A stretch of 64,000 nt of DNA from Escherichia phage vB_Eco_mar003J3. The notes under the pieces were generated by a model that was not told the DNA's origin, searched no databases, and saw nothing but the letters and a program-made list of their open reading frames with translations. This document shows positions 1-64,000 of the stretch, piece by piece; positions within the stretch are counted from its first letter, which is position 1; the number at the start of each line of letters is the position of its first letter. A program made the position numbers and the translations under genes. The stretch is taken from the sequence record NC_048203.1; one strand, 5' to 3'.

Positions 1-302
1 ACCACCACGTCTTAGAGTTTTGTCGATTATGAACGCTTGAGATCTTCGCCTCATTAAAGTGCTTCAAAAGCATATAATCAGCCCCTAATTGCTCAAGTGG
101 AATGTGATCTCCACTAGAATCATAAACATAAGGCCGTTGATTAGCTCTGTAGTGATATACCTTATTAATCCGGCGTTTAAGCAAAGGACTAGTACAGTAT
201 ATAAAGAAGTTTTTAGGATGCATCAGCATCTCCTTCAAAATTGGTGCACCCCGTTGGTAACGATCCAACCTCTCAAGCTCTTCAGGCAAGCGCTAATCCA
301 TC

Positions 303-866
303 TCAGCTAAAGGTGCAAATATTTTTAGGGTCTCCCCCAAGAGCCTTATATCTCTTTCGGAGTCCATTATCAGATAGTCCAAGTTCTCTTGAAGCTATAG
401 CCCAGGAGAAGTTTCGTACCCAATACTCTATATCTTCTTTTGTAATATCTCTATTCTTAATCCTAGCCGAAGCAGTACACTTTAAGCAGGCTTTTGAGGA
501 TTTATGCTTAGTATCACCACAAATAGGACAAACATCCGTTCTTCTACTAATATTGTTATCAGAACATGTTTTTATTACGTGCTCTTCTTTACTAAGAACT
601 TGTAGGTTGCTTAGTTCAAAATTTGCCGGATTTCTATCTTTATGGTCTACTTCTTTAGAGGAATAAAGATCTTCTAAATCTTTAAATACTCTGCATAATA
701 GTCTAGATATTAAAAGAGTATGCTCAACACCATTTTTACTTAGCTTAACACATGGATAACCTTTATTGTTAAGATAAGTAGCTATTTCTCTGTTAACATG
801 CAATGAGTAAACTTTGCCTGTTTCAGAAATTTTATACATAGGAAATTCAGGTATTGTCTTAAACAT
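303..866 (-). CDS. HNH homing endonuclease
   Basis: 187 aa; HNH-like core VDHKDRNPANFELSNLQVL plus C-terminal Cys cluster CPICG...CLKC. Confidence 0.7.
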   Translation of the reverse strand: MFKTIPEFPMYKISETGKVYSLHVNREIATYLNNKGYPCVKLSKNGVEHTLLISRLLCRVFKDLEDLYSSKEVDHKDRNPANFELSNLQVLSKEEHVIKTCSDNNISRRTDVCPICGDTKHKSSKACLKCTASARIKNRDITKEDIEYWVRNFSWAIASRELGLSDNGLRKRYKALGGDPKNICTFS

Positions 867-880
867 ACTATTTTCTTATC

Positions 881-951
881 TGGCAGGGGTAAAGGTATTC
901 GAAACCTTTTCATGGGTTTTGGAGGCCCACTAGCAACCTATGCGTACCCCC
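881..951 (-). other. degenerate tRNA-like element
   Basis: Acceptor GGGGGTA/TACCCCT, T-arm AAGGT-TTCGAAT-ACCTT and CCA present, but only 71 nt with non-canonical D and anticodon arms. Confidence 0.3.
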
Positions 952-960
952 ATTATTAAT

Positions 961-1035
961 TGGCACACCCACGGAGAATTGAACTCCGATTCTCAGATTG
1001 AAATCCTGATGTCCTAACCATTAGACGATAGGTGC
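961..1035 (-). tRNA. tRNA, anticodon TTC (Glu) by manual fold
   Basis: 75 nt cloverleaf; acceptor GCACCTA/TGGGTGT, D stem GTCT/GGAC, anticodon loop ATTTCAA, T-arm CGGAG-TTCAATT-CTCCG, encoded CCA. Confidence 0.6.
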
Positions 1036-1044
1036 ATTAAATTT

Positions 1045-1126
1045 GGTGGGGGATGGAGGACTCGAACCTCCGCGTGATATACCCGGTCTACAGCCAGGCG
1101 CCGTCGCCACTGAGCCAATCCCCCAT
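1045..1126 (-). tRNA. tRNA-Tyr (anticodon GTA)
   Basis: Acceptor GGGGGAT/ATCCCCC perfect, anticodon stem CCTGG/CCGGG with loop CTGTAGA, extended variable region, T-arm GGAGG-TTCGAGT-CCTCC, CCA. Confidence 0.7.
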
Positions 1127-1248
1127 ATTTGAATGAAAAGTAAGTCGGTTAAACTCAAGGTGGAATATTTCAGGATTTCCTGACTTTACCCCTAAAAGCA
1201 ACTCGCTTAATTACTTCTCATTCAGATATGTTTCCAAATTAGATAAAT

Positions 1249-1278
1249 ATTATATCAAGTTTTAAGGCACTTGAGCAA
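1249..1278 (-). promoter_or_regulatory. sigma70-like promoter (-35 TTGCTC, 18-bp spacer, -10 TATAAT)
   Basis: Read on minus strand; lies upstream of the minus-strand tRNA pair. Confidence 0.4.
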
Positions 1279-1314
1279 GTCAAACTTTAAAGAACTTGCT
1301 CAGTGCTGTATCAG

Positions 1315-1590
1315 TTAATCAAATGAAGGAGTGACTTTCAAAGTGAATGGAAGTTCGAATACCTCTTCACCTTCATCAGTAACAGTGACTACTCGACCCT
1401 CTAGCTTATTCATGCTGATTTCAACATCAGCCGTAGCATCAGGAGCCATACCAGCTTCAACACATTTAGCTTTAATTTCCGGCAGAAGTTCTACATCATA
1501 GAAATAAAGCCATTCAATCTCACCTTCCCAGCCTTCCCAGGATTTACAGATTGCACTTTCAATACCAGTTGTTATAACACGATTTTGCAT
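1315..1590 (-). CDS. hypothetical protein (91 aa)
   Basis: ORF preceded by promoter-like element at 1621-1650. Confidence 0.5.
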   Translation of the reverse strand: MQNRVITTGIESAICKSWEGWEGEIEWLYFYDVELLPEIKAKCVEAGMAPDATADVEISMNKLEGRVVTVTDEGEEVFELPFTLKVTPSFD

Positions 1591-1620
1591 TCGTTAACTC
1601 CTTCATCAATTTATATAACT

Positions 1621-1650
1621 ATTATAACAGAAATCTTAAGTAAAAAGCAA
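1621..1650 (-). promoter_or_regulatory. sigma70-like promoter (-35 TTGCTT, 18-bp spacer, -10 TATAAT)
   Basis: Minus-strand reading of aagcaa ... attata. Confidence 0.45.
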
Positions 1651-1680
1651 GTACATTTTTAAAATTTCTGCTTGGAGGAG

Positions 1681-1953
1681 TTAAACTCCTGATTCTTCAG
1701 CCAGATCAAGCCCAACCAACGTGATTGCCATAATAGCCGCGCCATGTTCCTTCTCTCCTAGCTCTTTAGCTTGAGTGAGAATATTGAGGAATTGCTTTTG
1801 AAAATCTGTAACTTCTTCTGTCATGCCTGCTTCAGCAATAATTCCTTTCAGCATAAAGCGTTGTGCCGTAATTTCAGGATTAGCCATTTGTTTTCTCCAG
1901 TTATTTAGAATGTAAGCCAAACTTAGGATCATAGCGATCATAAGTCGTACCAT
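1681..1953 (-). CDS. hypothetical protein (90 aa)
   Basis: ORF only. Confidence 0.4.
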   Translation of the reverse strand: MVRLMIAMILSLAYILNNWRKQMANPEITAQRFMLKGIIAEAGMTEEVTDFQKQFLNILTQAKELGEKEHGAAIMAITLVGLDLAEESGV

Positions 1954-2038
1954 TAGTTGAAGTCTTGATGCTATGAAAACGACAGTACATAAATTTACGT
2001 AGTGCTTTCTTAATAGCTTTCATTTTATTTCCTTAATT

Positions 2039-2115
2039 TGGTAGGGGTGGTGGGATTCGAACCCACAAAACCTGAATTTTAAGTCCAGTACCTATGCCAA
2101 TTCGATTACACCCCC
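2039..2115 (-). tRNA. tRNA, anticodon TAA (Leu-type) in a short-variable-arm scaffold
   Basis: 77 nt; acceptor GGGGGTG/CACCCCT, discriminator A, CCA, anticodon stem CTGGA/TTCAG with loop CTTAAAA, T-arm GTGGG-TTCGAAT-CCCAC; D stem weak. Confidence 0.55.
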
Positions 2116-2124
2116 ATGTAATCT

Positions 2125-2472
2125 TTAGAGTTCGTAACCCTGAATATATCGAGCAAAACCAGTAATCTCGAACTGAATTGCCCATGCTACTTCCATATGC
2201 TCAATCTTACTAAAATGAGCGTCAGACTGTTCTAGGAAATAACGAGAGATTATAGGGAACTCAATGTCAAAATCTTCCTTATCCATACCATAGAAGAAGT
2301 TTCCAGAAATATTACGAACTTCACGAAAGAAATCCTCAATCTGAAAATCCATCAGAGGATAAGTATATTCCTCTTTGCTATCATCCGTTTGGAAGAAGCG
2401 GAAATGCACAAGGCAAGAGCCAATCAGATTTACTGCTGGAGTAGTGTAAATATCCATGTTAACCTCGATCAA
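2125..2472 (-). CDS. hypothetical protein (115 aa)
   Basis: ORF, acidic. Confidence 0.45.
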   Translation of the reverse strand: MIEVNMDIYTTPAVNLIGSCLVHFRFFQTDDSKEEYTYPLMDFQIEDFFREVRNISGNFFYGMDKEDFDIEFPIISRYFLEQSDAHFSKIEHMEVAWAIQFEITGFARYIQGYEL

Positions 2473-2644
2473 TATCTAGAGAAATTCCAAATTCTGGATT
2501 AATACCAGAACCATTACATGCTGCGCATTCCCACTCTTCAAAACGCATATCGCCAGGTTCAGCATCATTAATAGTACCTGTTCCTTGGCAGTGAGTACAC
2601 ATGCACTCTTCTAGTTCTTGTTTAAGCTCTTGAAACTTAGACAT
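2459..2644 (-). CDS. small zinc-ribbon protein (DnaJ-type CxxCxGxG repeats)
   Basis: 61 aa; CTHCQGTG and CAACNGSG motifs. Confidence 0.5.
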   Translation of the reverse strand: MSKFQELKQELEECMCTHCQGTGTINDAEPGDMRFEEWECAACNGSGINPEFGISLDIDRG

Positions 2645-2661
2645 ATAGTCTCCTAGTTAAT

Positions 2662-2739
2662 TGGTGGCTCCCGGAGGATTCGAACCTACCTACCTTTCGC
2701 TTATGAGGCGACGGCTCATACCAAATGAGCTTGAGAACC
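2662..2739 (-). tRNA. tRNA, anticodon CAT (Met or Ile-lysidine)
   Basis: Acceptor GGTTCTC/GGGAGCC with two G-U pairs, D stem GCTC/GAGC, anticodon loop CTCATAA, TTCGAAT T-loop, CCA. Confidence 0.55.
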
Positions 2740-2744
2740 AAATT

Positions 2745-2833
2745 TGGAGGAAGAAGTGGGAATCGAACCCACAAGGCTATGTTTCAAACCGACAGATTAG
2801 CAATCTGCTGCAATACCGTTATGCTATTCTTCC
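2745..2833 (-). tRNA. tRNA-Ser (anticodon GCT), class II
   Basis: 89 nt; acceptor GGAAGAA/TTCTTCC perfect, anticodon stem GCAGA/TCTGT with loop TTGCTAA, long variable arm, T-arm GTGGG-TTCGATT-CCCAC, CCA. Confidence 0.7.
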
Positions 2834-3343
2834 TTAATTATTTCGGGCATATTCCCCATGAAGTTTCTCTCTCAGTTGAATTAGAGCTTCATTTGCTGCT
2901 TCAGGAGTACTGTGCAGCCCTGCGGAGTATGACTTACCTTTAAACATTATTCTACCCTGCCACTGACCAGATGCTTTGTGGTAGGATACTCCCTTAAATC
3001 CGCTAGTATTCCTAGAAGATTTACTAGCATTATGAGTATTAGTGGTACTATCCGCTGCTCTTAAATTTAAAGGATGTATGTTTAACTTATTGCAGTCTTT
3101 ATGATCAATCATTTCCGGCCTATACCCATAATATAGTATAAATACTATGATATGAGCTAAGTAATCTTGGTGATCAACGTTAACTCTGATATACCCAGAG
3201 CTTTTGTGCAAAGATCCCGCAGGTTTATTGGCAAACTTAGTATTAAATATCTTCTCCTCTCTGGAGTTTCCGGAGAGCGGATTCCACACCAGTACACCAT
3301 CTTCTAAACGGAATCTATAAAGTATAGACTCATAGTCTAGCAT
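2834..3343 (-). CDS. HNH homing endonuclease
   Basis: 169 aa; IDHKDCNKLNIHPLNLRAA HNH core; C-terminal SGFKGVSYHK...W.GRI AP2-like region. Confidence 0.75.
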   Translation of the reverse strand: MLDYESILYRFRLEDGVLVWNPLSGNSREEKIFNTKFANKPAGSLHKSSGYIRVNVDHQDYLAHIIVFILYYGYRPEMIDHKDCNKLNIHPLNLRAADSTTNTHNASKSSRNTSGFKGVSYHKASGQWQGRIMFKGKSYSAGLHSTPEAANEALIQLREKLHGEYARNN

Positions 3344-3376
3344 AAATAGTTCCTAATCTTCCAAATTTATGAATAT

Positions 3377-3405
3377 ATTATACAGAAAATTTCGGCATTA
3401 AGCAA
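3377..3405 (-). promoter_or_regulatory. T5-type early promoter (-35 TTGCTT, 17 bp, -10 TATAAT)
   Basis: Minus-strand reading; part of a roughly 60-bp cassette repeated through the early region. Confidence 0.6.
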
Positions 3406-3413
3406 GTGAAATT

Positions 3414-3710
3414 TTACTGAACATTGCACTGATATACCTGTTTGATACGTGTCACTGACTTCTTAGTTGGGTTGATAGAAGAACCCTGCCACCAACGTGA
3501 CTCTGAGCTAAGAATAGCACCAGGAACAGCCTGCTCTTTTGGCAGAACAATATCAAAACACTGTTCACCCATATTATCTTTAATGTGTGACCAAATATCC
3601 AAAGTAAATCGTTCTAACTTATTACAAACCTGAACTTGACAAAGTTCCTGTTGCGGAGCAGCAAATACAGAAGTAGATACTAGAGTCAGTGCAAGTACAA
3701 TGCGTTTCAT
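3414..3710 (-). CDS. secreted small protein with N-terminal signal peptide
   Basis: 98 aa; MKRIVLALTLVSTSVFA-AP signal-peptidase-I-type leader; several Cys. Confidence 0.55.
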   Translation of the reverse strand: MKRIVLALTLVSTSVFAAPQQELCQVQVCNKLERFTLDIWSHIKDNMGEQCFDIVLPKEQAVPGAILSSESRWWQGSSINPTKKSVTRIKQVYQCNVQ

Positions 3711-3740
3711 GTTTGATTCCTCTCTCGAATTTATAAATAT

Positions 3741-3769
3741 ATTATATAGAAATTTTCTATATTAAGCAA
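3741..3769 (-). promoter_or_regulatory. T5-type early promoter (TTGCTT, 17 bp, TATAAT)
   Basis: Minus-strand reading. Confidence 0.6.
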
Positions 3770-3786
3770 GTGAAAATTTCTGTATA

Positions 3787-3809
3787 ATAGCCCTCGCTTA
3801 GAGGGCTAT
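3787..3809 (-). terminator. hairpin ATAGCCCTC-gctta-GAGGGCTAT just after pnuC stop
   Basis: Perfect 9-bp stem; flanking U-rich run is weak. Confidence 0.4.
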
Positions 3810-3816
3810 AACTACT

Positions 3817-4509
3817 TTATTTGTTAACGCGTACAAAGTATCCTTTATAGGCTCCCATAATAGAGTTACCTAAGAATACTAGCCACATTGCTAGGATTGC
3901 ATAAGATGCACCTGTAGATTGAGTAGTTACAAGCCAAATGTACACAGTACCAATGTTAATAGCAATCCAGATCAGCCACTGCTCGGCATACTGCTTAACC
4001 ATAAGCCACATAGCGATCACACTACCTACCGCAGTAAATGCATCCAACATTGGGAATGGATCAGCCGTAGTAGCTAAGAAACTACCATACCCTAACGTGG
4101 CTACTGCTAGAATCCCTAGAGTCAGCAGAGCTTGGACTTTAGTCAGAATCTTAGTTGGAACATCTGGCAGATTACTTGGCTTATTTTTATGCCATAAGTA
4201 CATTCCATAAAACTGCATAGGAACGTAGTATAGCAGGTTTAGTGCAGCGTTACCATAAAGATCTGCGTTTAAAGCTGTAATACCATAGGTAAGAACACCA
4301 ACTAAGCCCCAAATATAGTTAGAAACACGTCCTTTAGCAACCAAAATAACACAAACTACGTTGGTTATCGCAGTAGCCCAATCTAGAGGTGTACCATTAT
4401 AGTTAGCTAAACTAATGAAGGCAACCGCTATGAACAGCCACAGATATTCCAGAGGTTTCCAGTTTTTAAAGTCATTTACGAGATAGTTAGTCATATTAAA
4501 ACTCTCCAA
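3817..4509 (-). CDS. pnuC: PnuC-family nicotinamide riboside / NMN transporter
   Basis: 230 aa polytopic membrane protein; matches recalled E. coli PnuC in the YGxYxW and PFPxLD...WLxWIxINI regions; 14-nt overlap with upstream nadR-like gene. Confidence 0.85.
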   Translation of the reverse strand: MESFNMTNYLVNDFKNWKPLEYLWLFIAVAFISLANYNGTPLDWATAITNVVCVILVAKGRVSNYIWGLVGVLTYGITALNADLYGNAALNLLYYVPMQFYGMYLWHKNKPSNLPDVPTKILTKVQALLTLGILAVATLGYGSFLATTADPFPMLDAFTAVGSVIAMWLMVKQYAEQWLIWIAINIGTVYIWLVTTQSTGASYAILAMWLVFLGNSIMGAYKGYFVRVNK

Positions 4510-5551
4510 CGTTAAAGTGATGAATCAGCCAGTCTACTGCGTTTACTGCTTCGTCCATACGAACTTTGTAGTCCGGGGAGTCGATGTACACAGTACGCCC
4601 TTCAGGGAACTGATTTGGAAATTCTTTCTTCATCTGCTCGAACAGTTCAGAAGTAATTGAACGATCGGAGTTAATACGTAAACCATCATCTACCCACTTG
4701 ACAGTGGGCGCTAGAACAATTACTAAATCGTAATGTTCTTCTTTTGCAATTGCTGTAACCACAGGGTTCTTACGATGTTCATAAAGTCTGTGGTAGAACT
4801 CAGTAATAAAAGCATTTGTATCCACAAACATGATCTTATTTGCAGTACGTTCTGCCTCAAACTCTAGCTCTTTGTGTCTGAACGCAATTTTACTATAATC
4901 TTCGCTGGTAAGCAGATTTTCGTTACCAACTAGATCAACTTCACAATACGTTCGACCATATTCTTCTACCCACGAAGTGTTGTATAGCTTCGCAAGGTAT
5001 TTTGTTAAAGTAGTCTTTCCTGAGCTTTCAGTCCCAATGATTACAACCCTACGCACGTAATCTTTACGAACTACGCTAGGAAGAAACTCCCAATACTTCA
5101 TAAGATCATTACGAATCATTGTAGCTGAGATTGGAACACGAGTCCGATCAGAATCTACAATATAATGACCAAACTTCGGCAGATATTTCTTATATTCTGC
5201 ATCATAGTCTAGTTCGCTAGAGAAAATGGTGATCTCAGGCAAATGTCCGTAATTTTCATTAAGGATTCTAGCATATTCCGGCCAACCATTCGGATATTCA
5301 GGAATATCATCTTCAATAGTGTACTCTACCGAAATGTGCTCAATATCCGCGTAAGTTTGTTCTAACCAACGAAGTCGATTCTTTAACTGTAATACTTCCT
5401 GATCACGTGTGTTCTGCTTATCCAACCAACGATTATCATGACTAACTACAACAATAACTCGTTCACACATAGTTGCTGCTGTGTTTATTAGGTTAATATG
5501 ACCACGCGTTAATGGTGCGAACTTACCAATTACTAGACCAGTCTTAATCAT
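4496..5551 (-). CDS. nadR: NadR-like bifunctional NMN adenylyltransferase / ribosylnicotinamide kinase, no HTH domain
   Basis: GKFAPLTRGH nucleotidyltransferase motif, then Walker A GTESSGKTT kinase domain; start moved to MIKTG (SD GAGAGGAA) because the ORF-track extension to 5602 contains the promoter. Confidence 0.85.
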   Translation of the reverse strand: MIKTGLVIGKFAPLTRGHINLINTAATMCERVIVVVSHDNRWLDKQNTRDQEVLQLKNRLRWLEQTYADIEHISVEYTIEDDIPEYPNGWPEYARILNENYGHLPEITIFSSELDYDAEYKKYLPKFGHYIVDSDRTRVPISATMIRNDLMKYWEFLPSVVRKDYVRRVVIIGTESSGKTTLTKYLAKLYNTSWVEEYGRTYCEVDLVGNENLLTSEDYSKIAFRHKELEFEAERTANKIMFVDTNAFITEFYHRLYEHRKNPVVTAIAKEEHYDLVIVLAPTVKWVDDGLRINSDRSITSELFEQMKKEFPNQFPEGRTVYIDSPDYKVRMDEAVNAVDWLIHHFNVGEF

Positions 5552-5581
5552 ATTTGATTCCTCTCTCAAATTTATAAATAT

Positions 5582-5610
5582 ATTATACAGAGAATTTAGC
5601 ATTCAAGCAA
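5582..5610 (-). promoter_or_regulatory. T5-type early promoter (TTGCTT, 17 bp, TATAAT) for nadR-pnuC
   Basis: Minus-strand reading. Confidence 0.6.
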
Positions 5611-5769
5611 TCGAATTTTTTAACTTTTTAGTGGAAAAAATCTCAAGGCATTTAGTGGTAGCACGTTGTTGCTACAATAATAGTATATGATTCTAAAGAA
5701 TTAAAGAATTAAATACTAAAGACCTTAGTTGAATAACTTATGGGCTTTTCTTTTGCCTTAAATACAGAA

Positions 5770-5800
5770 AAGCCCACGCTCTCGGAGGAAACGCGGGCTT
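5770..5800 (-). terminator. hairpin terminator after SPFH gene
   Basis: AAGCCC...GGGCTT stem followed on minus strand by UUUCUGUAUUU. Confidence 0.5.
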
Positions 5801-5823
5801 GTTTCGAAGATTACGTGTAACTA

Positions 5824-6768
5824 TTACTTATTACGCATATCCATAATCATCTGGCCATCATAACCAGTACCTACAACAGTCTGAGGAACGCCACCCTGAT
5901 ATTTTTCAGCGCGTTTCATATCAACTTCCAGCTGTTTCCAGCGAATCATCTCTGGAGTGATGGTACGCTGCAGAGCGGTGTTAGCTTCAGCTTCTTTCTT
6001 AGCTGCATACAGTTTAGCATCTGCGTCACGTTCGTTAGCTACTGCCATATTTTCACGAGCAGAACGATCAGCCTCAGCTTGCTTAACTTTCTGCTGTGCT
6101 TCTTGTTCAACACGAGCTAGTTCAGCTTTTGCAGCGTTAACTTGTTCTTCACGAACTTTGGTGTTTTGTACCTGTTCCATGATTACCGGTGGCAGAGTAA
6201 TATCCTGAAGGAATACTTGCTTAACGGTGTAGCCATAAGGACGCGCATACTCTTCTACTTCTTGCTGAATAGCGGTTTGCAGTTGAGCCTGAATCTTAGC
6301 GTCGAACAGATCTTGTGCTTTTGGTACAGACTTACCAAACTCACGAATCGTAGACAGCATCTTCTCTTCAACGTACTTGTTCAGAGCTTGATCCTGAGTA
6401 CCTGCGTTAACACGGTTCATAGGAGCTTTAGCACCATCAAACTGCAACATAACTGTAATGTCAACTGTAGACTTAAACTTATCCTGGCTAGGAACCTGAA
6501 GTTTATCCAGTTTCATAGAAATATCTTTCGTACTAAAAGTATCAAAAGAGGCGAATGGGTTGACAATATGGAACCCCGGCAATACAGGATTAGGACTAAC
6601 TTTACCCAGGAAAGTCTGAGTTTTAACCGTACCATCCTGAACAACTGTATAGGAATTGAGAGCCAGAATAAGAGCGCCAAGACCAACTACAGCACCAACA
6701 CCCCAACGTTTAATAGCACGAATTACTTTTTGATCGGAAGTCAGTTCTTTAGTGTTTTTAGTAAACAT
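5824..6768 (-). CDS. SPFH/band-7 (prohibitin/HflC-like) membrane protein
   Basis: 314 aa; N-terminal TM helix, band-7-like core, long charged coiled-coil C-terminus. Confidence 0.65.
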   Translation of the reverse strand: MFTKNTKELTSDQKVIRAIKRWGVGAVVGLGALILALNSYTVVQDGTVKTQTFLGKVSPNPVLPGFHIVNPFASFDTFSTKDISMKLDKLQVPSQDKFKSTVDITVMLQFDGAKAPMNRVNAGTQDQALNKYVEEKMLSTIREFGKSVPKAQDLFDAKIQAQLQTAIQQEVEEYARPYGYTVKQVFLQDITLPPVIMEQVQNTKVREEQVNAAKAELARVEQEAQQKVKQAEADRSARENMAVANERDADAKLYAAKKEAEANTALQRTITPEMIRWKQLEVDMKRAEKYQGGVPQTVVGTGYDGQMIMDMRNK

Positions 6769-6779
6769 ATATTTCCTTA

Positions 6780-6980
6780 TTATTTAGAAGAGTTAGCTAC
6801 TACAGTTACTTTAGTTGCAGAAATAAACAGGCTAGCATCCACAGCAAATTCAGGAGCTTTGATATCTCCGTTATGAAATATGACTATACCGGAGACTACT
6901 TCAAATGCTAGCGCTGTAACATCGGTGGTATTTACTTGTGAATGTTCACCTACTACTTTTACTATATATCGTGTTTTCAC
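6780..6980 (-). CDS. hypothetical protein (66 aa)
   Basis: ORF only. Confidence 0.4.
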   Translation of the reverse strand: MKTRYIVKVVGEHSQVNTTDVTALAFEVVSGIVIFHNGDIKAPEFAVDASLFISATKVTVVANSSK

Positions 6981-7006
6981 TTTATTTTCCTAGCAGTTAA
7001 TAAAAT

Positions 7007-7081
7007 TGGCCGAGGTGACAGGATTCGAACCTGCATAAAGGAATTTAGAAGACTCCTGCCTATCCCTTAGACTACACCCCG
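7007..7081 (-). tRNA. tRNA-Arg (anticodon TCT)
   Basis: 75 nt; acceptor CGGGGTG/CACCTCG, D stem GTCT/AGGC, anticodon stem GGAGT/ATTCC with loop CTTCTAA, T-arm GCAGG-TTCGAAT-CCTGT, CCA. Confidence 0.7.
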
Positions 7082-7577
7082 TTTAGGTATTTTTAAGAAC
7101 TCTTATAAAAGCTCTTAAAGATACCGCCAGTAGCGAAGGACGAATCCCTTCATTAAGCGTCTCATTGGTACACACTACTGCCAGACGTATCTTCCAGTTT
7201 ACGTCAAGGTGACTTTGTGGTTATGTTCTCCGTATGTGAAGAACTCGGTTAGGCTTAGGTCATGACTCCCCGCCTACTGCTGCCACTCAACAGGAATTAT
7301 CGCGAATTACCTGTACTATTGGGCACCATTAGTGACATCTCTCATGTCAGCATTTCCCACTTTGTGGATAGCTTGAAAAACTACTCCGATATGGAGAAAG
7401 AACTTCACTATCCTAGAAATACCTTCTAAAGTTCTTCTTTAGCCTGGACATAGTTAAATCGTAATAAAACTATTCAGCAGACTGGTTGGTTAGCCTGGAA
7501 CCAACTACCGCGTGGTTTAGGCAGTGCGTAACTAACCTCGGAAGCTTTTACGTTAAAAGCTTCAGTTATCCAGTTCT

Positions 7578-7649
7578 TACCGACCGTAGGATTCGAACCT
7601 ACATCTTCCACCAGTTACGGCTTGATAATACCAATTATACTAGGACGGC
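7578..7649 (-). tRNA. tRNA-like gene, anticodon arm not resolvable (possible pseudo-tRNA)
   Basis: Acceptor GCCGTCC/GGTCGGT (one mismatch) and T-arm GTAGG-TTCGAAT-CCTAC clear; no 5-bp/7-nt anticodon arm found; no CCA. Confidence 0.4.
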
Positions 7650-7687
7650 AGTGTTACTACATAAGTGATTTCCACACACCACTATTA

Positions 7688-8170
7688 CTAACCAAAGTTA
7701 GTAAATTCTTTATGTAAGGATTCTCTTAATATCTTAGAGGCCTCGAAAGCCTCTTCCGCAGTTTTAAACCCTCTTTTACTGTAATTTTTTCCTTCATGTC
7801 TTACTTGGTATCTCCAGGAAGAGCCTTCCCAACTTACTCCTTTGTACCCAGAAGTATTATTGCATTGTTGGTTTCTATTCGCATTGTTTTGCGATCTAGA
7901 GGCGTCCCTTAGATTATTTTTCCTATTATTTCTAGGATTAGTATCCTTATGATCTACTTCTTCAGGCCTATATCCATAGTACATAATAAACAATAAGACA
8001 TGCAGTTGATAGGTGTCGCCCTGAAATCCCACATCTGGATGTGATTTCTTATTATTGGCACAACACTCTTTCAAACCTTTCTTTGTTTTCCTATATAGTA
8101 TCCCATTATCAGGATCAGCTACAAAATATTTTTCAAGTATTTCTTTAGTAGGGTATTCTTTCCTTTTCAT
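7688..8170 (-). CDS. HNH homing endonuclease
   Basis: 160 aa; EEVDHKDTNPRNNRKNNLR core; SGYKGVSW...WRYQV AP2-like C-terminus. Confidence 0.75.
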   Translation of the reverse strand: MKRKEYPTKEILEKYFVADPDNGILYRKTKKGLKECCANNKKSHPDVGFQGDTYQLHVLLFIMYYGYRPEEVDHKDTNPRNNRKNNLRDASRSQNNANRNQQCNNTSGYKGVSWEGSSWRYQVRHEGKNYSKRGFKTAEEAFEASKILRESLHKEFTNFG

Positions 8171-8176
8171 GAATAT

Positions 8177-8205
8177 ATGATACAGAATTTTGGAACGTTT
8201 AGCAA
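8177..8205 (-). promoter_or_regulatory. sigma70-like promoter (-35 TTGCTA, 17 bp, -10 TATCAT)
   Basis: Minus-strand reading. Confidence 0.5.
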
Positions 8206-8213
8206 ATCAATTT

Positions 8214-8657
8214 TTAATTAAATTCGCCAGCAACCTGAGCAGCAATGCCACCATCGTAACGACCAGGAAACTCTTCCTTAATCGCTTTCATCAGCATACC
8301 CTTTGTAATCCCAGGATTCAGCTTAACTAATTCTGCAAAGTATTTGCGAATCTCAGAATCAGATAGCTGAGGAGGCAAATACTGCTGTAACCATTTGTTC
8401 AGTATATATTCATACTGAGCAGACTGCAAGCTATAATTATCAAGATCTTGACTGTGAAGTTTAGATTTCGTCTGATTAATGCTTTTCAGTTGAGCTTTTA
8501 GATAAGATATAAACTGTTCAGAAGTAATGAAGTCTTTATCAACACGCTGAAGATCTCCGATTATGGTCTGGTAGCTTTTAGCTACTTCTTTATCAGAACC
8601 ATCAAACTTGGATTCCTGCAAAGCCCTACGCAAAACATCTAGAATATTCTCTTCCAT
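8214..8657 (-). CDS. GatB/YqeY-domain protein
   Basis: 147 aa; C-terminal GITKGMLMKAIKEEFPGRYDG resembles the YqeY signature as recalled. Confidence 0.6.
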   Translation of the reverse strand: MEENILDVLRRALQESKFDGSDKEVAKSYQTIIGDLQRVDKDFITSEQFISYLKAQLKSINQTKSKLHSQDLDNYSLQSAQYEYILNKWLQQYLPPQLSDSEIRKYFAELVKLNPGITKGMLMKAIKEEFPGRYDGGIAAQVAGEFN

Positions 8658-8827
8658 TATTTAATTCCCAGTGCTTGGTTAAAAAATTGTTCTGTCATAA
8701 CTGCCGAGACTTTAGCGAAATCAAACTTCTTAGGGTTTGTAGTAATTTCAGCAACGTTAGTAGTTTTAACTGTTTTCGTAGTACGGATACCACGAGTATT
8801 AACACCAATAATTACAACTGATTTCAT
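8657..8827 (-). CDS. small hypothetical protein (56 aa), absent from ORF track
   Basis: ATG at 8827 with SD GAGAGGAA; MKSVVIIGVNTRG...; stop overlaps next gene start. Confidence 0.35.
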   Translation of the reverse strand: MKSVVIIGVNTRGIRTTKTVKTTNVAEITTNPKKFDFAKVSAVMTEQFFNQALGIK

Positions 8828-8858
8828 ATTTCGCTTCCTCTCATTAATTTATGAAAGT

Positions 8859-8887
8859 ATTATACAGAAATTTAAGGCTTTAAGCAA
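8859..8887 (-). promoter_or_regulatory. T5-type early promoter (TTGCTT, 17 bp, TATAAT)
   Basis: Minus-strand reading. Confidence 0.6.
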
Positions 8888-8895
8888 TCGAATTT

Positions 8896-9363
8896 TTAAG
8901 TTTTCTTAACCACAGGTTTATAGAACGTATGGCCTTGAATCTTTGTTGTTTTCTTAAACTTCTTTGTCCAGTACGGTTTATCTTTACCACTATGGAAGTA
9001 TAACGCTCCATGTGTTGGATCTTGTGGTAAATCAACGTAGTATATCACTCTAGCTACATTCTTAGCAGTTTGCCAAGCCGCATCGGTTTTATCAACTTTT
9101 GGTCTCTTAGATACCCAAGAGAACTGGTTAGACTGATATACTACTTTACAGTAAGAATCCGGAAATGTACCAGAGTTAACACGGTTTTTAGTGACCTGTG
9201 CAACTGCAACCATTCCCTTCGTGCCCTCACCTCGGCTCTCAAAATAGACATTTTTTGCAATGCAATCAATCTGTTTAGCGTCGTAGGTCGCATGACTATT
9301 GAAGCTATAGGTTAGGGCAGCTATTAAAAGCAAAGCTGCCTTCATTTTATTTACTCCGGCCAA
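8896..9363 (-). CDS. secreted cell-wall hydrolase (SleB/Hydrolase_2-like)
   Basis: 155 aa; signal peptide MKAALLLIAALTYSFNSHA; NVYFESRGEG...AVAQVTKNRV motif. Confidence 0.6.
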   Translation of the reverse strand: MAGVNKMKAALLLIAALTYSFNSHATYDAKQIDCIAKNVYFESRGEGTKGMVAVAQVTKNRVNSGTFPDSYCKVVYQSNQFSWVSKRPKVDKTDAAWQTAKNVARVIYYVDLPQDPTHGALYFHSGKDKPYWTKKFKKTTKIQGHTFYKPVVKKT

Positions 9364-9668
9364 TCGTACTCAATACGATTAGGGCTTTCTTGATACCCTT
9401 CGTCTAAGAGATCATTACGCATGGTCTCTTTAGCTACTGGGTTCGAGGTTACTAGTACCACTTTCTTGGGTCTCTGACCAAATTCTAGGAGTAAACGAAG
9501 AATTTGATAACCTTCCATACCATCTACAGCCAGATCGTTATCCATATAAACGAAATGGCCTGTGGTATCGGTTTTATTCAGAAACTCAACAGCGGCTTCG
9601 GGGGTTCGAATGATAATGTCCATTCCATGGAGGTTACGCACATCATCAATCAGAATATGAAAAACCAT
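9351..9668 (-). CDS. hypothetical protein, possible receiver-like fold
   Basis: 105 aa; ILIDD...YMDNDL acidic pocket-like pattern; weak. Confidence 0.4.
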   Translation of the reverse strand: MVFHILIDDVRNLHGMDIIIRTPEAAVEFLNKTDTTGHFVYMDNDLAVDGMEGYQILRLLLEFGQRPKKVVLVTSNPVAKETMRNDLLDEGYQESPNRIEYDWPE

Positions 9669-9698
9669 AATAGCCTCGTCTCATCAATTTAAAAATAT

Positions 9699-9727
9699 AT
9701 TATACAGAAAACTAAACTAATTAGCAA
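9699..9727 (-). promoter_or_regulatory. T5-type early promoter (TTGCTA, 17 bp, TATAAT)
   Basis: Minus-strand reading. Confidence 0.55.
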
Positions 9728-10111
9728 ATACATTTTTAAATTGAGAGACTAGTAAACCGATAAACAGCCTAGAGGCGCCACAGGCCATATCTTATGAGCC
9801 ATGTACCTTTGATCTAGGGTTTGAATCATCAACGAATACTTTGCATCTTTTAGCTTTAGAAGGTTAGAAGTTTGAGTGCTTTTAACTTTTCAGCTTTCAT
9901 ACTTGAGCGTTGATCTTTGAAGTTGTGTTGGTACTACCAACGACCTTTTGTTTTTACGTGTCAGATTAAATGTCCGATGTAATAAACATAATCTCCAATA
10001 GATTATACTTTATAGTATGGTCAGCGGTCTTATTTAACCTCGTATTTCAACCGCTGCTGCGAGGTAAGATGCTTGGGCTTTCGTCTACCGATTTACTAGT
10101 CTTTTAAATTA

Positions 10112-10750
10112 TTACTCTACTTCGATAAAAGTAGAGGCGTTGGACTCAGACAGAACAAAGTCAACGTTGGTTGCAAAGTCCTGGTATTCTTCGTCGTGTT
10201 GCTTGATCAGCTTTTCCAGCTCCAGCGGATCGATCAGGAACGGAGTGTTCTTGAGTTCCAGCAGGTTAAGCTGCATCTTAACTTCATCCTCGGAAGTCTT
10301 CTTGTCGCGGGTAGCCATGGTATCCTGCAAACGCTCATACTTGGCATCAAACTGAGCCTTCTGAGTGTTAAACTTAACAGTAGCAGCATGGAACTGCTTA
10401 CGCATGTTAGCCAGCAACTGAGCTTTGAGTTCCATAGAACGCTTAGCTTCGATTGCTTCCGCAACAGTCATAGAGCGGGAACCGATCTCTACAACAGTTT
10501 CAGCATTGCTCTTGATCAGCGCTGCTTTCAGATGATCACGCTGGGTCATCATATCCAGCAGAGACTGGAAATCAGTTTTAATACGAGTAGACAGAGCATC
10601 TACTTCGATTGCAGCACCAACGACAACTTGATTCTTGTCTTTACCTTCACCAACAGCAATCAAAAGCTGTTGTTCAGTAGCTTTACGGATTTTAGCTTCC
10701 AGAGACTTGATAGTTGCCAGAGCACGAGTTTTAGAGATACGAGTAGTCAT
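10112..10750 (-). CDS. coiled-coil protein (212 aa)
   Basis: Start moved to MTTRISK (SD AAGGAAG); heptad-rich. Confidence 0.5.
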   Translation of the reverse strand: MTTRISKTRALATIKSLEAKIRKATEQQLLIAVGEGKDKNQVVVGAAIEVDALSTRIKTDFQSLLDMMTQRDHLKAALIKSNAETVVEIGSRSMTVAEAIEAKRSMELKAQLLANMRKQFHAATVKFNTQKAQFDAKYERLQDTMATRDKKTSEDEVKMQLNLLELKNTPFLIDPLELEKLIKQHDEEYQDFATNVDFVLSESNASTFIEVE

Positions 10751-10805
10751 TATTTGCTTCCTTATATGAAGTTTGAGATTTGAATTTGTTTTAAAAAACG
10801 GTCTA

Positions 10806-10988
10806 TTACAGACCGATTGCCAGCAGAGTGCGCAGAACAGTATCAGAACTGTTATCAATATTCGGATTGGCGCGATTCAGCACATTAAAGATTTTCTGGA
10901 TGCCGGACTGACGCTCAGCCATACGACGCAGACCCAGGTTACGTTTTGCTACTTTACCATTTTTACGGACGTTTTTAGATACTGGCAT
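10806..10988 (-). CDS. small basic protein (60 aa)
   Basis: SD AAGGAAA upstream; K/R-rich. Confidence 0.45.
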   Translation of the reverse strand: MPVSKNVRKNGKVAKRNLGLRRMAERQSGIQKIFNVLNRANPNIDNSSDTVLRTLLAIGL

Positions 10989-11028
10989 AATTATTTTCCT
11001 TTTGTTGTTCTCTCAAATTTATGAATAT

Positions 11029-11057
11029 ATTATACAGAATTTTGGAGCTGAAAGCAA
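11029..11057 (-). promoter_or_regulatory. T5-type early promoter (TTGCTT, 17 bp, TATAAT)
   Basis: Minus-strand reading. Confidence 0.6.
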
Positions 11058-11058
11058 A

Positions 11059-11760
11059 TCAAATTTTGATTTTTTCGATCATGACGGCTACACAATAACT
11101 TTCAACTAAAGCATCGAATGCTGGATCATGCTTCACAGGATAGATTCCATAACGAATGGTGTCCATCTTTTCCATTTTAGCTTTTGCCCAGCTAGTACCT
11201 TCGGCTTCTAGATCTTTATAGCTATAACCAGCTTGCATCCACTGATTACGGAAAGATCGAACGTTACCTAAGTTCCAGAATTTCCACGGAACTATTTCTT
11301 CATGGGTTCCGGCATGGAACGTATTTGCAGAGTAGATTGTCATATCAAACTCTGGGCCATTGCCGTAATACAGAGCATTATCTCCTAGAGACAATTCCAT
11401 AATGTTCTGAGCCATAGAGAAGGCAGCATAATTAGAGCCTACGTCATTAGTGCAGTGATGCTTACCATCACGGAAGGCAATCAGTTTAGGATTACGACCA
11501 TTTAGAGCCTCCATAATATGGAGCGCAGATGGACTGTTTTTAGCTTGATCCATCCAGAATGCAATAGTAGAGGCAGTTACCTTAGCACCCGCATTAAGCT
11601 GATCTTGAACGTCTAGAGTAACGAATACCAGATCAGGATCTTTATCAATTCCGTGCATCGCTACAAAAGCGAAAGAAGGCATTGCAATATGAGTAGTACC
11701 GCAATTTCCTGGAGTACCTAGAGATTCAATGTCTAGCATACCAAAGGGCTTGAATTTCAT
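11059..11760 (-). CDS. DEDDh-type 3'-5' exonuclease (DnaQ-like fold)
   Basis: 233 aa; LDIESLG (motif I D-x-E) and HDPAFDA (H-x4-D). Confidence 0.55.
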   Translation of the reverse strand: MKFKPFGMLDIESLGTPGNCGTTHIAMPSFAFVAMHGIDKDPDLVFVTLDVQDQLNAGAKVTASTIAFWMDQAKNSPSALHIMEALNGRNPKLIAFRDGKHHCTNDVGSNYAAFSMAQNIMELSLGDNALYYGNGPEFDMTIYSANTFHAGTHEEIVPWKFWNLGNVRSFRNQWMQAGYSYKDLEAEGTSWAKAKMEKMDTIRYGIYPVKHDPAFDALVESYCVAVMIEKIKI

Positions 11761-11790
11761 AATTATGTCCTTTATTGTTGTAGAAAACTA

Positions 11791-12003
11791 TTAAAGAGCT
11801 GTCTCTTTAATAGACTCCCACTGTTTGGGGTCTTTCAGAGGAAGTTCCTCTTCTTCAAACAGGTCTGTTTCATTTTCACTAACATCCCAGTTTTCTTCCA
11901 TGATTTCTTCTAGAAGCTCATGTTTAGAAAGACGAGTGTAGTCTCTAGCAGACTTGTGAGTGCTAGCACGGTTAAAATCATTCTTTGCAACGAAGTTACG
12001 CAT
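11791..12003 (-). CDS. small acidic protein (70 aa)
   Basis: ORF; E/D-rich C-terminus. Confidence 0.45.
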   Translation of the reverse strand: MRNFVAKNDFNRASTHKSARDYTRLSKHELLEEIMEENWDVSENETDLFEEEELPLKDPKQWESIKETAL

Positions 12004-12018
12004 AGTTTCTCCAAATAA

Positions 12019-12036
12019 GAGGGGCTTTCGCCCCCT
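12019..12036 (-). terminator. GGGGC-tttc-GCCCC hairpin terminator
   Basis: Followed on minus strand by CUUAUUUGG; sits 15 nt upstream of next start. Confidence 0.5.
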
Positions 12037-12044
12037 GATTTAAA

Positions 12045-12260
12045 TTACTTGCCCAGCAGTTTAAGGATATTTTCCTTAATAGTTTGAGCAGATTTTTCAC
12101 TCTTATTGGTTTCAGCCAGTTTCAGAGCGAGTTCTTCCTGCTGTTTCTGAATATCAGCAGCAGTTTTCTGGTCAGCTTCAATACGAGCTTGAAGTTCATC
12201 AGTAATAGTGGTAAAGGAAGCAACGATTTCAGTAACGGAACGTGGTTTCTTAGAGAACAT
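12045..12260 (-). CDS. small coiled-coil protein (71 aa)
   Basis: ORF only. Confidence 0.45.
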   Translation of the reverse strand: MFSKKPRSVTEIVASFTTITDELQARIEADQKTAADIQKQQEELALKLAETNKSEKSAQTIKENILKLLGK

Positions 12261-12297
12261 AAAAATATCCTTGATTAGTCAGAGAAAGAGTTAGTGT

Positions 12298-12315
12298 ATG
12301 GGGCTTTCGCCCCAT
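12298..12315 (-). terminator. ATGGGGC-tttc-GCCCCAT hairpin
   Basis: Second copy of the same hairpin type 280 bp from the first. Confidence 0.45.
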
Positions 12316-12321
12316 CAATCA

Positions 12322-12837
12322 TTACTTCGCTTTACGCTTACGAGTAGGTTTAGCGGATTTACGATCAGAAGCACCAGTAAACTTAATACCGATACCGTAG
12401 CACAGAGCGCGAACGTTGTCACGGCTATACTCTACACCGAAAATATTCGGTTTAACGGAGCCAAACTGTCCACGGGATTCACGCATTACGTCAGCCATTG
12501 GCTTACGCTTCTGATTGACTGCTTTTTCGTAGTCTTTCAGAGCCATACCGTTGCGGGCGAACATCTCAGCACCGCCGTTAAAGCTCAGAGTTACAGGTAC
12601 AGACTTATGACCTTCACCCTTGATGAACACAACCTGCTTAGCAGTTGCGCGAGTAGAGTTCTTGGCCTTCGGCTTCTGGCGAACCGGAGCCGCAGACTTC
12701 AGGGCAGTCTGAGCCTGAGCATCAGTAGGATGCTTACGCAGATGACGTTCCAGACGAGCCTTACGATTGGCTTCGGTCTGAGCGAAAGTTTTAACTGCCG
12801 GAGCTGCCTGAGTTTTTGCGTTTTTATGCTTAGCCAT
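12322..12837 (-). CDS. basic protein, possible nucleic-acid binding (171 aa)
   Basis: K/R-rich termini. Confidence 0.45.
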   Translation of the reverse strand: MAKHKNAKTQAAPAVKTFAQTEANRKARLERHLRKHPTDAQAQTALKSAAPVRQKPKAKNSTRATAKQVVFIKGEGHKSVPVTLSFNGGAEMFARNGMALKDYEKAVNQKRKPMADVMRESRGQFGSVKPNIFGVEYSRDNVRALCYGIGIKFTGASDRKSAKPTRKRKAK

Positions 12838-12875
12838 TATTTGTTTTCCTTTTTGTTGATCAATTTATGAGATAT

Positions 12876-12904
12876 ATTATACGAAATTTTGAAGAGTTTA
12901 GCAA
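12876..12904 (-). promoter_or_regulatory. T5-type early promoter (TTGCTA, 17 bp, TATAAT)
   Basis: Minus-strand reading. Confidence 0.55.
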
Positions 12905-12920
12905 ATGAATTTTTTAAAAA

Positions 12921-13199
12921 TTATCTGCCGATCATCTTAGCTTGTTCCTCACTGGAAACGTACTGATAACCACCCTTGTTATATGCAGGAGCAGTACACA
13001 GTTTCTTGCGCTCAATTTCTTCTTGAGCTTTGCGTTCCCTTTCGGCTAATTCTTCATCTAGATAAACTAGACGCTGCTCCGGAGGTGGTGGAAGCCTAGT
13101 TTCTGGCTCACCAATATTTGCCTTTCTGATCTGACGCGGAGATTGTGCGCGTTTTCTCAAAGGTTTAAATCCTAATGAATTTGAGTTGTAAATTCGCAT
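12921..13199 (-). CDS. hypothetical protein (92 aa)
   Basis: ORF only. Confidence 0.45.
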   Translation of the reverse strand: MRIYNSNSLGFKPLRKRAQSPRQIRKANIGEPETRLPPPPEQRLVYLDEELAERERKAQEEIERKKLCTAPAYNKGGYQYVSSEEQAKMIGR

Positions 13200-13226
13200 A
13201 AAGCCCTCCTCACTTTCAATACGAAT

Positions 13227-13255
13227 ATTATACTAAATTCGAGGGCTTTAAGCAA
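13227..13255 (-). promoter_or_regulatory. T5-type early promoter (TTGCTT, 17 bp, TATAAT)
   Basis: Minus-strand reading. Confidence 0.6.
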
Positions 13256-13275
13256 GTGAATTTTTAAATTATTTA

Positions 13276-13764
13276 TTACATCTCAGCAAGTTCTTGCTCA
13301 GTAATTACAGTATTGCATAGAGCATCAACTTCTTCATTACCACGAATACCTGAGTGACCTTTAACCTTAACAAAGGTTGGATTGGTATCATGGAAGTTAA
13401 TATACTGTTGAGTTAGTTTAAATGCTTCTTGCCAGAGTTCTAGATTAAGAGGAGTTTCACCATCTCCCTTCTTCCAGCCTTTCTTCTGCCAAGACCACAT
13501 CCAGCTTTCCATACCATTTTTGCAGTAAGCAGAATCAGTGTAGATAATTACTGGACGATTATCTTTCTTAGTAGACCAACGAAGAACTTCTACAATTGCA
13601 GTAAGTTCCATTTCGTTATTAGTAGTTTTAGGGCTGAATCCAGATTTAGAGCCAATACGATCATCATTATCATTATAGACAACGAATCCCCACGCACCTA
13701 AACCAGGATTGCCTTTACATGCACCATCTGTATATATGTGGAAAACCGACATTATTTGCTCCAA
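13276..13764 (-). CDS. rnhA: ribonuclease H
   Basis: 162 aa; YTDGACKGNPG start, TNNEMELTAI, YTDS, HSGIRGNEEVD. Confidence 0.85.
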   Translation of the reverse strand: MEQIMSVFHIYTDGACKGNPGLGAWGFVVYNDNDDRIGSKSGFSPKTTNNEMELTAIVEVLRWSTKKDNRPVIIYTDSAYCKNGMESWMWSWQKKGWKKGDGETPLNLELWQEAFKLTQQYINFHDTNPTFVKVKGHSGIRGNEEVDALCNTVITEQELAEM

Positions 13765-14021
13765 TCAATTTCAAGCCAAAAACCTTCACGCTGTTCATAC
13801 TTAGCTTCTACAACATAACCTAGTTTGCTAAATTTTTGCATGACGCTATTTCTAGCGTTTTCTGAGTATTCAGTTAATCCCTGGATGTGACAGTTAAATT
13901 CTTTATCTTTAATAGCTTTGTCAATCTCTACGGCAATAAGTGATTCTAGGTCAATTACTTCCTTTTTAATGCTAGCAATAGTATTTTGTTTTGCTTCTAA
14001 AGCAGATAAAAGAATAGACAT
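13752..14021 (-). CDS. hypothetical protein (89 aa)
   Basis: ORF only. Confidence 0.45.
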   Translation of the reverse strand: MSILLSALEAKQNTIASIKKEVIDLESLIAVEIDKAIKDKEFNCHIQGLTEYSENARNSVMQKFSKLGYVVEAKYEQREGFWLEIDWSK

Positions 14022-14023
14022 AT

Positions 14024-14602
14024 TTATTCTCCAATTACTAAAACATCATGTTGAGAAGATACACCACACATATAATCTGCACAATGCGTAAAAGCCAGAT
14101 CAATGATTTCAAATATATCATCTACATCTAAATCTGTGGCTCGACAATCCGCAATAGCTAAACCTGTACGAATACTGGAAAGTACATCTTCTCCTCCACA
14201 GCCTACACCGGCATATTCAACTTCTAGAATAGAAGCATTAGATTGGAAAATAAAGATTCTTCCTTTGTAGAGCATAATAAATTGTCCCAGATTAGGTTCA
14301 GCATATTTTTCATTTTTCTTTTCGCCAAAATCTTTCTGGTTAAACATATCACGTAGTTTAGGTACTATTTCCGTATATAAATATTTATCATCGGAAATAT
14401 CTGCTAAACGTGGTGGTACAGTAAAGCTATGCTCTAGTAATTGTCCCATGTAGAAGGAACTAGTGTATCCGAAGTACAAATCATCAGAGATTTTGAATAC
14501 TTTCGGATTTTTAACCAGCAGTTTCGTATAGCCATTAGAACCCATACGATCACCAGCTAAGTATACTTTATCTTTATATTTAAATGCTACTATGGCTGTC
14601 AT
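14024..14602 (-). CDS. HslV-like / proteasome beta-type Ntn-hydrolase peptidase
   Basis: 192 aa; MTAIVAFKYKDKVYLAGDRMGSNGY resembles the HslV N-terminus as recalled; glycine-rich GVGCGG; Thr at position 2. Confidence 0.55.
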   Translation of the reverse strand: MTAIVAFKYKDKVYLAGDRMGSNGYTKLLVKNPKVFKISDDLYFGYTSSFYMGQLLEHSFTVPPRLADISDDKYLYTEIVPKLRDMFNQKDFGEKKNEKYAEPNLGQFIMLYKGRIFIFQSNASILEVEYAGVGCGGEDVLSSIRTGLAIADCRATDLDVDDIFEIIDLAFTHCADYMCGVSSQHDVLVIGE

Positions 14603-14632
14603 TATTAAATCCTTCTGTCAAATTAGAAGTAT

Positions 14633-14661
14633 ATTATATTTGAATTTCACTCAGTAAGCAA
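14633..14661 (-). promoter_or_regulatory. T5-type early promoter (TTGCTT, 17 bp, TATAAT)
   Basis: Minus-strand reading. Confidence 0.6.
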
Positions 14662-14677
14662 ATGAAATTTAAATATA

Positions 14678-14695
14678 ATAGCCCCGAAGGGCTAT
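14678..14695 (-). terminator. ATAGCCC-cgaa-GGGCTAT hairpin
   Basis: Directly after membrane-protein stop. Confidence 0.45.
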
Positions 14696-14700
14696 TTGAA

Positions 14701-15054
14701 TTAGATTATAATCAAGATTATTAGGGCGTATGTCAGATAATGCAGTAACTGATCAAATCCTAAAGCTATCCAAAACTTAGCATCGCTTATAGCGTATTTA
14801 CAGCGTTGTGCTTTCCAATAATCTATAATAAAGTGTAGAATTAATTCCATAATAGCTAAAGCTATAGACATTCCTGGTGATGTGAATAGGATTAGAATTG
14901 CAAATGTTAATCCAGCATGTACTAGCGAATGGGTTAATAATGGAAGTTTCCACCCTATTTTATGCGTCTTTCTTAGCATATATGGTGTTTGGAGTGGATA
15001 ATCGGCCATAAAATGTTTTAGAAAGAATATGACAAATAATAGTATAATTAACAT
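14701..15054 (-). CDS. small integral membrane protein
   Basis: 117 aa; 3-4 hydrophobic helices. Confidence 0.5.
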   Translation of the reverse strand: MLIILLFVIFFLKHFMADYPLQTPYMLRKTHKIGWKLPLLTHSLVHAGLTFAILILFTSPGMSIALAIMELILHFIIDYWKAQRCKYAISDAKFWIALGFDQLLHYLTYALIILIII

Positions 15055-15057
15055 ATG

Positions 15058-15912
15058 TTACACCGTAAATGGATATGCAATAGCAGGATGGTGTTCATAG
15101 CCACGAACAGTAAAATCATCTTTACTTACCCACGTTAATACATCATCCAAAGTTCTAATATTTGGATTGATTTCTAAAGTAGGAGGTGCAAAAGGTTCAC
15201 GATCGAATTGCTTGTGCTCCATCAGAACATTATACTGATCTTCATAGATATGAAGATTAATAATCTTTTGACGAGCAATACCTGGCTTAAGACCTGTAAT
15301 CTGTGCCATAATAGCTAGAAGTGCATAGCATTGCACCATATTAAATACTTGGCCCAGCAAGAAATCATTAGACCTCTGGAAAGAGTTTAGGTATAGTGTA
15401 TCACCTAAAATAGAGAATTGATGGGTATGCATACACGGACGTAGGCATCCTTTACGAAATTCCCCAGGGTTCCAAAAAGTTAAAATTTCTCCACGATCGT
15501 CAATCCCTCTTTTCAAATTATGATAGACTTTGGCTAACTGATCAAATACCATACCATCAGAATTAGTCCAATGACGTCCTTGAACACCATAGACTCGTCC
15601 CATATCATCCTCGCCTTTACGGAATGGATTACCTAGCCAGGCAATATTTTCATTTGCATTAGCATTCCATGTATTAACACCAATAGCGCGGAATTGTGCT
15701 GCTGAGTCGTACCCACGGAGATATCCGATCATTTCCATTATTGCTTGTTTAGCAAATGCTTTACGAGTAGTTACTAGCGGCAGTTCTCCTGCTCCTACGT
15801 TAAAGGTAAAGTCTGCATCAATAATGGTTAGGCAACGAACCCCTGTTCTAGGATTCGTTACCCATACACCCTCTTCAATAATACGTTTTCCAGTTTCAAT
15901 ATATTGGCGCAT
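15058..15912 (-). CDS. thyA: thymidylate synthase
   Basis: 284 aa; [12 protein letters not shown] catalytic Cys region and other ThyA blocks. Confidence 0.9.
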
Positions 15913-16439
15913 TAATAAGTCACCAGTTCTTGTACAAAAGATAAACTTTTGTCTGCATTATGCCCTACTGCATAGTCCATCCTAGTTGCTGTTGAATTAG
16001 TCATAGTAATATGATGGTGAAGATGTACATCAGCAGATAATGGTGTAACTGAATTAATAGTAGATACATACGCCATATCTAGATGATTATTGACGTACAT
16101 TTCAAGAAGCAGAGTTGCTCCTCCTAATACTACAGTTACTTCTTCCTTGAGGAAATCAGGCAGACTGTATCCAATATTACTTATGCGTGTGGCTGATCCT
16201 ACAGAGTTAGGTAGTGGTCTATTTGCATAAATAAATAGGTCAGAATCTCCTAGTATTCTTTTTTGCAGAGTCTCAGGGAAGGCTAACCAAGTCCCTGCTC
16301 CTACAATAATATTATCAGGTGCTAGAGAATCCAAAGTAGCATAGAAGATATCTAGTTCTTCTTTGAAAGAACCCCAGGGGAGCTTACCATTAAGGCCGAA
16401 CTCCCCATTCGGCCCAGTTGCATAGATTGCTGCTATCAT
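15912..16439 (-). CDS. dihydrofolate reductase
   Basis: 175 aa; [27 protein letters not shown]-terminus; start overlaps thyA stop. Confidence 0.85.
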
Positions 16440-16948
16440 TTATTAAGTTCCTCTAGTGACGGAATAGTACCTTGAAATTCTTCTAATCGTGCAAAATCCC
16501 CTTGTTTTTGTACTCTAAGGTTATTGGCTTTTTTAATTGCTAAAGAGAGATCTTCATAGTTAAATACTCCCCCATATACACCTTGAATACGAACATACCA
16601 TTTTTGTCTCTGCTTATTCCAACTAATCCCAGAATAGCCTGATTTATTTGGTATTTTTCTGTTTTGCTTATTCTGCTTACTAGTAGATTTCCTAAGATTA
16701 TCCCACTTATTGTTAAGACCATCCCTATCCTTATGGTCTACTTCCTCCGGCATGTAACCCTCCATGTATAGAAAGGCTAACCTATGGGCATACTCTTTGG
16801 TACTATCTATACCTATAACTAAGTACCCGTCTCTCTCATAGCCTGCCACGCTTCCTGCCTTCTGGTTAGCTATGTCGATTAATCTAATAAATTCTCCCGT
16901 TTCCGGGAGATATTTAAATAGTTCCTTTAATCTTTGTTGTGTTACCAT
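16436..16948 (-). CDS. HNH homing endonuclease
   Basis: 170 aa; EEVDHKDRDGLNNKWDNLR; paralog of 39601-40131. Confidence 0.75.
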   Translation of the reverse strand: MVTQQRLKELFKYLPETGEFIRLIDIANQKAGSVAGYERDGYLVIGIDSTKEYAHRLAFLYMEGYMPEEVDHKDRDGLNNKWDNLRKSTSKQNKQNRKIPNKSGYSGISWNKQRQKWYVRIQGVYGGVFNYEDLSLAIKKANNLRVQKQGDFARLEEFQGTIPSLEELNK

Positions 16949-18093
16949 TAAAACATATCACTAAATTCATTACCCAAATCTTTTAGAGTATCCATAGATG
17001 TTTCTGTGACTTGACCTACGCGGTAGGCTGCACCAATCTGAATCTCTTGCGGAGCAGGTTGTAGAGAAGTAGTATCCAACCAGTTCATGATCCACGGAAT
17101 AGGGTTCTTAGTAATTACAGGTAAGTGGCTTGGCCATTCTACACCAATGTGCATAAATGCGTTACGTCCTACAAAGTAAAGGTATTCTTCAAGCAGTTCT
17201 GCGTTCAAACCAATCAGACTACGGCCTTTAAAGATAAAGTGACCCCATTCAATCTCAGTTTTCAGAGTTTTTAGGAGTTGTGTTGGTGCTTTAGCTAATG
17301 CTTCATCTACCAGATCTTTATCAAACTGCTGGAACATAATCTGGATGATAGCTTTAGACATTTGAGTATGTAGAGCTTCATCTTTAGCTATTAATTGCAG
17401 GTTCTTAGCAATACCTTGCAGAATATCGTTCTCTGCTAGAGCAAAGGTACATGCAAAAGATGCGTAGAACTGCATTGCTTCCAGACCGTAGATTGCAAAG
17501 TAAGCATCTAACAGCTTAGCCTGAGTTTCACGTTTAACTTCAGGGAACTCAGTTTCTGGATAAGTATTATCACCACGATGATCACGTACTGCAAGGAAAT
17601 ACTGACCTAACAGATACAATTCATCAAACAGTTCAACAGAATCTGCGATACGTGCAAATGCTTCTTGGTTTTTAGTTACAGAATCAATAAATTCTGCTGG
17701 ATCAGTCAGAACGTTACGAATAATGTTACTATATGCACGGCTGTGTAGATCTTCGAAGTAGCTCCACTGTTTGAGCATGCCTTCCAGTTCAGGACGGCTT
17801 ACTAGTGGCATAATAGCTGCTTCAGGAGCACGACTAATGAAAGAATCTGTTTGAACCTGCCAAGCTAAGTTCAGCAGTGTGATTTCTTGTATTTCTCTTG
17901 GTAGATTAGGCCATTGCTTTTTGTCACTTTCTAGACTGATTTCAGTTTCAGTCCAAAACTGACTCCTCTGCAAGAGTGCAAGTCGTTCTAGCTCTGGATG
18001 AGCAACGCGAACATAGTCTGCTACTCCCAGAGCATCTCCGAGAAACAGTTCTTCAGAATCAGGATTCCAGTTCAGATTTAGTAAAGTTGTCAT
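16948..18093 (-). CDS. nrdB: ribonucleotide reductase small subunit
   Basis: 381 aa; NrdB-like sequence by recollection; gene context with nrdA. Confidence 0.85.
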   Translation of the reverse strand: MTTLLNLNWNPDSEELFLGDALGVADYVRVAHPELERLALLQRSQFWTETEISLESDKKQWPNLPREIQEITLLNLAWQVQTDSFISRAPEAAIMPLVSRPELEGMLKQWSYFEDLHSRAYSNIIRNVLTDPAEFIDSVTKNQEAFARIADSVELFDELYLLGQYFLAVRDHRGDNTYPETEFPEVKRETQAKLLDAYFAIYGLEAMQFYASFACTFALAENDILQGIAKNLQLIAKDEALHTQMSKAIIQIMFQQFDKDLVDEALAKAPTQLLKTLKTEIEWGHFIFKGRSLIGLNAELLEEYLYFVGRNAFMHIGVEWPSHLPVITKNPIPWIMNWLDTTSLQPAPQEIQIGAAYRVGQVTETSMDTLKDLGNEFSDMF

Positions 18094-18124
18094 TGATTTT
18101 CCTCTTTCTCACTATTTCAGGAAT

Positions 18125-18153
18125 ATTATAGCAAATCTGGTAGCGATTAGCAA
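18125..18153 (-). promoter_or_regulatory. T5-type early promoter (TTGCTA, 17 bp, TATAAT)
   Basis: Minus-strand reading; upstream of nrdB. Confidence 0.55.
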
Positions 18154-18159
18154 GTAAAA

Positions 18160-18642
18160 TTATAAACTATCAAGCTCCAATAGTTTAGCATCGCGCCATT
18201 CTATAGCATCCTCTAATTCTTTAAATGTTTTAGTATGTTTTACACCTTTCCTAGCTATTTGGACTTGATAAGATCCACTTGCTTTTTGGTGTATATTTTT
18301 AATACCTAACTTATTGTCCTTATGTGCCCCAACGTTCTTTCCATTACTAAATCTGTCGGAGGCTAATAAATTAATTGCTCTATTATCATGACGTATTCTA
18401 TTATCATGATCTACTTCTTTTGGGATGTACCCATGAGTAATATAGAATGCTAGGATATGTGCATAGTATTTTGTACCTCTTACCTGCATTACTATGTATC
18501 CTGAGCATTTTTCCAAAGAGCCTGCCTCTTTGCCTGCAAACTTAGTATTAAATGATTTATCTTCTCTAGGTTTGTGGGTAAAGATTCCGGTTTCTGGATT
18601 ATAGTCAAATAACTCAGCTATTTCTTTGTATTTTTCTTCCAT
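18160..18642 (-). CDS. HNH homing endonuclease
   Basis: 160 aa; EVDHDNRIRHDNR core; inserted between nrdA and nrdB. Confidence 0.75.
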   Translation of the reverse strand: MEEKYKEIAELFDYNPETGIFTHKPREDKSFNTKFAGKEAGSLEKCSGYIVMQVRGTKYYAHILAFYITHGYIPKEVDHDNRIRHDNRAINLLASDRFSNGKNVGAHKDNKLGIKNIHQKASGSYQVQIARKGVKHTKTFKELEDAIEWRDAKLLELDSL

Positions 18643-18673
18643 AATCTAAAATTACAGCCATTATAGACCTAAT

Positions 18674-18693
18674 AAAGGGGCGAGAGCCCCTTT
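18674..18693 (-). terminator. AAAGGGGC-gaga-GCCCCTTT hairpin
   Basis: Between nrdA stop and HNH start; U-rich on both strands. Confidence 0.45.
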
Positions 18694-18698
18694 ATTTA

Positions 18699-21092
18699 TT
18701 ATAATTGACAACCACCAGATGCGCATCCAGCAGCAGTTTCTTCCCCTGCACCACCACCATTCTCGGTGTTAAAGTTTGCATAGTAGAAAGTTTTCCACCC
18801 ATACTTAACAGCAGTCATAAAGTCACGAACTACTACTGGGCCGGGAATGATTTCATTCTCGAACTTGGTGTAGTCGTAGTACATATTCGTACTGATAGAC
18901 TGACTGAAGAATTTCTGCATGGTTGCTACCCATTTAATCCACTCGATACGATCTACATCATAAGCCAGTTTATAACTCATTAATGTATCCCAATCGGTTG
19001 CACCTGGAGCAATTGCAATTACTTTATTCACTGCACTACCCTTGATAGATACAATCTTACGAGGTGGTTCAATAGAGTTAGTAACACCTAGCAGTACAGA
19101 GGAACTTTCACCCGGCATCTGAGCAGTCAGAACAGAGTTACGCATACCGTATTTCAGGATATCTGCACGCAGAGATTCCCAATCCATTTCTAGACCTACG
19201 GTTACCAGTTCATCAACAGTTTTCTTGTACGTGTCGATTACCAGAGTTCCTTTGGATGGCTTAGTACGATTAAACCAGTCACATGCACCTTGTTCTTTAG
19301 CCAGACGTACAGAGGCTTTATGCAGAAAGTAGGACAGCTTTTCAGCTTCACGGTGAATCCAGTTACGAGCTTCAACACCTTCGTAAGCCAAACCTTCTGC
19401 TGCCATTGCACCTGCTGCGTTCATCAGACCAATACCAACGTTACGACGTTTCTTAGCCGTGTATTCCATTGTTGGGAATGGGTAATCCTGAATCTCGATG
19501 ATTGTATCAACGAATTTCAGAAGGATGTAGCAAGTTTTCTCCCATTCAGCCAGAGATTCCATGCGGCCTAGTACAACACCACCTAAGTTACACAGAGATA
19601 CTTCACCAATATCTTCTGGACGCATATCGTCTAACTGATCTTGGGTTTTATACAGTTCCGTAATGTGATGGAATGGACGGGTTGGCTGAGTAATTTCAAC
19701 ACAAAGGTTGGTCATACGAATCGGGTCAAGGAAGTTACCATGACGGTTAGATTCACCAATGTGATGAGCATACATACGCCCTGTTTCCATACGGATACGT
19801 AACCAAGTATCTAGGATTTCTTTTGCAGAGATTCTAGGAGCTGCTGGAATTGTTTTTCCTTCGTGGTCGATCTTTGTAAGAGATGCCACACGTTTCTCCG
19901 CTGCCATGTAGATTTCTTCAAACTTAGCCTCATCTTCGCCATAAAACGCTTCATGAACTTCTGGTGCGTAGAAGTAGGACATTAGCGTAATATCTTCGTT
20001 TTTCAGGTAACGTTTTAACAGAAGGTTATTAAAGCTCAGAGAGTAATCCATCTTATCGATTTTATTCTCATCTGTAGCACGTTGCTGCTTAACCTGCATC
20101 AACTGAATGATTTCAGGATCGAAGTATGGATAAGATACAGTAGCAGAACCACCACGGGTTTGCTGAGTGTTAGCTTTTACTGATCGGTCAATGTGTCGAT
20201 AATATGGCAGTTTTCCGGAATGCGGGAATGCCCCATTTCGCACCGGATCAGCAATTGATCGGCTTTCAAGATGATACCCGATTCCCGCTCTGGCTGCGAC
20301 CATTTTGAAGACGATGTGCTCGGCTGTGTCGATTGAATCCAGCGTGTCAGTGGAATCCACGAGACAGCAACTAGCAAATCCACGGTCACTAGAGCGCAGG
20401 CCAACCAGTGGCGGCGTAGGAACGTTGATTTTGTGGAGCGACATTGCATTGTAGAGGTCGATTGCATCTAGAATTGTCCAGTTAGGTTGAGATAACATCG
20501 CCATTGCCATACCCATGTAGGCAAACTGCGGGGTTTCATAAATTTCACCAGTTGCAATATTACGACGAGAATACTTGTCGAAGAACTGTTTCAGTCCACC
20601 ACTGGTGAATAAACGATCGCGATCATGATCAATAACTTGGTTCAGAGCGTCAAACTGATCATCGCTAATCCATGCACTCATGTCTTCCCAAGCGCCAACA
20701 CGAACCATATGATCGTGGAAGAAACGCAGAGAAGGAGGTTCAAAGGAATCATATAGGCGTTTACGCATCTGCGCAAGACGTAATTCCTTTGCTACAGTAT
20801 CATATGCTGGGTTGTCTTTGATAAGACCTTCAGCGGCTTTAATTAACACATCTTGGAGTGTATCGGAGTCTACAACACCTTTGGGTAGATTTTTCAGGGC
20901 AGCCATAACTACGGCAGACCAACTTACGTCAGTATCTTTACATGCCCATGCAGCCCAATCATTGAGTTTTTCAGGAGCAAAGTCCTGAACAGTACCGTCA
21001 CGTTTAATTACTTTTTCGATACGATGGCTCATTTGGCTTTCCTTTTTGTAGTTATCAGGATTTAAATAGTATTCTACTTTATTCTCAGTCAT
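18699..21092 (-). CDS. nrdA: ribonucleotide reductase large subunit
   Basis: 797 aa; N-terminal ATP cone, C-terminal Cys pair CASGGCQL. Confidence 0.9.
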   Translation of the reverse strand: MTENKVEYYLNPDNYKKESQMSHRIEKVIKRDGTVQDFAPEKLNDWAAWACKDTDVSWSAVVMAALKNLPKGVVDSDTLQDVLIKAAEGLIKDNPAYDTVAKELRLAQMRKRLYDSFEPPSLRFFHDHMVRVGAWEDMSAWISDDQFDALNQVIDHDRDRLFTSGGLKQFFDKYSRRNIATGEIYETPQFAYMGMAMAMLSQPNWTILDAIDLYNAMSLHKINVPTPPLVGLRSSDRGFASCCLVDSTDTLDSIDTAEHIVFKMVAARAGIGYHLESRSIADPVRNGAFPHSGKLPYYRHIDRSVKANTQQTRGGSATVSYPYFDPEIIQLMQVKQQRATDENKIDKMDYSLSFNNLLLKRYLKNEDITLMSYFYAPEVHEAFYGEDEAKFEEIYMAAEKRVASLTKIDHEGKTIPAAPRISAKEILDTWLRIRMETGRMYAHHIGESNRHGNFLDPIRMTNLCVEITQPTRPFHHITELYKTQDQLDDMRPEDIGEVSLCNLGGVVLGRMESLAEWEKTCYILLKFVDTIIEIQDYPFPTMEYTAKKRRNVGIGLMNAAGAMAAEGLAYEGVEARNWIHREAEKLSYFLHKASVRLAKEQGACDWFNRTKPSKGTLVIDTYKKTVDELVTVGLEMDWESLRADILKYGMRNSVLTAQMPGESSSVLLGVTNSIEPPRKIVSIKGSAVNKVIAIAPGATDWDTLMSYKLAYDVDRIEWIKWVATMQKFFSQSISTNMYYDYTKFENEIIPGPVVVRDFMTAVKYGWKTFYYANFNTENGGGAGEETAAGCASGGCQL

Positions 21093-21112
21093 TCTGCAAA
21101 TACTTTTTTACA

Positions 21113-21601
21113 TTATTCATGTCTGGCGAATTCGCCATGTAAACTTTCTCGCAGCTTAACTGCATACTCATTAGCTTCTTCTGGAGAATTGAAACCACTC
21201 TTAGAGTAACATTTACCAGCAATAGTAATTTTTACCTGCCAGTATGTGCCATTCTTATATACGCCTTTATAGCCAGAAGAATTATCTTTTCTTAGTCTAG
21301 TATTACATGAGTTTTGGGTATGGGTTGCTTCTCTTAAATTTCCTGGTCTATTATTAAGAGTATTACCGTCTTCATGATCTACTATGTTTTCTGGTTGATA
21401 CCCCCTACCCATAATAAAGGAGATAATATGGGCATAGTAATATGTGCCCTTAAAAGATACTTGTACATACCCTGATGAAGTAGCCGATCCTGCTCTCTTA
21501 ACTTTACCTGATTTCAGGCGTCTCATTAAGATTCCAGTAGAGTCATCTATAAAGAATACTTTCTCCAGCTCTTCTTTGGGCGGGTAGATTAATTTTCCCA
21601 T
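21113..21601 (-). CDS. HNH homing endonuclease
   Basis: 162 aa; IVDHEDGNTLNNRPGNLR; SGYKGVYKNGTYWQ AP2-like. Confidence 0.75.
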   Translation of the reverse strand: MGKLIYPPKEELEKVFFIDDSTGILMRRLKSGKVKRAGSATSSGYVQVSFKGTYYYAHIISFIMGRGYQPENIVDHEDGNTLNNRPGNLREATHTQNSCNTRLRKDNSSGYKGVYKNGTYWQVKITIAGKCYSKSGFNSPEEANEYAVKLRESLHGEFARHE

Positions 21602-21663
21602 TATAACTTCCTAATACAAAGGATAAAAGAGCCTGGATATTTTCATACCCAGGCTCATCTGTC

Positions 21664-21906
21664 TTACCATTTAGTTTTATCGACCATATCTCTTAATTTC
21701 TCTCGTATTTCCTTAGCCATTAAAATATCTACGGAAGTATTCAATTCATTATAGTTGAACGGTCGATTTGGATTAGAGGCTACAATTTTCCATGCTAGAG
21801 AAGTCTTAGGACTTTCTTCACCCTCTTTACGGGTGATCATGTTTGCAGCACTCAACGAAGTGCGGTGAATTTTAGTTTTGCGATGTAGATGTACGACATT
21901 TCCCAT
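21664..21906 (-). CDS. hypothetical protein (about 80 aa)
   Basis: Track ORF 21664-21984 trimmed to Met at 21906 to avoid 77-nt overlap with phoH. Confidence 0.3.
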   Translation of the reverse strand: MGNVVHLHRKTKIHRTSLSAANMITRKEGEESPKTSLAWKIVASNPNRPFNYNELNTSVDILMAKEIREKLRDMVDKTKW

Positions 21907-21907
21907 A

Positions 21908-22666
21908 TTACACCAGCCCCATCTCTTTAAAGATGTCATAGAATGCTTTAGATTCTCGGGAACGTACGTTCTCAATAAGTTCAATCATTGAGAATGGAGA
22001 GTAATCATACCTCTTATACACTTCCATTAGAAGTGCTAAGCCTGAGTCACCCTTAATGTCTTTCTGAGCGATATCTCCGCAAATGACTAAGCGACAATCT
22101 TGTCCTACACGAGTTAGGAGACAGATCATTGCTTCGACTGAGATATTCTGAGCTTCATCGACAATCACATAGGAGTTGTTGAAAGTTCGTCCACGAGCAT
22201 GCTCGATAGCCAGGAATTTAACTTTCTGACGTTCTACATACCCTTTATATGCCTGATCACCTATAGCCCATTTCATGCCATCTGCAATCGGTTCCAGCCA
22301 AGGTTCTAGCTTCTCAGCCAGGTCACCCGGTAGCATCCCAAGAGATTTGCCTAGAGGTTCGTTAGGACGCACTAAAATCACTTGCTCAATATTAGAGCGA
22401 GGATTAGTAAGTTCCTGAGCAGCAAGAACGGAAGGGATAAAAGTCTTACCCGTACCTGGTTCACCAATACCAACGGTAATGGTGTTGTTCTTGATCATAT
22501 TGATATATGATTTTTGCTCTTTGTTTTTACCTTCTAGGGACTTAGCAACGGGAATAGCAAAATCAGAGAAGTTTCCCTGAATAATGTTATCTTCATAGTT
22601 GCTGTTACGCTTTCTTGACCCGTTACGGGTTTCTCTTTTCTGACGCAGTTTTCCCATAAATAACAC
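21908..22666 (-). CDS. phoH: PhoH-like ATPase
   Basis: 252 aa; Walker A GEPGTGKT, Walker B VIVDEAQN. Confidence 0.85.
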   Translation of the reverse strand: MLFMGKLRQKRETRNGSRKRNSNYEDNIIQGNFSDFAIPVAKSLEGKNKEQKSYINMIKNNTITVGIGEPGTGKTFIPSVLAAQELTNPRSNIEQVILVRPNEPLGKSLGMLPGDLAEKLEPWLEPIADGMKWAIGDQAYKGYVERQKVKFLAIEHARGRTFNNSYVIVDEAQNISVEAMICLLTRVGQDCRLVICGDIAQKDIKGDSGLALLMEVYKRYDYSPFSMIELIENVRSRESKAFYDIFKEMGLV

Positions 22667-22730
22667 TCCTATAGTGTACTTCGCTAACAGAGGATCAACA
22701 AAAAGATCTTGTTTATCAACTTACAAATAT

Positions 22731-22759
22731 ATTATACCAATATCTACAGTAAAAAGCAA
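22731..22759 (-). promoter_or_regulatory. T5-type early promoter (TTGCTT, 17 bp, TATAAT)
   Basis: Minus-strand reading; divergent from the nrdD promoter. Confidence 0.6.
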
Positions 22760-22959
22760 CTACAATTTTAAATAAGCCTATGACATTGCAGTTAAATAAA
22801 AAATTTGCTTGCTTATAGAGGGAGATGTATGATACTAGATAATCATTTTATATCGCGTACATGGGCGCGGGATTATAGTATAAAATAGGGTAAGGTGTCA
22901 ACAACAATTTTCCAAAAATTGAGCCAGATCAAGTTACTTAGCTCTTTAGAAAATTTATA

Positions 22960-22988
22960 TTGACATACGCCTTCAAATGAGCTATAAT
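22960..22988 (+). promoter_or_regulatory. consensus sigma70 promoter (TTGACA, 17 bp, TATAAT) for nrdD
   Basis: Perfect hexamers; SD GAAGGAG precedes ATG at 23018. Confidence 0.7.
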
Positions 22989-23017
22989 AGTAGTCTTAGT
23001 TAGAGAAGGAGAATATA

Positions 23018-24892
23018 ATGAATCACAATGATCAGATGAAGATTAAAATAATGCAGTCTTTAATTACAAACTGCAAGGAAATTATCGAAGGTTCAGCAGA
23101 TGAAGAGCTGCTGTTTAATAACGCCAATAAACCTTCAGAACGCTTCCCTACTCAAAGGGATATGCTAGCAGGTGAGTTGAGTAAGTATCTGATTCTAGAA
23201 GAAATGCCGATTCAGATTCGAAATGCTCATATGATTGGTGATATTCACTTCCACGATGCTGACTATGCAGCTTTAGGTATGACTAACTGTTGCCTCGTTG
23301 CTTTGGAAGATATGTTGAAGAATGGTATGAAGGTTGGTAATGCTGAAATCAGTACGCCAAATTCTATCACTACTGCGGCTGCTATTACAGCTCAGATTAT
23401 TACTCAGGTTAGCTCCCATCAATATGGTGGTACTTCTGTAGACCGATTAGATGAAGTACTGGCTCCTTATGTTCGTAAGTCTTATGATAAGAATCATGCG
23501 TTTGCAAAACGTTGGACTAAGGATGAAGCCAAAGCATCTGTAATGGCTACGGAAATGACTGAGAAAGAAGTTTACGATGCCTGTCAAGGTCTAGAGTATG
23601 AAATCAATACGATGTTCAACTCTAATGGTCAGAGTCCATTTATTACCTTTGGTTTTGGTCTAGGAACTTCCTGGGAAGCACGTCTTGTACAGAAAGCAAT
23701 CTTAGAAGTGCGTATGGATGGTTTGGGTATCAATAAACGTACAGCTATCTTCCCTAAACTGGTATTTGTTCTGCGTGACGGCGTAAACATGAAACCTGGT
23801 GATGTTAACTATGATATCAAGAAGTTAGCCATGAAATGTACTGCCGAACGTATGTACCCCGACTATATCAGTTATGATAAGGTTGTAGAAGTTACTGGTG
23901 ACTATAAAGTCTCTATGGGTTGTCGTTCATTCCTGGCTGCTGCGGAAGATGGTGAAACTTCTGGTCGTAACAACTTAGGCGTTGTTTCCGTAAACCTTCC
24001 TCGAATCGCTATCGAAGCAGAAGGAAATATTGATCTATTCTTCGATCTGCTTGAGCTGCGTGTTGATACTGCACTTAAAGCATTGGAGTGGAGGGTTGAT
24101 CGCCTGAAATACATTCAAGCTAAAGCTGCGCCCATCCTCTATATGTCAGGAGCCTTTGGATTACGTCTGGGGCCAGATGAGTATGTGTTTGATCATTTCT
24201 ACAGGCGTGCTTCTGTATCTCTAGGGTACATTGGTTGCCATGAAATGTTGCAGTTCATGTTTGGTAAAGACGTAGATACAATGTCTGACACCTGTATCAA
24301 GTTTGTACAACGTGTTTTACAGTATATGCGTGATCGTGCAGATCAGAAGAAGGAAGAAACTCAGCTAGGATACAGTTTGTATGCAACACCTTCTGAATCC
24401 CTATGTGATCGCTTCTGTCGTCTAGACCGTGAATATTTCCCAGAGCATGAAGATATTCTTGGTAAAGGGTACTATACTAACTCACATCACCTTGATGTGG
24501 AACGTAAGGTTGCTCCAAACGTGAAGTTTGATTATGAGTCTAACTTTACCCCAATTGCTTCTGGTGGGTGCATTTCCTATGTGGAATTACCTGATATGAA
24601 GAAATTCCCTGATGCACTGGAATGGGTTATTAACTATGCTGCAAGTAAGGTTCATTACTTCGGTATTAATACCCCCGTAGATTCCTGTGGTGAGTGTGGA
24701 TTCTTGGGTGAGACTATCGCTTCTGAGGACGGATTCAAGTGTCCTATCTGTGGAAACCATGATCCTGAAACTTTAGAGGTAACTCGTCGAGTTTGTGGTT
24801 ATCTTGGGAACCCAGGAGCACGTCCTTTTAACCCAGGTAAACAACATGAGGTTATGGGTCGAGTGAAACATAGAGACGTTCGCGCTAAATAA
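23018..24892 (+). CDS. nrdD: anaerobic ribonucleoside-triphosphate reductase
   Basis: 624 aa; C-terminal Cys cluster and glycyl-radical motif RVCGYLG. Confidence 0.9.
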   Translation: MNHNDQMKIKIMQSLITNCKEIIEGSADEELLFNNANKPSERFPTQRDMLAGELSKYLILEEMPIQIRNAHMIGDIHFHDADYAALGMTNCCLVALEDMLKNGMKVGNAEISTPNSITTAAAITAQIITQVSSHQYGGTSVDRLDEVLAPYVRKSYDKNHAFAKRWTKDEAKASVMATEMTEKEVYDACQGLEYEINTMFNSNGQSPFITFGFGLGTSWEARLVQKAILEVRMDGLGINKRTAIFPKLVFVLRDGVNMKPGDVNYDIKKLAMKCTAERMYPDYISYDKVVEVTGDYKVSMGCRSFLAAAEDGETSGRNNLGVVSVNLPRIAIEAEGNIDLFFDLLELRVDTALKALEWRVDRLKYIQAKAAPILYMSGAFGLRLGPDEYVFDHFYRRASVSLGYIGCHEMLQFMFGKDVDTMSDTCIKFVQRVLQYMRDRADQKKEETQLGYSLYATPSESLCDRFCRLDREYFPEHEDILGKGYYTNSHHLDVERKVAPNVKFDYESNFTPIASGGCISYVELPDMKKFPDALEWVINYAASKVHYFGINTPVDSCGECGFLGETIASEDGFKCPICGNHDPETLEVTRRVCGYLGNPGARPFNPGKQHEVMGRVKHRDVRAK

Positions 24893-24899
24893 GTGAATC

Positions 24900-24932
24900 A
24901 GCCAGGTTGCTAGTCGACCTGGCTTTTATTTT
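24900..24932 (+). terminator. rho-independent terminator after nrdD
   Basis: AGCCAGGT...ACCTGGCT stem followed by TTTTATTTT. Confidence 0.6.
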
Positions 24933-24934
24933 AC

Positions 24935-24963
24935 TTGCTTTCTAGCTAAAACTTAGGTATAAT
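24935..24963 (+). promoter_or_regulatory. T5-type promoter (TTGCTT, 17 bp, TATAAT)
   Basis: Plus-strand reading. Confidence 0.6.
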
Positions 24964-24980
24964 TGTACAAGGAGGGCTAA

Positions 24981-25667
24981 ATGGTACGAAGGAAGTTAGA
25001 TAAAGACACTATCAATAAAGATTTAGAGCCGAGAAGAATTAAGCTAATAAGTGAGTATTCTGGAATCCTTAATAAAGGCACATTCATATGTAGTGTAGGT
25101 CATACATGGGAAGCTACTGTTAATAATGTAAGGAATAGCAAATCTGGCTGTCCAATATGCGCAGGTACTTTTAAACTTACTAAAGATTCGGTAAATGAAG
25201 GGTTACGTAGTAGGGGTATTACTCTTATTGGAGAGTATAAAAATAATGCTACTAAAACTCTTTTTGAATGTGAGCATGGGCATAGGTGGGAAGCCACAGT
25301 AGGCAATGTAAAGAATAAAAATTCTGGGTGTCCTGTGTGCGATACTGATTGGAATACCCCTGGTTTTATATACATTATGCGTAGTAGTATGGGAACTAAA
25401 ATAGGAATTAGTATCTCTCCTGAAAGACGGTGGAAAGAGATAGTTAAAAGCTCCAATATACTAGATTTATATATTTTTGGTGTCTATTCAATAGATTCTG
25501 GTACCAAATCTAAAAGTAGGTCTATCGAGAAACAGACTCATGAATATTTTTCAGAATATAGATTAAAGTATACAGGATTTGCTGGATGTACTGAATTCTT
25601 TGATATATCTCCCATAGCCGTAGAAAAGCACTTAATTAATAATGGGTGTATAAAGGTAGAAAAATAA
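24981..25667 (+). CDS. putative homing endonuclease: duplicated zinc-ribbon module plus GIY-YIG-like core
   Basis: 228 aa; two repeats of W-EATV-NV-N-SGCP-C; then GFIYIMRSSMGTKIGIS...RRWKE. Confidence 0.4.
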   Translation: MVRRKLDKDTINKDLEPRRIKLISEYSGILNKGTFICSVGHTWEATVNNVRNSKSGCPICAGTFKLTKDSVNEGLRSRGITLIGEYKNNATKTLFECEHGHRWEATVGNVKNKNSGCPVCDTDWNTPGFIYIMRSSMGTKIGISISPERRWKEIVKSSNILDLYIFGVYSIDSGTKSKSRSIEKQTHEYFSEYRLKYTGFAGCTEFFDISPIAVEKHLINNGCIKVEK

Positions 25668-25676
25668 ATAAAGTAC

Positions 25677-25705
25677 TTGCTTATATTACTTTTATTTGAT
25701 ATTAT
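25677..25705 (+). promoter_or_regulatory. T5-type promoter (TTGCTT, 17 bp, TATTAT)
   Basis: Plus-strand reading. Confidence 0.5.
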
Positions 25706-25732
25706 ATTATTATAAATTAGAGAGGAGGGTGT

Positions 25733-26092
25733 ATGAAATTAAAACCATTTATTGTTGTATCTAAACTAGGGCATTATCACGTAGGAGTAGATACAATTCA
25801 GGAAGCTATTTTTGCTGCTACAGGTGATTACTCATTACTAGAAGGTATTGGGTATCCTACATTACTAGGTGACTTCGTAGAGCAAGAACTAGATATTACT
25901 GTCTATAATCCTATATATGAAGAACCTGAAGACTTAAAAGAGACTCTAGAATTTGTATACTGGAACCACTTACAAGTATTTAATGTTACCTCTAATGGCA
26001 CAGAGGATTTCTCTTCTGCTATTAAGTATTATATTAAACAAGTTTACTATGATTATTTCTATGAGGATATTGGAGCGGAGCTAAAAGTATGA
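25733..26092 (+). CDS. hypothetical protein (119 aa)
   Basis: SD GAGAGGAGGG upstream. Confidence 0.5.
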   Translation: MKLKPFIVVSKLGHYHVGVDTIQEAIFAATGDYSLLEGIGYPTLLGDFVEQELDITVYNPIYEEPEDLKETLEFVYWNHLQVFNVTSNGTEDFSSAIKYYIKQVYYDYFYEDIGAELKV

Positions 26093-26319
26093 AAAACGTA
26101 AAACATCTTAAGTATCGCTTAATTTACAACGGACGTATGGAAACAGAAGATCTAGCTCAGCTAGCGATCAATTCAGATGAAGTTACAGTTCGTGCTTTGT
26201 CCATCGAGAAGCTGCGTGCTTCTTACGAAAATCATATTATGGAATTAGAGGAGAGACTTTATGGATTTCTTGAATCAGAAGCTAAAAGTAACCCAGGGGA
26301 CAGGCCTTCTAAGCAATAG
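26089..26319 (+). CDS. hypothetical protein (76 aa)
   Basis: ORF, start overlaps previous stop. Confidence 0.45.
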   Translation: MKNVKHLKYRLIYNGRMETEDLAQLAINSDEVTVRALSIEKLRASYENHIMELEERLYGFLESEAKSNPGDRPSKQ

Positions 26320-26371
26320 AAGGTATGCCTATAGGGAATAATTTTACCCAAAACATTATCGAAGGATTTAA

Positions 26372-27211
26372 GTGAGGAATTGTACAGTGCGTAGATTAAT
26401 TATTATTAGCGGTGCAGGTTTGAGTGTTGGAAGTGGTGTACGAGCTTTTCGTACTGATACTGCTAGTGGTAAAGCACTGTGGGATGATTATGATCTAGAA
26501 GAAGTATGTAATATTCATGCCTTTCGTGGTAATTTTTATCATAAAACCCATATGTTTTACAACAAGCGTCGTGAAGAGCTAAAAACTGTTGAACCCAATC
26601 TTGCACATTTGCGTATTGGTGAATGGTATAAACAATATCCAGGTCAAGTAGTAAACTTGACTACCAATGTTGATGACCTTATTGAACGTGCTGGCGTTCC
26701 ACATAGTGACATTCTGCACATTCACGGATATTTAAAAGAGGTTGTTGTAGCTGACAGCTACAATAGTAGTAATAAACGAATTATTGATGTTGGGTATAAC
26801 TCTATTGACCCAGATGATTATAAATGGGTTAAACCTAATGTAATCTTCTTTGGTGAGCATGCTCCAGCATATACAGAAATGTACAATGTTTTTGATGGTA
26901 TTACCAGTCAAGATATGATCATTGTGGTTGGTTGCTCTAACCAAGTAATTAACTTCTACTGGGAATTATTTCCTGTTCTTAATTTGACTGCTGCCAAATT
27001 AATGGTAGTTAACTACTATGATAGTGCCCTGGCGACAGAGCCAGGCTATCAAGGTATGACTCGTAGTGAGATGTACCAGCTGGAAGAACGCGGTATCCCT
27101 TACTGGAGTAAAGGGGCTGTAGATGCCTTCAGTGACCCTGATTTTATTGCTCGTGTAGAAGCTCATCTAGAGGGTAGACCTTATATGCCGGGGAAACAAA
27201 TATGTCCATAA
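26372..27211 (+). CDS. Sir2-family NAD+-dependent deacylase / NAD-utilising enzyme
   Basis: 279 aa; ISGAGLSVGSGVRAFR (GAGIS...GIPxFR-like), TTNVDDL (TQNIDxL-like), HG dyad. Confidence 0.7.
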   Translation: MRNCTVRRLIIISGAGLSVGSGVRAFRTDTASGKALWDDYDLEEVCNIHAFRGNFYHKTHMFYNKRREELKTVEPNLAHLRIGEWYKQYPGQVVNLTTNVDDLIERAGVPHSDILHIHGYLKEVVVADSYNSSNKRIIDVGYNSIDPDDYKWVKPNVIFFGEHAPAYTEMYNVFDGITSQDMIIVVGCSNQVINFYWELFPVLNLTAAKLMVVNYYDSALATEPGYQGMTRSEMYQLEERGIPYWSKGAVDAFSDPDFIARVEAHLEGRPYMPGKQICP

Positions 27212-27384
27212 TTAAATCTGTGTATACACACCCTGATGATATATTTGTATGGGCGGATGGTAGTTGGTGCTACCGATGTGAGCTATGGGAAATGGACTAT
27301 AAATCTGATGACTATGGTGTCATATATGTTGATACGGTTGAGTATGATACGTTCTTAGAAAGGGACAAAAATGGAAATAAGTAA
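27202..27384 (+). CDS. hypothetical protein (60 aa)
   Basis: ORF only. Confidence 0.4.
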   Translation: MSIIKSVYTHPDDIFVWADGSWCYRCELWEMDYKSDDYGVIYVDTVEYDTFLERDKNGNK

Positions 27385-27877
27385 TACTCCTGTGATTTTC
27401 CTGGATATTGATGGGGTGCTCAATTCGAGCATCTCTCACCATCATGCTCCAGATAGTGAGAAGCTATTCTTTGGTGGTGATTGGGTTTACAAGCCATTAC
27501 TCCAGGCTTTTAAGAACTTTCTTAAGCCATCCCCAATAATGATTGTTTGGGTATCTTCATGGTTTTCTGTACGAAACGAGATGGAGAACGTCCAGATTAT
27601 GACCGGACTCGGTTTGATCGATCGTTTTCTTGGTACTACAGATTTTACTGGTGGCGGTTTATCTCGTGGTAATTCTGTCTTACGTTTTGTCGAAAAATAT
27701 AAGCTCAAGCATTGGTGTGTCCTAGATGATGCTGGTGCTATGATGTATCAATTTCCTACTGTTATTGTAAATGGCAGGACTGGAATAAACCTTCAAGATT
27801 TAAATGCTATCAGCTATATGCTGGAGTTTAGTCCAGATCTTGAAATGTGTAAGGCTCTTCAGAAACTTAAGGTGTAA
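27371..27877 (+). CDS. HAD-superfamily hydrolase (phosphatase/nucleotidase-like)
   Basis: 168 aa; motif I FLDIDGVL near N-terminus. Confidence 0.6.
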   Translation: MEISNTPVIFLDIDGVLNSSISHHHAPDSEKLFFGGDWVYKPLLQAFKNFLKPSPIMIVWVSSWFSVRNEMENVQIMTGLGLIDRFLGTTDFTGGGLSRGNSVLRFVEKYKLKHWCVLDDAGAMMYQFPTVIVNGRTGINLQDLNAISYMLEFSPDLEMCKALQKLKV

Positions 27878-27879
27878 AT

Positions 27880-28308
27880 ATGTTCAATAATATTTTCATG
27901 AAAGAGGTAAATCCTATGCTTCTCAACTTCTGGCGCTCTCTCCCTAATGGTATGTATAATGAAACCATCAATCTGCTCAAGATTTGGTGTGAGAATAACG
28001 ATATCTTCTTATCCTTTAAAGGCCCGCTAGAGGAAGCTCCGTGTATTGGAGTTAGCGTGGATTTAGGGGAGGGAGTAGAAGAGATTGTAGACTGGAAAGA
28101 ACTCGATGAAATGGGTCTGGTTTTTGCCTTGAATCATAAGCTGTTTATGCCTGCAAATCACCGTCTTATTGTAAATTATCGCACTGGTGAAGCTCCTGCT
28201 TTCCAGGTAAATGAACGTGAGGGCTGGTCATATTCGCCCGAGGAAGTAAATGAGGGGATTCAGAAACTTCGTCGTTTCGGGTATATGATCCCAGGTTTAA
28301 CTGCTTAA
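27880..28308 (+). CDS. hypothetical protein, paralog A of tandem pair
   Basis: 142 aa; shares W.ELDEMGLVFALN...GYMIPGL with next ORF. Confidence 0.5.
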   Translation: MFNNIFMKEVNPMLLNFWRSLPNGMYNETINLLKIWCENNDIFLSFKGPLEEAPCIGVSVDLGEGVEEIVDWKELDEMGLVFALNHKLFMPANHRLIVNYRTGEAPAFQVNEREGWSYSPEEVNEGIQKLRRFGYMIPGLTA

Positions 28309-28317
28309 GGAGGCAGA

Positions 28318-28713
28318 ATGGAACAAGTATTTTGGCGTCAGATAGATCCTAGTTTGGTAGAGCGTGCTGAGGGGCTCCTTGCACGTTGGTTGGGGGTTGA
28401 CAAGGTTAGTGTAACATTTCCGTTTACTTCTGTAACAGACCCTAGTGTAGGTGTCTTTGTGGACGAAGGTGAAGATGATGGTTGGGAAGCTGACTGGAAT
28501 GAATTGTCCAGCATGGGCTTGATTGTTGCCCTCAACTTCTCTATATTCCATCCACGTGGCTTAGCCATTACACGTGACCCCGAAACTGGTGAATCCCCTT
28601 ATCTTTTGCAAGTAGAAGATGATATTTGGGAGTACACCGAAGATATTCTCGAAGAAGCTAAAACTCAATTAGATAGTGTTGGGATCTATGTACCAGGCCT
28701 AAATGATGATTGA
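28318..28713 (+). CDS. hypothetical protein, paralog B of tandem pair
   Basis: 131 aa; W.ELSSMGLIVALN...GIYVPGL. Confidence 0.5.
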   Translation: MEQVFWRQIDPSLVERAEGLLARWLGVDKVSVTFPFTSVTDPSVGVFVDEGEDDGWEADWNELSSMGLIVALNFSIFHPRGLAITRDPETGESPYLLQVEDDIWEYTEDILEEAKTQLDSVGIYVPGLNDD

Positions 28714-28785
28714 TTTTCATTAACTAAACTCTATAATCCGGACTATTAGTGCTCGGATTATTACCTAATCTTTCCAGTCGATTGA

Positions 28786-28833
28786 TTGTCAAAATAAATT
28801 GTCATTGACAATTTGGATGGATTATGTAATAAT
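28786..28833 (+). promoter_or_regulatory. candidate promoter with palindromic operator-like repeat
   Basis: ATTGTCA-T-TGACAAT perfect palindrome containing TTGACA, 17 bp from AATAAT. Confidence 0.35.
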
Positions 28834-28852
28834 ATATGTATTGGAGGTGAGG

Positions 28853-29305
28853 ATGTCATTCACACAGCAGGAACTTTTAGATAACTTCCGATATGAAGAT
28901 GGTAAGTTATTTAGAACTACAGGAAGAAATGCAGGGAAAGAATGTTGTGTTTCTACGGGTAACGGATATTATCGTATATCTCTAGGGAATAGGACTATGC
29001 TTCGGCATAGAGCAATATTTTTAATGCATCATGGATACTTACCTGATTTAGTAGATCATGTGAATACTATAAAAGGCGATGATCGTATTGAAAATCTTAG
29101 AGAGCAGACAGTATCCGGTAATCTAAGAAATATCAAATATAAGAAAGGAATGCATGTTTACCCTTCTGGTAGTAAGAACTGGCAAGTAGTATTTACTATT
29201 AATCGTAAACGAGTAGTTAAAGGAACATATGATAACTATGAAGTTGCATGTTCTATGGCCAAGATGTTTAGAGGTCAATTATACGGTAGAGAATCAATCC
29301 AGTAA
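28853..29305 (+). CDS. HNH homing endonuclease
   Basis: Start at MSFTQQ (SD GGAGGTGAGG); LVDHVNTIKGDDRIENLR core. Confidence 0.7.
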   Translation: MSFTQQELLDNFRYEDGKLFRTTGRNAGKECCVSTGNGYYRISLGNRTMLRHRAIFLMHHGYLPDLVDHVNTIKGDDRIENLREQTVSGNLRNIKYKKGMHVYPSGSKNWQVVFTINRKRVVKGTYDNYEVACSMAKMFRGQLYGRESIQ

Positions 29306-29313
29306 AATTTCAT

Positions 29314-29343
29314 TTGCAAGGGAGTATTATTTTATAGTATAAT
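29314..29343 (+). promoter_or_regulatory. sigma70-like promoter (TTGCAA, 18 bp, TATAAT)
   Basis: Heads a roughly 490-nt ORF-free leader. Confidence 0.45.
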
Positions 29344-29837
29344 ATTCCCATAAATGAGAGACATTAGTAAAAATTGATTTTGCTAATTTTTCTTGTTTAC
29401 AATCCGCAATACGGAACAGTTAGGCTGCCCCATTAAGGGTTGTTTTAACTATTACTAGTGTTTATACTGCATTAGTTAATTATCAATTAAGTGATCTGCG
29501 TACCCTGAATTCGGAAAGGTAAATCCAAACCGTGCATATTTAGCTCGTTATATAGGCAGAGCTTTATATGGGGGTGCGAACGAAAAGAGCAGCGAATGGT
29601 GACACGTCCAGTAGCCACCTACCAATAGGATAGTGAGGGCAATCAGAATCGGCTTAGCGGCCAATGACCTAGGTTCTGATCTGGATAAGAGTTAAGAGAG
29701 CGCAGCACTGAGGTATGATAACTTATTCATACTGCTTGATGATTATTAATGTTTGTGTAAATGGTAGTAATAGTTGTTCTATTCTTTTGAATAGTCCTAA
29801 AGAAAGATATCCGAATAACCAACATAGGAGTATTGTT

Positions 29838-32627
29838 GTGTTCTCAATCCTACAAGGTCACGCAGGATTTTCCAGAGATAAAGCCACTGGCATCTGGAAA
29901 GAGATCAAAGTGGAAGATTACACCTTTGCAAAGCGATTCTCTAAAGAGCATCCAGAAGGTAAACCAGCTTCCATGCCCTTCAAATTTGACGTACTTGAAG
30001 AACTTGACCCGCAAAACCTTGCTGAAATGTTACCTATCATGCGTCGTCTTACCAAAGACCCGCATATTGTAGCTATTCGTGGTAAATGTCTAGCTCCAAA
30101 AGATAATGTGCGTCGTACCAGAGGAAACTTTAACGTATCCAATCCTAGTCATATTATCGCTATGGACGTGGATGGTATTGTAGATACTGGTGGCTATGAC
30201 AAGTTTAATCTTGTTGGCATGGCACGTCATATTATTAAGATGTTGAATAGTATTAGTGAGGATATGTTTCCTCTTGATGCAGGGTTTATTGCTCATGCAT
30301 CGTCTTCGGCTGGATTAAAACCAGGTATCCGAATGCACTTAATGCTAGAATCTAATGTCAAGGTAACGCAGGGGCAATTAAAATTCTTATTTACATCCAT
30401 CAATGACAGTAGTAAGCAAAAGTATGGCTTTGATATTGCTGACTTAGCTTATTATTCTTCTGTTCAGCTTCACTATTTCGCAGATCCCTTATTTGATGAT
30501 GGTATAGTCGATCCGTTTAAAGCGGAGAATAAACCACGTCTTGTGTATGTTAAGGGTTCGAAAGTGAATCTACCCAATAACCTAGTTGACTTTGAAACAA
30601 CTAGAGGTGAGTTTAAAGAAGAATTCTACTCCTTACTTGACCAAATTAAAGGCAAGAAGGCTGCATCTGATAAAGTGGAAGAAACCATCAGCGAACTAGA
30701 AGAAGCTGAGGATGGGGTGTACCTGCGTATTATCCCAAAACTTTATCACAGAGCGTTAGAAGATGGTGTTGACTTTACGTGGTTAGAACGTGAGATTAAA
30801 CCAGCTTTATCTGAATATATTGCAACTAAAGATAATAGTCGTAATATTCAAGATTACTTTAATAACGGTCGTAAGCAGGCTCTCAAAGCCTTTGTAAATA
30901 ACTCCAAACGTGAGATTCCACCCAACTTAAAAGGTGTACCATTAAAACGTCTGGACACAGATTCTCCACCAGAAGTTCCATACCTGAAAATTAACATTGT
31001 ACCACCAAAAGGACATTTAACATTTGTTAAGGCAAGTCTTGGTACGGGTAAAACTACAGCAGTAACTAAGTGGCTAGATGCAGGTGTTCTTCCAGGGAAC
31101 TTTATTGCAATCACAAATACTAGGGCACTTGTATCTTCTAACGCGAAGAAATTCGGTGCTGGCCAGTATGATAAGTCAGTTGATATGCTGAACTTCAAAC
31201 GTGGTGCTATTGATCGTATGTCTTCAACTATTCACTCTATCCATAAGTTCAAGAGCTTTGTGGGTCAGATTGATACGATCTTTATTGATGAATGTGACGC
31301 AGTAATGAATGATCTGTTATTCGCTCCTGTTGTTAAAAACCGTCGTGAATGTATTCAGGTTCTTCGTGATATCCTTATTACTGCTAAAACTGTTATCTTA
31401 TCTGATGGTGATATCAGTGCAGAAACGATTGAAGCCTATGGTTCTTTGATTGATTTTGATAAACCAGTTGCATTCTATAATCATCACCGTAAAATGCTGG
31501 CGAAAGCTCACGCTTATGAATTCCCTGACGAATCCAGTATTTGGGTTGCACTTCAAACATCTCTAGAGATGGGTGAGAAGTCAATCCTAGTATCTGACTG
31601 TGGACCAGATGAACTGAATGAAAAGGGAATGGCGTTACGTCGTAATACTGGTGCGTTAGTTAAAGAAATTCACTCAAACTCTACGTCTGATATAGATATC
31701 AGACGTATTCTGGATTATACAACTAATGAGCTAATTGATCAACAGATTGATTGTTTGTTATGTAGTCCATCTGTAACTAGTGGTGTTGACTTTAACTATT
31801 TTGATAACGTATTCGTAATCACTAGAACCTCAAACCAAGCGCCAAACATGCGTTTTCAAGCAATCAGGCGCGACCGTGGTGCTCAGAACATTTATTATTT
31901 TATTGATAAATCTACGAGTGGATTCTCTGCGGGTTCCGAGCAATATAATATTGACGAGGGTTGGATTGAGTTAGCTCAGCAACTGTACGCACGCCGTCGT
32001 GAGCTGGAATCTAGAAACTATACCAGTACTTTGCGTTATTATCTTCTCGATCAAGGTGCAACTATTGATATCTTCAGTGAAAGCTGGGGGACTATCGAAG
32101 GTGCAGGCAAAGAGTATACAGAAGAGCGAATCAAAGCTATTCTGCACTCAACTCCTGAATATTGCGCACCACGTCATGCAGATGCCTATGAAGCCAAGTT
32201 ACTTCTGGTTCGCTATTATCATCTGGATTCTATTAAAGATGTAACAGTGGAACACGTTGAACAGTATATCAAGGATAAACCGAATGATCGAGCTGCATTT
32301 TTCCATAAGATGCACGAGATGTTCTGGGAAGATATTAAAAAGTGTTCAAACGTAACAATCAAACCGTTTATCGAAGCTCTTAAGAATAAGAAGAAAGATT
32401 TCTTCCTTAAGACAGGTCAGAGCGCTAACCCAAAGTATGCTCGTATGTATCTTGGCATGATGGGTATCGGTAAAGATCTGGATACGGAAAAGATTGTGGA
32501 CTGGTACAGAACTTACTGTAAGATCGAATGTATGCCGATTCCAGTTAAGTTTATGACAGATGAAGAACGTCAGATGCATGAGGAAGCTCTTGCTGAATTG
32601 GGAGCTAGAAATGACAGTGAAGAATAA
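29838..32627 (+). CDS. P-loop NTPase, putative replication origin-binding / SF2 helicase-like protein
   Basis: Central Walker A GTGKTTAVT, DE-type Walker B FIDECDAV; start set to GTG after GGAG; track start 29715 rejected. Confidence 0.5.
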   Translation: MFSILQGHAGFSRDKATGIWKEIKVEDYTFAKRFSKEHPEGKPASMPFKFDVLEELDPQNLAEMLPIMRRLTKDPHIVAIRGKCLAPKDNVRRTRGNFNVSNPSHIIAMDVDGIVDTGGYDKFNLVGMARHIIKMLNSISEDMFPLDAGFIAHASSSAGLKPGIRMHLMLESNVKVTQGQLKFLFTSINDSSKQKYGFDIADLAYYSSVQLHYFADPLFDDGIVDPFKAENKPRLVYVKGSKVNLPNNLVDFETTRGEFKEEFYSLLDQIKGKKAASDKVEETISELEEAEDGVYLRIIPKLYHRALEDGVDFTWLEREIKPALSEYIATKDNSRNIQDYFNNGRKQALKAFVNNSKREIPPNLKGVPLKRLDTDSPPEVPYLKINIVPPKGHLTFVKASLGTGKTTAVTKWLDAGVLPGNFIAITNTRALVSSNAKKFGAGQYDKSVDMLNFKRGAIDRMSSTIHSIHKFKSFVGQIDTIFIDECDAVMNDLLFAPVVKNRRECIQVLRDILITAKTVILSDGDISAETIEAYGSLIDFDKPVAFYNHHRKMLAKAHAYEFPDESSIWVALQTSLEMGEKSILVSDCGPDELNEKGMALRRNTGALVKEIHSNSTSDIDIRRILDYTTNELIDQQIDCLLCSPSVTSGVDFNYFDNVFVITRTSNQAPNMRFQAIRRDRGAQNIYYFIDKSTSGFSAGSEQYNIDEGWIELAQQLYARRRELESRNYTSTLRYYLLDQGATIDIFSESWGTIEGAGKEYTEERIKAILHSTPEYCAPRHADAYEAKLLLVRYYHLDSIKDVTVEHVEQYIKDKPNDRAAFFHKMHEMFWEDIKKCSNVTIKPFIEALKNKKKDFFLKTGQSANPKYARMYLGMMGIGKDLDTEKIVDWYRTYCKIECMPIPVKFMTDEERQMHEEALAELGARNDSEE

Positions 32628-32844
32628 AAAGTGGGAAACAAGGAAGTTTCCAGTAAAAGAACGTAAAACTTCTGTTTACGATACTGCGGAGAAACTATGT
32701 AGGGTTGTACCACCTCGTCTCGCTGGCATCCCTAATGTCTCCATATGGTTACTTAAACAACGGAAGACTCGTGTGTCTCTTCGCATTGGCTTTGAGTTAG
32801 ATAAAGTCTATGCTGAACTTGCTTCTTTGCTCAAAGAATCATAA
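32611..32844 (+). CDS. hypothetical protein (77 aa)
   Basis: Start at MTVKNKK after GGAG; track start 32560 rejected. Confidence 0.4.
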   Translation: MTVKNKKWETRKFPVKERKTSVYDTAEKLCRVVPPRLAGIPNVSIWLLKQRKTRVSLRIGFELDKVYAELASLLKES

Positions 32845-32913
32845 AAATTTTATTTGCTTTCAGGAAAAATTTTCTGTATAATAGATTCATAAATTTGAGA
32901 GAGGAGTTTAAAT

Positions 32914-33618
32914 ATGGCTGGTTCTCGTAGAAAGAAACTTATCCATGAAATCCCTGATGAAACCTTTAAAAAGGTCATTGAACATCTGGAGAACGGTGGT
33001 ACTAAGAAAGCAGCATGTGAGATGCTCGGTGTTTCTTCTAACCCAACTATGGAACGAATGATCGAAGAATGGAGAGATCGTCAGGTTCAAGTTGCGGAAA
33101 TGAAAAAGAAGAAGCGTGGAACACTGATTGAGGGTGTTGAGCTTGCAAACGTAATTGAACAGTATCTTTCTGGTGATTCTTTTGAAGAAATTGCTGATCG
33201 TAACTATCGTTCTGTAGCGATGATTAAATCTGTTCTGGAACGTTATGGTGCTCTGCTTCGTTTAAACGATATTGTTGATCCATTGAATCCTCCGTTGATT
33301 CCTGATGATGCAATGGCAGAAGAATTTGAAGTTGGTGAACTTGTTTGGGTTCCTGGCTATCAGTGTATTGGTGAAATCAAGAAAGCAATGACCAACCCAG
33401 TTGGCTGCTACCGTGTTTGGTTGTTATCAGAAGGTAAACAACAGAACGTTCACTATATGCACTACGAATTAGCTTCTGTTAAACATCTGGAAAAGCTGGG
33501 TGTTGATGTTAAGGCTCTGGGCTTTAAGTGGAGTCGTGAAGAAGTTATCACGTTGGTTAATGAAGCTGTTAAAGCTGCCCTGAAACTAGATAAAGAGAAA
33601 GGAAAACGTCGTGAGTAA
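32914..33618 (+). CDS. DNA-binding protein with N-terminal HTH
   Basis: 234 aa; GGTKKAACEMLGVSSNPTMERMI helix-turn-helix-like. Confidence 0.45.
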   Translation: MAGSRRKKLIHEIPDETFKKVIEHLENGGTKKAACEMLGVSSNPTMERMIEEWRDRQVQVAEMKKKKRGTLIEGVELANVIEQYLSGDSFEEIADRNYRSVAMIKSVLERYGALLRLNDIVDPLNPPLIPDDAMAEEFEVGELVWVPGYQCIGEIKKAMTNPVGCYRVWLLSEGKQQNVHYMHYELASVKHLEKLGVDVKALGFKWSREEVITLVNEAVKAALKLDKEKGKRRE

Positions 33619-33847
33619 ACTAACTGATCTGTTAAAAGCTGGAGACGTAAAATATCTCCAGCGAACTAGTTGGGAAAATAATAAAGATTACACAGTAATC
33701 CTGAAATTCTTTGTAGATAGCAATACCGTACGCCAGTACGTGTGGATGCCTTTTGATACATCATTATTCCCAAGTGATGAAGTGTGTGAACTAACCCTAG
33801 AAGAAGCCCTGGCCGACGATTGGGAGATCGTTGAACTAGATGTGTAG
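33611..33847 (+). CDS. hypothetical protein (78 aa)
   Basis: GTG start overlapping previous stop. Confidence 0.4.
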   Translation: MSKLTDLLKAGDVKYLQRTSWENNKDYTVILKFFVDSNTVRQYVWMPFDTSLFPSDEVCELTLEEALADDWEIVELDV

Positions 33848-33954
33848 CAGTTACTGAAAAATTTCAGTTGCTTAATCCTGTAATTCTTGATATAATATTC
33901 TCATAGTTTGAAAGAACTATTCTGTTTAATTCTTAATTAAGGAAATCGAAAAAT

Positions 33955-34365
33955 ATGACTACTCCAACTCAGTGGACTGATGAACTGTTCGAAAAAATGT
34001 CTTCCGACTACGTTGCTCGTATGGAGCAATTCCCAGAAGATGAGCGTCCGGGCGTTAGCATGGAAATTGTTAGCGAAATTGCTCAGGAAAATGGTGTAAC
34101 TCCGAACGGTTTCCGTATGAAGCTGACCAAAGCAGGTCTGTATATCAAGAAAGCTGCTGGCTCTACTTCTAAATCAAGCGCATCTACTGGAGAAAAAGCT
34201 TCTGGTGGTTCTCGTACTTCCAAAGCTCAGGCTCACTCCGATCTTCGCTCTGCATTCTCTGATGCTGGCTTAGCCCCGGACTTCCTGGACGACGCAATCA
34301 TCGACAAGCTGACCGGTAAAGCAGCTGCTCATCTGGCAGAAGCTATCCGAGCTATCACTAAGTAA
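33955..34365 (+). CDS. hypothetical protein (136 aa), Ser/Ala-rich linker
   Basis: SD AAGGAAA upstream. Confidence 0.5.
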   Translation: MTTPTQWTDELFEKMSSDYVARMEQFPEDERPGVSMEIVSEIAQENGVTPNGFRMKLTKAGLYIKKAAGSTSKSSASTGEKASGGSRTSKAQAHSDLRSAFSDAGLAPDFLDDAIIDKLTGKAAAHLAEAIRAITK

Positions 34366-34401
34366 TTCTTAGATAAATCCACCAACACAAGGAATACAGT
34401 T

Positions 34402-34698
34402 ATGAATAAAGCTGAAATTATTGCTCAATGCGAAAAATTTGGTGAGTTTTATCTTCATTACGAAAAACTTCGTCAGAAAGGAACCACGTACCTTCAGGGT
34501 ACGATGGAATTTGATCCAGCTCAGGATAAATACCTGGCTGAGCGTATTAAACGTGAGCGCATCCGTAAGCCGAAAGAAGATGAAATCCTCGTTTTCTCTC
34601 GTACTAATGATAGCTTCCGTTTCATTCCTGTTGCGAAAGTTCGCCGTGTGACGAGCCTCCAGTCAGAGTTAGATCGTGCTTCTCCAGTAGGCCGATAA
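34402..34698 (+). CDS. hypothetical protein (98 aa)
   Basis: ORF followed by terminator. Confidence 0.5.
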   Translation: MNKAEIIAQCEKFGEFYLHYEKLRQKGTTYLQGTMEFDPAQDKYLAERIKRERIRKPKEDEILVFSRTNDSFRFIPVAKVRRVTSLQSELDRASPVGR

Positions 34699-34708
34699 GA
34701 AACCAATT

Positions 34709-34735
34709 AGCCCCTATATGGGGCTTTTTGTGTAT
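34709..34735 (+). terminator. rho-independent terminator
   Basis: AGCCCC-tatat-GGGGCT then TTTTTGTGTATTT. Confidence 0.65.
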
Positions 34736-34748
34736 TTGGGATATGTAA

Positions 34749-35057
34749 ATGAGCGATCAGGTAAATCAAAACTATGAAGGACACGTTGACGACCAGTCCA
34801 TCATGCTTTGGGAGAAGGAGGGGGAACAAGTAAGACTAACCGTATCTGAATTTCGTGGGAATCTATACATGGGAATTCGTTACTGGCTCCAAGATATTAC
34901 TGGAGAGTGGTTTCCAACGAAATCCGGCTTCTCTTTTCCTTATACCCTAGAAACTACATCACAGCTATTCTACGCTTTTACGCAAATCCTCAGTGAATCA
35001 GAGGTCTTGCATGAAGTACAGAAACGAGCTGAAGAACTCAAAGCCAAGAATGTCTAG
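34749..35057 (+). CDS. hypothetical protein (102 aa)
   Basis: ORF followed by terminator. Confidence 0.5.
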   Translation: MSDQVNQNYEGHVDDQSIMLWEKEGEQVRLTVSEFRGNLYMGIRYWLQDITGEWFPTKSGFSFPYTLETTSQLFYAFTQILSESEVLHEVQKRAEELKAKNV

Positions 35058-35075
35058 TTCTTGGCTTTTTCTTTA
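35042..35075 (+). terminator. rho-independent terminator
   Basis: AGCCAAGAA...TTCTTGGCT then TTTTTCTTT. Confidence 0.6.
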
Positions 35076-35084
35076 TAAATGTAC

Positions 35085-35113
35085 TTGCTTTCGACTCAGT
35101 TTTCATATATAAT
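35085..35113 (+). promoter_or_regulatory. T5-type promoter (TTGCTT, 17 bp, TATAAT)
   Basis: Plus-strand reading. Confidence 0.6.
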
Positions 35114-35124
35114 ATTTATATAAA

Positions 35125-35343
35125 TTGATGAGAGGATCAATTATGGCAATGACAATAACACTTCCAAAGATTCAAGCAAAACTTAATTTGCTCTCCATAG
35201 CAAGAATCAATTACCAGGATAGTATCGGCACTCCAAACCAGAAAGCGTACAAAGATGCGTGGTTGAAAGAAGCTGCTGATTTAGCTGGTATGGCTGCGCA
35301 GTATAGTAAAGAACTCAAAATGGAAATCGCAGATGATGAATAA
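35125..35343 (+). CDS. hypothetical protein (72 aa)
   Basis: SD GAGAGGA upstream. Confidence 0.45.
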   Translation: MMRGSIMAMTITLPKIQAKLNLLSIARINYQDSIGTPNQKAYKDAWLKEAADLAGMAAQYSKELKMEIADDE

Positions 35344-36307
35344 TGTAAAAGACTTTATTAAACGTTGTCAAGAAGCGTACTACCAGGGAATGAGTCTTAT
35401 TTCCGATGAAGAATATGATCGTCTGATTAAAAGATTCCCACTAGAGGAAGAAATCGGACCGAAAGGTGATATCCCTCATTTGTATCGTATGTATTCTTTG
35501 CAGAAAGTCTATTACGATCGTGGTGATAAAGCTCCATTCAACCCACTTGGTCAGGTTGAAACTGATAAGTTAGATGGTTGTGCGATTTCTCTATTATATA
35601 TTAATGGTGAGTTTGTTCAAGCGTTAACTCGTGGTAACGGTATTCTAGGAAATGATGTAACGCATAATGTTAAAATGCTGAACATCCCCAAAACTATTTC
35701 CCAAAAAGTACCAACTCAAATCACTGGTGAAGTTCTCATTACTAAAGAAGTAGAGAACAAACGTAACTATGCTTCTGGTGCTATTAACCTGAAAGATAGT
35801 GATGATTTCATGCAACGTATTGGTGAAGGTGGTTTAATCTTCGTTGCATATGGTATCCAGTGTTCAGCGGAAACAGTCGGTATTACAGAAGCCTATTTAA
35901 AAGATATGCTTTGGCTAGAGAATGAGAACTTCTTGACAGTTGTTAATGTTCGTTCCTTTTTTAAATGGATTCCGACGGACGGTAAAGTTGTTCGTATTAA
36001 CGACAACAATAAATTCTTCCGTGAAGGTTGGACTAATAAATTTCCTCGTGGTGCATTTGCTATTAAAGAGGATGAAGAAGGCGAAATTACCACACTTGTT
36101 AAAGTTGAATGGCAAGTAGGGGCTTCTGGTAAAGTAACTCCAGTTGGTTATTTCGAGCCGGTGATTATTGATGATGCCACAATCGTTAAAGCAACTCTTA
36201 ATAACGTTGATTATATTAACGCTCTCGATTTAGAGATCGGTTGCCAGATTCGAGTGATTCGTGCTGGTGGTGTAATCCCTTGTATAGTAGAGCGAGTATA
36301 CGACTAA
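35333..36307 (+). CDS. NAD+-dependent DNA ligase, adenylation (N-terminal) subunit
   Basis: 324 aa; LISDEEYDRL Ia-like start and KxDG adenylation motif KLDG. Confidence 0.8.
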   Translation: MMNNVKDFIKRCQEAYYQGMSLISDEEYDRLIKRFPLEEEIGPKGDIPHLYRMYSLQKVYYDRGDKAPFNPLGQVETDKLDGCAISLLYINGEFVQALTRGNGILGNDVTHNVKMLNIPKTISQKVPTQITGEVLITKEVENKRNYASGAINLKDSDDFMQRIGEGGLIFVAYGIQCSAETVGITEAYLKDMLWLENENFLTVVNVRSFFKWIPTDGKVVRINDNNKFFREGWTNKFPRGAFAIKEDEEGEITTLVKVEWQVGASGKVTPVGYFEPVIIDDATIVKATLNNVDYINALDLEIGCQIRVIRAGGVIPCIVERVYD

Positions 36308-36357
36308 TTCGTAACCCTTTGCTACCCGTTTACCATGTCGGAATTATAAAGTGGTTA

Positions 36358-36386
36358 TTGACATTTTCGCCGCTTAGGTATATACT
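36358..36386 (+). promoter_or_regulatory. sigma70 promoter (TTGACA, 17 bp, TATACT) between ligase halves
   Basis: Plus-strand reading. Confidence 0.55.
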
Positions 36387-36450
36387 ATTATCATTCAGTT
36401 GAGGGATAGAAAGTTATGGCGAGGGTAAGCAAAGTTAGTTAAAATTGTAG

Positions 36451-36479
36451 TTGCTAAATGCTTAAATACTTGTTATAAT
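36451..36479 (+). promoter_or_regulatory. T5-type promoter (TTGCTA, 17 bp, TATAAT) between ligase halves
   Basis: Plus-strand reading. Confidence 0.55.
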
Positions 36480-36506
36480 ATTTATATAAATTGATAAGGA
36501 AGAAAT

Positions 36507-37289
36507 TTGATGAAAATCGAAATTCCAACACAATGTCCCTCTTGTGGTTCTAAGCTAGATCTTGTCAACGGGCAATTATTCTGTAGGAATAAGTCCAACT
36601 GTCCAGCACAATCAAGTAAGTTAATCGAGAACTTCTGCACAAAAATGAAGTTAAAGGGCTTTGGCCCGAAAACTATTGAGAAGCTGGAACTGACCAAGAT
36701 CTCAGAACTGTTTTACCTGACCGAAGAAGATTTGGTCGGAGCTGTGGGTAGCAAGGTTGCCGCTAAGTTGATTAGCGAGTTAAATACTAAGGTTCGCGGA
36801 GACATTGACTTTGGTTCGGTTCTCGGTTCTTTAGGAATTCCTCTTATTGGAGAGGTTGCAGCAAAGAAACTGTCCCAAAATTGCACTAGCTTCCACGATG
36901 TGAAGGCTGACGGCAAGGCTGGAGAAAATTACAAAACCTGGCTAAATTCCCCACAAGGCAAGGATGTTATTGAATTACCCTGGAAATTCTCAACTGGTAT
37001 TCGAGGTACTAAAGCTGATATCATCATTACGGATGATTTAGTTGCCCAGCCAAATGGAATCACGATCTGTATTACCGGATCTTTGCAAGATTTTGCAAAT
37101 CGAACGGATGCAACAAACTATTTAGAAAGTCTAGGATATACGGTTAAGAAATCCGTTACCAAAGACGTCAAATACCTAATCTGTGAGGATGAATCAAAAC
37201 GTTCTTCCTCATCTTATAAGAAAGCCGAAACGAATGGGATAGAAATCCTGTCGATTAAAGAACTATTGGAGAAAAATAATAATGTCTAA
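36507..37289 (+). CDS. NAD+-dependent DNA ligase, C-terminal subunit (Zn-finger, HhH, BRCT-like)
   Basis: 260 aa; CPSCGSKL...C..KSNCP zinc finger, then HhH-like and BRCT-like regions. Confidence 0.7.
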   Translation: MMKIEIPTQCPSCGSKLDLVNGQLFCRNKSNCPAQSSKLIENFCTKMKLKGFGPKTIEKLELTKISELFYLTEEDLVGAVGSKVAAKLISELNTKVRGDIDFGSVLGSLGIPLIGEVAAKKLSQNCTSFHDVKADGKAGENYKTWLNSPQGKDVIELPWKFSTGIRGTKADIIITDDLVAQPNGITICITGSLQDFANRTDATNYLESLGYTVKKSVTKDVKYLICEDESKRSSSSYKKAETNGIEILSIKELLEKNNNV

Positions 37290-38049
37290 ACTGAACTGGA
37301 ACGTAGAAGGTGTAACCGAGTCTCTGAAAGCAAAAGCCACTGCTCTGGGTGTTGCTGTAATCTCTCAAGAACAAGTAGCTGCTATCGCTGCTGAACTGGC
37401 TACCGAGACTGGTAAAGACGTTACCGCTCGCTCTGTTGGCTCTAAGCTGCGTAAAGAAGGTTTCGAAGTACAGAAAGCTAACGAAGTACAGAAATCCCCG
37501 TGGACTCCTGAGCAGGAAGCTGAACTAGTTGATTTCCTGAACGCTCATGCTGGTCAGTATACTTACGCTGAAATCGCTGCTGCTGTAGCTGGTGGTCAGT
37601 TCGGTACTAAGCAGGTACAGGGTAAGATCCTGAGTCTGGAAATGACTGCTTCTGTTAAGCCAACTGAAAAAGCTGCTGCTGTTCGTTCCTTCACTCCTGA
37701 CGAAGAAACTGATTTCGTTAATCAGGTTGTTGCTGGTGCTACTATTGAAGCTATCGCTGCTCACTTCGGTCGTAATATTAAGCAGATCCGTGGTAAAGCT
37801 CTGAGCCTGCTTCGTGAAGGTCGTATCGCTGCTATGCCGGTACAGGAAACATCAAGTGCTAAGACTCGTGAAGATCTGTTAGAAGGTCTGGATCTGGCTT
37901 CCATGACTGTTGCAGAAGTTGCTGAGAAAACTGGTAAGTCTGAGCGCGGTGTTAAATCTATGCTGTCTCGTCGTGGTCTGGTTGCTAAGGACTATGATGG
38001 TGCTGCTAAGCGTGCTAAACTGGATGCAAAAGCTGCGGCTGCTGAATAA
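37282..38049 (+). CDS. hypothetical protein with four internal HTH-like repeats
   Basis: 255 aa; roughly 50-aa unit repeated four times; Ala-rich. Confidence 0.45.
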   Translation: MSKLNWNVEGVTESLKAKATALGVAVISQEQVAAIAAELATETGKDVTARSVGSKLRKEGFEVQKANEVQKSPWTPEQEAELVDFLNAHAGQYTYAEIAAAVAGGQFGTKQVQGKILSLEMTASVKPTEKAAAVRSFTPDEETDFVNQVVAGATIEAIAAHFGRNIKQIRGKALSLLREGRIAAMPVQETSSAKTREDLLEGLDLASMTVAEVAEKTGKSERGVKSMLSRRGLVAKDYDGAAKRAKLDAKAAAAE

Positions 38050-38066
38050 TCTGGTAAATTAAACCT

Positions 38067-38100
38067 AAGGGGAGGGGGCTATGCTCCTTCCCCTTTTTGC
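38067..38100 (+). terminator. rho-independent terminator
   Basis: AAGGGGAGG...CCTTCCCCTT then TTTGCATTT. Confidence 0.6.
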
Positions 38101-38131
38101 ATTTAGAAGGCACGAAAGCGTGCAAAGGAGA

Positions 38132-39604
38132 ATGACCTTGTTTAACGTGCAAGCTGTAGTGTTGAAGATGCTTCTCGCTTCTGAACAGAAGCAAATAGCA
38201 TTGGAAACATTCTCAAAACTGCATAAAGATCATTTTAATGACGCTTTCTCCTCAATTTACCAAGCCGTCCAGAATTATTATAAGAAATATAACGCAATGC
38301 CGTCCATTGACGCACTGATGCTTGAGGCCAATAGGAACGCCCGCCTTTCTCAAGCTCTTGTCGTCTTAGCTAACACTCAAATTCCAGAAGTGAGCATGGA
38401 ACAGGCACTTGAAGTCCTAGAAGCTGAATATACACAGGATCTATTCCTGAAACTTCTAGAAACAGACGTGCTTCAAGATTTAACAATGCTGGATCAGGGA
38501 GAAATTCTCAATCGAGTTGCCTCCCTTCACTTAAAATTAGAAGAGAAAGTAACGAATACTGGAAAGGTATTCAACGCAGACACAATGCGTATTTTCCAGA
38601 GAGAAGAAGATACCAAACTGAACTTGATCGCTCTTGGTATTTGTAATGAGTTCGACGCTCAAATTGGTTTAGCTCGCACAGAAACGTTACTGCTTGGTGG
38701 TTGGCGTGGTACTGGTAAATCCATTATCTGTTCAAACATACAGGTTCAGCAATATTTGAATGGGGATATTGCTCCATACTTCTCAATTGAGATGAAAGAA
38801 CATGAAGTATTTAGACGTAATCTAGCCATGTTAGCTGGCGTATCAGCACTAGCAATGCGTAATAATACTCTAGAAGGTGCAGCTCTGTTGAGATTAGCCA
38901 GAACTAGAGCTAGGATGTTTAACGGCGGTGAAGAGCTTTTCGATAACTTCGTTAAACAGTACACAATGGCTAAGATGAGTGATTTCTACGATATGGAAAG
39001 TAAGCTAATAGAAGGGTATGAGCTACATACTCCTATGATTATTGTTTATGACCCTGAACTGTCCATTACAACAGTTGACGTAGAATTAAATAAATTAGTT
39101 GCTAGATATGGTGATAAAGTTACAGTAGCTTTACTGGACTATATTAACCAAACCCGACTTCCAGACTCTAAAACCATTGATATGTATGACTGGAAAGAAC
39201 AGATGGTTGTTAGCTCGTCTTTCAAATCTATCTGCCAGAAACATAACGTGGCTGGTGTAGCCCCTTACCAGATCGATCAAGATGGTAGAACACGTATGTC
39301 AAAGGGGATTCTTGATTCCGCAGACATGGCTGCTAATCTTAATGCTGCAAAAGCTGATAATGGTCAAGGTGCTATTATGTTTGACTTCGTTAAGACCCGT
39401 TCTTCTGATAGCGTGAAGTTTATGCCTAAAATGAACTGGGAAACCCTACGGATGGATAACACTACCAACCTAGCAATGGAAGATATATCTCAAATGGAAG
39501 CTGAGTTCGTTATCCCTATTGAGAAGGATAAGCCGGCTCAATCTAAACGTGCTAAGAAAGACAAAGCTGAAAATTCAACAGGTGAACAGGCCAGCGATAT
39601 ATGA
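38132..39604 (+). CDS. DnaB-like replicative helicase
   Basis: Start moved to MTLFNVQ (SD AAGGAG); Walker A GGWRGTGKS; RecA-like C-terminal domain. Confidence 0.65.
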   Translation: MTLFNVQAVVLKMLLASEQKQIALETFSKLHKDHFNDAFSSIYQAVQNYYKKYNAMPSIDALMLEANRNARLSQALVVLANTQIPEVSMEQALEVLEAEYTQDLFLKLLETDVLQDLTMLDQGEILNRVASLHLKLEEKVTNTGKVFNADTMRIFQREEDTKLNLIALGICNEFDAQIGLARTETLLLGGWRGTGKSIICSNIQVQQYLNGDIAPYFSIEMKEHEVFRRNLAMLAGVSALAMRNNTLEGAALLRLARTRARMFNGGEELFDNFVKQYTMAKMSDFYDMESKLIEGYELHTPMIIVYDPELSITTVDVELNKLVARYGDKVTVALLDYINQTRLPDSKTIDMYDWKEQMVVSSSFKSICQKHNVAGVAPYQIDQDGRTRMSKGILDSADMAANLNAAKADNGQGAIMFDFVKTRSSDSVKFMPKMNWETLRMDNTTNLAMEDISQMEAEFVIPIEKDKPAQSKRAKKDKAENSTGEQASDI

Positions 39605-40131
39605 TAACACAGGAACGACTAAAAGAACTGTTTGACTACTCCCCAGATACTGGGGAGTTTACTAGAAAAGTATCTAGAGGCAATCAGAAAGCTGGTAGTA
39701 TTGCGGGTACTCTAGATAGTGGATACATACGGATAAAGGTAGATAGAAAATTATACTTTGCACACCAACTAGCCTTCCTATATATGGAAGGATATATGCC
39801 AGAGGAAGTAGACCATATTAATCGAATTACTTGGGATAATAGATGGATTAATATTAGGCCATCCACCCGGCAAGAAAATAGCAGAAATAAAACAGCTAGA
39901 AGTAAATCTGGATACTTGGGAGTTTTCTGGTTTAAGCGGGATCACAAATGGCATGTAAGAGTAGTAAATTCTATGGGAGAAAAAGTTCACGGTGGGCTCT
40001 TTAATTACGCAGATCTAAAGCTTGCAGTCACTAAAGCCAATGAACTACGTCTACAATTACATGGAGAAAATGCTGTTCAAGAGATCTTTGATCCAACTAA
40101 GTATCCTTCACTGGAGGAGTTAAATTCATGA
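39601..40131 (+). CDS. HNH homing endonuclease
   Basis: 176 aa; EEVDHINRITWDNRWINIR; paralog of 16436-16948. Confidence 0.75.
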   Translation: MITQERLKELFDYSPDTGEFTRKVSRGNQKAGSIAGTLDSGYIRIKVDRKLYFAHQLAFLYMEGYMPEEVDHINRITWDNRWINIRPSTRQENSRNKTARSKSGYLGVFWFKRDHKWHVRVVNSMGEKVHGGLFNYADLKLAVTKANELRLQLHGENAVQEIFDPTKYPSLEELNS

Positions 40132-41018
40132 GTCGAATAACAGAATTACTTGATCTTAAGGGAATTGAGTATAAAGATACTGGTGGAGATATTTTAATCT
40201 GTTGCTTAAATCCAGATCATGACGATAAACACCCAAGTTTGCGTATTGACCCTGAAACAGGTATTATGCACTGCTTGAGTTGTGGCTTCGGTAAAGGTAT
40301 ACCGAGCATTTACCATTATTTTAATGAGACTCAGTACCGACAGTCCCCAAGGCTATCGCAAGTACGTAAAAAGATTTCAGAGATTAGGAATGGATCAACG
40401 AATCTTGCAATTCCTGAATCTGCTTACCTTTTCGAAGGTGATTTCCGAGGTATAAGTTCTAAGACCTTGAAGAAATATTTTGCTTTCCAACACCAAGCAG
40501 ACTGGGAAGGCAGAATTGTATTCCCAATCACAGATGCTGTTGGACGCAATATCCTATTTTTGGGTCGTTCTATAAACAGTTCTGCCCCTCCTAAATACTT
40601 AGTAAAACCAAAACAAGTTTCACCGCCAATTTTTCCTGTACGATATAATACTCCAGTTCTTATTCTAGTTGAAGGCATCTTTGATATGCTGAACCTAGAG
40701 GATAATGGTATAGACTATGCTTCTTGCTGCTTTGGTACACATCAGTTTACTTCGGATAACATTGCAGATAAGTTCAGTCCTTATATTATTGCCGGTGTAA
40801 AAGTTGTTGTTATCTTACTAGATAATGATGCTTCTGGTAATAAAGCTGCCCAGGCTCTAGCAAAATTAATTCGTACAAAAACGCGTTTAACACCTGTAGT
40901 TGCTAACTTTCTTCTTCCTGAAGGTAAAGACCCTGGTGACTTAAATAAAGAAGAGATTGATATGTTAGCAAAACGTATTGAAATTTTAGTTGCTGAATCA
41001 CTTAAAGATTTGGTATAA
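40128..41018 (+). CDS. DNA primase (zinc finger + Toprim)
   Basis: 296 aa; CCLNPDHDDKHPSLRI...CLSCGF zinc finger; acidic Toprim-like LVEG and LLDNDASG. Confidence 0.65.
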   Translation: MSRITELLDLKGIEYKDTGGDILICCLNPDHDDKHPSLRIDPETGIMHCLSCGFGKGIPSIYHYFNETQYRQSPRLSQVRKKISEIRNGSTNLAIPESAYLFEGDFRGISSKTLKKYFAFQHQADWEGRIVFPITDAVGRNILFLGRSINSSAPPKYLVKPKQVSPPIFPVRYNTPVLILVEGIFDMLNLEDNGIDYASCCFGTHQFTSDNIADKFSPYIIAGVKVVVILLDNDASGNKAAQALAKLIRTKTRLTPVVANFLLPEGKDPGDLNKEEIDMLAKRIEILVAESLKDLV

Positions 41019-41080
41019 TATATTGGTAAGTTAGAGAAGAAACACTGAAGTTATACTTACTTACCAAGAGGAGATTAAAT

Positions 41081-43648
41081 TTGAAAATCGCAGTAGTTGA
41101 TAAAGCTCTAAATAACACTCGTTATGATAAACATTTCCAGCTATACGGCGAGGAAGTTGATGTATTCCATATGTGTAACGAGAAGTTGTCCGGTCGTTTG
41201 CTCAAAAAGCATATTACTATCGGGACTCCAGATAACCCGTTCGATCCGAACGATTACGATTTTGTTGTACTAGTTGGTGCTGAACCTTTCCTGTATTTCG
41301 CAGGTAAGAAAGGTATCGGTGATTATACTGGTAAACGTGTAGAGCATGGAGGCTATGCCAACTGGATTGCAAGTATTAGTCCAGCTCAGCTACACTTTAA
41401 ACCTGAAATGAAACCAGTTTTCGATGCAACTGTTGAAAGTATTCATGACATTATTAATGGTCGTGAGAAGATTGCAAAAGCTGGTGATTATCGTCCTATT
41501 ACTGATCCAGATGAAGCTGAAGAATACATCAAGATGGTGTATAATATGGTTATCGGACCTATCGCATTCGACTCCGAAACCTCAGCTCTGTATGCTCGTG
41601 ATGGTTATCTTCTTGGTGTTTCTATGTCTCACCAAGAGTATCAGGGTGTCTATATTGACTCTGACAGCATTACCGAAGTAGCTGTACATTATCTCCAGAA
41701 AATTCTGGATAGCAAGAATCATCAGATCGTTTTTCATAACTTGAAGTTCGATATGCACTTTTACTCCTATCATCTAGGACTTTCCTTCGAGAAAGCACAT
41801 AAAGAGCGTAGACTTCATGATACCATGTTGCAACACTATGTTCTTGATGAACGTCGTGGTACTCACGGCTTGAAATCTCTGGCTATGAAGTATACTGACA
41901 TGGGCGATTATGACTTTGAACTGGATAAGTTCAAGGATGATTATTGCAAGGCACATAAGATCAAAAAAGAGGATTTCAGCTATGATCTGATTCCATTTGA
42001 TATTATGTGGCCTTATGCTGCAAAAGATACCGATGCTACTCTGCGTCTGCATAATTTCTTCTTACCGAAAATTGAGAAGAATGAAAAGCTTTGCAGTCTA
42101 TACTATGACGTTCTGATGCCTGGTTGTGTATTCTTGCAACGTGTGGAAGATCGTGGTGTACCGATTTCTGTTGATCGCTTGAAAGAAGCTCAGTATCAGC
42201 TAACTCACAATCTGAACAAGGCTCGTGAGAAACTGTATACTTATCCAGAAGTCGTTCAGCTAGAAAAAGACCAGAACGAAGCATTTAACCCTAACTCTGT
42301 TAAGCAACTCCGTGTTCTTCTGTTTGATTATGTTGGTTTGACTCCAACTGGTAAACTGACGGATACAGGTGCAGATTCTACAAATGCAGAAGCTCTGAAT
42401 GAACTGGCTACTCAGCACCCGATTGCTAAAACTCTGCTAGAGATTCGTAAGCTGACTAAGCTGATCTCTACTTATGTTGAGAAGATTCTTCTGAGCATCG
42501 ATGCAGATGGTTGCATTCGTACCGGTTTCCACGAACACATGACTACTTCTGGTCGTCTGAGTTCTTCTGGTAAGCTAAACCTGCAACAGTTACCACGTGA
42601 TGAATCTATTATCAAGGGTTGTGTAGTAGCTCCCCCTGGATATCGTGTAATCGCATGGGACTTAACAACTGCGGAAGTTTATTACGCTGCTGTACTGTCT
42701 GGTGACAGAAACATGCAACAAGTATTTATCAACATGAAGAATGAGCCGGATAAATACCCTGACTTCCACTCAAACATCGCACACATGGTATTTAAACTGA
42801 CCTGTGAACCACGTGATGTTAAAAAGCTGTTCCCAGCTCTGCGTCAGGCTGCTAAGGCAATTACCTTCGGTATTCTGTATGGTTCTGGCCCAGCGAAAGT
42901 AGCTCATTCTGTTAACGAAGCTCTTCTGGAACAGGCTGCTAAGACAGGCGAACCGTTTGTTGAATGTACCGTTGCAGATGCTAAGGACTATATCGAAACT
43001 TACTTCGGTCAGTTCCCTCAGCTTAAGCGTTGGATTGATAAGTGCCACGATCAGATCAAGAACTTTGGATTCATCTATAGTCACTTTGGTCGTAAGCGTC
43101 GTCTGCACAACATCCATTCCGAAGATCGTGGTGTTCAGGGTGAAGAAATCCGTTCTGGATTTAACGCAATCATTCAGTCTGCATCTTCTGATAGCCTGTT
43201 GTTAGGTGCTATTGATGCTGATGAAGAAATCCTGTCACTGGGTCTAGGAAAAGAGATGAAGATCGTCATGTTGGTTCACGACTCCGTGGTTGCCATTGTA
43301 CGTGAAGATCTGATCGATCAGTATAACGAGATTCTGATTCGTAACATCCAGAAGGATCGTGGTATTAGTATCCCTGGCTGCCCAATCGGTATTGATTCTG
43401 ATTCTGAGAAAGGTGGTTCTCGCGACTACTCTTGTGGTAAGATGAAGAAACAGCACCCATCAATCGCTTGTATTGATGATGATGAATATACTCGTTATGT
43501 TAAGGGTGTATTACTCGATGCAGATTTCGAGTATAAGAAGTTAGCTGCAATGGATAAAGAGCATCCAGACCACAGCAAGTACAAGGATGATAAGTTTATT
43601 GCTGTATGTAAAGATCTGGATAATGTGAAAAGGATTTTAGGTGCTTGA
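41081..43648 (+). CDS. DNA polymerase, family A
   Basis: 855 aa, TTG start; 3'-5' exo DxE FDSET; RQAAKAITFGILYG motif; VHDS motif C region. Confidence 0.9.
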   Translation: MKIAVVDKALNNTRYDKHFQLYGEEVDVFHMCNEKLSGRLLKKHITIGTPDNPFDPNDYDFVVLVGAEPFLYFAGKKGIGDYTGKRVEHGGYANWIASISPAQLHFKPEMKPVFDATVESIHDIINGREKIAKAGDYRPITDPDEAEEYIKMVYNMVIGPIAFDSETSALYARDGYLLGVSMSHQEYQGVYIDSDSITEVAVHYLQKILDSKNHQIVFHNLKFDMHFYSYHLGLSFEKAHKERRLHDTMLQHYVLDERRGTHGLKSLAMKYTDMGDYDFELDKFKDDYCKAHKIKKEDFSYDLIPFDIMWPYAAKDTDATLRLHNFFLPKIEKNEKLCSLYYDVLMPGCVFLQRVEDRGVPISVDRLKEAQYQLTHNLNKAREKLYTYPEVVQLEKDQNEAFNPNSVKQLRVLLFDYVGLTPTGKLTDTGADSTNAEALNELATQHPIAKTLLEIRKLTKLISTYVEKILLSIDADGCIRTGFHEHMTTSGRLSSSGKLNLQQLPRDESIIKGCVVAPPGYRVIAWDLTTAEVYYAAVLSGDRNMQQVFINMKNEPDKYPDFHSNIAHMVFKLTCEPRDVKKLFPALRQAAKAITFGILYGSGPAKVAHSVNEALLEQAAKTGEPFVECTVADAKDYIETYFGQFPQLKRWIDKCHDQIKNFGFIYSHFGRKRRLHNIHSEDRGVQGEEIRSGFNAIIQSASSDSLLLGAIDADEEILSLGLGKEMKIVMLVHDSVVAIVREDLIDQYNEILIRNIQKDRGISIPGCPIGIDSDSEKGGSRDYSCGKMKKQHPSIACIDDDEYTRYVKGVLLDADFEYKKLAAMDKEHPDHSKYKDDKFIAVCKDLDNVKRILGA

Positions 43649-44138
43649 TTTCAAATTGCCCGTATATGCTTTACGGGCGTTTGTATCAATTGAGCAGGAA
43701 GGTGATTATTCCGTAATTACAACAAGATATAATAAATATGTGCTAGATAACAGGAAGTTGCCTGGCACATTCTCTCAACGTAGGTTAGACCTATTCGAGA
43801 AGCGGAAAGAATTACCTTATAAGCTCTATCCTATTCGTGGTAGAATATCAATGTTGTCCCAATTAGTTGGGTCAAAGCGTAGCCAGTTCATAGATTCTGA
43901 TGGAAATCTTATTAATTGGAAGAAAACTACGTTCTATGATGTTATCACGTCTAAAGTTCTGCATTCTGCAAGAATTTATAATGGAAAGTATCAATGTTAT
44001 GTGGCCAAAGTTCCATATCCATTCGTACTATCCTATGTTCCAGCTTATATAAGCTATATTCTGGTAAATAATAGCCCTGTTATTTACCAAGTCCATCAAG
44101 AGGAGCCTGAAATTCCTAGACTTAGAATAAAATTATGA
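43641..44138 (+). CDS. hypothetical protein (165 aa)
   Basis: ORF only. Confidence 0.5.
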   Translation: MLDFKLPVYALRAFVSIEQEGDYSVITTRYNKYVLDNRKLPGTFSQRRLDLFEKRKELPYKLYPIRGRISMLSQLVGSKRSQFIDSDGNLINWKKTTFYDVITSKVLHSARIYNGKYQCYVAKVPYPFVLSYVPAYISYILVNNSPVIYQVHQEEPEIPRLRIKL

Positions 44139-45487
44139 AGGTTGTTATATCTAATAAAGCCTATTTCAAGCCCGATGATGAACTCTGGGATTATTGTAGT
44201 AAACAAACCACTTACCACATCGAGACAATGACTAGTAAATACCCTATTATGTATAAGAATAGTGGTGTTGTTGCTAAAGAGATTAAGTGGATTCCCATTA
44301 CGCGTCTGGATTTGCTAGATGCTAAGGGAGTAAAATACGAATTAGTTGATAAACGCACGTTAGCTCCGGTAAAAATACCAGAACCTCAGTTCAAGCTGCG
44401 TGAAGAAGATCAACTCCCTATATATGAAGAGTGTGATGATACTTGTATTATCAATGGTAAGCCCGGATTTGGTAAAACTATCCTAGCTTTAGCTCTTGCA
44501 TATAAGTTTGGCCAGAAAACTCTGGTAATCTGCACCAACACATCCATACGGGAAATGTGGGCTGCAGAAGTTCGTAAATGGTTTGGATTCGAGCCTGGTA
44601 TTATAGGTTCTGGAAAGTATAATATTGATCCACCAATCGTGGTCAGTAATATACAAACCGTGAATAAACATGCGAATAATCTTTCTAAGGTGTTCGGTAC
44701 TGTTATAGTTGATGAAGTTCACCACTGTGTGGCTACAACTTTCACTAATTTCTTAGAGATCTCGTGTGCTCGCTACAAGATTGGTTTATCGGGTACGTTA
44801 AAACGTAAAGATGGCCTACAAGTTATGTTCAAAGATTTCTTTGGATATAAGATCTTTAGTCCGCCTGTCAATAACACTGTTCCACCCACAATCCATAGGT
44901 ACTCCGTGCCTGTTGAGTTATCAGGAAACCAGAACGTACCGTGGGCATTACGTGCTAACGATGTGTATAACCATCCTGAATATCGAGAGACTATTATAAA
45001 TCTAGCTCATTTATATGTGTCTATGGGGCATAAGGTTCTCTTTGTAAGTGATAGAACAGAACTAATTCAAACAATACTAGAAGCTCTCGCACAACGTGGT
45101 GTTACAACCTATGAGATTATAGGTGCAACTCCTTTGGATGATCGATTGAGAATCCAGAAAGATGTAGCGGAGGGCGGACCTTGTGTACTTGCAGCAGCTC
45201 AGAGTATCTTCTCAGAAGGTATTTCTCTTAACGAGCTATCTTGTTTAATAATGGGAAGTCTCATTAATAATGAATCTCTCATAGAACAGCTAGCAGGTCG
45301 CGTTCAACGTATTGTTGACGGAAAACTAGATCCGATTGTTGTAGATTTAATTATGAAAGGAGGTACTGGTTTAAGACAGGCTTCTGGACGTATGGCCGTA
45401 TATCGCAATAACGCATGGAAAACTATTACTATGACTCCGGAGAAAGCAGTACAATTAGCTAAAATTGCATTTGGCAACTGCTCATAA
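44135..45487 (+). CDS. SF2 DNA helicase
   Basis: 450 aa; Walker A GKPGFGKT, DEVH box VIVDEVHH. Confidence 0.8.
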   Translation: MKVVISNKAYFKPDDELWDYCSKQTTYHIETMTSKYPIMYKNSGVVAKEIKWIPITRLDLLDAKGVKYELVDKRTLAPVKIPEPQFKLREEDQLPIYEECDDTCIINGKPGFGKTILALALAYKFGQKTLVICTNTSIREMWAAEVRKWFGFEPGIIGSGKYNIDPPIVVSNIQTVNKHANNLSKVFGTVIVDEVHHCVATTFTNFLEISCARYKIGLSGTLKRKDGLQVMFKDFFGYKIFSPPVNNTVPPTIHRYSVPVELSGNQNVPWALRANDVYNHPEYRETIINLAHLYVSMGHKVLFVSDRTELIQTILEALAQRGVTTYEIIGATPLDDRLRIQKDVAEGGPCVLAAAQSIFSEGISLNELSCLIMGSLINNESLIEQLAGRVQRIVDGKLDPIVVDLIMKGGTGLRQASGRMAVYRNNAWKTITMTPEKAVQLAKIAFGNCS

Positions 45488-45499
45488 TTATTGTATAAT
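45471..45499 (+). promoter_or_regulatory. sigma70 promoter (TTGGCA, 17 bp, TATAAT)
   Basis: Overlaps helicase stop. Confidence 0.5.
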
Positions 45500-45570
45500 A
45501 TACACATAAATTTGAGAGAGAAAGTTTCGGATTGATAAGAAAGTCCGAAGCAGAAAAATAAAAATTGTAC

Positions 45571-45600
45571 TTGTCAAATCCTCCCGATTTAATGTATAAT
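45571..45600 (+). promoter_or_regulatory. sigma70 promoter (TTGTCA, 18 bp, TATAAT)
   Basis: Plus-strand reading. Confidence 0.5.
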
Positions 45601-45627
45601 ATATACATAAATTGATGAGAGACAAAA

Positions 45628-45990
45628 ATGAAATTCTTTGATTACGAGAGAATTTACCTCTTAGCTAGAGGAAACTCCGACCTGATTGTCAAGCTATTTA
45701 ATAGAATGCTTGCAGAGCCTGATGCTCACCAACTACTGGTCGGTTCTTCATTCATCTTGAATGAATCAACTATTGTTGATAACCCTTACAAATTGTCTAA
45801 TAGACAACTGGCAGAATATCTAGGAATTCTAAGTCTACGAAATTATGCCGAATATAAGTTTACAAACGATCCGAGTTTGGACATGCAATATGTTCCCGTA
45901 TGGATACCACGTTCTGTAATCGATACTAACCCACTAATTGCAATCAATAAATCGAAGATAATCTTTAAAGAGGAAATAAAATATGGCTAA
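45628..45990 (+). CDS. hypothetical protein (120 aa)
   Basis: SD GAGAGA upstream. Confidence 0.5.
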   Translation: MKFFDYERIYLLARGNSDLIVKLFNRMLAEPDAHQLLVGSSFILNESTIVDNPYKLSNRQLAEYLGILSLRNYAEYKFTNDPSLDMQYVPVWIPRSVIDTNPLIAINKSKIIFKEEIKYG

Positions 45991-46756
45991 GTCTTGGGGC
46001 GAAACTACTGGCGGTTCTAACGATAAAATCGACTTCCTGAAATTCAACAACGGTGTAACTCGTGTTCGTATCGTTTCTGGTGTTCTTCCACGTTATGTCT
46101 ACTGGCTGACTAACAAAGATGGTAATGCAGCTCCGTTTGAGTGCCTGCGTTTCAACCGTACTAAAGAGAGCTTCATCCGCGGTAAAGCTGACCCGATTCA
46201 CGAAATGGGCTTCTTCGAAAAAGAGCTGGACAAAGATGGTAATCGTGTTCCGCTGAAACCGAAGAAAAACTACATCGCCTTCGTTATCGACCGTTCCGAT
46301 AACAAACTGAAAGTTATGGAAGTTAAAGCTACTATCCTGAAAGGCATCCAGTCTATCATGAAGCAGCTTGAACTGGCAGATCCATTCGATATCGATATTT
46401 CTATCGAGAAGAAAGGTAAAGGCTTCGATACTGAGTACGATGTACAGCAGATCGCAGCAATGCAGTTCCAGATGAAACTGAAAGATCCTACCAGTGCTGA
46501 GTCTAAACTGCACGCCGCTGATGTTGATATCCTCGGTGAAGCTATGTGTGATGATACTGGTGAGTTCATCAAGTTCGAAAAAGTTCCTTCTCTGGAAGAA
46601 ACCTACCCGGTTCCGTCCTATGAAGAGCAGAAAGAAGCTATTCTCGCCTTCATGGAAGGTCGTGAGAAGCAAGACGGCGGTGACGCTAAGTCTGGTGGAG
46701 ATGCTGGTTCTCAGAAAGGCATCGACGCTGAAGCTGCTAGCGATCTGGACGACTAA
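45983..46756 (+). CDS. putative single-stranded DNA-binding protein
   Basis: 257 aa; acidic C-terminal tail ...EAASDLDD typical of SSBs. Confidence 0.4.
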   Translation: MAKSWGETTGGSNDKIDFLKFNNGVTRVRIVSGVLPRYVYWLTNKDGNAAPFECLRFNRTKESFIRGKADPIHEMGFFEKELDKDGNRVPLKPKKNYIAFVIDRSDNKLKVMEVKATILKGIQSIMKQLELADPFDIDISIEKKGKGFDTEYDVQQIAAMQFQMKLKDPTSAESKLHAADVDILGEAMCDDTGEFIKFEKVPSLEETYPVPSYEEQKEAILAFMEGREKQDGGDAKSGGDAGSQKGIDAEAASDLDD

Positions 46757-46762
46757 TAAACC

Positions 46763-46790
46763 AAGGGGAGCTACGGCTCCCTTTCTTTTT
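46763..46790 (+). terminator. rho-independent terminator
   Basis: GGGGAGC-tacg-GCTCCC then TTTCTTTTT. Confidence 0.6.
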
Positions 46791-46795
46791 AACTT

Positions 46796-47773
46796 ATGAA
46801 AATACTATTTAGTGCTGATCATCATATCAAATTAGGACAAGATAAAGTTCCAAAGGAATGGCAGAAGCGTCGCTTCCTGATGCTAGGAGAACGGTTAAAT
46901 GACATATTCCATAATCATAACTGTGATCTGCATATTGCTGGTGGTGATATTCTTGATGTTGCCGACCCATCGTCGGAAGAAATAGAACTTCTTGAACAGT
47001 TCATGTCAAGGCTTGACCATCCAGGCAAGATCTTCACTGGGAATCATGAAATGTTAACTAAAACTATTTCATGTCTGTATCATTATGCAGGAGTTATTAA
47101 TAAAGTAACAAACGGAAATTGGGAAGTCATTAATAAACCATATCGTTCTCCTGAATTTGATATTATCCCTTATGATGAAATCCACAAACCAAAGTGGAAA
47201 CCATCTGAGTCAAAATTATGTTTCACGCATGTTCGTGGTGAAATCCCTCCACATGTAAAACCAGAGATTGATCTAACGAGGTATAACTGTTATGACATTG
47301 TAATTGCTGGCGATTTACATTCTTATACTAATAGTCAAACTGTTGGTTCTACTAGACTTCTTTATCCAGGATCTCCACTAACTACATCGTTCCATAGAGA
47401 ACGCACAAAAGGTACAAATGGTTGTTTTATCATTGATACCGACACATTAAAAGTAGAATGGATTGAACTTGGTGACTTACCACAACTGATTCGTAAAACA
47501 ATCGGAGTTGGTGAGGAAATGGAGCCTAGTGACTATGACCGTGTAATTTATGAAGTCACTGGTGACGTCGTTCAGTTAAAGTCTATCAAAGATTCCGATC
47601 TCTTAGATAAAAAGATTAACCATCGAGTTACTAAAGATGCTAAGTTAAATCTTGTCGATCTTGATATGTTAGGCGAGCTTGAGCTTTACTTCCGTGAAGT
47701 TGAAAAGCTGTCTCAAGGCGACATTGATAGAATCTTAGCTAGAGCTGCTAAATATGTCAAAGATTACAATTAA
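46796..47773 (+). CDS. SbcD/Mre11-like nuclease subunit
   Basis: 325 aa; metallophosphatase start LFSADHH and GNHE motif. Confidence 0.8.
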   Translation: MKILFSADHHIKLGQDKVPKEWQKRRFLMLGERLNDIFHNHNCDLHIAGGDILDVADPSSEEIELLEQFMSRLDHPGKIFTGNHEMLTKTISCLYHYAGVINKVTNGNWEVINKPYRSPEFDIIPYDEIHKPKWKPSESKLCFTHVRGEIPPHVKPEIDLTRYNCYDIVIAGDLHSYTNSQTVGSTRLLYPGSPLTTSFHRERTKGTNGCFIIDTDTLKVEWIELGDLPQLIRKTIGVGEEMEPSDYDRVIYEVTGDVVQLKSIKDSDLLDKKINHRVTKDAKLNLVDLDMLGELELYFREVEKLSQGDIDRILARAAKYVKDYN

Positions 47774-49592
47774 GACACTAAAATTCAGCAACGTTATGTC
47801 TTACGGTAAGGATATCGTAATTCATTTCGATAAGAATCCAGTTACTCAGTTAATCGGAGGAAACGGTCTAGGGAAGTCCACTATTGCTACTGTTATTGAG
47901 GAATTGTTTTATAACAAGAACTCACGTGGTATCAAGAAGGACGCCCTATTCTCTTGGGGTTCTCCGAAGAAAGAGTATGATATGCACGCTTACTTCTCGA
48001 AAGATGAAGATGAGTATGAATTGCATAAAGTAGTTAAATCAACTGCTAAGGTTACGCTGATTAAGAACGGAGAAGATATCAGTGGACACACAGCAACTCA
48101 AACGTACAAGATGATTGAAGAGATTATGGGTGGTGACTTCCAAACATTCACTAAACTGATCTATCAATCTGTTGGTTCCAATCTAGACTTCCTCAAAGCA
48201 ACTGATGCAACACGTAAAGCTTTTCTTGTTAATCTGTTCAATCAGGAACAGTATAAAGAGATGTCAGAAACTATTAAGGCTGATCGTAAAGAAGTGGCAA
48301 GTACGTTAAGTAACTTGCAAGGCCAGATGGCCGTAATTACGAAGATCCTCAATGGAAAAGGTAATCTCGGAAGTTTACAAGAGCCAGTTGAAGTTCCAGA
48401 GTTTGAGGAAGAACCGTTAGCACAAGAACTTACTGAATCGAAAATTAAGGCGGCATTAGCCAAGTCACAAGAGGCTAATATTACTAAACTTCGTAATTTG
48501 GACAAAGCTGTACAAGTTGCCGAACAATCTTTCGAGCCTTTCAAAAATTTCCCCGCGCCCACTGACCAATCTGAAGAGATCTCAAGTGTTACGCGTGACC
48601 TAACGATTGTTACCTCACGTGCAGGAGAAGTCAAGAAACGTTATCAGAAGTTCAAGCAAGAGGCTTCAAATACTGAATGTCCTACTTGTGGCACTCACCT
48701 TGATACAACTGCTGCTCAAAAAGCAATGGATATGGCTAGAACAGAATACGATCCTCTGTTTAAAGAGAAACAATCTCTTGAAGCTACATTGGAGCAGTTG
48801 AAGAAAGAACAAGTTGAGTATACTGCATATATTAGAGCTAAGGATGCTTTGGATAAGGCAGTAGCAGCTAGAGACGAGTTCAAAAATTCAATGAGTGATG
48901 CTTCTTTTGAAGAACTCAATGTGCAAATCCTACAGGTGCAAATCCGACAATTAGAACAGGAAATCGCAGATGGACGTTCTAAAGTTGCAATTGCCAAAGA
49001 GCATAATGCAAATGTCGAGTTAGCCAATGCAAAATATAAAGCGAAACTAGAACAGATTGAGAAAGCTGAGGCAGAAATGTCTGAGATAACGTCCAAACTG
49101 GATGGAGTATCAGAAGCTGTTGCTGATCTTGATATTCTGATCACTGCATTGAAAAATCTGGTAGGATATAAATTAGAGCATAGTGTGAAAGTATTTGAGG
49201 AATTGATTAATAAATATCTTTCTATTATGACTGGTGGTAAGTTCGCACTTGGATTTGAGCTTGATGAAACGAAATTACAAGTAGTAATCTTCAATGATGG
49301 GAACCGTACCAGTATGGAAAACTGCTCTACTGGTCAGCAAAGTAGAATTAACCTAGCAACTCTGTTAGCTATTCGAATGCTGTTAACATCTATTAGTAAA
49401 GTTAATATTAATCTTCTGTTCCTTGATGAAGTTATTAGCTTTATTGATACGAAAGGACTTGATACTCTCGTTGAATTATTAAATGAGGAAGATAGTCTGA
49501 ATTCTATCATTGTTTCTCATGGGCATACGCATCCATTAGCCCATAAGATTACTGTCAAAAAAGATGCAGAAGGATTTTCCTACTTAGAATAA
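47754..49592 (+). CDS. SbcC/Rad50-like ATPase subunit
   Basis: 612 aa; Walker A GGNGLGKST, coiled coil with CPTCG zinc hook, LLFLDEVISFID Walker B. Confidence 0.8.
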   Translation: MSKITIKTLKFSNVMSYGKDIVIHFDKNPVTQLIGGNGLGKSTIATVIEELFYNKNSRGIKKDALFSWGSPKKEYDMHAYFSKDEDEYELHKVVKSTAKVTLIKNGEDISGHTATQTYKMIEEIMGGDFQTFTKLIYQSVGSNLDFLKATDATRKAFLVNLFNQEQYKEMSETIKADRKEVASTLSNLQGQMAVITKILNGKGNLGSLQEPVEVPEFEEEPLAQELTESKIKAALAKSQEANITKLRNLDKAVQVAEQSFEPFKNFPAPTDQSEEISSVTRDLTIVTSRAGEVKKRYQKFKQEASNTECPTCGTHLDTTAAQKAMDMARTEYDPLFKEKQSLEATLEQLKKEQVEYTAYIRAKDALDKAVAARDEFKNSMSDASFEELNVQILQVQIRQLEQEIADGRSKVAIAKEHNANVELANAKYKAKLEQIEKAEAEMSEITSKLDGVSEAVADLDILITALKNLVGYKLEHSVKVFEELINKYLSIMTGGKFALGFELDETKLQVVIFNDGNRTSMENCSTGQQSRINLATLLAIRMLLTSISKVNINLLFLDEVISFIDTKGLDTLVELLNEEDSLNSIIVSHGHTHPLAHKITVKKDAEGFSYLE

Positions 49593-49595
49593 AAC

Positions 49596-50078
49596 ATGGC
49601 CGTAGATAGTAGAGAGAAAGGTAAACGTGGTGAATATCAGGTAAGAGATATACTGCGTGAACGTACAGGTCTTGAGTGGGAACGTGTTCCAGGCTCTGGT
49701 GCTTTTGGCCAGAGCCATGGACTGAAGGGTGACATCTACCTTCCACCACAGAGCGGACATATTAGTAAATACTGCTTCGAAGTTAAGTGGTATAAAGATG
49801 ATAACATATCAAGTAATTTATTTAACGTTGGTGAATCCACTCTAGAGAAGTGGTGGCAGCAGTGTTCCCGTGAAGGTGAACAGATGAACTCCAAACCAGC
49901 CTTAATATTCAAGAAAGACAGAGGACAGTGGTTAATTGCTTTGGGTAGCTCAGATCCTATGGTTGACAACTTAATGTGTCGTACCCATATGGTGTTAAAT
50001 AAGAAAGACATGGAAATCGTAATCGGGTTATTTGAACCATGGTTACACCACGCATCTGTTGAGGACTTAATTAAATAA
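49596..50078 (+). CDS. putative PD-(D/E)XK-type nuclease / resolvase-like protein
   Basis: 160 aa; GDIYL...FEVKW pattern; weak. Confidence 0.35.
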   Translation: MAVDSREKGKRGEYQVRDILRERTGLEWERVPGSGAFGQSHGLKGDIYLPPQSGHISKYCFEVKWYKDDNISSNLFNVGESTLEKWWQQCSREGEQMNSKPALIFKKDRGQWLIALGSSDPMVDNLMCRTHMVLNKKDMEIVIGLFEPWLHHASVEDLIK

Positions 50079-50953
50079 TGAGTAAATCCTGGGGAAAATT
50101 TATTGAAGAGGAAGAAGCTGAGCTGGCTTCTCGTCGCAACCTAATGATTGTTGATGGAACTAACTTAGGCTTCCGCTTCAAACATAATAATAGTAAGAAA
50201 CCATTCGCATCAAGTTATGTTTCTACAATTCAATCTCTAGCAAAATCCTACTCAGCTAGAACTACAATCGTTCTCGGTGATAAAGGAAAGTCTGTATTCC
50301 GTTTAGAGCACCTTCCTGATTATAAGGGCAACCGTGATGAAAAGTATGCTCAACGTACAGAAGAAGAGAAAGCACTAGATGAACAGTTCTTCGAGTATCT
50401 TCGTGATGCTTTCGAATTGTGTGAAACCACATTCCCAACTTTCACTATTCGTGGTGTAGAAGCAGACGATATGGCAGCTTATATTGTTAAGCTCATTGGT
50501 CATTTATATGATCATGTTTGGCTGATTTCTACTGATGGTGACTGGGATACTCTATTAACTGATCGAGTTTCTCGCTTCTCCTTTACCACACGTCGTGAGT
50601 ATCATCTTCGTGACATGTATGAACATCATAACGTTGACGATGTAGATCAGTTTATCTCTCTGAAAGCAATTATGGGAGATCTTGGTGATAACATCCGTGG
50701 TGTTGAAGGCATCGGTGCAAAACGTGGTTATAATATTATCCGTGAATTTGGTAATGTTCTGGATATTATTGATCAACTCCCTCTGCCTGGGAAACAGAAA
50801 TATATACAGAATCTGAACGCATCGGAGGAGTTGCTTTTCCGAAACTTGATTCTGGTTGATTTACCGACCTATTGTATAGATGCTATTGCTGCTGTGGGTC
50901 AAGACGTACTAGATAAGTTTACGAAAGATATTTTGGAGATCGCAGGACAATGA
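50078..50953 (+). CDS. flap endonuclease / 5'-3' exonuclease
   Basis: 291 aa; acidic clusters MIVDGTNL and STDGDWD; H3TH-like GIGAKRG. Confidence 0.85.
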   Translation: MSKSWGKFIEEEEAELASRRNLMIVDGTNLGFRFKHNNSKKPFASSYVSTIQSLAKSYSARTTIVLGDKGKSVFRLEHLPDYKGNRDEKYAQRTEEEKALDEQFFEYLRDAFELCETTFPTFTIRGVEADDMAAYIVKLIGHLYDHVWLISTDGDWDTLLTDRVSRFSFTTRREYHLRDMYEHHNVDDVDQFISLKAIMGDLGDNIRGVEGIGAKRGYNIIREFGNVLDIIDQLPLPGKQKYIQNLNASEELLFRNLILVDLPTYCIDAIAAVGQDVLDKFTKDILEIAGQ

Positions 50954-51396
50954 TTAAAATTAAACTAACTCATCCAGATTGCATGCCAAAGATTGGTTCT
51001 AATGATGCCGCAGGTATGGATCTGCGTGCATTCTTTGGTACTAACCTTGCAGCAGATTTACGTGCTATTGCACCAGGCAAATCCCTTATGATAGACACCG
51101 GTGTCGCGGTGGAAATTCCGCGAGGTTGGTTTGGTTTGGTAGTTCCTCGCAGCTCTTTAGGTAAGCGTAAACTGATGATCGCAAATACCGCAGGAGTGAT
51201 CGACTCAGACTACCGTGGTACTATTAAGATGAACCTGTTTAACTACGGTTCTGAAATGCAAACTCTGGAGAATTTCGAGAGACTTTGTCAGCTAGTGGTA
51301 CTACCACACTATTCAACCCATCATTTTGAAATCGTTGACGAACTAGAGGAGACTGATCGTGGAGAAGGCGGCTTTGGAAGCTCAGGAAGTAAGTAA
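50950..51396 (+). CDS. dut: dUTPase
   Basis: 148 aa; AGMDLRA, RSS, GVIDSDYRG, RGEGGFGSSG. Confidence 0.85.
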   Translation: MIKIKLTHPDCMPKIGSNDAAGMDLRAFFGTNLAADLRAIAPGKSLMIDTGVAVEIPRGWFGLVVPRSSLGKRKLMIANTAGVIDSDYRGTIKMNLFNYGSEMQTLENFERLCQLVVLPHYSTHHFEIVDELEETDRGEGGFGSSGSK

Positions 51397-51625
51397 TTTT
51401 GCAGATCCTAATATGATAGGAGTAGATGTAGATCAATCTAATTTTTACAAGATTGATATTAAATACGTTGAACCTGAGAAAATAGTATTGAGGGTTGATG
51501 TATCTGGTGTAGTAGAGCAGTGGGATGAAGAGGGATTTATCGCACTTTGCACTGAATCTCAGGATCCTATGCTTAAAGCTATGCTAGCAGTGTATAACTT
51601 AGGTATTATTGCAGGTAGTAGATAA
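51359..51625 (+). CDS. hypothetical protein (88 aa)
   Basis: Overlaps dut 3' end in another frame. Confidence 0.35.
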   Translation: MEKAALEAQEVSNFADPNMIGVDVDQSNFYKIDIKYVEPEKIVLRVDVSGVVEQWDEEGFIALCTESQDPMLKAMLAVYNLGIIAGSR

Positions 51626-51632
51626 TAATAAA

Positions 51633-51667
51633 CCCCAGTGGATTATCCACTGGGGTTTTCTTTTACT
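51633..51667. terminator. bidirectional terminator between convergent modules
   Basis: CCCCAGTGG-attat-CCACTGGGG flanked by T-runs on both strands. Confidence 0.65.
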
Positions 51668-52931
51668 TAGAACTTCTTAGTGCATTAAGTTCTCTCTGCA
51701 TATATTCTAACTGTTCCTTATAGTCCACTATTTGTTTTTGTAGTTCCTGTACAACTGTGATAATATCAGCCATAACAGCCTTATCATTTACGTTTAGAAT
51801 CTCAAATTCTTTTCCATTATCATCTACAGACTGACCCCCACTAAAAACATAAATAGGGTCAATAGCTTCCATCTGCTGTGCTAAATACCCACGCTGGGGA
51901 ACTACATTTCCTTTATATGTGAATTCTACAATCCCTATTTGTTCAATTCGTTCCCACGCACCCGATTTCGGCAATTTAAAATTGTCTTTGATACGAACAT
52001 CAGAACCTTGAATAGCAACTTGCCCTAAAGGAGTATGCATTGTGCTGTCCGCTCGCATAGAATACCAGAGATTTATATTATCAGATCTTGTTAATTGCCA
52101 TGTATATTGTGCGACTCCATCTACAGTATAAATGTAGTTGGCTACCGTACAGTCAGAGTTTTCAAGATGGGATAACTTGTTATGTCTAACACCGTCTAAC
52201 GACTCTTGGCTTTTTAGCTTTACAATTGTAGCAGTGTATGCGTCAGAATTCCCAAAAAGTGCTCGAGCTACAAGGTTTGATTGTGTTTCTAATCCATTCT
52301 GTGGTAGTAAAGTCCCTGGTATATAAAGGTGTCCATTAGAATTAAAACGCATTACTGCTGTATTTGTTCCATGTGCTTCAACCCTTGCTTCGGTAATTCC
52401 ATTTCCAATTGCTGCTTGTGCGTAGAAATCTGCACTAAAGTTATCGGTAGCTCCTACTTTATACTTTGAACTAACTCTGCCACCACTTACTACAGTATTC
52501 ACTGGGGGTAATACTGCATCGGCATTGTTAACACTCCAAGAAGTATTTGCCGCAACAAAACCACCAGATGCACGAATAACCCAAACACCAACAAAACTAC
52601 GTGGCAATATGTTGTTTTTTATTGAATATTTTCCATAGACTCCATCACTGGCCCCAGCGTTAATTGTTAATACTGCGTTGTTTCTTACTCTGCTAAAAGT
52701 ACCATCATTAGGTAAAAATGTATCTTCAACTGCAGAATTATATCCGAAAGCTCCGCTTACAGCTTTAGGTGCTGGTTGCCAAACTTTTCCGCTTGTATCG
52801 TTTGCTGCCGTACCATAAATATTAGGTGCTGCCGCTTCATAGACACGCCCATCTTCGGAAGAATTACCACCATCACCACGCCCAAAAAGACTTAACGTAG
52901 AATTTGGTTGCGCACCGTTCCGGTCAGGCAC
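51663..52931 (-). CDS. L-shaped tail fibre protein, distal part with C-terminal intramolecular chaperone domain
   Basis: 422 aa; in frame with 53013-53888 across one TAG; GTG start without convincing SD; C-terminus parallels LtfA. Confidence 0.6.
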   Translation of the reverse strand: MPDRNGAQPNSTLSLFGRGDGGNSSEDGRVYEAAAPNIYGTAANDTSGKVWQPAPKAVSGAFGYNSAVEDTFLPNDGTFSRVRNNAVLTINAGASDGVYGKYSIKNNILPRSFVGVWVIRASGGFVAANTSWSVNNADAVLPPVNTVVSGGRVSSKYKVGATDNFSADFYAQAAIGNGITEARVEAHGTNTAVMRFNSNGHLYIPGTLLPQNGLETQSNLVARALFGNSDAYTATIVKLKSQESLDGVRHNKLSHLENSDCTVANYIYTVDGVAQYTWQLTRSDNINLWYSMRADSTMHTPLGQVAIQGSDVRIKDNFKLPKSGAWERIEQIGIVEFTYKGNVVPQRGYLAQQMEAIDPIYVFSGGQSVDDNGKEFEILNVNDKAVMADIITVVQELQKQIVDYKEQLEYMQRELNALRSSK

Positions 52932-53012
52932 ACGGAATGTAGTAGATCCGTTACCCGTTGAATACCTACCTCGTTTTTCTGGGTCAGCAAGCCATTCAGC
53001 ATCGGAAATAGG

Positions 53013-53888
53013 CTATAACATTTGAGCGTATGCCCACAATTCAGGCCAGTCTGCGCGATTTAGCAATTGACCATCTGATAAGACTTCATATGGTTGAATA
53101 TACGCACGACTATCACGAAGATGGAAATCACCAACGCCATAGTTCATTACACCATTCATTGTCGGGCCGACAGTGCCTGTATTTACAAGGTTTTGCACCC
53201 AACGTTTCGTCGCTGCATCATAATCGTTAACTGGATCACCAGACAGTGGGGTAGGACCTTGGGGCCTAACAACAGACCATAAAGCTTCCCTATTGGTTAC
53301 TCCTGTACCTCCCTGTTCAACAGATAATGATATCCACTTGTTTTCTACGTCACTATACGCACCCCAAGCACCTGAATTCTGAATAGTTAACCTTGAGCTT
53401 TTATCTCCACTATACACTCGAGTTTCTGTTCCAAATTCCTGGCTAAATCTATCAAGTTCTAGTGCAGTTTTAGCCCCATCTACAGTAGAAGAACCAGTAC
53501 CACCCTGAGCAATAGTAATAGCTTTGGTAAGTGAATTTAGTTCTGTAATATCGTTATTAGCACCCTTACCTGCTTTAGTATCTAGGCCAGTATTAATACT
53601 CTCAATGGATGTGTTAATACCACCCAAGGCAGAATTAATACCACCAATAGACTCGTTAATGCTACTAACAGACTCATTAGTATTGTTAATAGAAGTATCA
53701 ATTCCACTTAGACGAGTGTTTAATTCTTGCTGATCTATATTATACTTAGAGATTTGTAAGTATTTAGAAGTTAATACAACAGCACCAGCCTCTCCATCAA
53801 CAGAGAAAACACCAGCAACAGCAGCATCTCTGTTAACTACAATATATGGCGCCATTGCGCCAGATTTAGGCATTAAATTACGTGACAT
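53013..53888 (-). CDS. L-shaped tail fibre protein, N-terminal part (ends at in-frame amber)
   Basis: 291 aa; SD AGGAAAT; GGTG repeats; stops at TAG inside a tail-collar-like motif. Confidence 0.6.
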   Translation of the reverse strand: MSRNLMPKSGAMAPYIVVNRDAAVAGVFSVDGEAGAVVLTSKYLQISKYNIDQQELNTRLSGIDTSINNTNESVSSINESIGGINSALGGINTSIESINTGLDTKAGKGANNDITELNSLTKAITIAQGGTGSSTVDGAKTALELDRFSQEFGTETRVYSGDKSSRLTIQNSGAWGAYSDVENKWISLSVEQGGTGVTNREALWSVVRPQGPTPLSGDPVNDYDAATKRWVQNLVNTGTVGPTMNGVMNYGVGDFHLRDSRAYIQPYEVLSDGQLLNRADWPELWAYAQML

Positions 53889-54286
53889 AAGATTTCCTAA
53901 TAAGATTAGAATTACTCCCTAATCTCTTGTAAACTTTTAGAGTAAAGTGCGAGTCCCTTCGCACAATAGGTTATTATGGAGTATTTTTTATTTTACTCAC
54001 TTCTGTTTCAAGTGTGGACACACAGTTAACTAAAGCTAGAGCTTGATTTACTTCCGTAAGAAGTTTCTTAAGAGTAGTAATCCCTCCCTTTAAGCTATCA
54101 ATTTCTTTTGCTTACTGGTCATTTTCATCCCTTAGCTGAAGAAGAGCTTCATGGTGTAGTACTCTGTCTTTTCATCGAACATGATGTTGTCCGCATATTG
54201 CCGAGTTTGATCGGACTGTATACTCACAACATCCGCGCGGATGTAAAAACCTGCAACAGCATGGTTTAGGAGGAATCCAAATGGTG

Positions 54287-56929
54287 TTACTTTTGTAACA
54301 TCAGATTAACTAGTTCTTTAAGCTCTGCGACTTCTGACTTCAGCGTTTCGATTTCCGTATTCTTTCTCTGTAACTCCTGAACGACGGTTACTACATCCGC
54401 CATGACCGCGCGGTCATTTACGTTCATTATCTCAAATTCATTACCGTCATCACCAAGAGCGGTCCCCCCAAAGTAAGTATAGGTATCGTCGATATCAGCC
54501 ATTTGCTGTGCAAGAAAACCGCGCTGACGGATTTTACTTCCGTTATAGTAAAATTCCATGACACCTATTTTAGCAATCCTTTCCGCTGCGCCATCCCTTG
54601 CAGGAGCAAAGCTATTCTTAATGCGGATATCAGATCCTTGGATGGCGACGCGCCCTTCAGGGGTGTACATCCCGTTATCTGCTCGGATCGAAAAATATTT
54701 AATATCAAGACCTGTTACGTCCATCCTTGTTACAAACTGTTGTTGTGAACCTCCTGGAGATACAAGATAGTGATATATTTTTGTTGTGTTATTTTCGACT
54801 TGGCTCAGATAGTTGACGTTATCCGCGTCCGTCGACGATCTATCCGCTTTTTTTATGACCGCCGGGCCGAAAGCGCCATCACGGCCCGAAAATACGCGCC
54901 CCCGGGCTTCACTCTCACATGACATATTGCCATCAGAGTCTATCGCCAAAATAGCCTGTTTAAGTACGCCACCGATTCTGGATACTGCTGATATGCGAGT
55001 CACCACCACTGACGACCCTTTCGTCGCAGCCACGGACATCGACGCATCGGCGATATTAACGCCGTTTTCGGATAGTCGGCTAGTCAGCCACCCGCCCGCC
55101 GTAGCCCCCGCAGGTAGAACAGTCTCCTTATGTACGACCTGCAACGTGTCCTGGATATTAGGGTTAGTCACCTTTTCCAGAACCCAGCCACGCGTCGCGG
55201 CATCCATCTCGCTAACTGGATCTGCTGCTAATGGCGTGGCACCTACTGGGCGGACGTTAAGCCAAGCAGCGGCGCGGTCTGCGAGATCGCTCAAGTTATT
55301 TGCTTTCTTGAGTACATCTGAAGAAGCTGGAACTTCTAGGGCAGTTCTAGCCTCTTCTACTGTAGAAGCTCCGGTACCACCTTTATTTATCGGGATAATA
55401 TCTTCTACAGAGGCTTCTCCAAGTCCTAAAGCTGATCTTGCAGTCTCAATAGTAGAAGCTCCGGTACCACCTTTATTTATTGGGATAATATCTTCTACAG
55501 AGGCTTCTCCAAGTCCTAAAGCTGATCTTGCAGTCTCAATAGTAGAAGCACCAGTACCTCCTTTAGCTACAGGTAAAATTCCCTCAAAACTATCTGTAGA
55601 AATGGCAATATTAACAGAACCATCTGCAGAAGGTCCAATCCCATTAACCATAGTAATATACGGAATTTGTTCCTTAATAGCACCAGCGTTTTCCTCGCCT
55701 TTTGCAGCAGCACGGAATGCTTGACCCTGCATCATATCAGGTAGACGGAAAGTAGTAGTACCATTACCAGTGGAGAAATAGAGAGTTGCACCAGCTTGCC
55801 ATTGTTCCTCAGTAACCGAAGGGATTAAGCCAGCTTCAATAGCTTCCCAAGTATCTGGGTAGTCTACACGTAGAACCTCACGACCATCAGCAGGAAGAAC
55901 ACCAGGGTACCCAACGCCTGAATCCTTATCATAAGGGAACCAAGTAACTTCACCTAACCACAGAGAAGGATTACCACCAGGAAGAGTAATCTGTATGTTA
56001 CCTACATCATCTGCACGAACGTTATTAATAGAAACTATCTTTTGCTCTGCCTCTACTAACTCTAATTCTGGAGTCTCAGCAGTTCCAGCTACTTTGTACC
56101 ACCCATATTTTGAGTCAGTTTGGTTCCATACTAGGATCTTTTCACCTAGTGCGCGACTACTAACGTCAGTATCTGCTTCTTCTTTGGTCTTGTAGACTTT
56201 GATAAAGCCAGATATATCTTCTTTATCCAGTTTGCTATCTACAATCTGAGTAGCACGATCTGCCTCAGCTTTAGCACGATCTGCCTCAGTAGTAGCATCG
56301 ATAGCTTTATCGCCAGCTTCAGTAGCAGAACCAGCAGCATTAGTTTCAGAAATCTTAGCGTTTAGTTCTGATTGCTTAGCAGCAGCAGCATGCTCACCAG
56401 CAGTTGTTGCAGCAGCATCGGCTCCTTCTTTAGCAGTTTCTGCACCAGTTTGTGCAGTTTCAGCGGCTACTTGAGCTTGTTGAGCAGCAGTTTTAGCTTG
56501 TTCGGCTAGTTCTCTACTTCTTTCAGCATTTTGAGCAGCTAACTGAGCCGCATCTTTGTGTGTGCCGGCTTCTGTAGCAGATGCAGCGGATTCTTCAGCG
56601 CTAGCCTTAGATAATCCAGCTTGTCTCTCAGATTCCGTAGCAGAAGTAGCTGCTTGAGTAGCAGAAGCTTCAGAAGAATCAGCGTAAATAGCAGCTCTAT
56701 TTTCTGAGTCTCTAGCGTTAGTTTCAGATAATTTTGCTGCAATTTCAGAATCTTTTGCAGCAGCAGCTGAAGCTGCGGATGATTCCACAGCCGCAGTCAG
56801 TTCACCCGCAGTAATAGAACTGATAGAGTTACCTAAAACTACTGTATATTTAGGATACTTACTAGCAGTAGTTGTAGTATCATCTATGTTCAGAATCTGC
56901 TGTACAATAATTTTAGTTTTAAGTGCCAT
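54287..56929 (-). CDS. ltfA: L-shaped tail fibre protein LtfA-like
   Basis: 880 aa; Ala-rich coiled N-terminus, GGTGASTIETARSALGLG repeats, tail-collar-like STGNGTTTFRLPD, C-terminal chaperone-like domain. Confidence 0.75.
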   Translation of the reverse strand: MALKTKIIVQQILNIDDTTTTASKYPKYTVVLGNSISSITAGELTAAVESSAASAAAAKDSEIAAKLSETNARDSENRAAIYADSSEASATQAATSATESERQAGLSKASAEESAASATEAGTHKDAAQLAAQNAERSRELAEQAKTAAQQAQVAAETAQTGAETAKEGADAAATTAGEHAAAAKQSELNAKISETNAAGSATEAGDKAIDATTEADRAKAEADRATQIVDSKLDKEDISGFIKVYKTKEEADTDVSSRALGEKILVWNQTDSKYGWYKVAGTAETPELELVEAEQKIVSINNVRADDVGNIQITLPGGNPSLWLGEVTWFPYDKDSGVGYPGVLPADGREVLRVDYPDTWEAIEAGLIPSVTEEQWQAGATLYFSTGNGTTTFRLPDMMQGQAFRAAAKGEENAGAIKEQIPYITMVNGIGPSADGSVNIAISTDSFEGILPVAKGGTGASTIETARSALGLGEASVEDIIPINKGGTGASTIETARSALGLGEASVEDIIPINKGGTGASTVEEARTALEVPASSDVLKKANNLSDLADRAAAWLNVRPVGATPLAADPVSEMDAATRGWVLEKVTNPNIQDTLQVVHKETVLPAGATAGGWLTSRLSENGVNIADASMSVAATKGSSVVVTRISAVSRIGGVLKQAILAIDSDGNMSCESEARGRVFSGRDGAFGPAVIKKADRSSTDADNVNYLSQVENNTTKIYHYLVSPGGSQQQFVTRMDVTGLDIKYFSIRADNGMYTPEGRVAIQGSDIRIKNSFAPARDGAAERIAKIGVMEFYYNGSKIRQRGFLAQQMADIDDTYTYFGGTALGDDGNEFEIMNVNDRAVMADVVTVVQELQRKNTEIETLKSEVAELKELVNLMLQK
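55362..55541. repeat. 90-bp tandem duplication (2 copies, 1 mismatch) inside ltfA
   Basis: 55362-55451 and 55452-55541 identical except one C/T; encodes 30-aa repeat; degenerate third copy follows. Confidence 0.8.
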
Positions 56930-57351
56930 TATTGAGTTACTCCATCGCTGATGTATACTTTACCTTCCATAATACGGAAAGAACTGACTTCAGAGCCAAT
57001 TACATCACGAGTCATTAGGATATCATAATAACCAGCAAAACGTTGTCTTGGGTTATACTTATCACGTTCTTTAGATGCTTTTTCACCAATATTAGTAACG
57101 TCTGCAACGGAAAGACTAATTGCAGCAGCACCTTGAGCAGCATCAATAACACGAGTTTTAAAGTTAGCTAGAACCTCGGCGTTCTCATCTAAACTAGACT
57201 TAATAGTTCCTCGGAGTGAATATCCGGTTAAGTTAACAGGAACTTCTGTTGGTGGATATACACTGTCATCAACATCCATAAACTGCATGATAAGACCATA
57301 AGGTACTTTCTCATCAACAACAATATCAATAACTCGGTTTTCTGTACTCAT
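56929..57351 (-). CDS. tail collar / small tail protein (T5 p132-like by size and position)
   Basis: 140 aa; lies between fibre and pb4-like gene. Confidence 0.45.
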
Positions 57352-57356
57352 TATAA

Positions 57357-59414
57357 TTACCTTATATGGATATACCCACTATTTAGGTCTATCTTCATCT
57401 TGTAGTATGCTTCAGGGTTCCCTGATAACGCAGCATTTCTATCGTAGATTATATTAACACCGATTTGTGATAAGAAGGCATTTCCTGCCACAATCTTATC
57501 CGCAGTAACAGTTCCATTAACAATCATATTGCCATGAAGAACCATTGCAGGGTTAATCCATCCAGCTCCGTTCCACTGACGGGTAAATGCTGTTTGTGGA
57601 GCATTACTGTTAAATTGTGTTAGAACATCGTATTTAACCGGAGGTTTTCCAAAGTTATTTTGAAAGAATGCGTTAGCTTGTCCATCATCCCAACCGCCTA
57701 ATCCAGGAATACCCATGGAGTACATCCCAGGACCACGCTGTCCATCATGTCCTATAGTACCTTCAGTACCACTCCATTGAACTACATCAGACCAGCTAGT
57801 ACCTTCAAGAAGTTTGTTAGTAACTGGATCAAGTGTACCTGTAGTCGCATAGATATTTTGTGTCATATCTGTACGGTTAGGTGGAGTTTTTGACCAACCA
57901 GGAGGTGGATAATCTTGTTCTAGCGGTTTGGCCGGTAAAGATGTTGCTAACTTATAAACAAATACTGTTTGCTTACCTTGTAAACCAGTTCCAATATCTA
58001 CGTCACCATTTGGTGTTCCAATCACTACACCACTAGAAATACGCAGAGTAGTACCATCATAACGTATCCATTGTGTAGCATTACCAATGTCTAACTTAGC
58101 TTTGGCAGAGGTATTATCCATACCCATCCAAATACCAGAGTTATTATCCCCCCAGGATTTACCTTGAGTGTAAATTGCTGGGTTATCTTTACCAGACAAG
58201 TTAGTCATGATAAAGTTCGCAGCATTAATATCTCTAGTAATTACTTTACCATCAACGTTAACAACACGGTTTATAGGGTCAAAAGAAATAGGTGCTTTAC
58301 CTTCTTCATCTAGCAGACCAATGTTAATAGCACCAGTAGCTGCATCAATTAGGAATGTTTGTCTCCAGATTTCCCCATCTTTCATGCTGCCTTTAATAAA
58401 GGCATAGTTAACATCAATACCCGTCTCATTGACAAAACTATTATCTAGAGGAGTATCTTCATTCAGAATAAACGTTACAGGAGCTGACTCTGTTATATCT
58501 TGTTTACTTGGTCCCCAGGCAATTGATGATACCTTAAAAGTATGTTCAACTTTCCATGGGAATGATATAATTGTTGCAGCTCTGGCAGCACCCACGTTTA
58601 TCTTTTGAGCTTTAGCCCATCCGGTTTTAGCATATTCCTCGGAGTTTATGTAAGTAACCAAGAATTCACGAACGTTAGCACCAGCACCACGTTCCCAGTC
58701 CCACTCAATTCTAACATCATATCGTTCTTTACCATCAGCAATTCGTGCAGCTTTAAAAACAATATCGATAGGTGCAGTAGGAGGAACAAAATTATAAGCT
58801 ACAGTTAGAATATTAGTGAACTCATAGTACCCAGAAGAATCAACTGTAACACCATCAGGCATAGTTACTTGACCAGATATTCTGATCTTATAATCTCCGA
58901 TAGGAACTCCACCAAATTTAATAGTAGAACCTAAAGCCCCAATATAATATTTAGTCCATGGACTGTCTTCAGTGGCTGTACTTTTTAACTCAATAGTACA
59001 GTAGCTTGCTTCACCAGTTGTTTCCACAACAACTATTGGTGCGCCCACCCCAACATCCACAGGTTCTGACTCAGATCTTGCTGCAACAATTATTGGCTTC
59101 TCTTTTGTTTTAAAGTTAGTTTCATTAGAGAGGTTAATACCAATTTTTGCATTTAAAAGTTCTGAGTCAATAATTGAGTCATAAAAAGCTCCCTGAACCT
59201 GATAGGTAGTTGAGGGAGTTAAGTTATTGATCATAACAAAGAAAGTGTCGATTCCAGTGAAATCTCTTCTATCCACTTCTTCGCCAAGTTTAAGCCAGAA
59301 TGATCTACCGATAACATCGTAGTCGGTATAGATAGAATGCTGGATATACGCCATAGTATATCCAGTCATAATACTATTTAAGACCATCTTGGCTGGTGCA
59401 TTATTCGAAATCAT
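57357..59414 (-). CDS. baseplate / central fibre protein (T5 pb4-like)
   Basis: 685 aa; beta-rich; position and size match recalled T5 order. Confidence 0.55.
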
Positions 59415-62264
59415 TTAAATAGATGCCCAATCCACAGATTGCTCGCCATTATCACCTTCTGCTCTTATACGGAAGCGTAACTTCCTATTAATACCTAGAG
59501 CATCCTCGTTATGAAGAGCATAGTCTGCCTTATTGTATATCAGTAGATAATCGTAGACATACTGATCTTCAATTCGTACACTTCTTAATAAACGATCTAG
59601 GTTATCGTAGATTTCGAGAGTGTAGAAGATTCCATCAATGATATCTTCTTCTGGAATTCTATCCCAGGCCAACTTAACGTCTGGTCCTACAAACTCCGAT
59701 ACATCTCCTGAAGCTGTATTAGTAACTCTGAAGTTACTAACGACGCTTAAGTTTTTAGCAGAGTTAAGTTCTACTGATAGTGTTACTGGAGAACTTCGTC
59801 TACCATTAATATCTACAGCTCTAATCTCAAATACTGCTAAACCAGCAGGTTCTCCAATAATTTCTTGGATCATTCGTAGATTTGGATTAGTTTCTAATTG
59901 CTGTACGATATAAGGATCAGCATGTCCAGAGTGAACGATGGAGTAATAAACAACGTTATTAGTTAAGCTAGGAAGCCAAGATAGCTCACCATTCTTACCA
60001 ATAGATCCTACTTGTCCACCCGGTGTTGGTGTATACATAAAGTCTCTAGGAGGCAGTACGTTATTACTAACATCAGGGATATCGTTACCACTATTATCAA
60101 CCTGCTCGGAGTTAATGAATACATCCTCACCGTACTCTTGCAGTGTAATATTAATCTTACCTTCTCTAGAGTTTTCAACTTCATCAACTAGGAAGTATTT
60201 CTTGTCCCAACCATAACGACCGTATGTAAAAGCAATCGGATCGTTAGGCTCAATGCCTATGAAATGATATGGTAATGAGAATGTGAGAGTTCGTGAGTAA
60301 CGAGACTTTTTCAGTTCTCTATCTGCAAAGCTACGCGCAGTATAGTAGTTAGTGATGTTTGCAAAAGAAAGCTGAAGTTTTTTATCTAACCCTTTATCTT
60401 GCTCCTTAAATATAGAGTTAAAGAATGTAATGGAGTTAGTTTTCCAGCTTAATGCGGGATCTAGTATAGAGGCTTGTACTGAGTTGAATTTATTTCTACC
60501 AGTAGTATCTGACAATTCCAGATCACCATAGGTATCTAAGAAGTCAATCTCCAGTGGAGTATTCGAGAACTTCTCAACAGTTATTCTATACTGACCAGAT
60601 AAGTTGTTGATAGCACCTCCATAAGACTCTATTAATCCCTGCACGTTTTTAAATACTGACTCAGAGGTATCGAGAATAGTATTCATTTGAACTATTTGTC
60701 TATTCTCTCCTACAGCATCAGTCCATCCAACGTATCTCCAGTAGGGTTGCCAAGAAACCTGATAGGATTCATCAATGATATCCAGGATAGCTGCTTCTTG
60801 AATAAGTTGCTGGAGAGGGAACTGATCAATAGTGATATTAGCACCGTAGCGGTCAGAGGTTAGGTAGTCCAGAGTTTGCCAGATACCGTTTAAGCTAGTC
60901 TTATCAGCAGTTACTCTACCATCTGAATGGTAGATTTTAGTCTTCTTACCTTGAACTTCAGCACTAACTTCTGGAATTTCTGTTCTGTTTTCGTTAATAG
61001 TAAAGCGAACAATAGCATAAGCAGTATCTAACAGTTTATAACGAGAGTCCCAGTATTCCGGTCCATTCTCATTCATGTTCTGTAGATAGAAACCTTTCTC
61101 TTTTGCAATGTTAACTAGAACATCCGCAGCAGATTGGTCTGCTCTACCATGGTAAGTCCAGATACGGATATCACCATTACCATCATTATACCTATATTCC
61201 TGTCCATGAACAGAAGGTTCAGAGCTTGATTGACCAGAAGCAATACGTTGCATGGTATCTCCAGCTACTTTCTTAGTACCAAAGCAAGTACGAGACTTAC
61301 TATCATTAGGATCAATACAGATCATTGGTACATCACCAAAGTAGAAATCTAGAAATCCATCAATCTCACCCTCACAGAATGCATACACTATATATACGAT
61401 ATTAGGGTTATGCAGCTCAGTATCTGCGAATACGGGGATTCCAGGAATTTTCTGAGTTCCATACACTACCGGGAGGAACTTAGCCGCTAAGTTAAAATCG
61501 ATATCAACTTCCTTAGTCACAGTCTCATAGTATTTCTTCATGCTATAGCTTCTAGAAAGACCAAATAACTTTTTCTTAGACTGTAACTTGTAGCGTTCTT
61601 CCTGAACCTGATACTTAGCTAGAATAGAGATACTCTTATTAGCGTGGAAGAATCCATAGTCCTCTTGATATTCAGGTCGCTTAGCGCCGTTAGATGGAAC
61701 TAATTGGCCAGCAACAATCTCAAGTCCCCTATGGGCAGCATCATCTGTGAAACGTCCGTTTACTCTATCAAAGTCATAGAATTGATTTGAACAGTTCCAT
61801 GTGATAGTAGATGTGCTAATTCCAGAAGTACCAATGTTATCCTTAATACCTCCACCAGTAATTTTACCACGAAAGTAAAGTAAAGGACCATTAGTGTCTG
61901 AATCTACAGGAAGAATATTGCCTTCTTCATCAATAACCGCTTGATGGATTGAGATAGACCTATCTAGGAAGGATACACCATTTTGGACTAGTTTTAATAC
62001 TTCATCCTCAGCAGTACCTGTGATAGTAAAAGAAAGACTACCAATGGAAAGATCTCTATTTTGTTTATGTGTTGTTATAGACTTAACCTTACCGGATGTA
62101 TAAAGAATACCATTATATCTTACATCTCTAAAATAATCTGTAAGATATATGTACGCAGAACTTGATCCGGTAGAGCTTGGCAATTCAAGAGTAATAAGGC
62201 ATGCAGTTTTTATTTTATTATTGGTTCTTAGATACTCTCTTGCACTGTCAAGAATTTTCTTCAT
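59415..62264 (-). CDS. baseplate hub / tail tip protein (T5 pb3-like)
   Basis: 949 aa; size and position after distal tail protein. Confidence 0.7.
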   Translation of the reverse strand: MKKILDSAREYLRTNNKIKTACLITLELPSSTGSSSAYIYLTDYFRDVRYNGILYTSGKVKSITTHKQNRDLSIGSLSFTITGTAEDEVLKLVQNGVSFLDRSISIHQAVIDEEGNILPVDSDTNGPLLYFRGKITGGGIKDNIGTSGISTSTITWNCSNQFYDFDRVNGRFTDDAAHRGLEIVAGQLVPSNGAKRPEYQEDYGFFHANKSISILAKYQVQEERYKLQSKKKLFGLSRSYSMKKYYETVTKEVDIDFNLAAKFLPVVYGTQKIPGIPVFADTELHNPNIVYIVYAFCEGEIDGFLDFYFGDVPMICIDPNDSKSRTCFGTKKVAGDTMQRIASGQSSSEPSVHGQEYRYNDGNGDIRIWTYHGRADQSAADVLVNIAKEKGFYLQNMNENGPEYWDSRYKLLDTAYAIVRFTINENRTEIPEVSAEVQGKKTKIYHSDGRVTADKTSLNGIWQTLDYLTSDRYGANITIDQFPLQQLIQEAAILDIIDESYQVSWQPYWRYVGWTDAVGENRQIVQMNTILDTSESVFKNVQGLIESYGGAINNLSGQYRITVEKFSNTPLEIDFLDTYGDLELSDTTGRNKFNSVQASILDPALSWKTNSITFFNSIFKEQDKGLDKKLQLSFANITNYYTARSFADRELKKSRYSRTLTFSLPYHFIGIEPNDPIAFTYGRYGWDKKYFLVDEVENSREGKINITLQEYGEDVFINSEQVDNSGNDIPDVSNNVLPPRDFMYTPTPGGQVGSIGKNGELSWLPSLTNNVVYYSIVHSGHADPYIVQQLETNPNLRMIQEIIGEPAGLAVFEIRAVDINGRRSSPVTLSVELNSAKNLSVVSNFRVTNTASGDVSEFVGPDVKLAWDRIPEEDIIDGIFYTLEIYDNLDRLLRSVRIEDQYVYDYLLIYNKADYALHNEDALGINRKLRFRIRAEGDNGEQSVDWASI

Positions 62265-62875
62265 AGACTTTCCCTCAAGGAAAGTGAAATACCAGTATAT
62301 GTACCATTACTATTTAACGTAGAGCCAAAACTGTCTCCGTTCATTAATTTAGTTCTAAACAGAATACCATTAAATACCGGTTTCTCACTACCCGTAGTAG
62401 TAATGAATAGATCAGGATAAACACTTATATTCCAAGTATTTCCTGCTGTGTTGATAGAAGTGATTTTGTACACTTTTGGATGGTTGGACAATTTAAATAA
62501 ATCGCCTGGTTTAGGCAGTCCACGAAGTGTACCTTTAGTGTCCATAATAACTATTGAACCTTTTTGTCCGGCAGGAATATTTACAGCACTAGTATCACCA
62601 CGAACTCGGAAAGCTTCATATTGTGGTAATAACACATCAATATAGCTACCTGTTCTTTTATAATCTAGAATGAATGAGTCTAATTTAGCAAATTCATCTG
62701 GGAATAATTCTGGATAAGAGATATTAATACCCCAATATTGAGCAGACACCTTAACCTCCCTAACTTTACCATTAGGTAATTCATCACGAATCATAGGGTC
62801 ATTGTCTACTAAGTTAACGCTTTCAAAACCTAACCCTGATAGCTCTGGGTTCGTGTATGGGTCTGGTAGTCTCAT
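62261..62875 (-). CDS. distal tail protein (Dit, T5 pb9-like)
   Basis: 204 aa; between tape measure and hub. Confidence 0.65.
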   Translation of the reverse strand: MRLPDPYTNPELSGLGFESVNLVDNDPMIRDELPNGKVREVKVSAQYWGINISYPELFPDEFAKLDSFILDYKRTGSYIDVLLPQYEAFRVRGDTSAVNIPAGQKGSIVIMDTKGTLRGLPKPGDLFKLSNHPKVYKITSINTAGNTWNISVYPDLFITTTGSEKPVFNGILFRTKLMNGDSFGSTLNSNGTYTGISLSLRESL

Positions 62876-62983
62876 AGTTAATTTCTCCTCTTAATAACAA
62901 TATTATAATAGGATTGGAAAATTTTATCAAGAAATTTTTATTTTTCCATAAAGAAAAGGAGGACATAAAGTCCTCCTCCAGTA

Positions 62984-63999
62984 TTAAGAATTACCAAGTG
63001 ATTTCAGGGTGGTTCCATTCTCATTAAGAGCCTGTTCTACGGCATCCCTGAAAGCAGCACTGTTGCTCGAAGCAAAGTCTCGGAAGCTAGCCGCATCCAT
63101 CGTACTGATGTTCAGCACAATAGGTCTACCCGATGTACCCTTTGAAGATCCTTTGAGTTCATCAGTAGGAGTAGCCTTCATCGGAACCATAGGAGTGATT
63201 ACTTCGGTACCATGTTCACCCATCTGGTAACTAACTCCAGGATACATATTACCACCTTCTGCACGGGGTACGAAAGAGTTAGCATTACCAATCCCTTGAT
63301 CTCCTCGAATATAAGAAAGCTCACCTGCGTTAGCCGACATAGAAACGTCTACGTTCTTCTGGCGCTCTCCAAGAGTTAAGTAACCAGCTGTCTCAGCACC
63401 AGAGTCCCCAATAGAAGACATACCAGATGCAGAGGATGCTTGAGCAAGAGCCATAGCACCTGCTAAACCAGCCGCAACCATCAGAGGAATAGAGAATGGA
63501 TACGGAACAGCTGTTGCTGCCTGCATCACCGCTACTGCCGTCTGGATAATGATTTGCTTCTTAGCCGCATCTTGCTGGATCTTGAGCTTTTCAGCCTCTA
63601 ACTTCTTGATCTTAGCTTTAGATTGCTCAGATTTACCATCACGTTTCTGTTCTGCTGCAATAGCTGCATCAATAGCACTTACCTGTTGACCAACACTATA
63701 CTGAATCATTGAAGATACAGTTTGCATACCAGCCGCTACTAGAGAAGTGGTATCCAGAGATCCTTGTGAAAACTGGATCATAGCATTAGTTAGGTTACCC
63801 ATGCTTTGTGCTACAGCAGTTGCTTCGGAGTTCAGTTCAGACAGCTTAGAAATAGCCTGGTCATAGGATGCCATTCTATTCTGCATATCCATATTTGCTT
63901 TATCATCTCCTTCCAGTCCAGTTGTTGGAGTGTAAACACCACCAACAGAAGAAGTGACTTGCTGCTGCATCTGAGCATCACGTTGCATCTTAAGCTGTG
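62984..63999 (-). CDS. tail tape measure protein, C-terminal portion (5' end beyond window)
   Basis: Frame open to window edge; coiled coil then hydrophobic Gly/Ala-rich segment. Confidence 0.7.
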   Translation of the reverse strand, partial: QLKMQRDAQMQQQVTSSVGGVYTPTTGLEGDDKANMDMQNRMASYDQAISKLSELNSEATAVAQSMGNLTNAMIQFSQGSLDTTSLVAAGMQTVSSMIQYSVGQQVSAIDAAIAAEQKRDGKSEQSKAKIKKLEAEKLKIQQDAAKKQIIIQTAVAVMQAATAVPYPFSIPLMVAAGLAGAMALAQASSASGMSSIGDSGAETAGYLTLGERQKNVDVSMSANAGELSYIRGDQGIGNANSFVPRAEGGNMYPGVSYQMGEHGTEVITPMVPMKATPTDELKGSSKGTSGRPIVLNISTMDAASFRDFASSNSAAFRDAVEQALNENGTTLKSLGNS

Positions 64000-64000
64000 C

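Follow-up and report, generated by a model that had tools for sequence, protein, structure and literature searches.

Does the dense set of HNH genes in the early region of this phage represent mobile homing endonuclease genes (HEGs), or is it made up of fixed or passively carried nucleases? The window (the whole 64-kb stretch of DNA that was analysed) comes from a T5-like phage of the Demerecviridae whose Epseptimavirus-type backbone shares about 95% identity with many phages of Salmonella and E. coli. Judged from the sequence, the window very probably holds nine free-standing homing endonuclease genes, eight of HNH and one of T5orf172/GIY-YIG type, that have spread by cut-and-repair homing.

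Gene set and domain architecture

All eight HNH genes proposed in the first-pass annotation were recovered as ORFs (Table 1), and HNH_3 (PF13392) exceeded the Pfam gathering cutoff in each of them (29-50 bits against 24.8; E 6.5e-7 to 2.6e-13). An HMM built from H1-H8 found no ninth HNH copy within the window. Seven of the eight proteins belonged to phrog_99 (PHROG; E 1e-41 to 1e-60), while H1 was of another type, phrog_59, with NUMOD4 at the N terminus and a match to the PADLOC 'HEase' model (E 2e-58). The catalytic D-H, N and N residues were invariant in 17 family members and intact in H1-H8. The family profile matched I-HmuI (1u3e; E 3e-8), in agreement with the fold search, and this likeness suggests, by analogy, that the HNH proteins may act by nicking. 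Selection on the HEGs was purifying (dN/dS 0.05-0.28), with values of 0.05 for H2 relative to its copy in phage 2-3, 0.05 for H7 and 0.18 for the T5orf172 gene.

Table 1. Features of the window. Occupancy is same-site presence among megablast-matching phage records (427-482), counted with GenBank/RefSeq duplicates and dependent on megablast sensitivity.
Feature	Position	Strand	Description	Occupancy	Near-identical copy
tRNA, Phe-like	245..316	-	Rfam RF00005, 33.4 bits (cutoff 29); immediately downstream of H1		
H1	303..866	-	NUMOD4 + HNH_3, C-terminal zinc-ribbon/HTH-like tail, phrog_59 type	3/433	SUT_E1620, 99.6%
H2	2834..3343	-	HNH_3 + AP2-like endonuclease (putative); abuts tRNA-Ser	56/482	
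H3	7688..8170	-	HNH_3 + AP2-like endonuclease (putative); near tRNA-like gene	60/439	2-3 and 1Sgal2PP, 100%
H4	16436..16948	-	HNH_3 + AP2-like endonuclease (putative); nrdB/DHFR junction	2/427	KKP_3831, 99.8%
H5	18160..18642	-	HNH_3 + AP2-like endonuclease (putative); nrdA-nrdB spacer	46/441	1-23, 99.8%
H6	21113..21601	-	HNH_3 + AP2-like endonuclease (putative); between terminator hairpin and nrdA	14/428	atrejo, 99%
Rare phoH/nrdD-promoter allele	21602..23400		starts exactly at H6 right edge		
T5orf172 gene	24981..25667	+	free-standing T5orf172/MUG113 (GIY-YIG-type) endonuclease (putative)	13/433	saus132, 99.7%
H7	28853..29305	+	HNH_3 + AP2-like endonuclease (putative); upstream of replication-origin-binding protein gene	18/439	SB9, 99.3%
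Exchange (co-conversion-like) tract	38700..41100		centred on H8; 2.4 kb, Tequintavirus-like donor		
H8	39601..40131	+	HNH_3 + AP2-like endonuclease (putative); helicase/primase junction	42/439	T5_ev219, 99.8%

An AP2-like C-terminal module had been claimed for most of the HNH genes. Profile and fold matches supported it for the seven phrog_99 proteins, which were assigned as an I-HmuI-like core followed by a putative AP2-like DNA-binding module, but not for the gene at 303-866. The Pfam AP2 model, trained largely on plant sequences, stayed below its cutoff in all window proteins (28 bits against 33.3 in H2, faint in H4). Two plant AP2/ERF structures were matched by the family profile (E 0.0016 and 0.0072), and the AF2 model of H6 (pLDDT 86.7) matched both I-HmuI and AP2 folds, with the TEM1 AP2 domain superposing on it at 1.0 A across 55 residues. 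The two genes described earlier as clear paralogs, H4 and H8, were found to share 55% amino-acid identity and a PSLEELN tail. The guess of a GIY-YIG/zinc-ribbon enzyme at 24981-25667 also proved sound, as matches to CapR, MUG113/T5orf172 and the treble-clef zinc finger DUF4379 all scored above the Pfam cutoff; besides CapR, the protein has a pair of treble-clef zinc fingers. For H7, the program-made ORF begins at TTG 28799, while relatives are annotated from the ATG at 28853, for which there is a GGAGGTGA ribosome-binding site.

The proposed placement between conserved genes was observed at DHFR/nrdB, nrdB/nrdA, nrdA/(small ORF)-phoH and helicase/primase, but no HNH gene lies between thyA and DHFR. 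Three more HNH genes are directly upstream of tRNA genes.

Occupancy, insertion points and exchange tracts

Presence/absence polymorphism among relatives, the test named beforehand, was positive for 9/9 genes by same-site occupancy; rather than all being syntenic and invariant, the genes occupied 0.5-14% of records per site. The two records for H4 represent one phage and its RefSeq copy. In the same stretch, relatives carry from one to eight HEGs, some at sites that are empty in the window; BD13 has a single HNH gene in the whole syntenic region, and one HEG copy is decaying in KKP_3831. For each of the nine genes, some phage with a backbone only 88-96% identical (Epseptimavirus, 94-96%; Tequintavirus, 88%) carries a copy that is 99-100% identical. 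Where clean empty alleles were sampled, the insertions were exact cassettes with intact neighbouring genes. Exact junctions were taken from sites with such alleles (H1, H4, H6, H7 and H8 among them), a set that includes neither H3 nor H2, whose empty-site junctions did not align automatically.

In the tRNA region, the H1 cassette of about 555 bp (roughly 322-880) was inserted after the tRNA gene at 245-316, which the final six or so codons of the H1 ORF overlap. This tRNA was not called by ARAGORN; it has a GAA anticodon (read by eye) and a noncanonical T arm, and relatives annotate it as tRNA-Phe. H2, missing from IrmaTschudi and SUT_E1620, directly abuts a tRNA-Ser gene at 2745-2833, and 'endonuclease F-TflVI' is the annotation given to a homologue of it in phage YZU-L1. 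A tRNA-like gene (7578-7649) lies 38 nt downstream of H3; relatives lacking H3 have a shorter unrelated sequence there and no clean empty site.

Around the nrd genes, the H4 insert is exact and ORF-precise: its 509 bp separate the stop codon of nrdB from the start codon of DHFR, and the TAATG and ATGA overlaps are restored. The H5 insertion lies upstream of the nrdB promoter (18125-18153) and comes with a terminator hairpin of its own (18671-18696); the unrelated HNH gene of the T5 hegH type uses a different insertion point in that spacer, some 50 bp off. H6 is a 508-bp insert with its own ribosome-binding site, with a terminator hairpin (21629-21656) on one side and nrdA on the other, and its right edge is an exact recombination breakpoint. 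The allele that begins there is 99-100% identical to TrudiGerster only (2/437 records, one phage and its RefSeq copy), in which the H6 site is empty, and 72-93% identical to the H6 carrier atrejo. The T5orf172 cassette follows the nrdD terminator and is bounded on both sides by promoter-like elements, and the 508-bp H7 cassette has such elements before (28805-28833) and after it (29314-29343); promoter-like matches in the window were no more frequent than in shuffled sequence.

Exchange was observed around H8, an exact, ORF-precise insert of 527 bp that separates the stop codon of the helicase gene from the start codon of the primase gene and recreates the ATGA overlap on both sides. The surrounding tract shares 98-100% identity with T5_ev219, a Tequintavirus, and 85-95% with Epseptimavirus relatives, and outside it the pattern is reversed. 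Differences from empty-site phages within the tract are nearly all synonymous (primase codons 1-30: 17 synonymous, 0 nonsynonymous). Carrier-specific patches of 100-300 bp were also found beside H4, H5 and H6. Across the nine genes, mismatch density within 100-300 bp was about 1.7x background (permutation P 0.02-0.04) and fell with distance, and in the permutation test the enrichment was not significant past 500 bp; the flank differences were mostly synonymous. Candidate HEG target sites are suggested by these divergence patches. Since breakpoints were also observed away from any HEG in the window, for example near 15900 and 23400, general mosaicism also contributes.

Proposed mechanism and alternatives

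We infer endonuclease activity, by nick or double-strand cut, at particular target positions, with biased inheritance as the outcome. During co-infection with a HEG-less relative, the endonuclease would nick or cut the relative's DNA near the empty site, the I-HmuI-like HNH core acting beside a sequence read by the AP2-like module; the target would be read in H1 by NUMOD4 and the helix-turn-helix-like tail and in the T5orf172 protein by zinc fingers. Repair by recombination from HEG-carrying genomes would copy the gene, with a variable length of flank, into the recipient. The carrier's own site would be protected from cleavage because the insertion splits it, because the adjacent gene end has many synonymous changes, or both. 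Targets in essential nucleotide-metabolism, replication and tRNA genes would be conserved enough to occur in relatives, and since the HEGs lie in spacers or exactly between overlapping stop and start codons, the insertion would be harmless.

The same cut-and-repair could instead benefit the carrier phage and so not be purely selfish, with the nucleases serving mainly as weapons of phage-phage interference (localized marker exclusion) against co-infecting relatives. This reading is possible but doubtful. It draws on the only PADLOC matches, which are to models named 'HEase, homing endonuclease' listed in that defence database, on the 'HEG island' layout, with three HEGs placed around the nrdB/nrdA/DHFR block and another between helicase and primase, and on low dN/dS, which indicates maintained proteins. 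However, the rarity of each gene, the variable load among otherwise similar viable phages and the decaying copy in KKP_3831 fit selfish cycles of gain and loss better. The interference and selfish readings are compatible with each other, and sequence alone does not separate them.

Two further explanations would dispense with homing. That the genes are accessory cassettes ('morons') shuffled passively by ordinary homologous or illegitimate recombination, their own nuclease being irrelevant to spread, is consistent with the promoter-like elements flanking H7 and the T5orf172 gene, with backbone mosaicism where no HEG is present and with the modest enrichment of flank divergence. It is nevertheless improbable given the invariant catalytic residues and low dN/dS, the ORF-precise insertion between overlapping stop and start codons at two sites (H4 and H8), the tract centred on H8, the breakpoint exactly at the H6 edge and the independent recruitment of unrelated HNH genes to the nrdA-nrdB spacer; moreover, experiments have shown site-specific endonuclease activity for F-TflI, II and IV and for I-HmuI, which belong to the family. 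Fixed housekeeping nucleases that, for example, degrade host DNA, make the T5 genomic nicks or serve in packaging would accord with the site-specific nicks annotated in T5-type genomes and with the nickase character of I-HmuI-type enzymes. Since none of the nine genes is conserved, as the single HNH gene of BD13 also illustrates, no essential function can depend on them; this reading has very little probability left and is effectively refuted by the presence/absence data.

Relation to known homing systems

Among the systems closest to these homing endonuclease genes are the heg genes of T5 (hegA-hegJ; F-TflI, F-TflII, as well as F-TflIV; putative P-TflVIII and P-TflX), which share the phage family, the HNH_3 family and part of the sites with the window. 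In the T5 RefSeq record, hegA, C, H, I and J are annotated, and their sites include nrdB/nrdA and helicase/primase; F-TflI, II and IV in the tRNA cluster have been termed homing endonucleases (PMC2330249). Like H1-H3, a number of heg genes of T5 are located in the tRNA cluster. T5 hegJ (P-TflX) is found between the D6 helicase and primase exactly as H8 is, with flanks 97-100% identical, but the genes share only 72% nucleotide identity. T5 hegH shares the nrdA-nrdB spacer with H5 but neither its sequence nor its insertion point, and T5 is without a counterpart of H4 (DHFR/nrdB), H6 or H7 at those sites.

The closest solved structure to the window HNH proteins is that of I-HmuI of SPO1 (PDB 1u3e), an intron-encoded HNH homing endonuclease like I-BasI of Bastille, which is alike in its N-terminal beta-rich region and HNH core; enzymes of this type nick DNA (PMC3017599). 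A group I intron encodes I-HmuI, whose C-terminal DNA-binding modules are of NUMOD/helix-turn-helix type, whereas the window genes are free-standing and 7/8 are AP2-like. HNH-AP2 endonucleases have the same layout as the window proteins, an HNH core and then an AP2-type three-stranded sheet and helix, although the window proteins all fall below the Pfam AP2 cutoff. Magnani et al. reportedly described, in 2004, HNH proteins of phages and cyanobacteria that are fused to an AP2 DNA-binding domain.

The Seg and Mob HEGs of T4 are likewise free-standing, in spacers within tRNA clusters and among nucleotide-metabolism genes, MobE being located between nrdA and nrdB. T4 belongs to another phage family, however, the Seg enzymes are of GIY-YIG type, and beyond the superfamily they are unrelated in sequence to the window genes. 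Free-standing T4 HEGs, such as SegB of the tRNA cluster, have been described as spreading when the relative without the HEG is cleaved and flanks are co-converted, which is seen as localized marker exclusion (PMC2330249). Barth, Dunham and Seed (2023) reported several HEGs bracketing essential genes such as nrdA ('HEG islands'), HEGs at genetic-exchange boundaries and abundant T5orf172 genes in T5-like phages, and suggested that HEG islands could protect or drive essential operons (PMC10448857). Their account dealt mainly with ICP1 and with two HEG classes, T5orf172 and IPA-HNH, whereas the window is dominated by HNH_3-AP2; it matches in having HEGs at exchange boundaries (the H8 tract and the H6 breakpoint). 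The phenomenon is already annotated and published for T5-like phages, and the window is a clean example of it.

Family, catalytic core and fold of the endonucleases

The eight free-standing HNH genes listed in the first-pass annotation were all recovered at their proposed positions, and every one of the encoded proteins matched Pfam HNH_3 above the curated cutoff (29.3 to 49.8 bits versus 24.8). Seven of the eight ORFs were assigned to phrog_99, and H1 was assigned to phrog_59 with a NUMOD4 domain at its N terminus. An HMM built from the eight ORFs detected no extra copy across the whole 64-kb window, and NCBIfam yielded no matches for the five proteins that were scanned. The D-H...N...N catalytic core, comprising the catalytic His and the metal-binding/structural Asn residues, is kept in all of the HNH ORFs: in H6 numbering, residues D75, H76, N88, and N100 do not vary among seven window proteins and 17 family members, and H1 aligns with the D-H and N of the core. 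H4 and H8, which had been described as clear paralogs, are indeed 55% identical, with the remaining phrog_99 members showing 26 to 45% identity among themselves. The dN/dS values of the endonuclease genes (0.05 to 0.28) indicate purifying selection.

When the profile of the 17-member family was compared to known structures, I-HmuI (1u3e) was matched at E 2.7e-8, and the sole significant structures beyond it were the plant AP2/ERF domains of TEM1 (E 0.0016) and WRI1 (E 0.0072). The fold was modeled with AF2 for one member, H6 (7-sequence alignment, pLDDT 86.7), and the top PDB match of this model was again I-HmuI (E 3e-4, prob 1.0), in agreement with a beta-beta-alpha-metal fold. The same model superposed on TEM1 AP2 with an rmsd of 1.0 A over 55 residues (prob 1.0), and the AP2-type similarity was extended through alignment to the seven phrog_99 proteins, a set to which H1 does not belong. 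In the Pfam search of isolated C-terminal halves, AP2 was matched below the cutoff of 33.3 by H2, the best at 28.0 bits, and by H4 (E 0.037), and the other HNH proteins gave no AP2 match. Because the Pfam AP2 scores were all subthreshold, the AP2 assignment rests on profile and fold evidence; the proposal of an AP2-like C-terminal module in most of the HNH genes therefore stands for the seven phrog_99 proteins in terms of profile and fold similarity, and fails by the curated Pfam cutoff. Enzymes of the I-HmuI type are nickases (PMC3017599), and metal-dependent DNA nicking or cleavage is the predicted activity of the HNH proteins.

The ninth ORF had been put forward as a candidate GIY-YIG/zinc-ribbon endonuclease, and its domain content bears this out. 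It was found to combine DUF4379 treble-clef zinc fingers (49.2 bits) and CapR (34.5 bits) with a MUG113/T5orf172 nuclease domain (MUG113, 32.4 bits, cutoff 22.3; T5orf172, 26.5 bits, cutoff 20), and it matched phrog_681 "endonuclease" at E 1e-50. A by-eye reading of GFIYIM...GTKIGIS...PERR, taken from the sequence alone, is compatible with the GIY...YIG motif.

Endonuclease genes and backbone features of the window. Occupancy is the number of records with the gene at that site over the number of records matched, GenBank/RefSeq duplicates included. Backbone genes were named from annotation tables of syntenic regions in phages 2-3, 1Sgal2PP, IrmaTschudi, BD13, Seafire, T5_ev219, KKP_3831, SUT_E1620, and T5. 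L006 and L009 are records of relatives (T5_ev219, T5).
Feature	Window position (strand)	Position in relatives	Occupancy
H1 (HNH)	303-866 (-)		3/433
H2 (HNH)	2834-3343 (-)		56/482
H3 (HNH)	7688-8170 (-)		60/439
H4 (HNH)	16436-16948 (-)		2/427 (one phage)
H5 (HNH)	18160-18642 (-)		46/441
H6 (HNH)	21113-21601 (-)		14/428
T5orf172 gene (ninth ORF)	24981-25667 (+)		13/433
H7 (HNH)	28853-29305 (+)		18/439
H8 (HNH, helicase/primase)	39601-40131 (+)	L006, 39805-40335; L009, 39614-40147	42/439
tRNA cluster			
nadR/pnuC			
RNase H			
thyA	15058-15912		
DHFR	15912-16439		
nrdB	16948-18093		
nrdA-nrdB spacer	18094-18698	Phage 2-3, 18061-18576; L009, 19536-20060	
nrdA	18699-21092		
phoH and nrdD			
Sir2-like genes			
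Origin-binding protein gene			
ligA	35333-36307		
ligB	36507-37289		
D5			
DnaB-like helicase	38081-39604		
Primase	40128-41018		
DNA polymerase			

Occupancy and insertion junctions among relatives

Megablast of the first 44 kb of the window matched about 570 to 590 phage records, the best being Salmonella and Escherichia T5-like phages at 94 to 97% identity (Demerecviridae, Markadamsvirinae, mostly Epseptimavirus). Coverage by any one relative was at most about 90 to 92%, and every match was fragmented. A comparison of gene order with related phages had been proposed as the check on mobility, and the occupancy data revealed presence/absence polymorphism at fixed sites for all nine genes, from 2/427 to 60/439 matched records, where the query was the gene with 400-bp flanks and a coverage of at least 80% was taken as the gene being at that site. 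In the matrix of 13 fetched relatives, each of the nine genes was missing from most genomes and 99 to 100% identical in at least one, the backbones being 94 to 96% (Epseptimavirus) or 88% (Tequintavirus) identical to the window. The absence of H2 from IrmaTschudi and SUT_E1620 was deduced from annotation tables and the coverage matrix, the left flank in these two phages being too divergent for automatic anchoring of the empty site. Per syntenic region of ~45 kb, one HNH gene was found in BD13, five in T5, and eight in KKP_3831 (counting as one a gene that is split over two ORFs), and since the relatives range from one to eight, the load of eight in the window equals the highest load sampled and is not unique. 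HNH genes of relatives also occupy sites that are empty in the window.

Two variants in relatives were observed in addition. In KKP_3831, the copy of H2 (1796-2305; 99% nucleotide identity) is annotated as two ORFs of 279 and 213 bp, both of which match the HMM, so that this gene was apparently caught mid-decay. In phage 2-3 (22933-25609, versus 23018-24892 in the window), an 864-bp "endonuclease" ORF overlaps the start of a shorter nrdD, and identity to the window falls to 63 to 65% in the 3' part of nrdD; this is a further variable spot linked to a nuclease, with no such gene in the window.

Comparison with empty alleles placed the junctions exactly for H1, H4, H5, H6, H7, H8, and the T5orf172 gene, and the ORFs flanking the endonuclease genes are full length. 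The 527 bp of the H8 insert fit exactly between the stop codon of the helicase and the start codon of the primase; the sequence of the empty allele is ...GATAT|ATGAGT..., and in the occupied allele an ATGA stop/start overlap is rebuilt at each end. Likewise, the 509 bp of the H4 insert fit exactly between the stop codon of nrdB and the start codon of DHFR, the overlaps being TAATG and ATGA. H6 and H7 are 508-bp cassettes, and the T5orf172 cassette follows the nrdD terminator. Three sites lie beside tRNA or tRNA-like genes: H1 adjoins a tRNA at 245-316 (Rfam) and its ORF extends into that gene, H2 directly adjoins tRNA-Ser, and a tRNA-like gene is 38 nt away from H3, with other sequence at the site in H3-less relatives. 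Scan matches are consistent with promoters at the cassettes, the total of matches in the scan being lower than in shuffles. An intron- or intein-encoded origin of the HNH ORFs was rejected because every junction obtained falls between intact genes.

The tRNA-like sequences near H1 and H3 are themselves unusual. The tRNA-Phe-like gene to the left of H1 has a noncanonical T arm, was missed by ARAGORN, and scored only 33 bits in Rfam. To the right of H1, the sequence at 881-957 resembles tRNA-Trp (anticodon CCA by eye), and a tRNA-Trp is annotated at the corresponding place in Seafire and T5; a tRNA gene was found there by neither ARAGORN nor Rfam (E<=0.01) and is not claimed. Both sequences may be tRNA genes decaying beside the endonuclease gene. 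The tRNA-like gene just downstream of H3 (7578-7649) scored 35.5 bits in Rfam and was not called by ARAGORN, and its counterpart is variously annotated in relatives as "tRNA-OTHER" or "tRNA-Sec(tca)."

Two further junctions hold no endonuclease gene. The NAD-dependent DNA ligase (35333-37289) is encoded by two separate ORFs with a spacer of ~200 bp between ligA and ligB that holds promoters in T5; the split is kept, and the spacer lacks a homing endonuclease gene, in all examined relatives. At the thyA/DHFR junction (15900-16050), two allele classes were observed over ~150 bp, being 99 to 100% (2-3, BD13) versus about 80% (IrmaTschudi, Seafire, KKP_3831, SUT_E1620, 1-23) identical to the window, with a DHFR of 528 or 531 bp and no homing endonuclease gene in any sampled phage.

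Exchange tracts and divergence of the flanks

The segment of the window from 38700 to 41100, with H8 at its center, is 98 to 100% identical to the Tequintavirus T5_ev219 and 85 to 95% identical to Epseptimaviruses, and outside this 2.4-kb tract the pattern flips. An exact breakpoint coincides with the right edge of H6. On its left side, the window is 98 to 100% identical to atrejo and 79 to 88% to TrudiGerster, in which the H6 site is empty; on its right side, as far as about 23400, the window is 99 to 100% identical to TrudiGerster and 72 to 93% to atrejo. The segment from 21602 to 23400, comprising a small ORF, phoH, and a divergent promoter region up to the nrdD start, is a rare allele found at 99 to 100% in TrudiGerster only and at 80 to 90% in 434/437 matching records, and near 23400 the window turns 100% BD13-like. 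Patches of 100 to 300 bp beside H4, H5, and H6 show 73 to 91% identity to noncarriers and 93 to 100% to the carrier.

Differences from empty-site phages are concentrated where host genes end against the endonuclease genes and are mostly synonymous. Codons 1 to 30 of the primase carry 17 synonymous and 0 nonsynonymous differences, nrdB carries 26 and 16 differences at its ends and 0 in its center, and the last 48 codons of nrdA carry 19. Within 100 to 300 bp of the nine genes, the mismatch density in seven relatives was ~0.09 versus a background of 0.05, or 1.7 times (permutation P 0.02-0.04), and fell off with distance. The synonymous clusters and this flank divergence are only indirect signs of a predicted site-specific cleavage, close to the insertion point, of alleles that lack the gene, to which the carrier allele would be resistant. 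Near-identical genes in diverged backbones, together with the tract, the patches, and the breakpoint, point to horizontal spread with coconversion of the flanks.

At the helicase/primase site, T5 and T5_ev219 are 95 to 100% identical across the helicase-primase-polymerase region, and the endonuclease body is only 67 to 79% identical. Between H8 and T5 hegJ, dS is about 1.05 and dN/dS 0.28, with identity returning within ~15 to 25 nt of the ORF ends; this looks like the replacement of one endonuclease allele by a diverged one within conserved flanks. The nrdA-nrdB spacer has two insertion points: H5 lies upstream of the nrdB promoter, and the T5 hegH-type gene of other phages, unrelated to H5 in sequence, lies ~50 bp away downstream of it. 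Phage vB_SenS_SB6, listed with two homing endonucleases there, appears to hold both.

Probable homing, rival readings and known systems

The assignment of the nine ORFs as free-standing homing endonuclease genes is supported, and the mobile-element reading of the first-pass annotation is upheld by domain content, polymorphism, junctions, and exchange tracts. In the likely cycle, the endonuclease would nick or cleave the allele of a coinfecting relative that lacks the gene, and recombinational repair from the carrier would copy the gene and its flanks into that relative; the carrier would be immune through its disrupted target and synonymous target variants. Nuclease activity, the positions of the cuts, and a super-Mendelian bias of inheritance in mixed infection are predictions from the genomic pattern. 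Passive shuffling of the cassettes as morons is disfavored, given that the catalytic residues are conserved, that the insertions are ORF-precise, and given the geometry of the tract, and a housekeeping nuclease role is excluded by the occupancy data. An interference weapon would act by the same mechanism to the benefit of another party and cannot be separated from homing by sequence. Membership in a defense system was rejected because PADLOC matched solely "homing endonuclease" models.

A further reading, which we consider rather unlikely, is that the endonuclease genes of the region interact and are not independent. The three genes on either side of the members of the DHFR-nrdB-nrdA block, together with the gene between helicase and primase, could jointly drive whole alleles of essential genes through the population ("collaborative homing"), and incoming genes of shifted specificity could displace residents in a same-site arms race. 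The latter could be what lies behind the dS of about 1 between H8 and hegJ within 97 to 100% identical flanks and behind the use, by unrelated HNH genes, of two spacer insertion points 50 bp apart. If this reading were true, T5-like phages would be a natural system for measuring the turnover of homing endonuclease genes and its role in recombination boundaries and in incipient Epseptimavirus/Tequintavirus species barriers.

For annotation, the nine ORFs should be labeled mobile free-standing homing endonuclease genes, and their gain and loss, rather than adaptive content, accounts for many of the indels that distinguish this phage from its relatives. The window is a compact, data-rich case of such genes seeding recombination tracts and breakpoints within essential genes of nucleotide metabolism and replication, as in the 2.4-kb intergenus tract at H8 and the breakpoint that falls exactly at H6. 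The putative target regions (both ends of nrdB and the 5' ends of the primase gene and nrdA) are testable substrates for new HNH-AP2 nicking enzymes. The remaining interest lies in the H8 intergenus tract, the same-site replacement of H8/hegJ, and these predicted target regions.

All of the homing endonuclease genes of the window are 99 to 100% identical in deposited genomes, and the phenomenon, which is already known, was therefore correctly recognized; current understanding is unchanged. Barth et al. (2023) described homing endonuclease genes at exchange boundaries, "HEG islands" around essential genes such as nrdA, and an abundance of T5orf172 in T5-like phages (PMC10448857), and a 2025 comparison of Tequintavirus identified the variable genes as HNH homing endonuclease genes (PMC12639943). 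Three proteins encoded in the T5 tRNA cluster, F-TflI, II, and IV, are cited in PMC2330249 as homing endonucleases, with reference to Akulenko et al. (2004). In the T5 RefSeq record, hegA, hegC, and hegI are named, together with hegH at nrdB/nrdA ("P-TflVIII") and hegJ at helicase/primase ("P-TflX").

What the first reader, a model, noticed from the sequence alone, without database searches (positions are those of the whole stretch)
1249..22759. Fourteen copies of a conserved T5-type promoter cassette on the minus strand
A roughly 60-bp element recurs upstream of minus-strand genes at 1249, 1621, 3377, 3741, 5582, 8177, 8859, 9699, 11029, 12876, 13227, 14633, 18125 and 22731. Each has -35 TTGCTT or TTGCTA, a 17-bp spacer (18 bp at 1249 and 1621, where the -35 at 1249 is TTGCTC) and -10 TATAAT (TATCAT at 8177), with conserved AT-rich flanks and often a TCTCTC-type leader. 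This matches the recalled consensus of strong T5 early promoters and divides the region into many short transcription units, several bounded by palindromic hairpins.
Basis: partly seen in the sequence, partly recalled or inferred. Interest (0 to 1): 0.4.

Follow-up and report, generated by a model that had tools for sequence, protein, structure and literature searches.

The report
T5-type early promoters, phage genome
The repeated 60-bp element is real and is the well-known strong early promoter of phage T5 and its relatives, found here in a T5-like Salmonella/E. coli phage, so the finding is correct but ordinary.

Summary
All 14 minus-strand sites exist at the stated coordinates, with the stated hexamers and spacers. 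TTGCTW-N17/18-TATAAT occurs 17 times in the window against 0.17 expected. Conservation runs from about -47 to +14 (about 60 bits).

The window is a T5-like phage (Demerecviridae, Epseptimavirus; about 95% identical to several Salmonella/E. coli phages). Ten of the 14 sites match by sequence, and one more by position only, features that the T5 GenBank records annotate as promoters or as "repeat c". Two match named T5 promoters (P-H207, P-D/E33).

The same cassette continues on the plus strand with about 11 more copies (24.9-45.6 kb), including near-identical orthologues of P-N25, P-N26 and P-K28a. T5's named late and pre-early promoters lack the TTGCT -35 and the ATATT/CATAAATT downstream part, so the cassette is specific to the early class. 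A Vibrio T5-like phage carries the same architecture.

One point needs correction. Most cassettes abut the stop codon of the upstream gene with no terminator. They are therefore internal booster promoters in two long divergent gene arrays, not boundaries of short separate units. Only three have an upstream hairpin. The "TCTCTC leader" is the complement of the GAGAGAGG Shine-Dalgarno region.

Verdict: already known; low interest.

The parts
1229..1290 (-). Early-promoter cassette (TTGCTC, 18-bp spacer, TATAAT). Predicted +1 is about 1242. It drives tRNA-Tyr (1044-1124) and tRNA-Glu (961-1035); the leader has no Shine-Dalgarno sequence.
   Evidence: 93% identical over 71 nt to T5 'putative early promoter T5P19'
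1601..1662 (-). Early-promoter cassette (TTGCTT, 18-bp spacer, TATAAT). It lies upstream of the 91-aa ORF 1315-1590.
   Evidence: orthologue of T5P20
3357..3417 (-). Early-promoter cassette (TTGCTT, 17, TATAAT). It now lies upstream of an HNH-AP2 homing endonuclease ORF (2834-3343), followed by tRNA-Ser and tRNA-Met.
   Evidence: 68.9 bits. No T5 DNA homologue. Present in IrmaTschudi, where it lies directly in front of tRNA-Ser.
3721..3781 (-). Early-promoter cassette upstream of the 98-aa ORF 3414-3710. It is preceded by a terminator-like hairpin at 3787-3809.
5562..5622 (-). Early-promoter cassette upstream of the NadR-like (4496-5551) and PnuC-like (3817-4509) genes.
   Evidence: It is 62/63 identical to the T5 copy that carries 'repeat c' copy 2, while both flanks are unrelated.
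8168..8217 (-). Early-promoter cassette with -10 TATCAT. Its downstream half has been replaced by an inserted HNH endonuclease ORF (7688-8170), whose ATG lies at the predicted +1.
8839..8899 (-). Early-promoter cassette; orthologue of T5 P-D/E33 (T5P22).
9679..9739 (-). Early-promoter cassette; orthologue of T5P23. It lies upstream of the 105-aa ORF and the cell-wall hydrolase homologue.
11009..11069 (-). Early-promoter cassette; orthologue of the T5 putative promoter at 36186 in the st0 record (= 'repeat c' copy 4).
12856..12916 (-). Early-promoter cassette; orthologue of the named T5 promoter P-H207 (T5P25). It lies upstream of the DUF7022 gene.
13207..13267 (-). Early-promoter cassette; orthologue of T5P26.
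14613..14673 (-). Early-promoter cassette, preceded by a hairpin at 14677-14696. It lies upstream of a proteasome-like ORF and RNase H. It is the positional counterpart of T5P27.
18105..18165 (-). Early-promoter cassette upstream of the nrdB-dhfr-thyA block. It is the only copy with a canonical TGn extended -10.
   Evidence: (T5 putative promoter 41858)
22711..22771 (-). Early-promoter cassette, the first of the minus-strand arm. A leader of about 67 nt precedes the phoH-like gene.
   Evidence: (98.5% to T5 putative promoter 45431)
24923..45620 (+). Plus-strand arm of the same promoter family. The -35/-10 cores lie at 24935-24963, 25677-25705, 29315-29343, 32854-32882 (= P-N25), 33868-33896 (= P-N26), 35085-35113, 36451-36479 (= P-K28a), 40990-41019, 45471-45499 and 45571-45600.
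3787..3809 (-). Terminator-like hairpin ATAGCCCTCTAAGCGAGGGCTAT, directly upstream of cassette 3741.
14677..14696 (-). Terminator-like hairpin AATAGCCCTTCGGGGCTATT, directly upstream of cassette 14633.
5770..5800 (-). Intrinsic-terminator-like hairpin (12-bp stem plus T-run), about 160 nt upstream of cassette 5582.

Best explanation
These are sigma-70 early-class promoters of a T5-like phage, read by unmodified host RNA polymerase. Each cassette stacks almost every known strength determinant. There is an A-tract (TTAAAAATT) at -47 to -39 that acts as a proximal UP element for the alpha C-terminal domains. There is a -35 TTGCT(T/A), and a 17-bp spacer that is AT-rich at -21 to -16. There is a perfect -10 TATAAT and an AT-rich 6-bp discriminator (A at -6 in all 14 copies, ATATT in 7 of them). 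Transcription starts at an A 7 nt after the -10. The initial transcribed sequence is AUAAAUUUGAGAGAGG, and its 3' half is the Shine-Dalgarno sequence of the first gene, whose start codon lies at about +22 to +35. Fourteen such promoters fire leftward and about eleven fire rightward from a strand switch at 22.8-22.95 kb. They drive the early genes for nucleotide metabolism, tRNAs and replication. Because most have no terminator in front of them, they add to read-through transcription along the array rather than defining isolated units. What is shown here: the sequence architecture, its statistical significance, its class specificity and its orthology to T5 promoters. What is inferred from T5 work: the start sites, the strength and the early timing in this particular phage.
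For: - The pattern occurs 17 times against 0.17 expected. The conserved block runs from -47 to +14. Matrix hits score 48-69 bits against a shuffle maximum of 16, and every hit is co-oriented with the genes.
- The window is a T5-like phage.
- T5 records annotate the orthologous sites as promoters, including the named P-H207, P-D/E33, P-N25, P-N26 and P-K28a.
- The cassettes are 92% identical to T5, against 79% for the 250 nt upstream.
- Leaders of 21-34 nt have the Shine-Dalgarno sequence inside the conserved block for 11 of the 12 ORF-driving copies; 22731 has a leader of about 67 nt.
- T5's named late promoters (P-G25, P-J5) and pre-early promoters (P-D/E20, P-H22) lack TTGCT and ATATT/CATAAATT.
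- The same architecture is present in Vibrio phage Rocket24 (Thalassavirus), and the core pattern also occurs in Klebsiella and Proteus Demerecviridae.
- Literature. Klimuk et al. 2020 (PMC7472727) report -35, -10, a UP element and an ATATT discriminator in all known T5 early promoters, with primer-extension validation of early timing. Hsu & Han 2025 (PMC12464699) describe N25 as TTGctt / 17 bp / TATAAT with a UP element, an AT-rich spacer and a 6-bp discriminator. In T5-like phage SP15, a phage tRNA-Tyr promoter drives rescue better than the E. coli tRNA promoter does (bioRxiv 10.1101/2023.03.15.532788).
Against: There are no transcript data for this phage. Three copies deviate in a hexamer or spacer: 8177 has TATCAT, 1249 has TTGCTC with an 18-bp spacer, and 1621 has an 18-bp spacer. 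Only 7 of 14 carry the exact ATATT discriminator. In Klimuk et al. only 11 of 19 in-vitro-defined T5 promoters gave primer-extension signals in vivo, so not every copy need be active. The TG preceding the -10 in most copies sits at -14/-13, not the canonical -15/-14, so it is not a standard extended -10.
Confidence: 0.93

Rival explanations
1. The cassettes are primarily dispersed recombination or mobile regulatory modules, like the promoter-early stem-loop (PeSL) cassettes of T4-type phages. On this view their repetition exists to shuffle gene modules, and promoter activity is secondary.
For: Cassette 5582 is 62/63 identical to a T5 copy while both flanks are unrelated. Cassettes 33868 and 35085 also sit at homology boundaries. 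The T5 record itself labels the -10/leader part as 'repeat b' and 'repeat c'. Two cassettes carry an upstream hairpin.
Against: Break-points between the window and T5, IrmaTschudi and KFSSM are not enriched near cassettes: 8 of 52 end-points lie within 60 nt, against 10.7% expected, P = 0.19. Most indels are homing-endonuclease-sized insertions. The conserved positions coincide one-for-one with RNA polymerase contact elements. Orthologous copies keep their positions from T5 to Epseptimavirus.
Confidence: 0.05
2. The class-specific parts are the binding site of a phage-encoded factor, acting either on RNA polymerase or on the 5' leader RNA, that times early expression. These parts are the invariant C at the fourth -35 position, the A/T discriminator and the +1 to +9 AUAAAUUUG. 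On this view the cassette is a regulatory address label as well as a promoter.
For: Late and pre-early T5 promoters lack these parts. The +1 to +9 motif is kept, in diverged form (5 of 9 positions), in the tRNA-driving copy 1249, which has no Shine-Dalgarno sequence, and more closely in Vibrio-phage copies. Klimuk et al. 2020 suggest that the ATATT discriminator underlies the differential effect of gpT5.026.
Against: N25, H207 and related promoters are extremely active with pure host holoenzyme and in uninfected cells (own knowledge of the Bujard-lab work; the N25 literature). No factor is therefore required for activity. gpT5.026 has only weak effects in vitro. No operator-like dyad symmetry was seen in the cassette.
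Confidence: 0.15
3. The matches are chance occurrences in AT-rich intergenic DNA.
For: The genome is about 39% G+C. A generic sigma-70 scan finds no excess of promoter-like sites: 45 against 56 expected.
Against: The specific pattern occurs 17 times against 0.17 expected. The matrix scores are 30-50 bits above any shuffle. Strand co-orientation is perfect. The sites are conserved in T5.
Confidence: 0.01

Closest known systems
Bacteriophage T5 early promoters (P-N25, P-N26, P-H207, P-K28a, P-D/E33; Gentz & Bujard 1985; annotated in AY692264 and AY587007)
   Same: The architecture is the same: A-tract UP element, TTGCT(T/A), 17-bp spacer, TATAAT, AT-rich discriminator and an ATAAATTTGAGAGAGG leader. 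The genomic positions are the same. Identity to the T5 copies is 90-98%.
   Different: The host phage is an Epseptimavirus, not T5. Cassettes 3377 and 3741 lie in a module with no T5 DNA homology (NMN transporter, NadR and a homing endonuclease). Copy 8177 has been truncated by a homing-endonuclease insertion and carries TATCAT.
T5 late (P-G25, P-J5) and pre-early (P-D/E20, P-H22) promoters
   Same: They are also sigma-70 promoters with A-rich upstream blocks. The P-G25 orthologue is present in the window at 62902-62930 (-).
   Different: They have TTGACA or TTGATA at -35, different discriminators and no CATAAATT leader. The 14 cassettes do not belong to these classes.
T4-type PeSL cassettes (promoter-early stem-loop; Arbiol et al. 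2010; cited from own knowledge)
   Same: Both are repeated early sigma-70 promoters in front of many small ORFs in a plastic early region, and some have an adjacent stem-loop.
   Different: The sequence is unrelated. Only 2-3 of the 14 have a stem-loop. No enrichment of mosaic junctions at the cassettes was detected.
E. coli rrn P1-type UP-element promoters
   Same: Both have an A/T-rich UP element upstream of the -35 that boosts RNA polymerase recruitment.
   Different: The rrn promoters have a GC-rich discriminator and a 16-bp spacer. Here the discriminator is AT-rich and the spacer is 17 bp.

Membership tests
T5 early-class sigma-70 promoters | -35 and -10 hexamers with 17 +/- 1 bp spacing and a near-perfect TATAAT | tested here: met
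   13 of 14 have TATAAT and one has TATCAT. Twelve have a 17-bp spacer and two have 18 bp.
T5 early-class sigma-70 promoters | -35 of the TTGCT(T/A) type rather than TTGACA | tested here: met
   TTGCT is present in 14 of 14 copies, with C invariant at the fourth position. The named late and pre-early T5 promoters have TTGACA or TTGATA.
T5 early-class sigma-70 promoters | A-rich UP-like block upstream of the -35 | tested here: met
   Information peaks at -47 to -37, with consensus TtAAAAaTTcA. The UP element is described for T5 early promoters and for N25.
T5 early-class sigma-70 promoters | ATATT discriminator common to all known early promoters (Klimuk et al. 2020) | tested here: inconclusive
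   Exact ATATT occurs in 7 of 14 copies. A at -6 occurs in all 14. The other 7 have AT-rich variants such as ATTTA, AGTTA, ACTTT, ATATC, ATTCG, ATACT and ATTCC. T5's own N25 has AGATT.
T5 early-class sigma-70 promoters | Sequence or positional orthology to promoters mapped or annotated in T5 | tested here: met
   Ten of 14 match T5 promoter or 'repeat c' features by BLAST, including P-H207 and P-D/E33. Site 14633 matches T5P27 by position only, and cassette 5582 matches a T5 copy that sits in front of a different gene.
T5 early-class sigma-70 promoters | Location in the early region, co-oriented with early genes | tested here: met
   All copies lie upstream of, and co-oriented with, nrdA/B, thyA, dhfr, RNase H, phoH, tRNAs and other early genes.
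T5 early-class sigma-70 promoters | Transcription actually starts there, with early kinetics, using host sigma-70 holoenzyme | not testable with these tools
   Only literature on T5 itself is available.
T4-type PeSL mobile regulatory cassettes | Promoter plus stem-loop unit flanking ORFs, and coinciding with recombination junctions | tested here: not met
   A stem-loop is adjacent at only 2 of 14 cassettes. Junction enrichment gives P = 0.19.

The most novel reading that the evidence does not exclude
The early-class-specific parts of the cassette may do more than add strength. These parts are the invariant C in the -35, the AT-rich discriminator and the +1 to +9 AUAAAUUUG, which is retained in diverged form in the tRNA-driving copy and more closely in Vibrio T5-like phages. 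They could be a family-wide recognition label. A phage factor (a gpT5.026-type RNA polymerase binder, or an unknown leader-RNA-binding protein or nuclease) could use it to switch the whole early regulon off together. Homing endonucleases that insert exactly at +1 or +19 of cassettes may exploit the same label.
Probability: 0.15. Interest if true: 0.45.

Novelty: already known. Interest (0 to 1): 0.1.

Why it matters
It matters little as a discovery. T5 early promoters have been textbook strong promoters since the 1980s (N25 drives the pQE expression vectors), and the T5 GenBank records already annotate the orthologous sites and even their repeated nature. The practical value is for annotation. 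The 25 or so cassettes give a ready promoter map for an Epseptimavirus genome whose public relatives mostly carry no regulatory annotation. They show that early genes are expressed from two divergent arrays with many internal booster promoters. They also mark which accessory modules have their own early promoter: the tRNA-Tyr/Glu unit, the NadR/PnuC module and the homing endonucleases.

Tried and rejected
1. Cassettes as recombination junctions. I compared break-points of window-versus-T5, IrmaTschudi and KFSSM alignments with cassette positions and found no significant enrichment (8 of 52 end-points, P = 0.19). The idea was rejected as a main function.
2. Canonical extended -10. Most copies have CTG directly abutting TATAAT, so the G is at -13. 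Only 18125 has TGn. The idea was rejected.
3. Additional degenerate minus-strand copies in the long gaps. A half-site matrix scan found none. The site at 4396 (TTGCCT-17-TATAAT) lies inside the PnuC gene and lacks the UP element and leader, so it is probably chance.
4. Rfam gathering-threshold scan of the whole window. It found only tRNAs, and nothing overlaps the cassettes.
5. Gentz & Bujard 1985 (PMC214212) could not be read because it is not held. Statements about in-vitro mapping of the named T5 promoters therefore rest on the GenBank feature names, on Klimuk 2020 and on my own knowledge.
6. The Klebsiella (L005), Proteus (L006) and Citrobacter (L008) loci were fetched, but their files never reached the scripting machine. 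Only pattern counts are available for L005 and L006.
Full report
**1. Observation**

The pattern TTGCTW-N17/18-TATAAT occurs 17 times in the 64-kb window. Dinucleotide-preserving shuffles give 0.17 on average and never more than 2. The two variant sites are also present as described:
- 1249 has TTGCTC, an 18-bp spacer and TATAAT.
- 8177 has TTGCTA, a 17-bp spacer and TATCAT.

I aligned the 14 copies on the -10. Conservation starts at about -47 and fades after about +14, with about 60 bits in total. The consensus is tTtAAAAaTTcA-n-TTGCTt-(17)-...AAatTTctg-TATAAT-ATaTtt-aTAAatTggagAgAg.

A weight matrix built from 12 minus-strand copies scores those copies 48-69 bits. Shuffled sequence reaches at most 16 bits. 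A second matrix, covering only the -10, discriminator and leader, finds no further minus-strand copy in 1-23 kb.

**2. What the window is**

The first 24 kb is about 95% identical to many Salmonella and E. coli phages of the genus Epseptimavirus (Demerecviridae, Markadamsvirinae), which are T5-like phages. Gene content downstream of the cassettes is the classical T5 early region:
- phoH-like, nrdA, nrdB, dhfr, thyA, RNase H, a metallopeptidase and a cell-wall hydrolase;
- a NadR/PnuC module;
- several HNH homing endonucleases;
- six tRNA genes.

**3. Orthology to T5 promoters**

The T5 records AY692264 and AY587007 carry 'regulatory/promoter' features. Some are named after the experimentally studied promoters. 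BLAST of those features against the window gives:

| Window site | T5 feature |
|---|---|
| 12876 | P-H207 (T5P25) |
| 8859 | P-D/E33 (T5P22) |
| 1249 | T5P19 |
| 1621 | T5P20 |
| 9699 | T5P23 |
| 13227 | T5P26 |
| 11029, 18125, 22731 | 'putative promoter' features |
| 8177 | 'repeat c' copy 3 |
| 5582 | 62/63 identical to the T5 copy carrying 'repeat c' copy 2, which sits in front of a different gene |
| 14633 | T5P27, by position only |

Sites 3377 and 3741 lie in a segment (2841-5665) with no T5 DNA homology. They are conserved in the Epseptimavirus IrmaTschudi.

The T5 annotators had already marked the -10/leader part as dispersed 'repeat b' and 'repeat c'. The recurrence itself is therefore on record.

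Against T5, the cassettes are 92% identical, while the 250 nt upstream of them are 79% identical.

**4.

The same matrix finds plus-strand copies:
- 32854 (59 bits; 97% identical over 75 nt to P-N25);
- 33868 (P-N26);
- 35085;
- 36451 (P-K28a);
- 45471 and 45571;
- 40990;
- 25677 and 29315;
- 24935, which has the core only.

Every copy is co-oriented with its genes. The two arms diverge from a strand switch at 22.8-22.95 kb.

**5. Class specificity and breadth**

T5's named late promoters (P-G25, P-J5) and pre-early promoters (P-D/E20, P-H22) have TTGACA or TTGATA at -35. They lack the ATATT discriminator and the CATAAATT leader. The window's orthologue of P-G25 is at 62902-62930 (-). The cassette is therefore the early-class form.

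Klimuk et al. 2020 state that all known T5 early promoters share -35, -10, a UP element and an ATATT discriminator. They validate early kinetics by primer extension.

Hsu & Han 2025 describe N25 as TTGctt / 17 bp / TATAAT with a UP element, an AT-rich spacer and a 6-bp discriminator with G at -5. This places +1 at the A of ATAAATTT, 7 nt after the -10.

The same architecture is present in Vibrio phage Rocket24 (Thalassavirus). The core pattern is also present in Klebsiella and Proteus Demerecviridae loci. The cassette is therefore a family-wide consensus and not a recent repeat expansion.

**6. How it works**

*Shown here:*
- The positions of the conserved elements match the known RNA polymerase contact elements.
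- For 11 of the 12 ORF-driving copies the start codon lies 27-40 nt after the -10, and the GAGAGG/GAGG Shine-Dalgarno sequence sits inside the conserved block. Copy 22731 has a longer leader of about 67 nt.
- Copy 1249 drives tRNA-Tyr and tRNA-Glu. It keeps a diverged form of the +1 to +9 motif (ATCTAATTTGG) but not the Shine-Dalgarno sequence. This suggests that the 5' part of the leader serves transcription (promoter escape) and the 3' part serves translation.

*Inferred from T5 work:*
- Recognition by host sigma-70 holoenzyme.
- Very high strength.
- Early timing after second-step DNA transfer.

A phage tRNA-Tyr promoter from the T5-like phage SP15 is functional and stronger than the E. coli tRNA-Tyr promoter (bioRxiv 10.1101/2023.03.15.532788). 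I could not verify that it is the exact orthologue of 1249.

**7. Transcription-unit claim**

For five cassettes (3377, 8177, 8859, 11029 and 18125), the stop codon of the upstream gene lies only 1-8 nt from the -35, inside the A-tract. There is no room for a terminator there.

Hairpins directly upstream exist only at 3741 (3787-3809) and 14633 (14677-14696). A strong terminator-like hairpin lies 160 nt upstream of 5582 (5770-5800). Other terminator-like hairpins lie within units, away from cassettes: 21629-21656, 18671-18696, 12020-12035, 11788-11813 and 10799-10815.

Most cassettes are therefore internal, additive promoters on read-through arrays. The 'many short units bounded by hairpins' reading is only partly right.

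**8. Rivals**

- Chance is excluded.
- A recombination or mobile-cassette role, analogous to T4 PeSLs, was tested by comparing alignment break-points with cassette positions. Eight of 52 end-points fall within 60 nt of a cassette, against 10.7% expected (P = 0.19). Individual cases such as 5582 are suggestive.
- A role as a class-specific label for a phage factor cannot be excluded. It is not needed to explain activity.

**9. Verdict**

The feature is already known: these are T5 early promoters in a T5-like phage. Interest is low.

Noticed in passing
window 7688-8217 (-): An HNH homing-endonuclease ORF (160 aa, Pfam HNH_3) is inserted inside cassette 8177. Homology to T5 stops right after TAT(C/A)ATATATTCAT. 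The endonuclease's ATG sits at the predicted transcription start, so its mRNA would be leaderless. IrmaTschudi and KFSSM have the same junction with an intact TATAAT.
   Followed up: partly
window 2834-3417 (-): An HNH-AP2 homing-endonuclease ORF is inserted immediately after about +19 of cassette 3377. In the endonuclease-less relative IrmaTschudi, the same cassette sits directly in front of tRNA-Ser. This is the second homing endonuclease that has landed just behind an early-promoter start site.
   Followed up: partly
window 323-881, 16440-16940, 18118-18683, 21112-21625: Indels of about 500 bp relative to T5 and other relatives coincide with ORFs of 160-187 aa (303-866, 16436-16948, 18160-18642, 21113-21601). 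They are probably further free-standing homing endonucleases, but only their size and position were checked.
   Followed up: no
window 22805-22988: The divergent control region between phoH-like and nrdD holds two perfect 12/12 sigma-70 consensus promoters back to back. One is at 22872-22901 (-) (TTGACA-18-TATAAT) and has a GC-rich discriminator, CCCGCGCCC. The other is at 22960-22988 (+) (TTGACA-17-TATAAT). There is also a TTGCTT-17-TATGAT site at 22805-22833 (+), which faces the minus-strand promoter. The T5 record annotates only the plus-strand promoter.
   Followed up: partly
window 62902-62930 (-): This is the orthologue of the T5 late promoter P-G25 (TTGATA-17-TATAAT). Its leader is ATTAAGAGGAGAAATTAACTATG, which closely resembles, from my own memory, the ribosome-binding site used in pQE/pDS expression vectors.
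   Followed up: partly
window 245-316 (-) and 7578-7649 (-): Rfam's tRNA model gives two weak extra hits (33 and 35.5 bits) that ARAGORN did not call. The first corresponds in position to tRNA-Phe of the relatives, and the second to a tRNA pseudogene annotated in T5.
   Followed up: no
window 5562-5622 versus T5 37729-37757 region: Cassette 5582 is 62/63 identical to a T5 cassette, yet both flanks are unrelated. T5 has a 'DNA primase' ORF downstream, whereas the window has NadR and PnuC. This is an example of one promoter cassette fronting different gene modules in related phages.
   Followed up: partly
L004 (Vibrio phage Rocket24) 36709 (+) versus window 1249 (-): The cassettes in front of tRNA clusters in the Vibrio phage and in this window share a leader variant (TTATCTAAATT / TTATCTAATTT) that differs from the ORF-driving copies.
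   Followed up: no

What the first reader, a model, noticed from the sequence alone, without database searches (positions are those of the whole stretch)
2039..2115. tRNA with UAA (Leu-type) anticodon in a short-variable-arm scaffold
My fold gives anticodon loop CTTAAAA (anticodon UAA, reading UUA/UUG) with discriminator A73 and encoded CCA, but only a 5-nt variable region and a weak D stem, whereas bacterial tRNA-Leu are normally class II with a long extra arm. Either the identity is unusual or the fold is wrong. Phage tRNAs that supplement rare codons are also candidate decoys or replacements when host tRNAs are cleaved by anticodon nucleases.
Basis: seen in the sequence. Interest (0 to 1): 0.4.

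Follow-up and report, generated by a model that had tools for sequence, protein, structure and literature searches.

The report
Short-armed leucine tRNA of T5-like phage
This is a real phage leucine tRNA that lacks the long side-arm bacterial leucine tRNAs normally carry; that shape turns out to be common among phage leucine tRNAs and fits what the charging enzyme is known to require.

Summary
Window 2039-2115 (minus strand) encodes a 77-nt tRNA with anticodon UAA, A73, encoded CCA, a 5-nt variable region and a 3-bp D stem (ARAGORN; Rfam 57.4 bits). The window is a T5-like phage, and the gene is 100% identical in about 290 phage records.

The fold is not wrong and the identity is probably not unusual. 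The tRNA carries every published positive determinant for E. coli LeuRS: A73, A15:U48, G18G19, A20a and the T-loop partners. LeuRS does not need the long arm.

T5-like phages carry a second short tRNA-Leu (UAG). Their Ser and Tyr tRNAs keep long arms. UUA and CUA are the Leu codons enriched in the phage.

The shape is widespread. In an arm-length-neutral scan, 29 of 128 viral tRNA-Leu were short-armed, against 8 of 118 in cellular genomes; six of those eight are in Actinobacteria. Covariation across 121 sequences supports the cloverleaf.

Charging with leucine is inferred, not shown. Why the arm was lost is open: relaxed constraint, or evasion of nucleases that read the variable arm. Verdict: a new member of the known "type I tRNA-Leu" kind, of moderate interest.

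The parts
2039..2115 (-). tRNA-Leu(UAA), 77 nt, class I (short variable region), CCA encoded
   Evidence: ARAGORN. Rfam RF00005 57.4 bits. 100% identical in about 290 T5-like phage records annotated tRNA-Leu.
2109..2115 (-). Acceptor stem 5' strand, nt 1-7 (GGGGGUG). G1 forms a G.U wobble with U72; G2-C71.
   Evidence: Parse. G1.U72 occurs in 34-38% of viral tRNA-Leu against 10-12% of cellular ones.
2090..2106 (-). D arm: a 3-bp stem (A10-U25, U11.G24, C12-G23), a G13.A22 mismatch, and the 9-nt loop A14 A15 U16 U17 G18 G19 C20 A20a U21
   Evidence: This is the same architecture as all five E. coli tRNA-Leu. The 13:22 position is unpaired in 96% of 120 short-arm Leu sequences.
2072..2088 (-). 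Anticodon stem-loop CUGGA-CUUAAAA-UUCAG. The anticodon U34 A35 A36 lies at 2081-2079. The A36A37A38 motif is present.
   Evidence: The loop matches host leuZ (UUUAAAA) except at nt 32. A36A37A38 is the MiaA/TrmL determinant, and TrmL is indifferent to the variable arm.
2067..2071 (-). Variable region GUUUU (5 nt). U48 is the partner of A15 in the Levitt pair.
   Evidence: The alignment with the long-arm tRNA-Leu of phage 201phi2-1 shows a clean 10-nt gap here.
2050..2066 (-). T arm GUGGG-UUCGAAU-CCCAC (U54, U55, C56 and A58 present)
2039..2049 (-). Acceptor 3' strand (2043-2049), discriminator A73 (2042), CCA (2039-2041)
   Evidence: A73 is found in 118 of 118 short-arm Leu-anticodon tRNAs although it lay outside the search pattern.
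1901..2023 (-). Context: a small ORF. Its Shine-Dalgarno sequence (AAGGA) starts 4 nt after the tRNA's CCA and its ATG is at 2023.
   Evidence: The arrangement is the same in phage Bas32. It implies co-transcription with mRNA and processing out of a polycistronic transcript (inference).
2125..2472 (-). Context: an upstream ORF whose stop codon ends 9 nt before tRNA nt 1
961..2833 (-). Context: the local tRNA cluster on the same strand. Glu 961-1035, Tyr 1044-1124 (81 nt, arm kept but short), Leu 2039-2115, Met 2662-2739, Ser 2745-2833 (89 nt, long arm kept).

Best explanation
The gene is a functional phage-encoded tRNA-Leu(UAA) that reads UUA (and UUG) and is charged with leucine by the host LeuRS.

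It descends from an ordinary long-arm tRNA-Leu that lost the variable-arm hairpin. It kept everything bacterial LeuRS is known to read: A73, the A15:U48 Levitt pair, G18G19 and A20a in a 9-nt D loop on a 3-bp D stem, and the T-loop partners.

The arm could be lost because LeuRS does not use it. SerRS, and in part TyrRS, do use theirs, so phage Ser and Tyr tRNAs keep their arms.

Together with its short-arm paralogue tRNA-Leu(UAG), it supplies decoding of the A-ending Leu codons that the AT-rich phage uses more than its host.

Shown: the gene, the fold, the conservation, the presence of the identity elements, the codon bias, and how widespread the architecture is. Inferred: leucylation, modification by MiaA/TrmL/MnmEG, and use in translation.
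For: Fold and gene
- ARAGORN and Rfam both call it.
- Across 121 short-arm Leu sequences, 93.9% of stem cells are paired against 55.9% in shuffles (0 of 500 shuffles reach it). The covariation score is 1.006 against 0.236, and all slid registers give 35-47%.

Identity
- The E. coli LeuRS set is A73, A15-U48, G18G19, A20a, G18:U55, G19-C56 and U54:A58. The anticodon and the long arm are not required, and minimal tRNALeu lacking both arms is still charged (Giege & Eriani 2023).
- All of these elements are present in the sequence.
- Among 28 E. coli tRNAs covering all 20 isotypes, only the 5 Leu share the combination [9-nt D loop, R13.A22, A15:U48, A73].
- Among the 25 tRNAs of a complete T5-like set, only the two Leu have it together with A20a.

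Selection
- The gene is 100% identical in 290 of 325 records, while the flanks are about 85-97% identical.

Descent
- It is 79% identical to the long-arm tRNA-Leu(UAA) of phage 201phi2-1, with one clean 10-nt gap at the arm.

Specificity of the loss
- In 1.09 Mb of viral loci, Ser is long in 83 of 84 genes and Tyr in 39 of 40, while 173 of 223 Leu are short.

Generality
- 29 of 128 viral tRNA-Leu are short-armed, against 8 of 118 cellular ones; Fisher p=5.7e-4.
- All carry Leu anticodons and A73.
- Cultured phages of Enterobacteria, Vibrio, Bacillus, Lactobacillus, Prochlorococcus, Rhizobium, Myxococcus and Rhodococcus carry them.

Codon match
- UUA is 24% and CUA 18% of phage Leu codons, against 15% and 4% in the host sample.

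Modification
- The A36A37A38 loop is kept, and TrmL ignores the variable arm.
Against: - No aminoacylation or tRNA-seq data for this tRNA could be reached. The classical T5 papers are not held and the supplements were absent.
- Fan et al. 2019 state that E. coli LeuRS 'only charges type II tRNALeu', having tested it on the Streptomyces type I species. Efficient charging of a short-arm Leu by enterobacterial LeuRS is therefore not guaranteed.
- In nearest-neighbour energetics the cloverleaf is 3.8 kcal/mol worse than an alternative fold, whereas host leuZ folds as a cloverleaf.
- The D-arm/Levitt signature is not Leu-exclusive among phage tRNAs. A control scan found it in phage His, Gln, Asn, Lys and Glu tRNAs, so D-arm resemblance alone does not prove Leu ancestry.
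- Overall stem identity to E. coli Leu is only 54-60%.
Confidence: 0.85

Rival explanations
1. Arm loss is an anti-defence adaptation, not merely tolerated decay. By lacking the long variable arm, the phage tRNA-Leu escapes host or competitor nucleases that recognise or cut class II tRNAs through that arm. Leu decoding would then survive when host tRNA-Leu is destroyed. This concerns why the shape exists and is compatible with the tRNA being a normal Leu decoder.
For: - There is a precedent in the same phage-host system. Retron-Eco7 PtuAB cuts E. coli tRNA-Tyr inside its variable loop (U47/C48), and T5-like SP15 escapes through a tRNA-Tyr with an altered variable loop.
- Short-arm Leu is enriched in viruses relative to cells.
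- T5-like phages carry two short-arm Leu species (UAA + UAG) that could together cover the Leu codons.
- T5 tRNAs are proven counter-defence factors for Lys, Thr, Asn and Tyr.
Against: - No bacterial nuclease directed at tRNA-Leu or at its variable arm was found in the papers read.
- The gradient of arm loss in the unselected loci (Leu about 23% by the arm-neutral scan; Tyr 2/16 and Ser 0/36) follows the known dependence of each synthetase on the arm. Relaxed constraint alone predicts this.
- Some Actinobacteria carry short-arm tRNA-Leu(UAA) as apparently native genes.
Confidence: 0.12
2. The tRNA is charged with an amino acid other than leucine, most plausibly Phe because A35, A36 and A73 are PheRS determinants. 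UUA/UUG would then be partly recoded.
For: - The class I body, A35-A36 and A73 overlap the E. coli PheRS determinant list (G34, A35, A36, U20, U59).
- LeuRS charging of type I substrates by the E. coli enzyme has been questioned.
Against: - G34, U20 and U59 are all absent; the tRNA has U34, C20 and A59.
- No tRNA with a GAA anticodon shares this architecture among 128 viral short-arm sequences.
- The phage has its own tRNA-Phe(GAA).
- UUA makes up 24% of Leu codons in phage ORFs, so recoding would be proteome-wide.
- The same scaffold carries all six Leu anticodons, always with A73.
Confidence: 0.03
3. The RNA has a non-translational role (a nuclease decoy or inhibitor, or a processing signal for the surrounding polycistronic mRNA), or it is a decaying gene.
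For: - It is embedded tightly between small ORFs: a stop codon 9 nt upstream and a Shine-Dalgarno sequence 4 nt downstream.
- Its predicted cloverleaf stability is weak.
- Authors of the AriB study raise the possibility that overexpressed viral tRNAs act as nuclease inhibitors.
Against: - Perfect conservation covers all functional tRNA positions, including the anticodon loop, A73 and CCA, in about 290 genomes.
- The anticodon matches a codon class enriched in the phage.
- The one clearly broken copy found (the APCEc03 mosaic) shows what decay looks like, and it is rare.
Confidence: 0.04
4. The cloverleaf or anticodon assignment is wrong and the gene is a different isotype.
For: The MFE structure is not a cloverleaf.
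Against: Two independent tRNA predictors agree. The covariation evidence is strong. The 7-nt loop with U33 and a purine at 37 is canonical.
Confidence: 0.01

Closest known systems
E. coli tRNA-Leu5 (leuZ, anticodon UAA) and the other four E. coli tRNA-Leu isoacceptors
   Same: - Anticodon UAA and an A36A37A38 loop.
- A73, U8:A14 and A15:U48.
- A 9-nt D loop A-A-U-Y-G-G-Y-A-N on a 3-bp D stem with a purine13.A22 mismatch.
- T-loop U54, U55, C56 and A58.
   Different: - A 5-nt variable region instead of a 13-15-nt arm.
- U21 instead of G21, A9 instead of G9, G1.U72 instead of G1-C72.
- G2-C71 instead of C2-G71, which is the anti-SerRS element.
- C32 instead of U32, and A59 instead of G59.
- 60% identity overall.
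Streptomyces coelicolor type I tRNALeu(CAA) (Fan et al. 2019, NAR, PMC6614811)
   Same: A natural bacterial-system tRNA-Leu with a 5-nt variable loop. It coexists with long-arm tRNA-Leu and is charged by a single LeuRS.
   Different: - The Streptomyces variable loop is ACAGC, ending in C48 rather than U48.
- ScoLeuRS uses C74 rather than A73 and needs its own LSD (leucine-specific domain) to accept type I.
- E. coli LeuRS did not charge it.
- The phage gene has to work with enterobacterial LeuRS. Its sequence relationship to the Streptomyces gene was not tested.
Short-arm tRNA-Leu(UAA) genes of Actinobacteria found here (Nocardioides, Gordonia, Arcanobacterium, Herbiconiux)
   Same: Anticodon UAA, a 5-nt variable region ending in U48, A15, A73, a 9-nt D loop and a 3-bp D stem.
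   Different: C13.A22 and G21 instead of G13.A22 and U21. No encoded CCA. They are cellular genes. This is probably a separate origin from the T5 type.
Long-arm tRNA-Leu(UAA) of Pseudomonas phage 201phi2-1
   Same: 79% identity over all 77 positions. The D arm is nearly identical, including U21 and G13.A22. The anticodon loop is the same.
   Different: It has the 10-nt-longer variable arm (87 nt in all). It shows what the T5-type gene probably looked like before the deletion.
Animal mitochondrial tRNA-Leu(UUR)
   Same: A type I tRNA-Leu with anticodon UAA. Its identity is set by A73 and A14 without a long arm.
   Different: It is charged by a dedicated mitochondrial LeuRS. It has a floppy, mismatch-rich anticodon stem and different D/T loops. 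No sequence relationship is implied.
Engineered E. coli tRNALeu variants lacking the variable arm (Asahara 1998; Larkin 2002; the TrmL 'VLAD' mutant)
   Same: They show experimentally that E. coli LeuRS and TrmL tolerate removal of the arm. The phage gene is a natural counterpart.
   Different: They are laboratory constructs on the host tRNA body. Their kinetics are not transferable to this sequence.

Membership tests
tRNA (Rfam RF00005) | Cloverleaf with 7/(3-4)/5/5-bp stems, a 7-nt anticodon loop with U33, a T-loop with the UUCRANY motif, and a score above the gathering threshold | tested here: met
   57.4 bits against 29. ARAGORN call. Covariation in 121 sequences.
E. coli-type tRNA-Leu (substrate of bacterial LeuRS) | Discriminator A73 | tested here: met
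   A at window 2042. Found in 118 of 118 viral short-arm Leu although it lay outside the search pattern.
E. coli-type tRNA-Leu (substrate of bacterial LeuRS) | Trans-Levitt pair A15:U48 | tested here: met
   A15 and U48 are present.
E. coli-type tRNA-Leu (substrate of bacterial LeuRS) | G18G19 at the Leu-specific position and A20a in a 9-nt D loop; U8:A14 | tested here: met
   The loop AAUUGGCAU is in the same register as E. coli AAUYGGUAG. A20a and U8/A14 are present.
E. coli-type tRNA-Leu (substrate of bacterial LeuRS) | D/T-loop tertiary partners G18:U55, G19-C56, U54:A58 | tested here: met
   The T loop UUCGAAU supplies U54, U55, C56 and A58. Formation of the pairs themselves is inferred.
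E. coli-type tRNA-Leu (substrate of bacterial LeuRS) | Long variable arm (the class II hallmark; not an identity determinant for E. coli LeuRS) | tested here: not met
   The variable region is 5 nt, with a 10-nt gap against the long-arm relatives.
E. coli-type tRNA-Leu (substrate of bacterial LeuRS) | Actual leucylation by host LeuRS | not testable with these tools
   No accessible biochemical or tRNA-seq data. A secondary source lists a tRNA-Leu among the T5 tRNAs.
Type I (short-arm) tRNA-Leu | A Leu anticodon on a scaffold with a 4-5-nt variable region and a canonical cloverleaf | tested here: met
Type I (short-arm) tRNA-Leu | Coexistence with type II tRNA-Leu under a single LeuRS | tested here: inconclusive
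   Host E. coli has only long-arm Leu and the phage has only short-arm Leu, so the two classes coexist during infection. That T5-like phages encode no LeuRS rests on my recollection of T5 annotation; I did not test it here.
Nuclease-resistant or decoy phage tRNA (as T5 tRNA-Lys vs PARIS, tRNA-Tyr vs Eco7) | The host counterpart is cleaved by a defined defence nuclease, and the phage copy differs at the recognition or cleavage site | not tested
   No tRNA-Leu-directed nuclease was reported in the papers read. The anticodon loop differs from leuZ only at nt 32, while the whole variable arm differs.
Suppressor or recoding tRNA | An anticodon complementary to a stop codon | tested here: not met
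   The anticodon is 5'-UAA-3' and reads UUA/UUG, not a stop codon.

The most novel reading that the evidence does not exclude
Loss of the long variable arm from phage tRNA-Leu is a recurrent counter-defence adaptation. It would remove the handle or cut site used by as yet unidentified bacterial nucleases that target class II tRNAs through the variable arm. The precedents are PtuAB cutting tRNA-Tyr in its variable loop and human SLFN11 acting on tRNA-Leu-TAA. T5-like phages would then keep all leucine decoding going with two arm-less tRNAs when host tRNA-Leu is destroyed.
Probability: 0.12. Interest if true: 0.75.

Novelty: new member of a known kind. Interest (0 to 1): 0.4.

Why it matters
Textbooks and recent primary literature treat bacterial tRNA-Leu as class II. 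Fan et al. 2019 present Streptomyces as the first case of one LeuRS serving both classes in a single cell, and state that E. coli LeuRS accepts only type II.

If the T5-family genes are charged, every T5-like infection of E. coli or Salmonella is a second such case, in the best-studied system and with a different solution: the host identity set is retained and only the arm is removed.

Three patterns together form a natural experiment on which parts of a tRNA are held by the synthetase and which by something else:
- About one in five phage tRNA-Leu genes sampled are short-armed.
- Phage Ser tRNAs essentially never lose the arm, and phage Tyr tRNAs seldom do.
- Cellular genomes outside Actinobacteria did not show short-armed Leu in my sample.

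This also raises a testable question: why do cells keep an arm that LeuRS does not need while phages discard it?

In practice, annotation pipelines already call these genes tRNA-Leu, so no re-annotation is needed.

Tried and rejected
- blastn of the tRNA against 5,426 E. coli genomes found only a 23-nt T-arm match on plasmids. It is too insensitive for tRNA relationships.
- Percent identity over the fixed stem positions to 28 E. coli tRNAs did not single out Leu: 0.54 to Leu against 0.65 to Tyr, Trp and His. I dropped it as an isotype test in favour of the identity positions.
- I first took the D-arm/A15:U48 signature to be Leu-specific. A control scan with nt35 other than A showed that phage His, Gln, Asn, Lys, Glu and Cys tRNAs share it. 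The claim is now limited to the tRNA sets of E. coli and of a T5-like phage.
- Thermodynamic folding does not recover the cloverleaf. It cannot be used as support and is reported as a caveat.
- G1.U72 looked like a short-arm feature but is equally common in viral long-arm Leu, p=0.59.
- The promoter and terminator scan near the gene found nothing above shuffles.
- Literature: Scherberg & Weiss 1970 and the other classical T5 tRNA papers are not held. The supplements of the two recent T5 tRNA-seq papers are not held. Searches for any statement that phage or T5 tRNA-Leu lacks the extra arm found none in the held library. A 2008 survey notes only that some Leu, Ser and Tyr tRNAs in the Bayreuth database have short arms.
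I added U8.

Full report
**1. What is there**

ARAGORN finds six tRNA genes in the window, all on the minus strand. One is tRNA-Leu(taa) at 2039-2115, 77 nt. Rfam's tRNA model scores it 57.4 bits against a gathering score of 29, and aligns it with a 5-nt variable region. Read off the sequence it is:

GGGGGUG UA AUCG AAUUGGCAU AGGU A CUGGA CUUAAAA UUCAG GUUUU GUGGG UUCGAAU CCCAC CACCCCU A CCA

- anticodon loop CUUAAAA
- anticodon UAA
- A73
- encoded CCA
- a 5-nt variable region
- a weak D stem

The D stem has three pairs, one of them U.G, followed by a G13.A22 mismatch. The weakness is measurable. The cloverleaf evaluates to -20.9 kcal/mol, whereas the MFE is a different fold at -24.7 (z=-1.2). 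Host leuZ folds as a cloverleaf at -36.6.

**2. Where it comes from**

The first 8 kb of the window match T5-like phages (Demerecviridae) of Salmonella and Escherichia at up to 96.7% identity. The 77-nt gene is 100% identical in 290 of 325 matching phage records and is annotated tRNA-Leu wherever tRNAs are annotated. Flanking DNA in the same family ranges from about 85% to 97% identity, so the gene is under strong purifying selection.

The few variants found have one or two substitutions: G43U plus C68U, A64U, and C20U. One record, APCEc03, is a broken mosaic of two paralogues.

A complete T5-like tRNA region (phage Bas32, locus L001) shows a second 77-nt tRNA-Leu with anticodon UAG. It has the same D arm and the same GUUUU variable region. 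That gene lies beyond the start of the window. In the same genomes tRNA-Ser (89-91 nt) and tRNA-Tyr (81-88 nt) keep an extra arm. A Vibrio phage of the same family also has a 77-nt tRNA-Leu(UAG).

**3. Is the fold right?**

I scanned IMG/VR with a fixed-length pattern. I aligned 118 of them, those with at least 6 of 7 acceptor-stem pairs, without gaps to the window gene and two relatives (alignment A1).

Counting the cloverleaf on A1 gives:
- 93.9% of cells paired, against 55.9% in shuffles (0 of 500 shuffles reach it).
- 974 doubly changed cells, against 268 in shuffles.
- A covariation score of 1.006, against 0.236 in shuffles.
- 35-47% paired in every slid register.

The 13:22 position is unpaired in 96% of sequences, so the 'weak' 3-bp D stem is a conserved feature and not an error.

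**4. Is the identity unusual?**

The published identity set for E. coli LeuRS is summarised by Giege & Eriani 2023. [quoted passage not shown] The anticodon is not read. [quoted passage not shown]

The window tRNA has every positive element. I fetched 28 E. coli K-12 tRNA genes covering all 20 isotypes and all five Leu isoacceptors and parsed them position by position. The combination [9-nt D loop AAUNGGYAN, purine13.A22, A15:U48, A73] occurs only in the five Leu and in the two phage genes. Within the 25 tRNAs of the T5-like set, only the two Leu have it. The nearest other gene, tRNA-Pro, has a paired 13:22 and U20a.

So inside an infected cell, the only tRNAs presenting the LeuRS set are host Leu and these two phage species.

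The anticodon loop keeps A36A37A38, the MiaA/TrmL determinant. [quoted passage not shown] Normal anticodon modification is therefore plausible, though inferred.

PheRS determinants G34, U20 and U59 are absent. No GAA anticodon occurs on this scaffold in the viral sample, although position 34 was left free.

**5. A correction to my own first reading**

It returned phage His, Gln, Asn, Lys, Glu and Cys tRNAs with the same D arm and A15:U48. Each has its own canonical discriminator: Gln G73 in 19/20, His C73 in 15/16, Asn G73 in 11/11, Lys A73 in 9/9.

The signature is therefore not Leu-exclusive among phage tRNAs. It supports identity only in the context of a given cell's tRNA set, and it does not prove Leu ancestry on its own.

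Ancestry is better supported by the alignment with the long-arm tRNA-Leu(UAA) of Pseudomonas phage 201phi2-1. That gene is 79% identical over all 77 positions, with a nearly identical D arm and one clean 10-nt gap exactly at the arm.

**6. How general is it?**

I used an arm-length-neutral pattern (U8 through C56, with a gap of 14-32) to sample 120 loci from IMG/VR and 120 from the GTDB species genomes. After cloverleaf validation:

| Sample | Variable region 5-6 nt | Variable region 9 nt or more | Short-arm fraction |
|---|---|---|---|
| Viral contigs | 29 | 99 | 22.7% |
| Cellular genomes | 8 | 110 | 6.8% |

The difference gives Fisher p=5.7e-4.

Six of the eight cellular cases are tRNA-Leu(UAA) genes of Actinobacteria: Nocardioides (three), Gordonia, Arcanobacterium and Herbiconiux. 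The other two sit side by side in a Planctomycetota MAG and look phage-derived. No short-arm Leu appeared in Proteobacteria, Firmicutes or Bacteroidota.

Viral loci carrying short-arm Leu have a median GC of 0.40, so most are not actinophages. Annotated phages carrying them infect Escherichia, Cronobacter and Klebsiella (the rV5-like phages 4MG, GAP31 and KB57), Providencia, Proteus, Vibrio, Prochlorococcus, Bacillus, Lactobacillus, Myxococcus, Rhizobium and Rhodococcus.

There are at least two subtypes. The T5 type has G13.A22 with U21, and G13.A22 is shared with long-arm Leu. The other type has C13.A22 with G21 and is shared with the actinobacterial genes. This suggests more than one origin.

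In the viral loci that carry short-arm Leu, Ser is long in 83 of 84 genes and Tyr in 39 of 40. In the unselected loci, Ser is short in 0 of 36 and Tyr in 2 of 16. This gradient mirrors how much each synthetase depends on the arm (plus established knowledge of SerRS and bacterial TyrRS).

**7. What it is for**

Phage ORFs in the window (GC 39.6%) use UUA for 24% and CUA for 18% of Leu codons. A sample of 18 E. coli genes gives 15% and 4%. The two phage anticodons, UAA and UAG, are the ones that read these A-ending codons. This fits classical codon supplementation.

The gene sits between small ORFs on the same strand. An upstream stop codon ends 9 nt before nt 1, and a Shine-Dalgarno sequence starts 4 nt after CCA. 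The tRNA must therefore be cut out of a polycistronic transcript (inference).

**8. What remains open**

Leucylation is inferred. Fan et al. 2019 report that E. coli LeuRS 'only charges type II tRNALeu', tested on the Streptomyces type I tRNALeu(CAA). That tRNA's variable loop ends in C48, and its own synthetase uses C74 rather than A73. It differs from the phage tRNA, which keeps the E. coli set, but the statement warns that efficiency cannot be assumed.

I could not reach the classical T5 aminoacylation papers or recent tRNA-seq supplements. A review lists tRNA-Leu among the T5 tRNAs.

Why the arm is lost is also open. Relaxed constraint explains the Leu > Tyr > Ser gradient. A defence-evasion reading has real precedents. 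PtuAB of retron Eco7 cuts E. coli tRNA-Tyr in its variable loop, and T5-like SP15 escapes through an altered loop. Human SLFN11 contacts the arm of tRNA-Leu-TAA and cleaves an arm-less version less well. However, no tRNA-Leu-directed bacterial nuclease appeared in what I read.

**9. Verdict**

The gene itself is long annotated. The new content is its placement: a natural short-arm tRNA-Leu that retains the enterobacterial LeuRS identity set, one of a large and apparently little-remarked population of such genes in phages. I file it as a new member of the known type I tRNA-Leu kind, with interest 0.4.

Noticed in passing
L001 10877-10959 (phage Bas32, outside the window): The T5-like tRNA-Asn is 83 nt and has a 13-nt variable region, GTCGAAAGACAAC, that can form a GUC-GAAA-GAC hairpin. 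A normally short-arm isotype has gained an arm, the inverse of the Leu case. T5 tRNA-Asn is one of the tRNAs needed to overcome PARIS/AriB.
   Followed up: partly
window 1044-1124 (-): The window's tRNA-Tyr is 81 nt with a variable region of only about 10 nt. It is a quite different allele from the 88-nt tRNA-Tyr of Bas32. Retron-Eco7 PtuAB cuts host tRNA-Tyr in the variable loop, and the SP15 phage tRNA-Tyr loop is needed for evasion. The two alleles may reflect that arms race.
   Followed up: partly
window 245-316 (-) and 7578-7649 (-): Rfam finds two further tRNA-like elements that ARAGORN does not call, at 33.4 and 35.5 bits. The first has a degenerate T loop (AUCGUUA) and lies where relatives have Trp/Phe. 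The second has an odd anticodon loop and corresponds to a gene ARAGORN calls 'Ser(act)' in Bas32, at L001 4138-4212. They may be pseudo-tRNAs or non-canonical tRNAs.
   Followed up: partly
L355 (Escherichia phage APCEc03, KR422353.1 1293-1369): This is a chimeric tRNA-Leu. Its 5' acceptor and D strand and its anticodon loop with the 3' anticodon-stem strand come from the UAA gene. Its 3' D-stem strand, 5' anticodon-stem strand, T arm and 3' acceptor strand come from the UAG gene, so the stems no longer pair. It looks like the scar of recombination between the two paralogous short-arm Leu genes, which would delete the roughly 4.9 kb of tRNA genes between them.
   Followed up: partly
L357-L476 (viral contigs, control scan): Many phage tRNAs for His, Gln, Asn, Lys, Glu and Cys share the 'Leu-type' D arm: a 9-nt AAUNGGYAN loop, a 13:22 mismatch and A15:U48. 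They include tRNA-Lys with A73. How the anticodon-blind LeuRS avoids leucylating such tRNA-Lys species is unexplained.
   Followed up: no
L015-L352 (viral and cellular tRNA-Leu samples): A G1.U72 wobble at the top of the acceptor stem, as in the window gene, occurs in 34-38% of viral tRNA-Leu of both arm classes but only 10-12% of cellular ones. C2-G71, the anti-SerRS element, drops from 95% in cellular long-arm Leu to 64% (long-arm) and 76% (short-arm) in viral Leu.
   Followed up: partly
L247, L263, L348, L266, L272, L312 (Actinobacteria): Six of roughly thirteen actinobacterial loci in the genome sample carry a short-arm tRNA-Leu(UAA) without an encoded CCA. Short-arm Leu in Actinobacteria therefore extends beyond the Streptomyces CAA species described by Fan et al. 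2019, and involves the bldA-type anticodon in other genera.
   Followed up: no
A1 / class I viral set: Among short-arm tRNA-Leu(UAG) genes, position 37 is A in 31 and G in 19. The T5-like UAG gene has A37, whereas E. coli CUN-reading Leu tRNAs have G37, which carries the m1G frameshift-preventing modification. The consequence for reading-frame maintenance is unknown.
   Followed up: no
window 303-866 (-): A 187-aa ORF lies between tRNA-Glu and the degenerate tRNA-like element at 245-316. Relatives annotate HNH homing endonucleases in this tRNA region. A homing-endonuclease insertion may have disrupted the local tRNA array.
   Followed up: no
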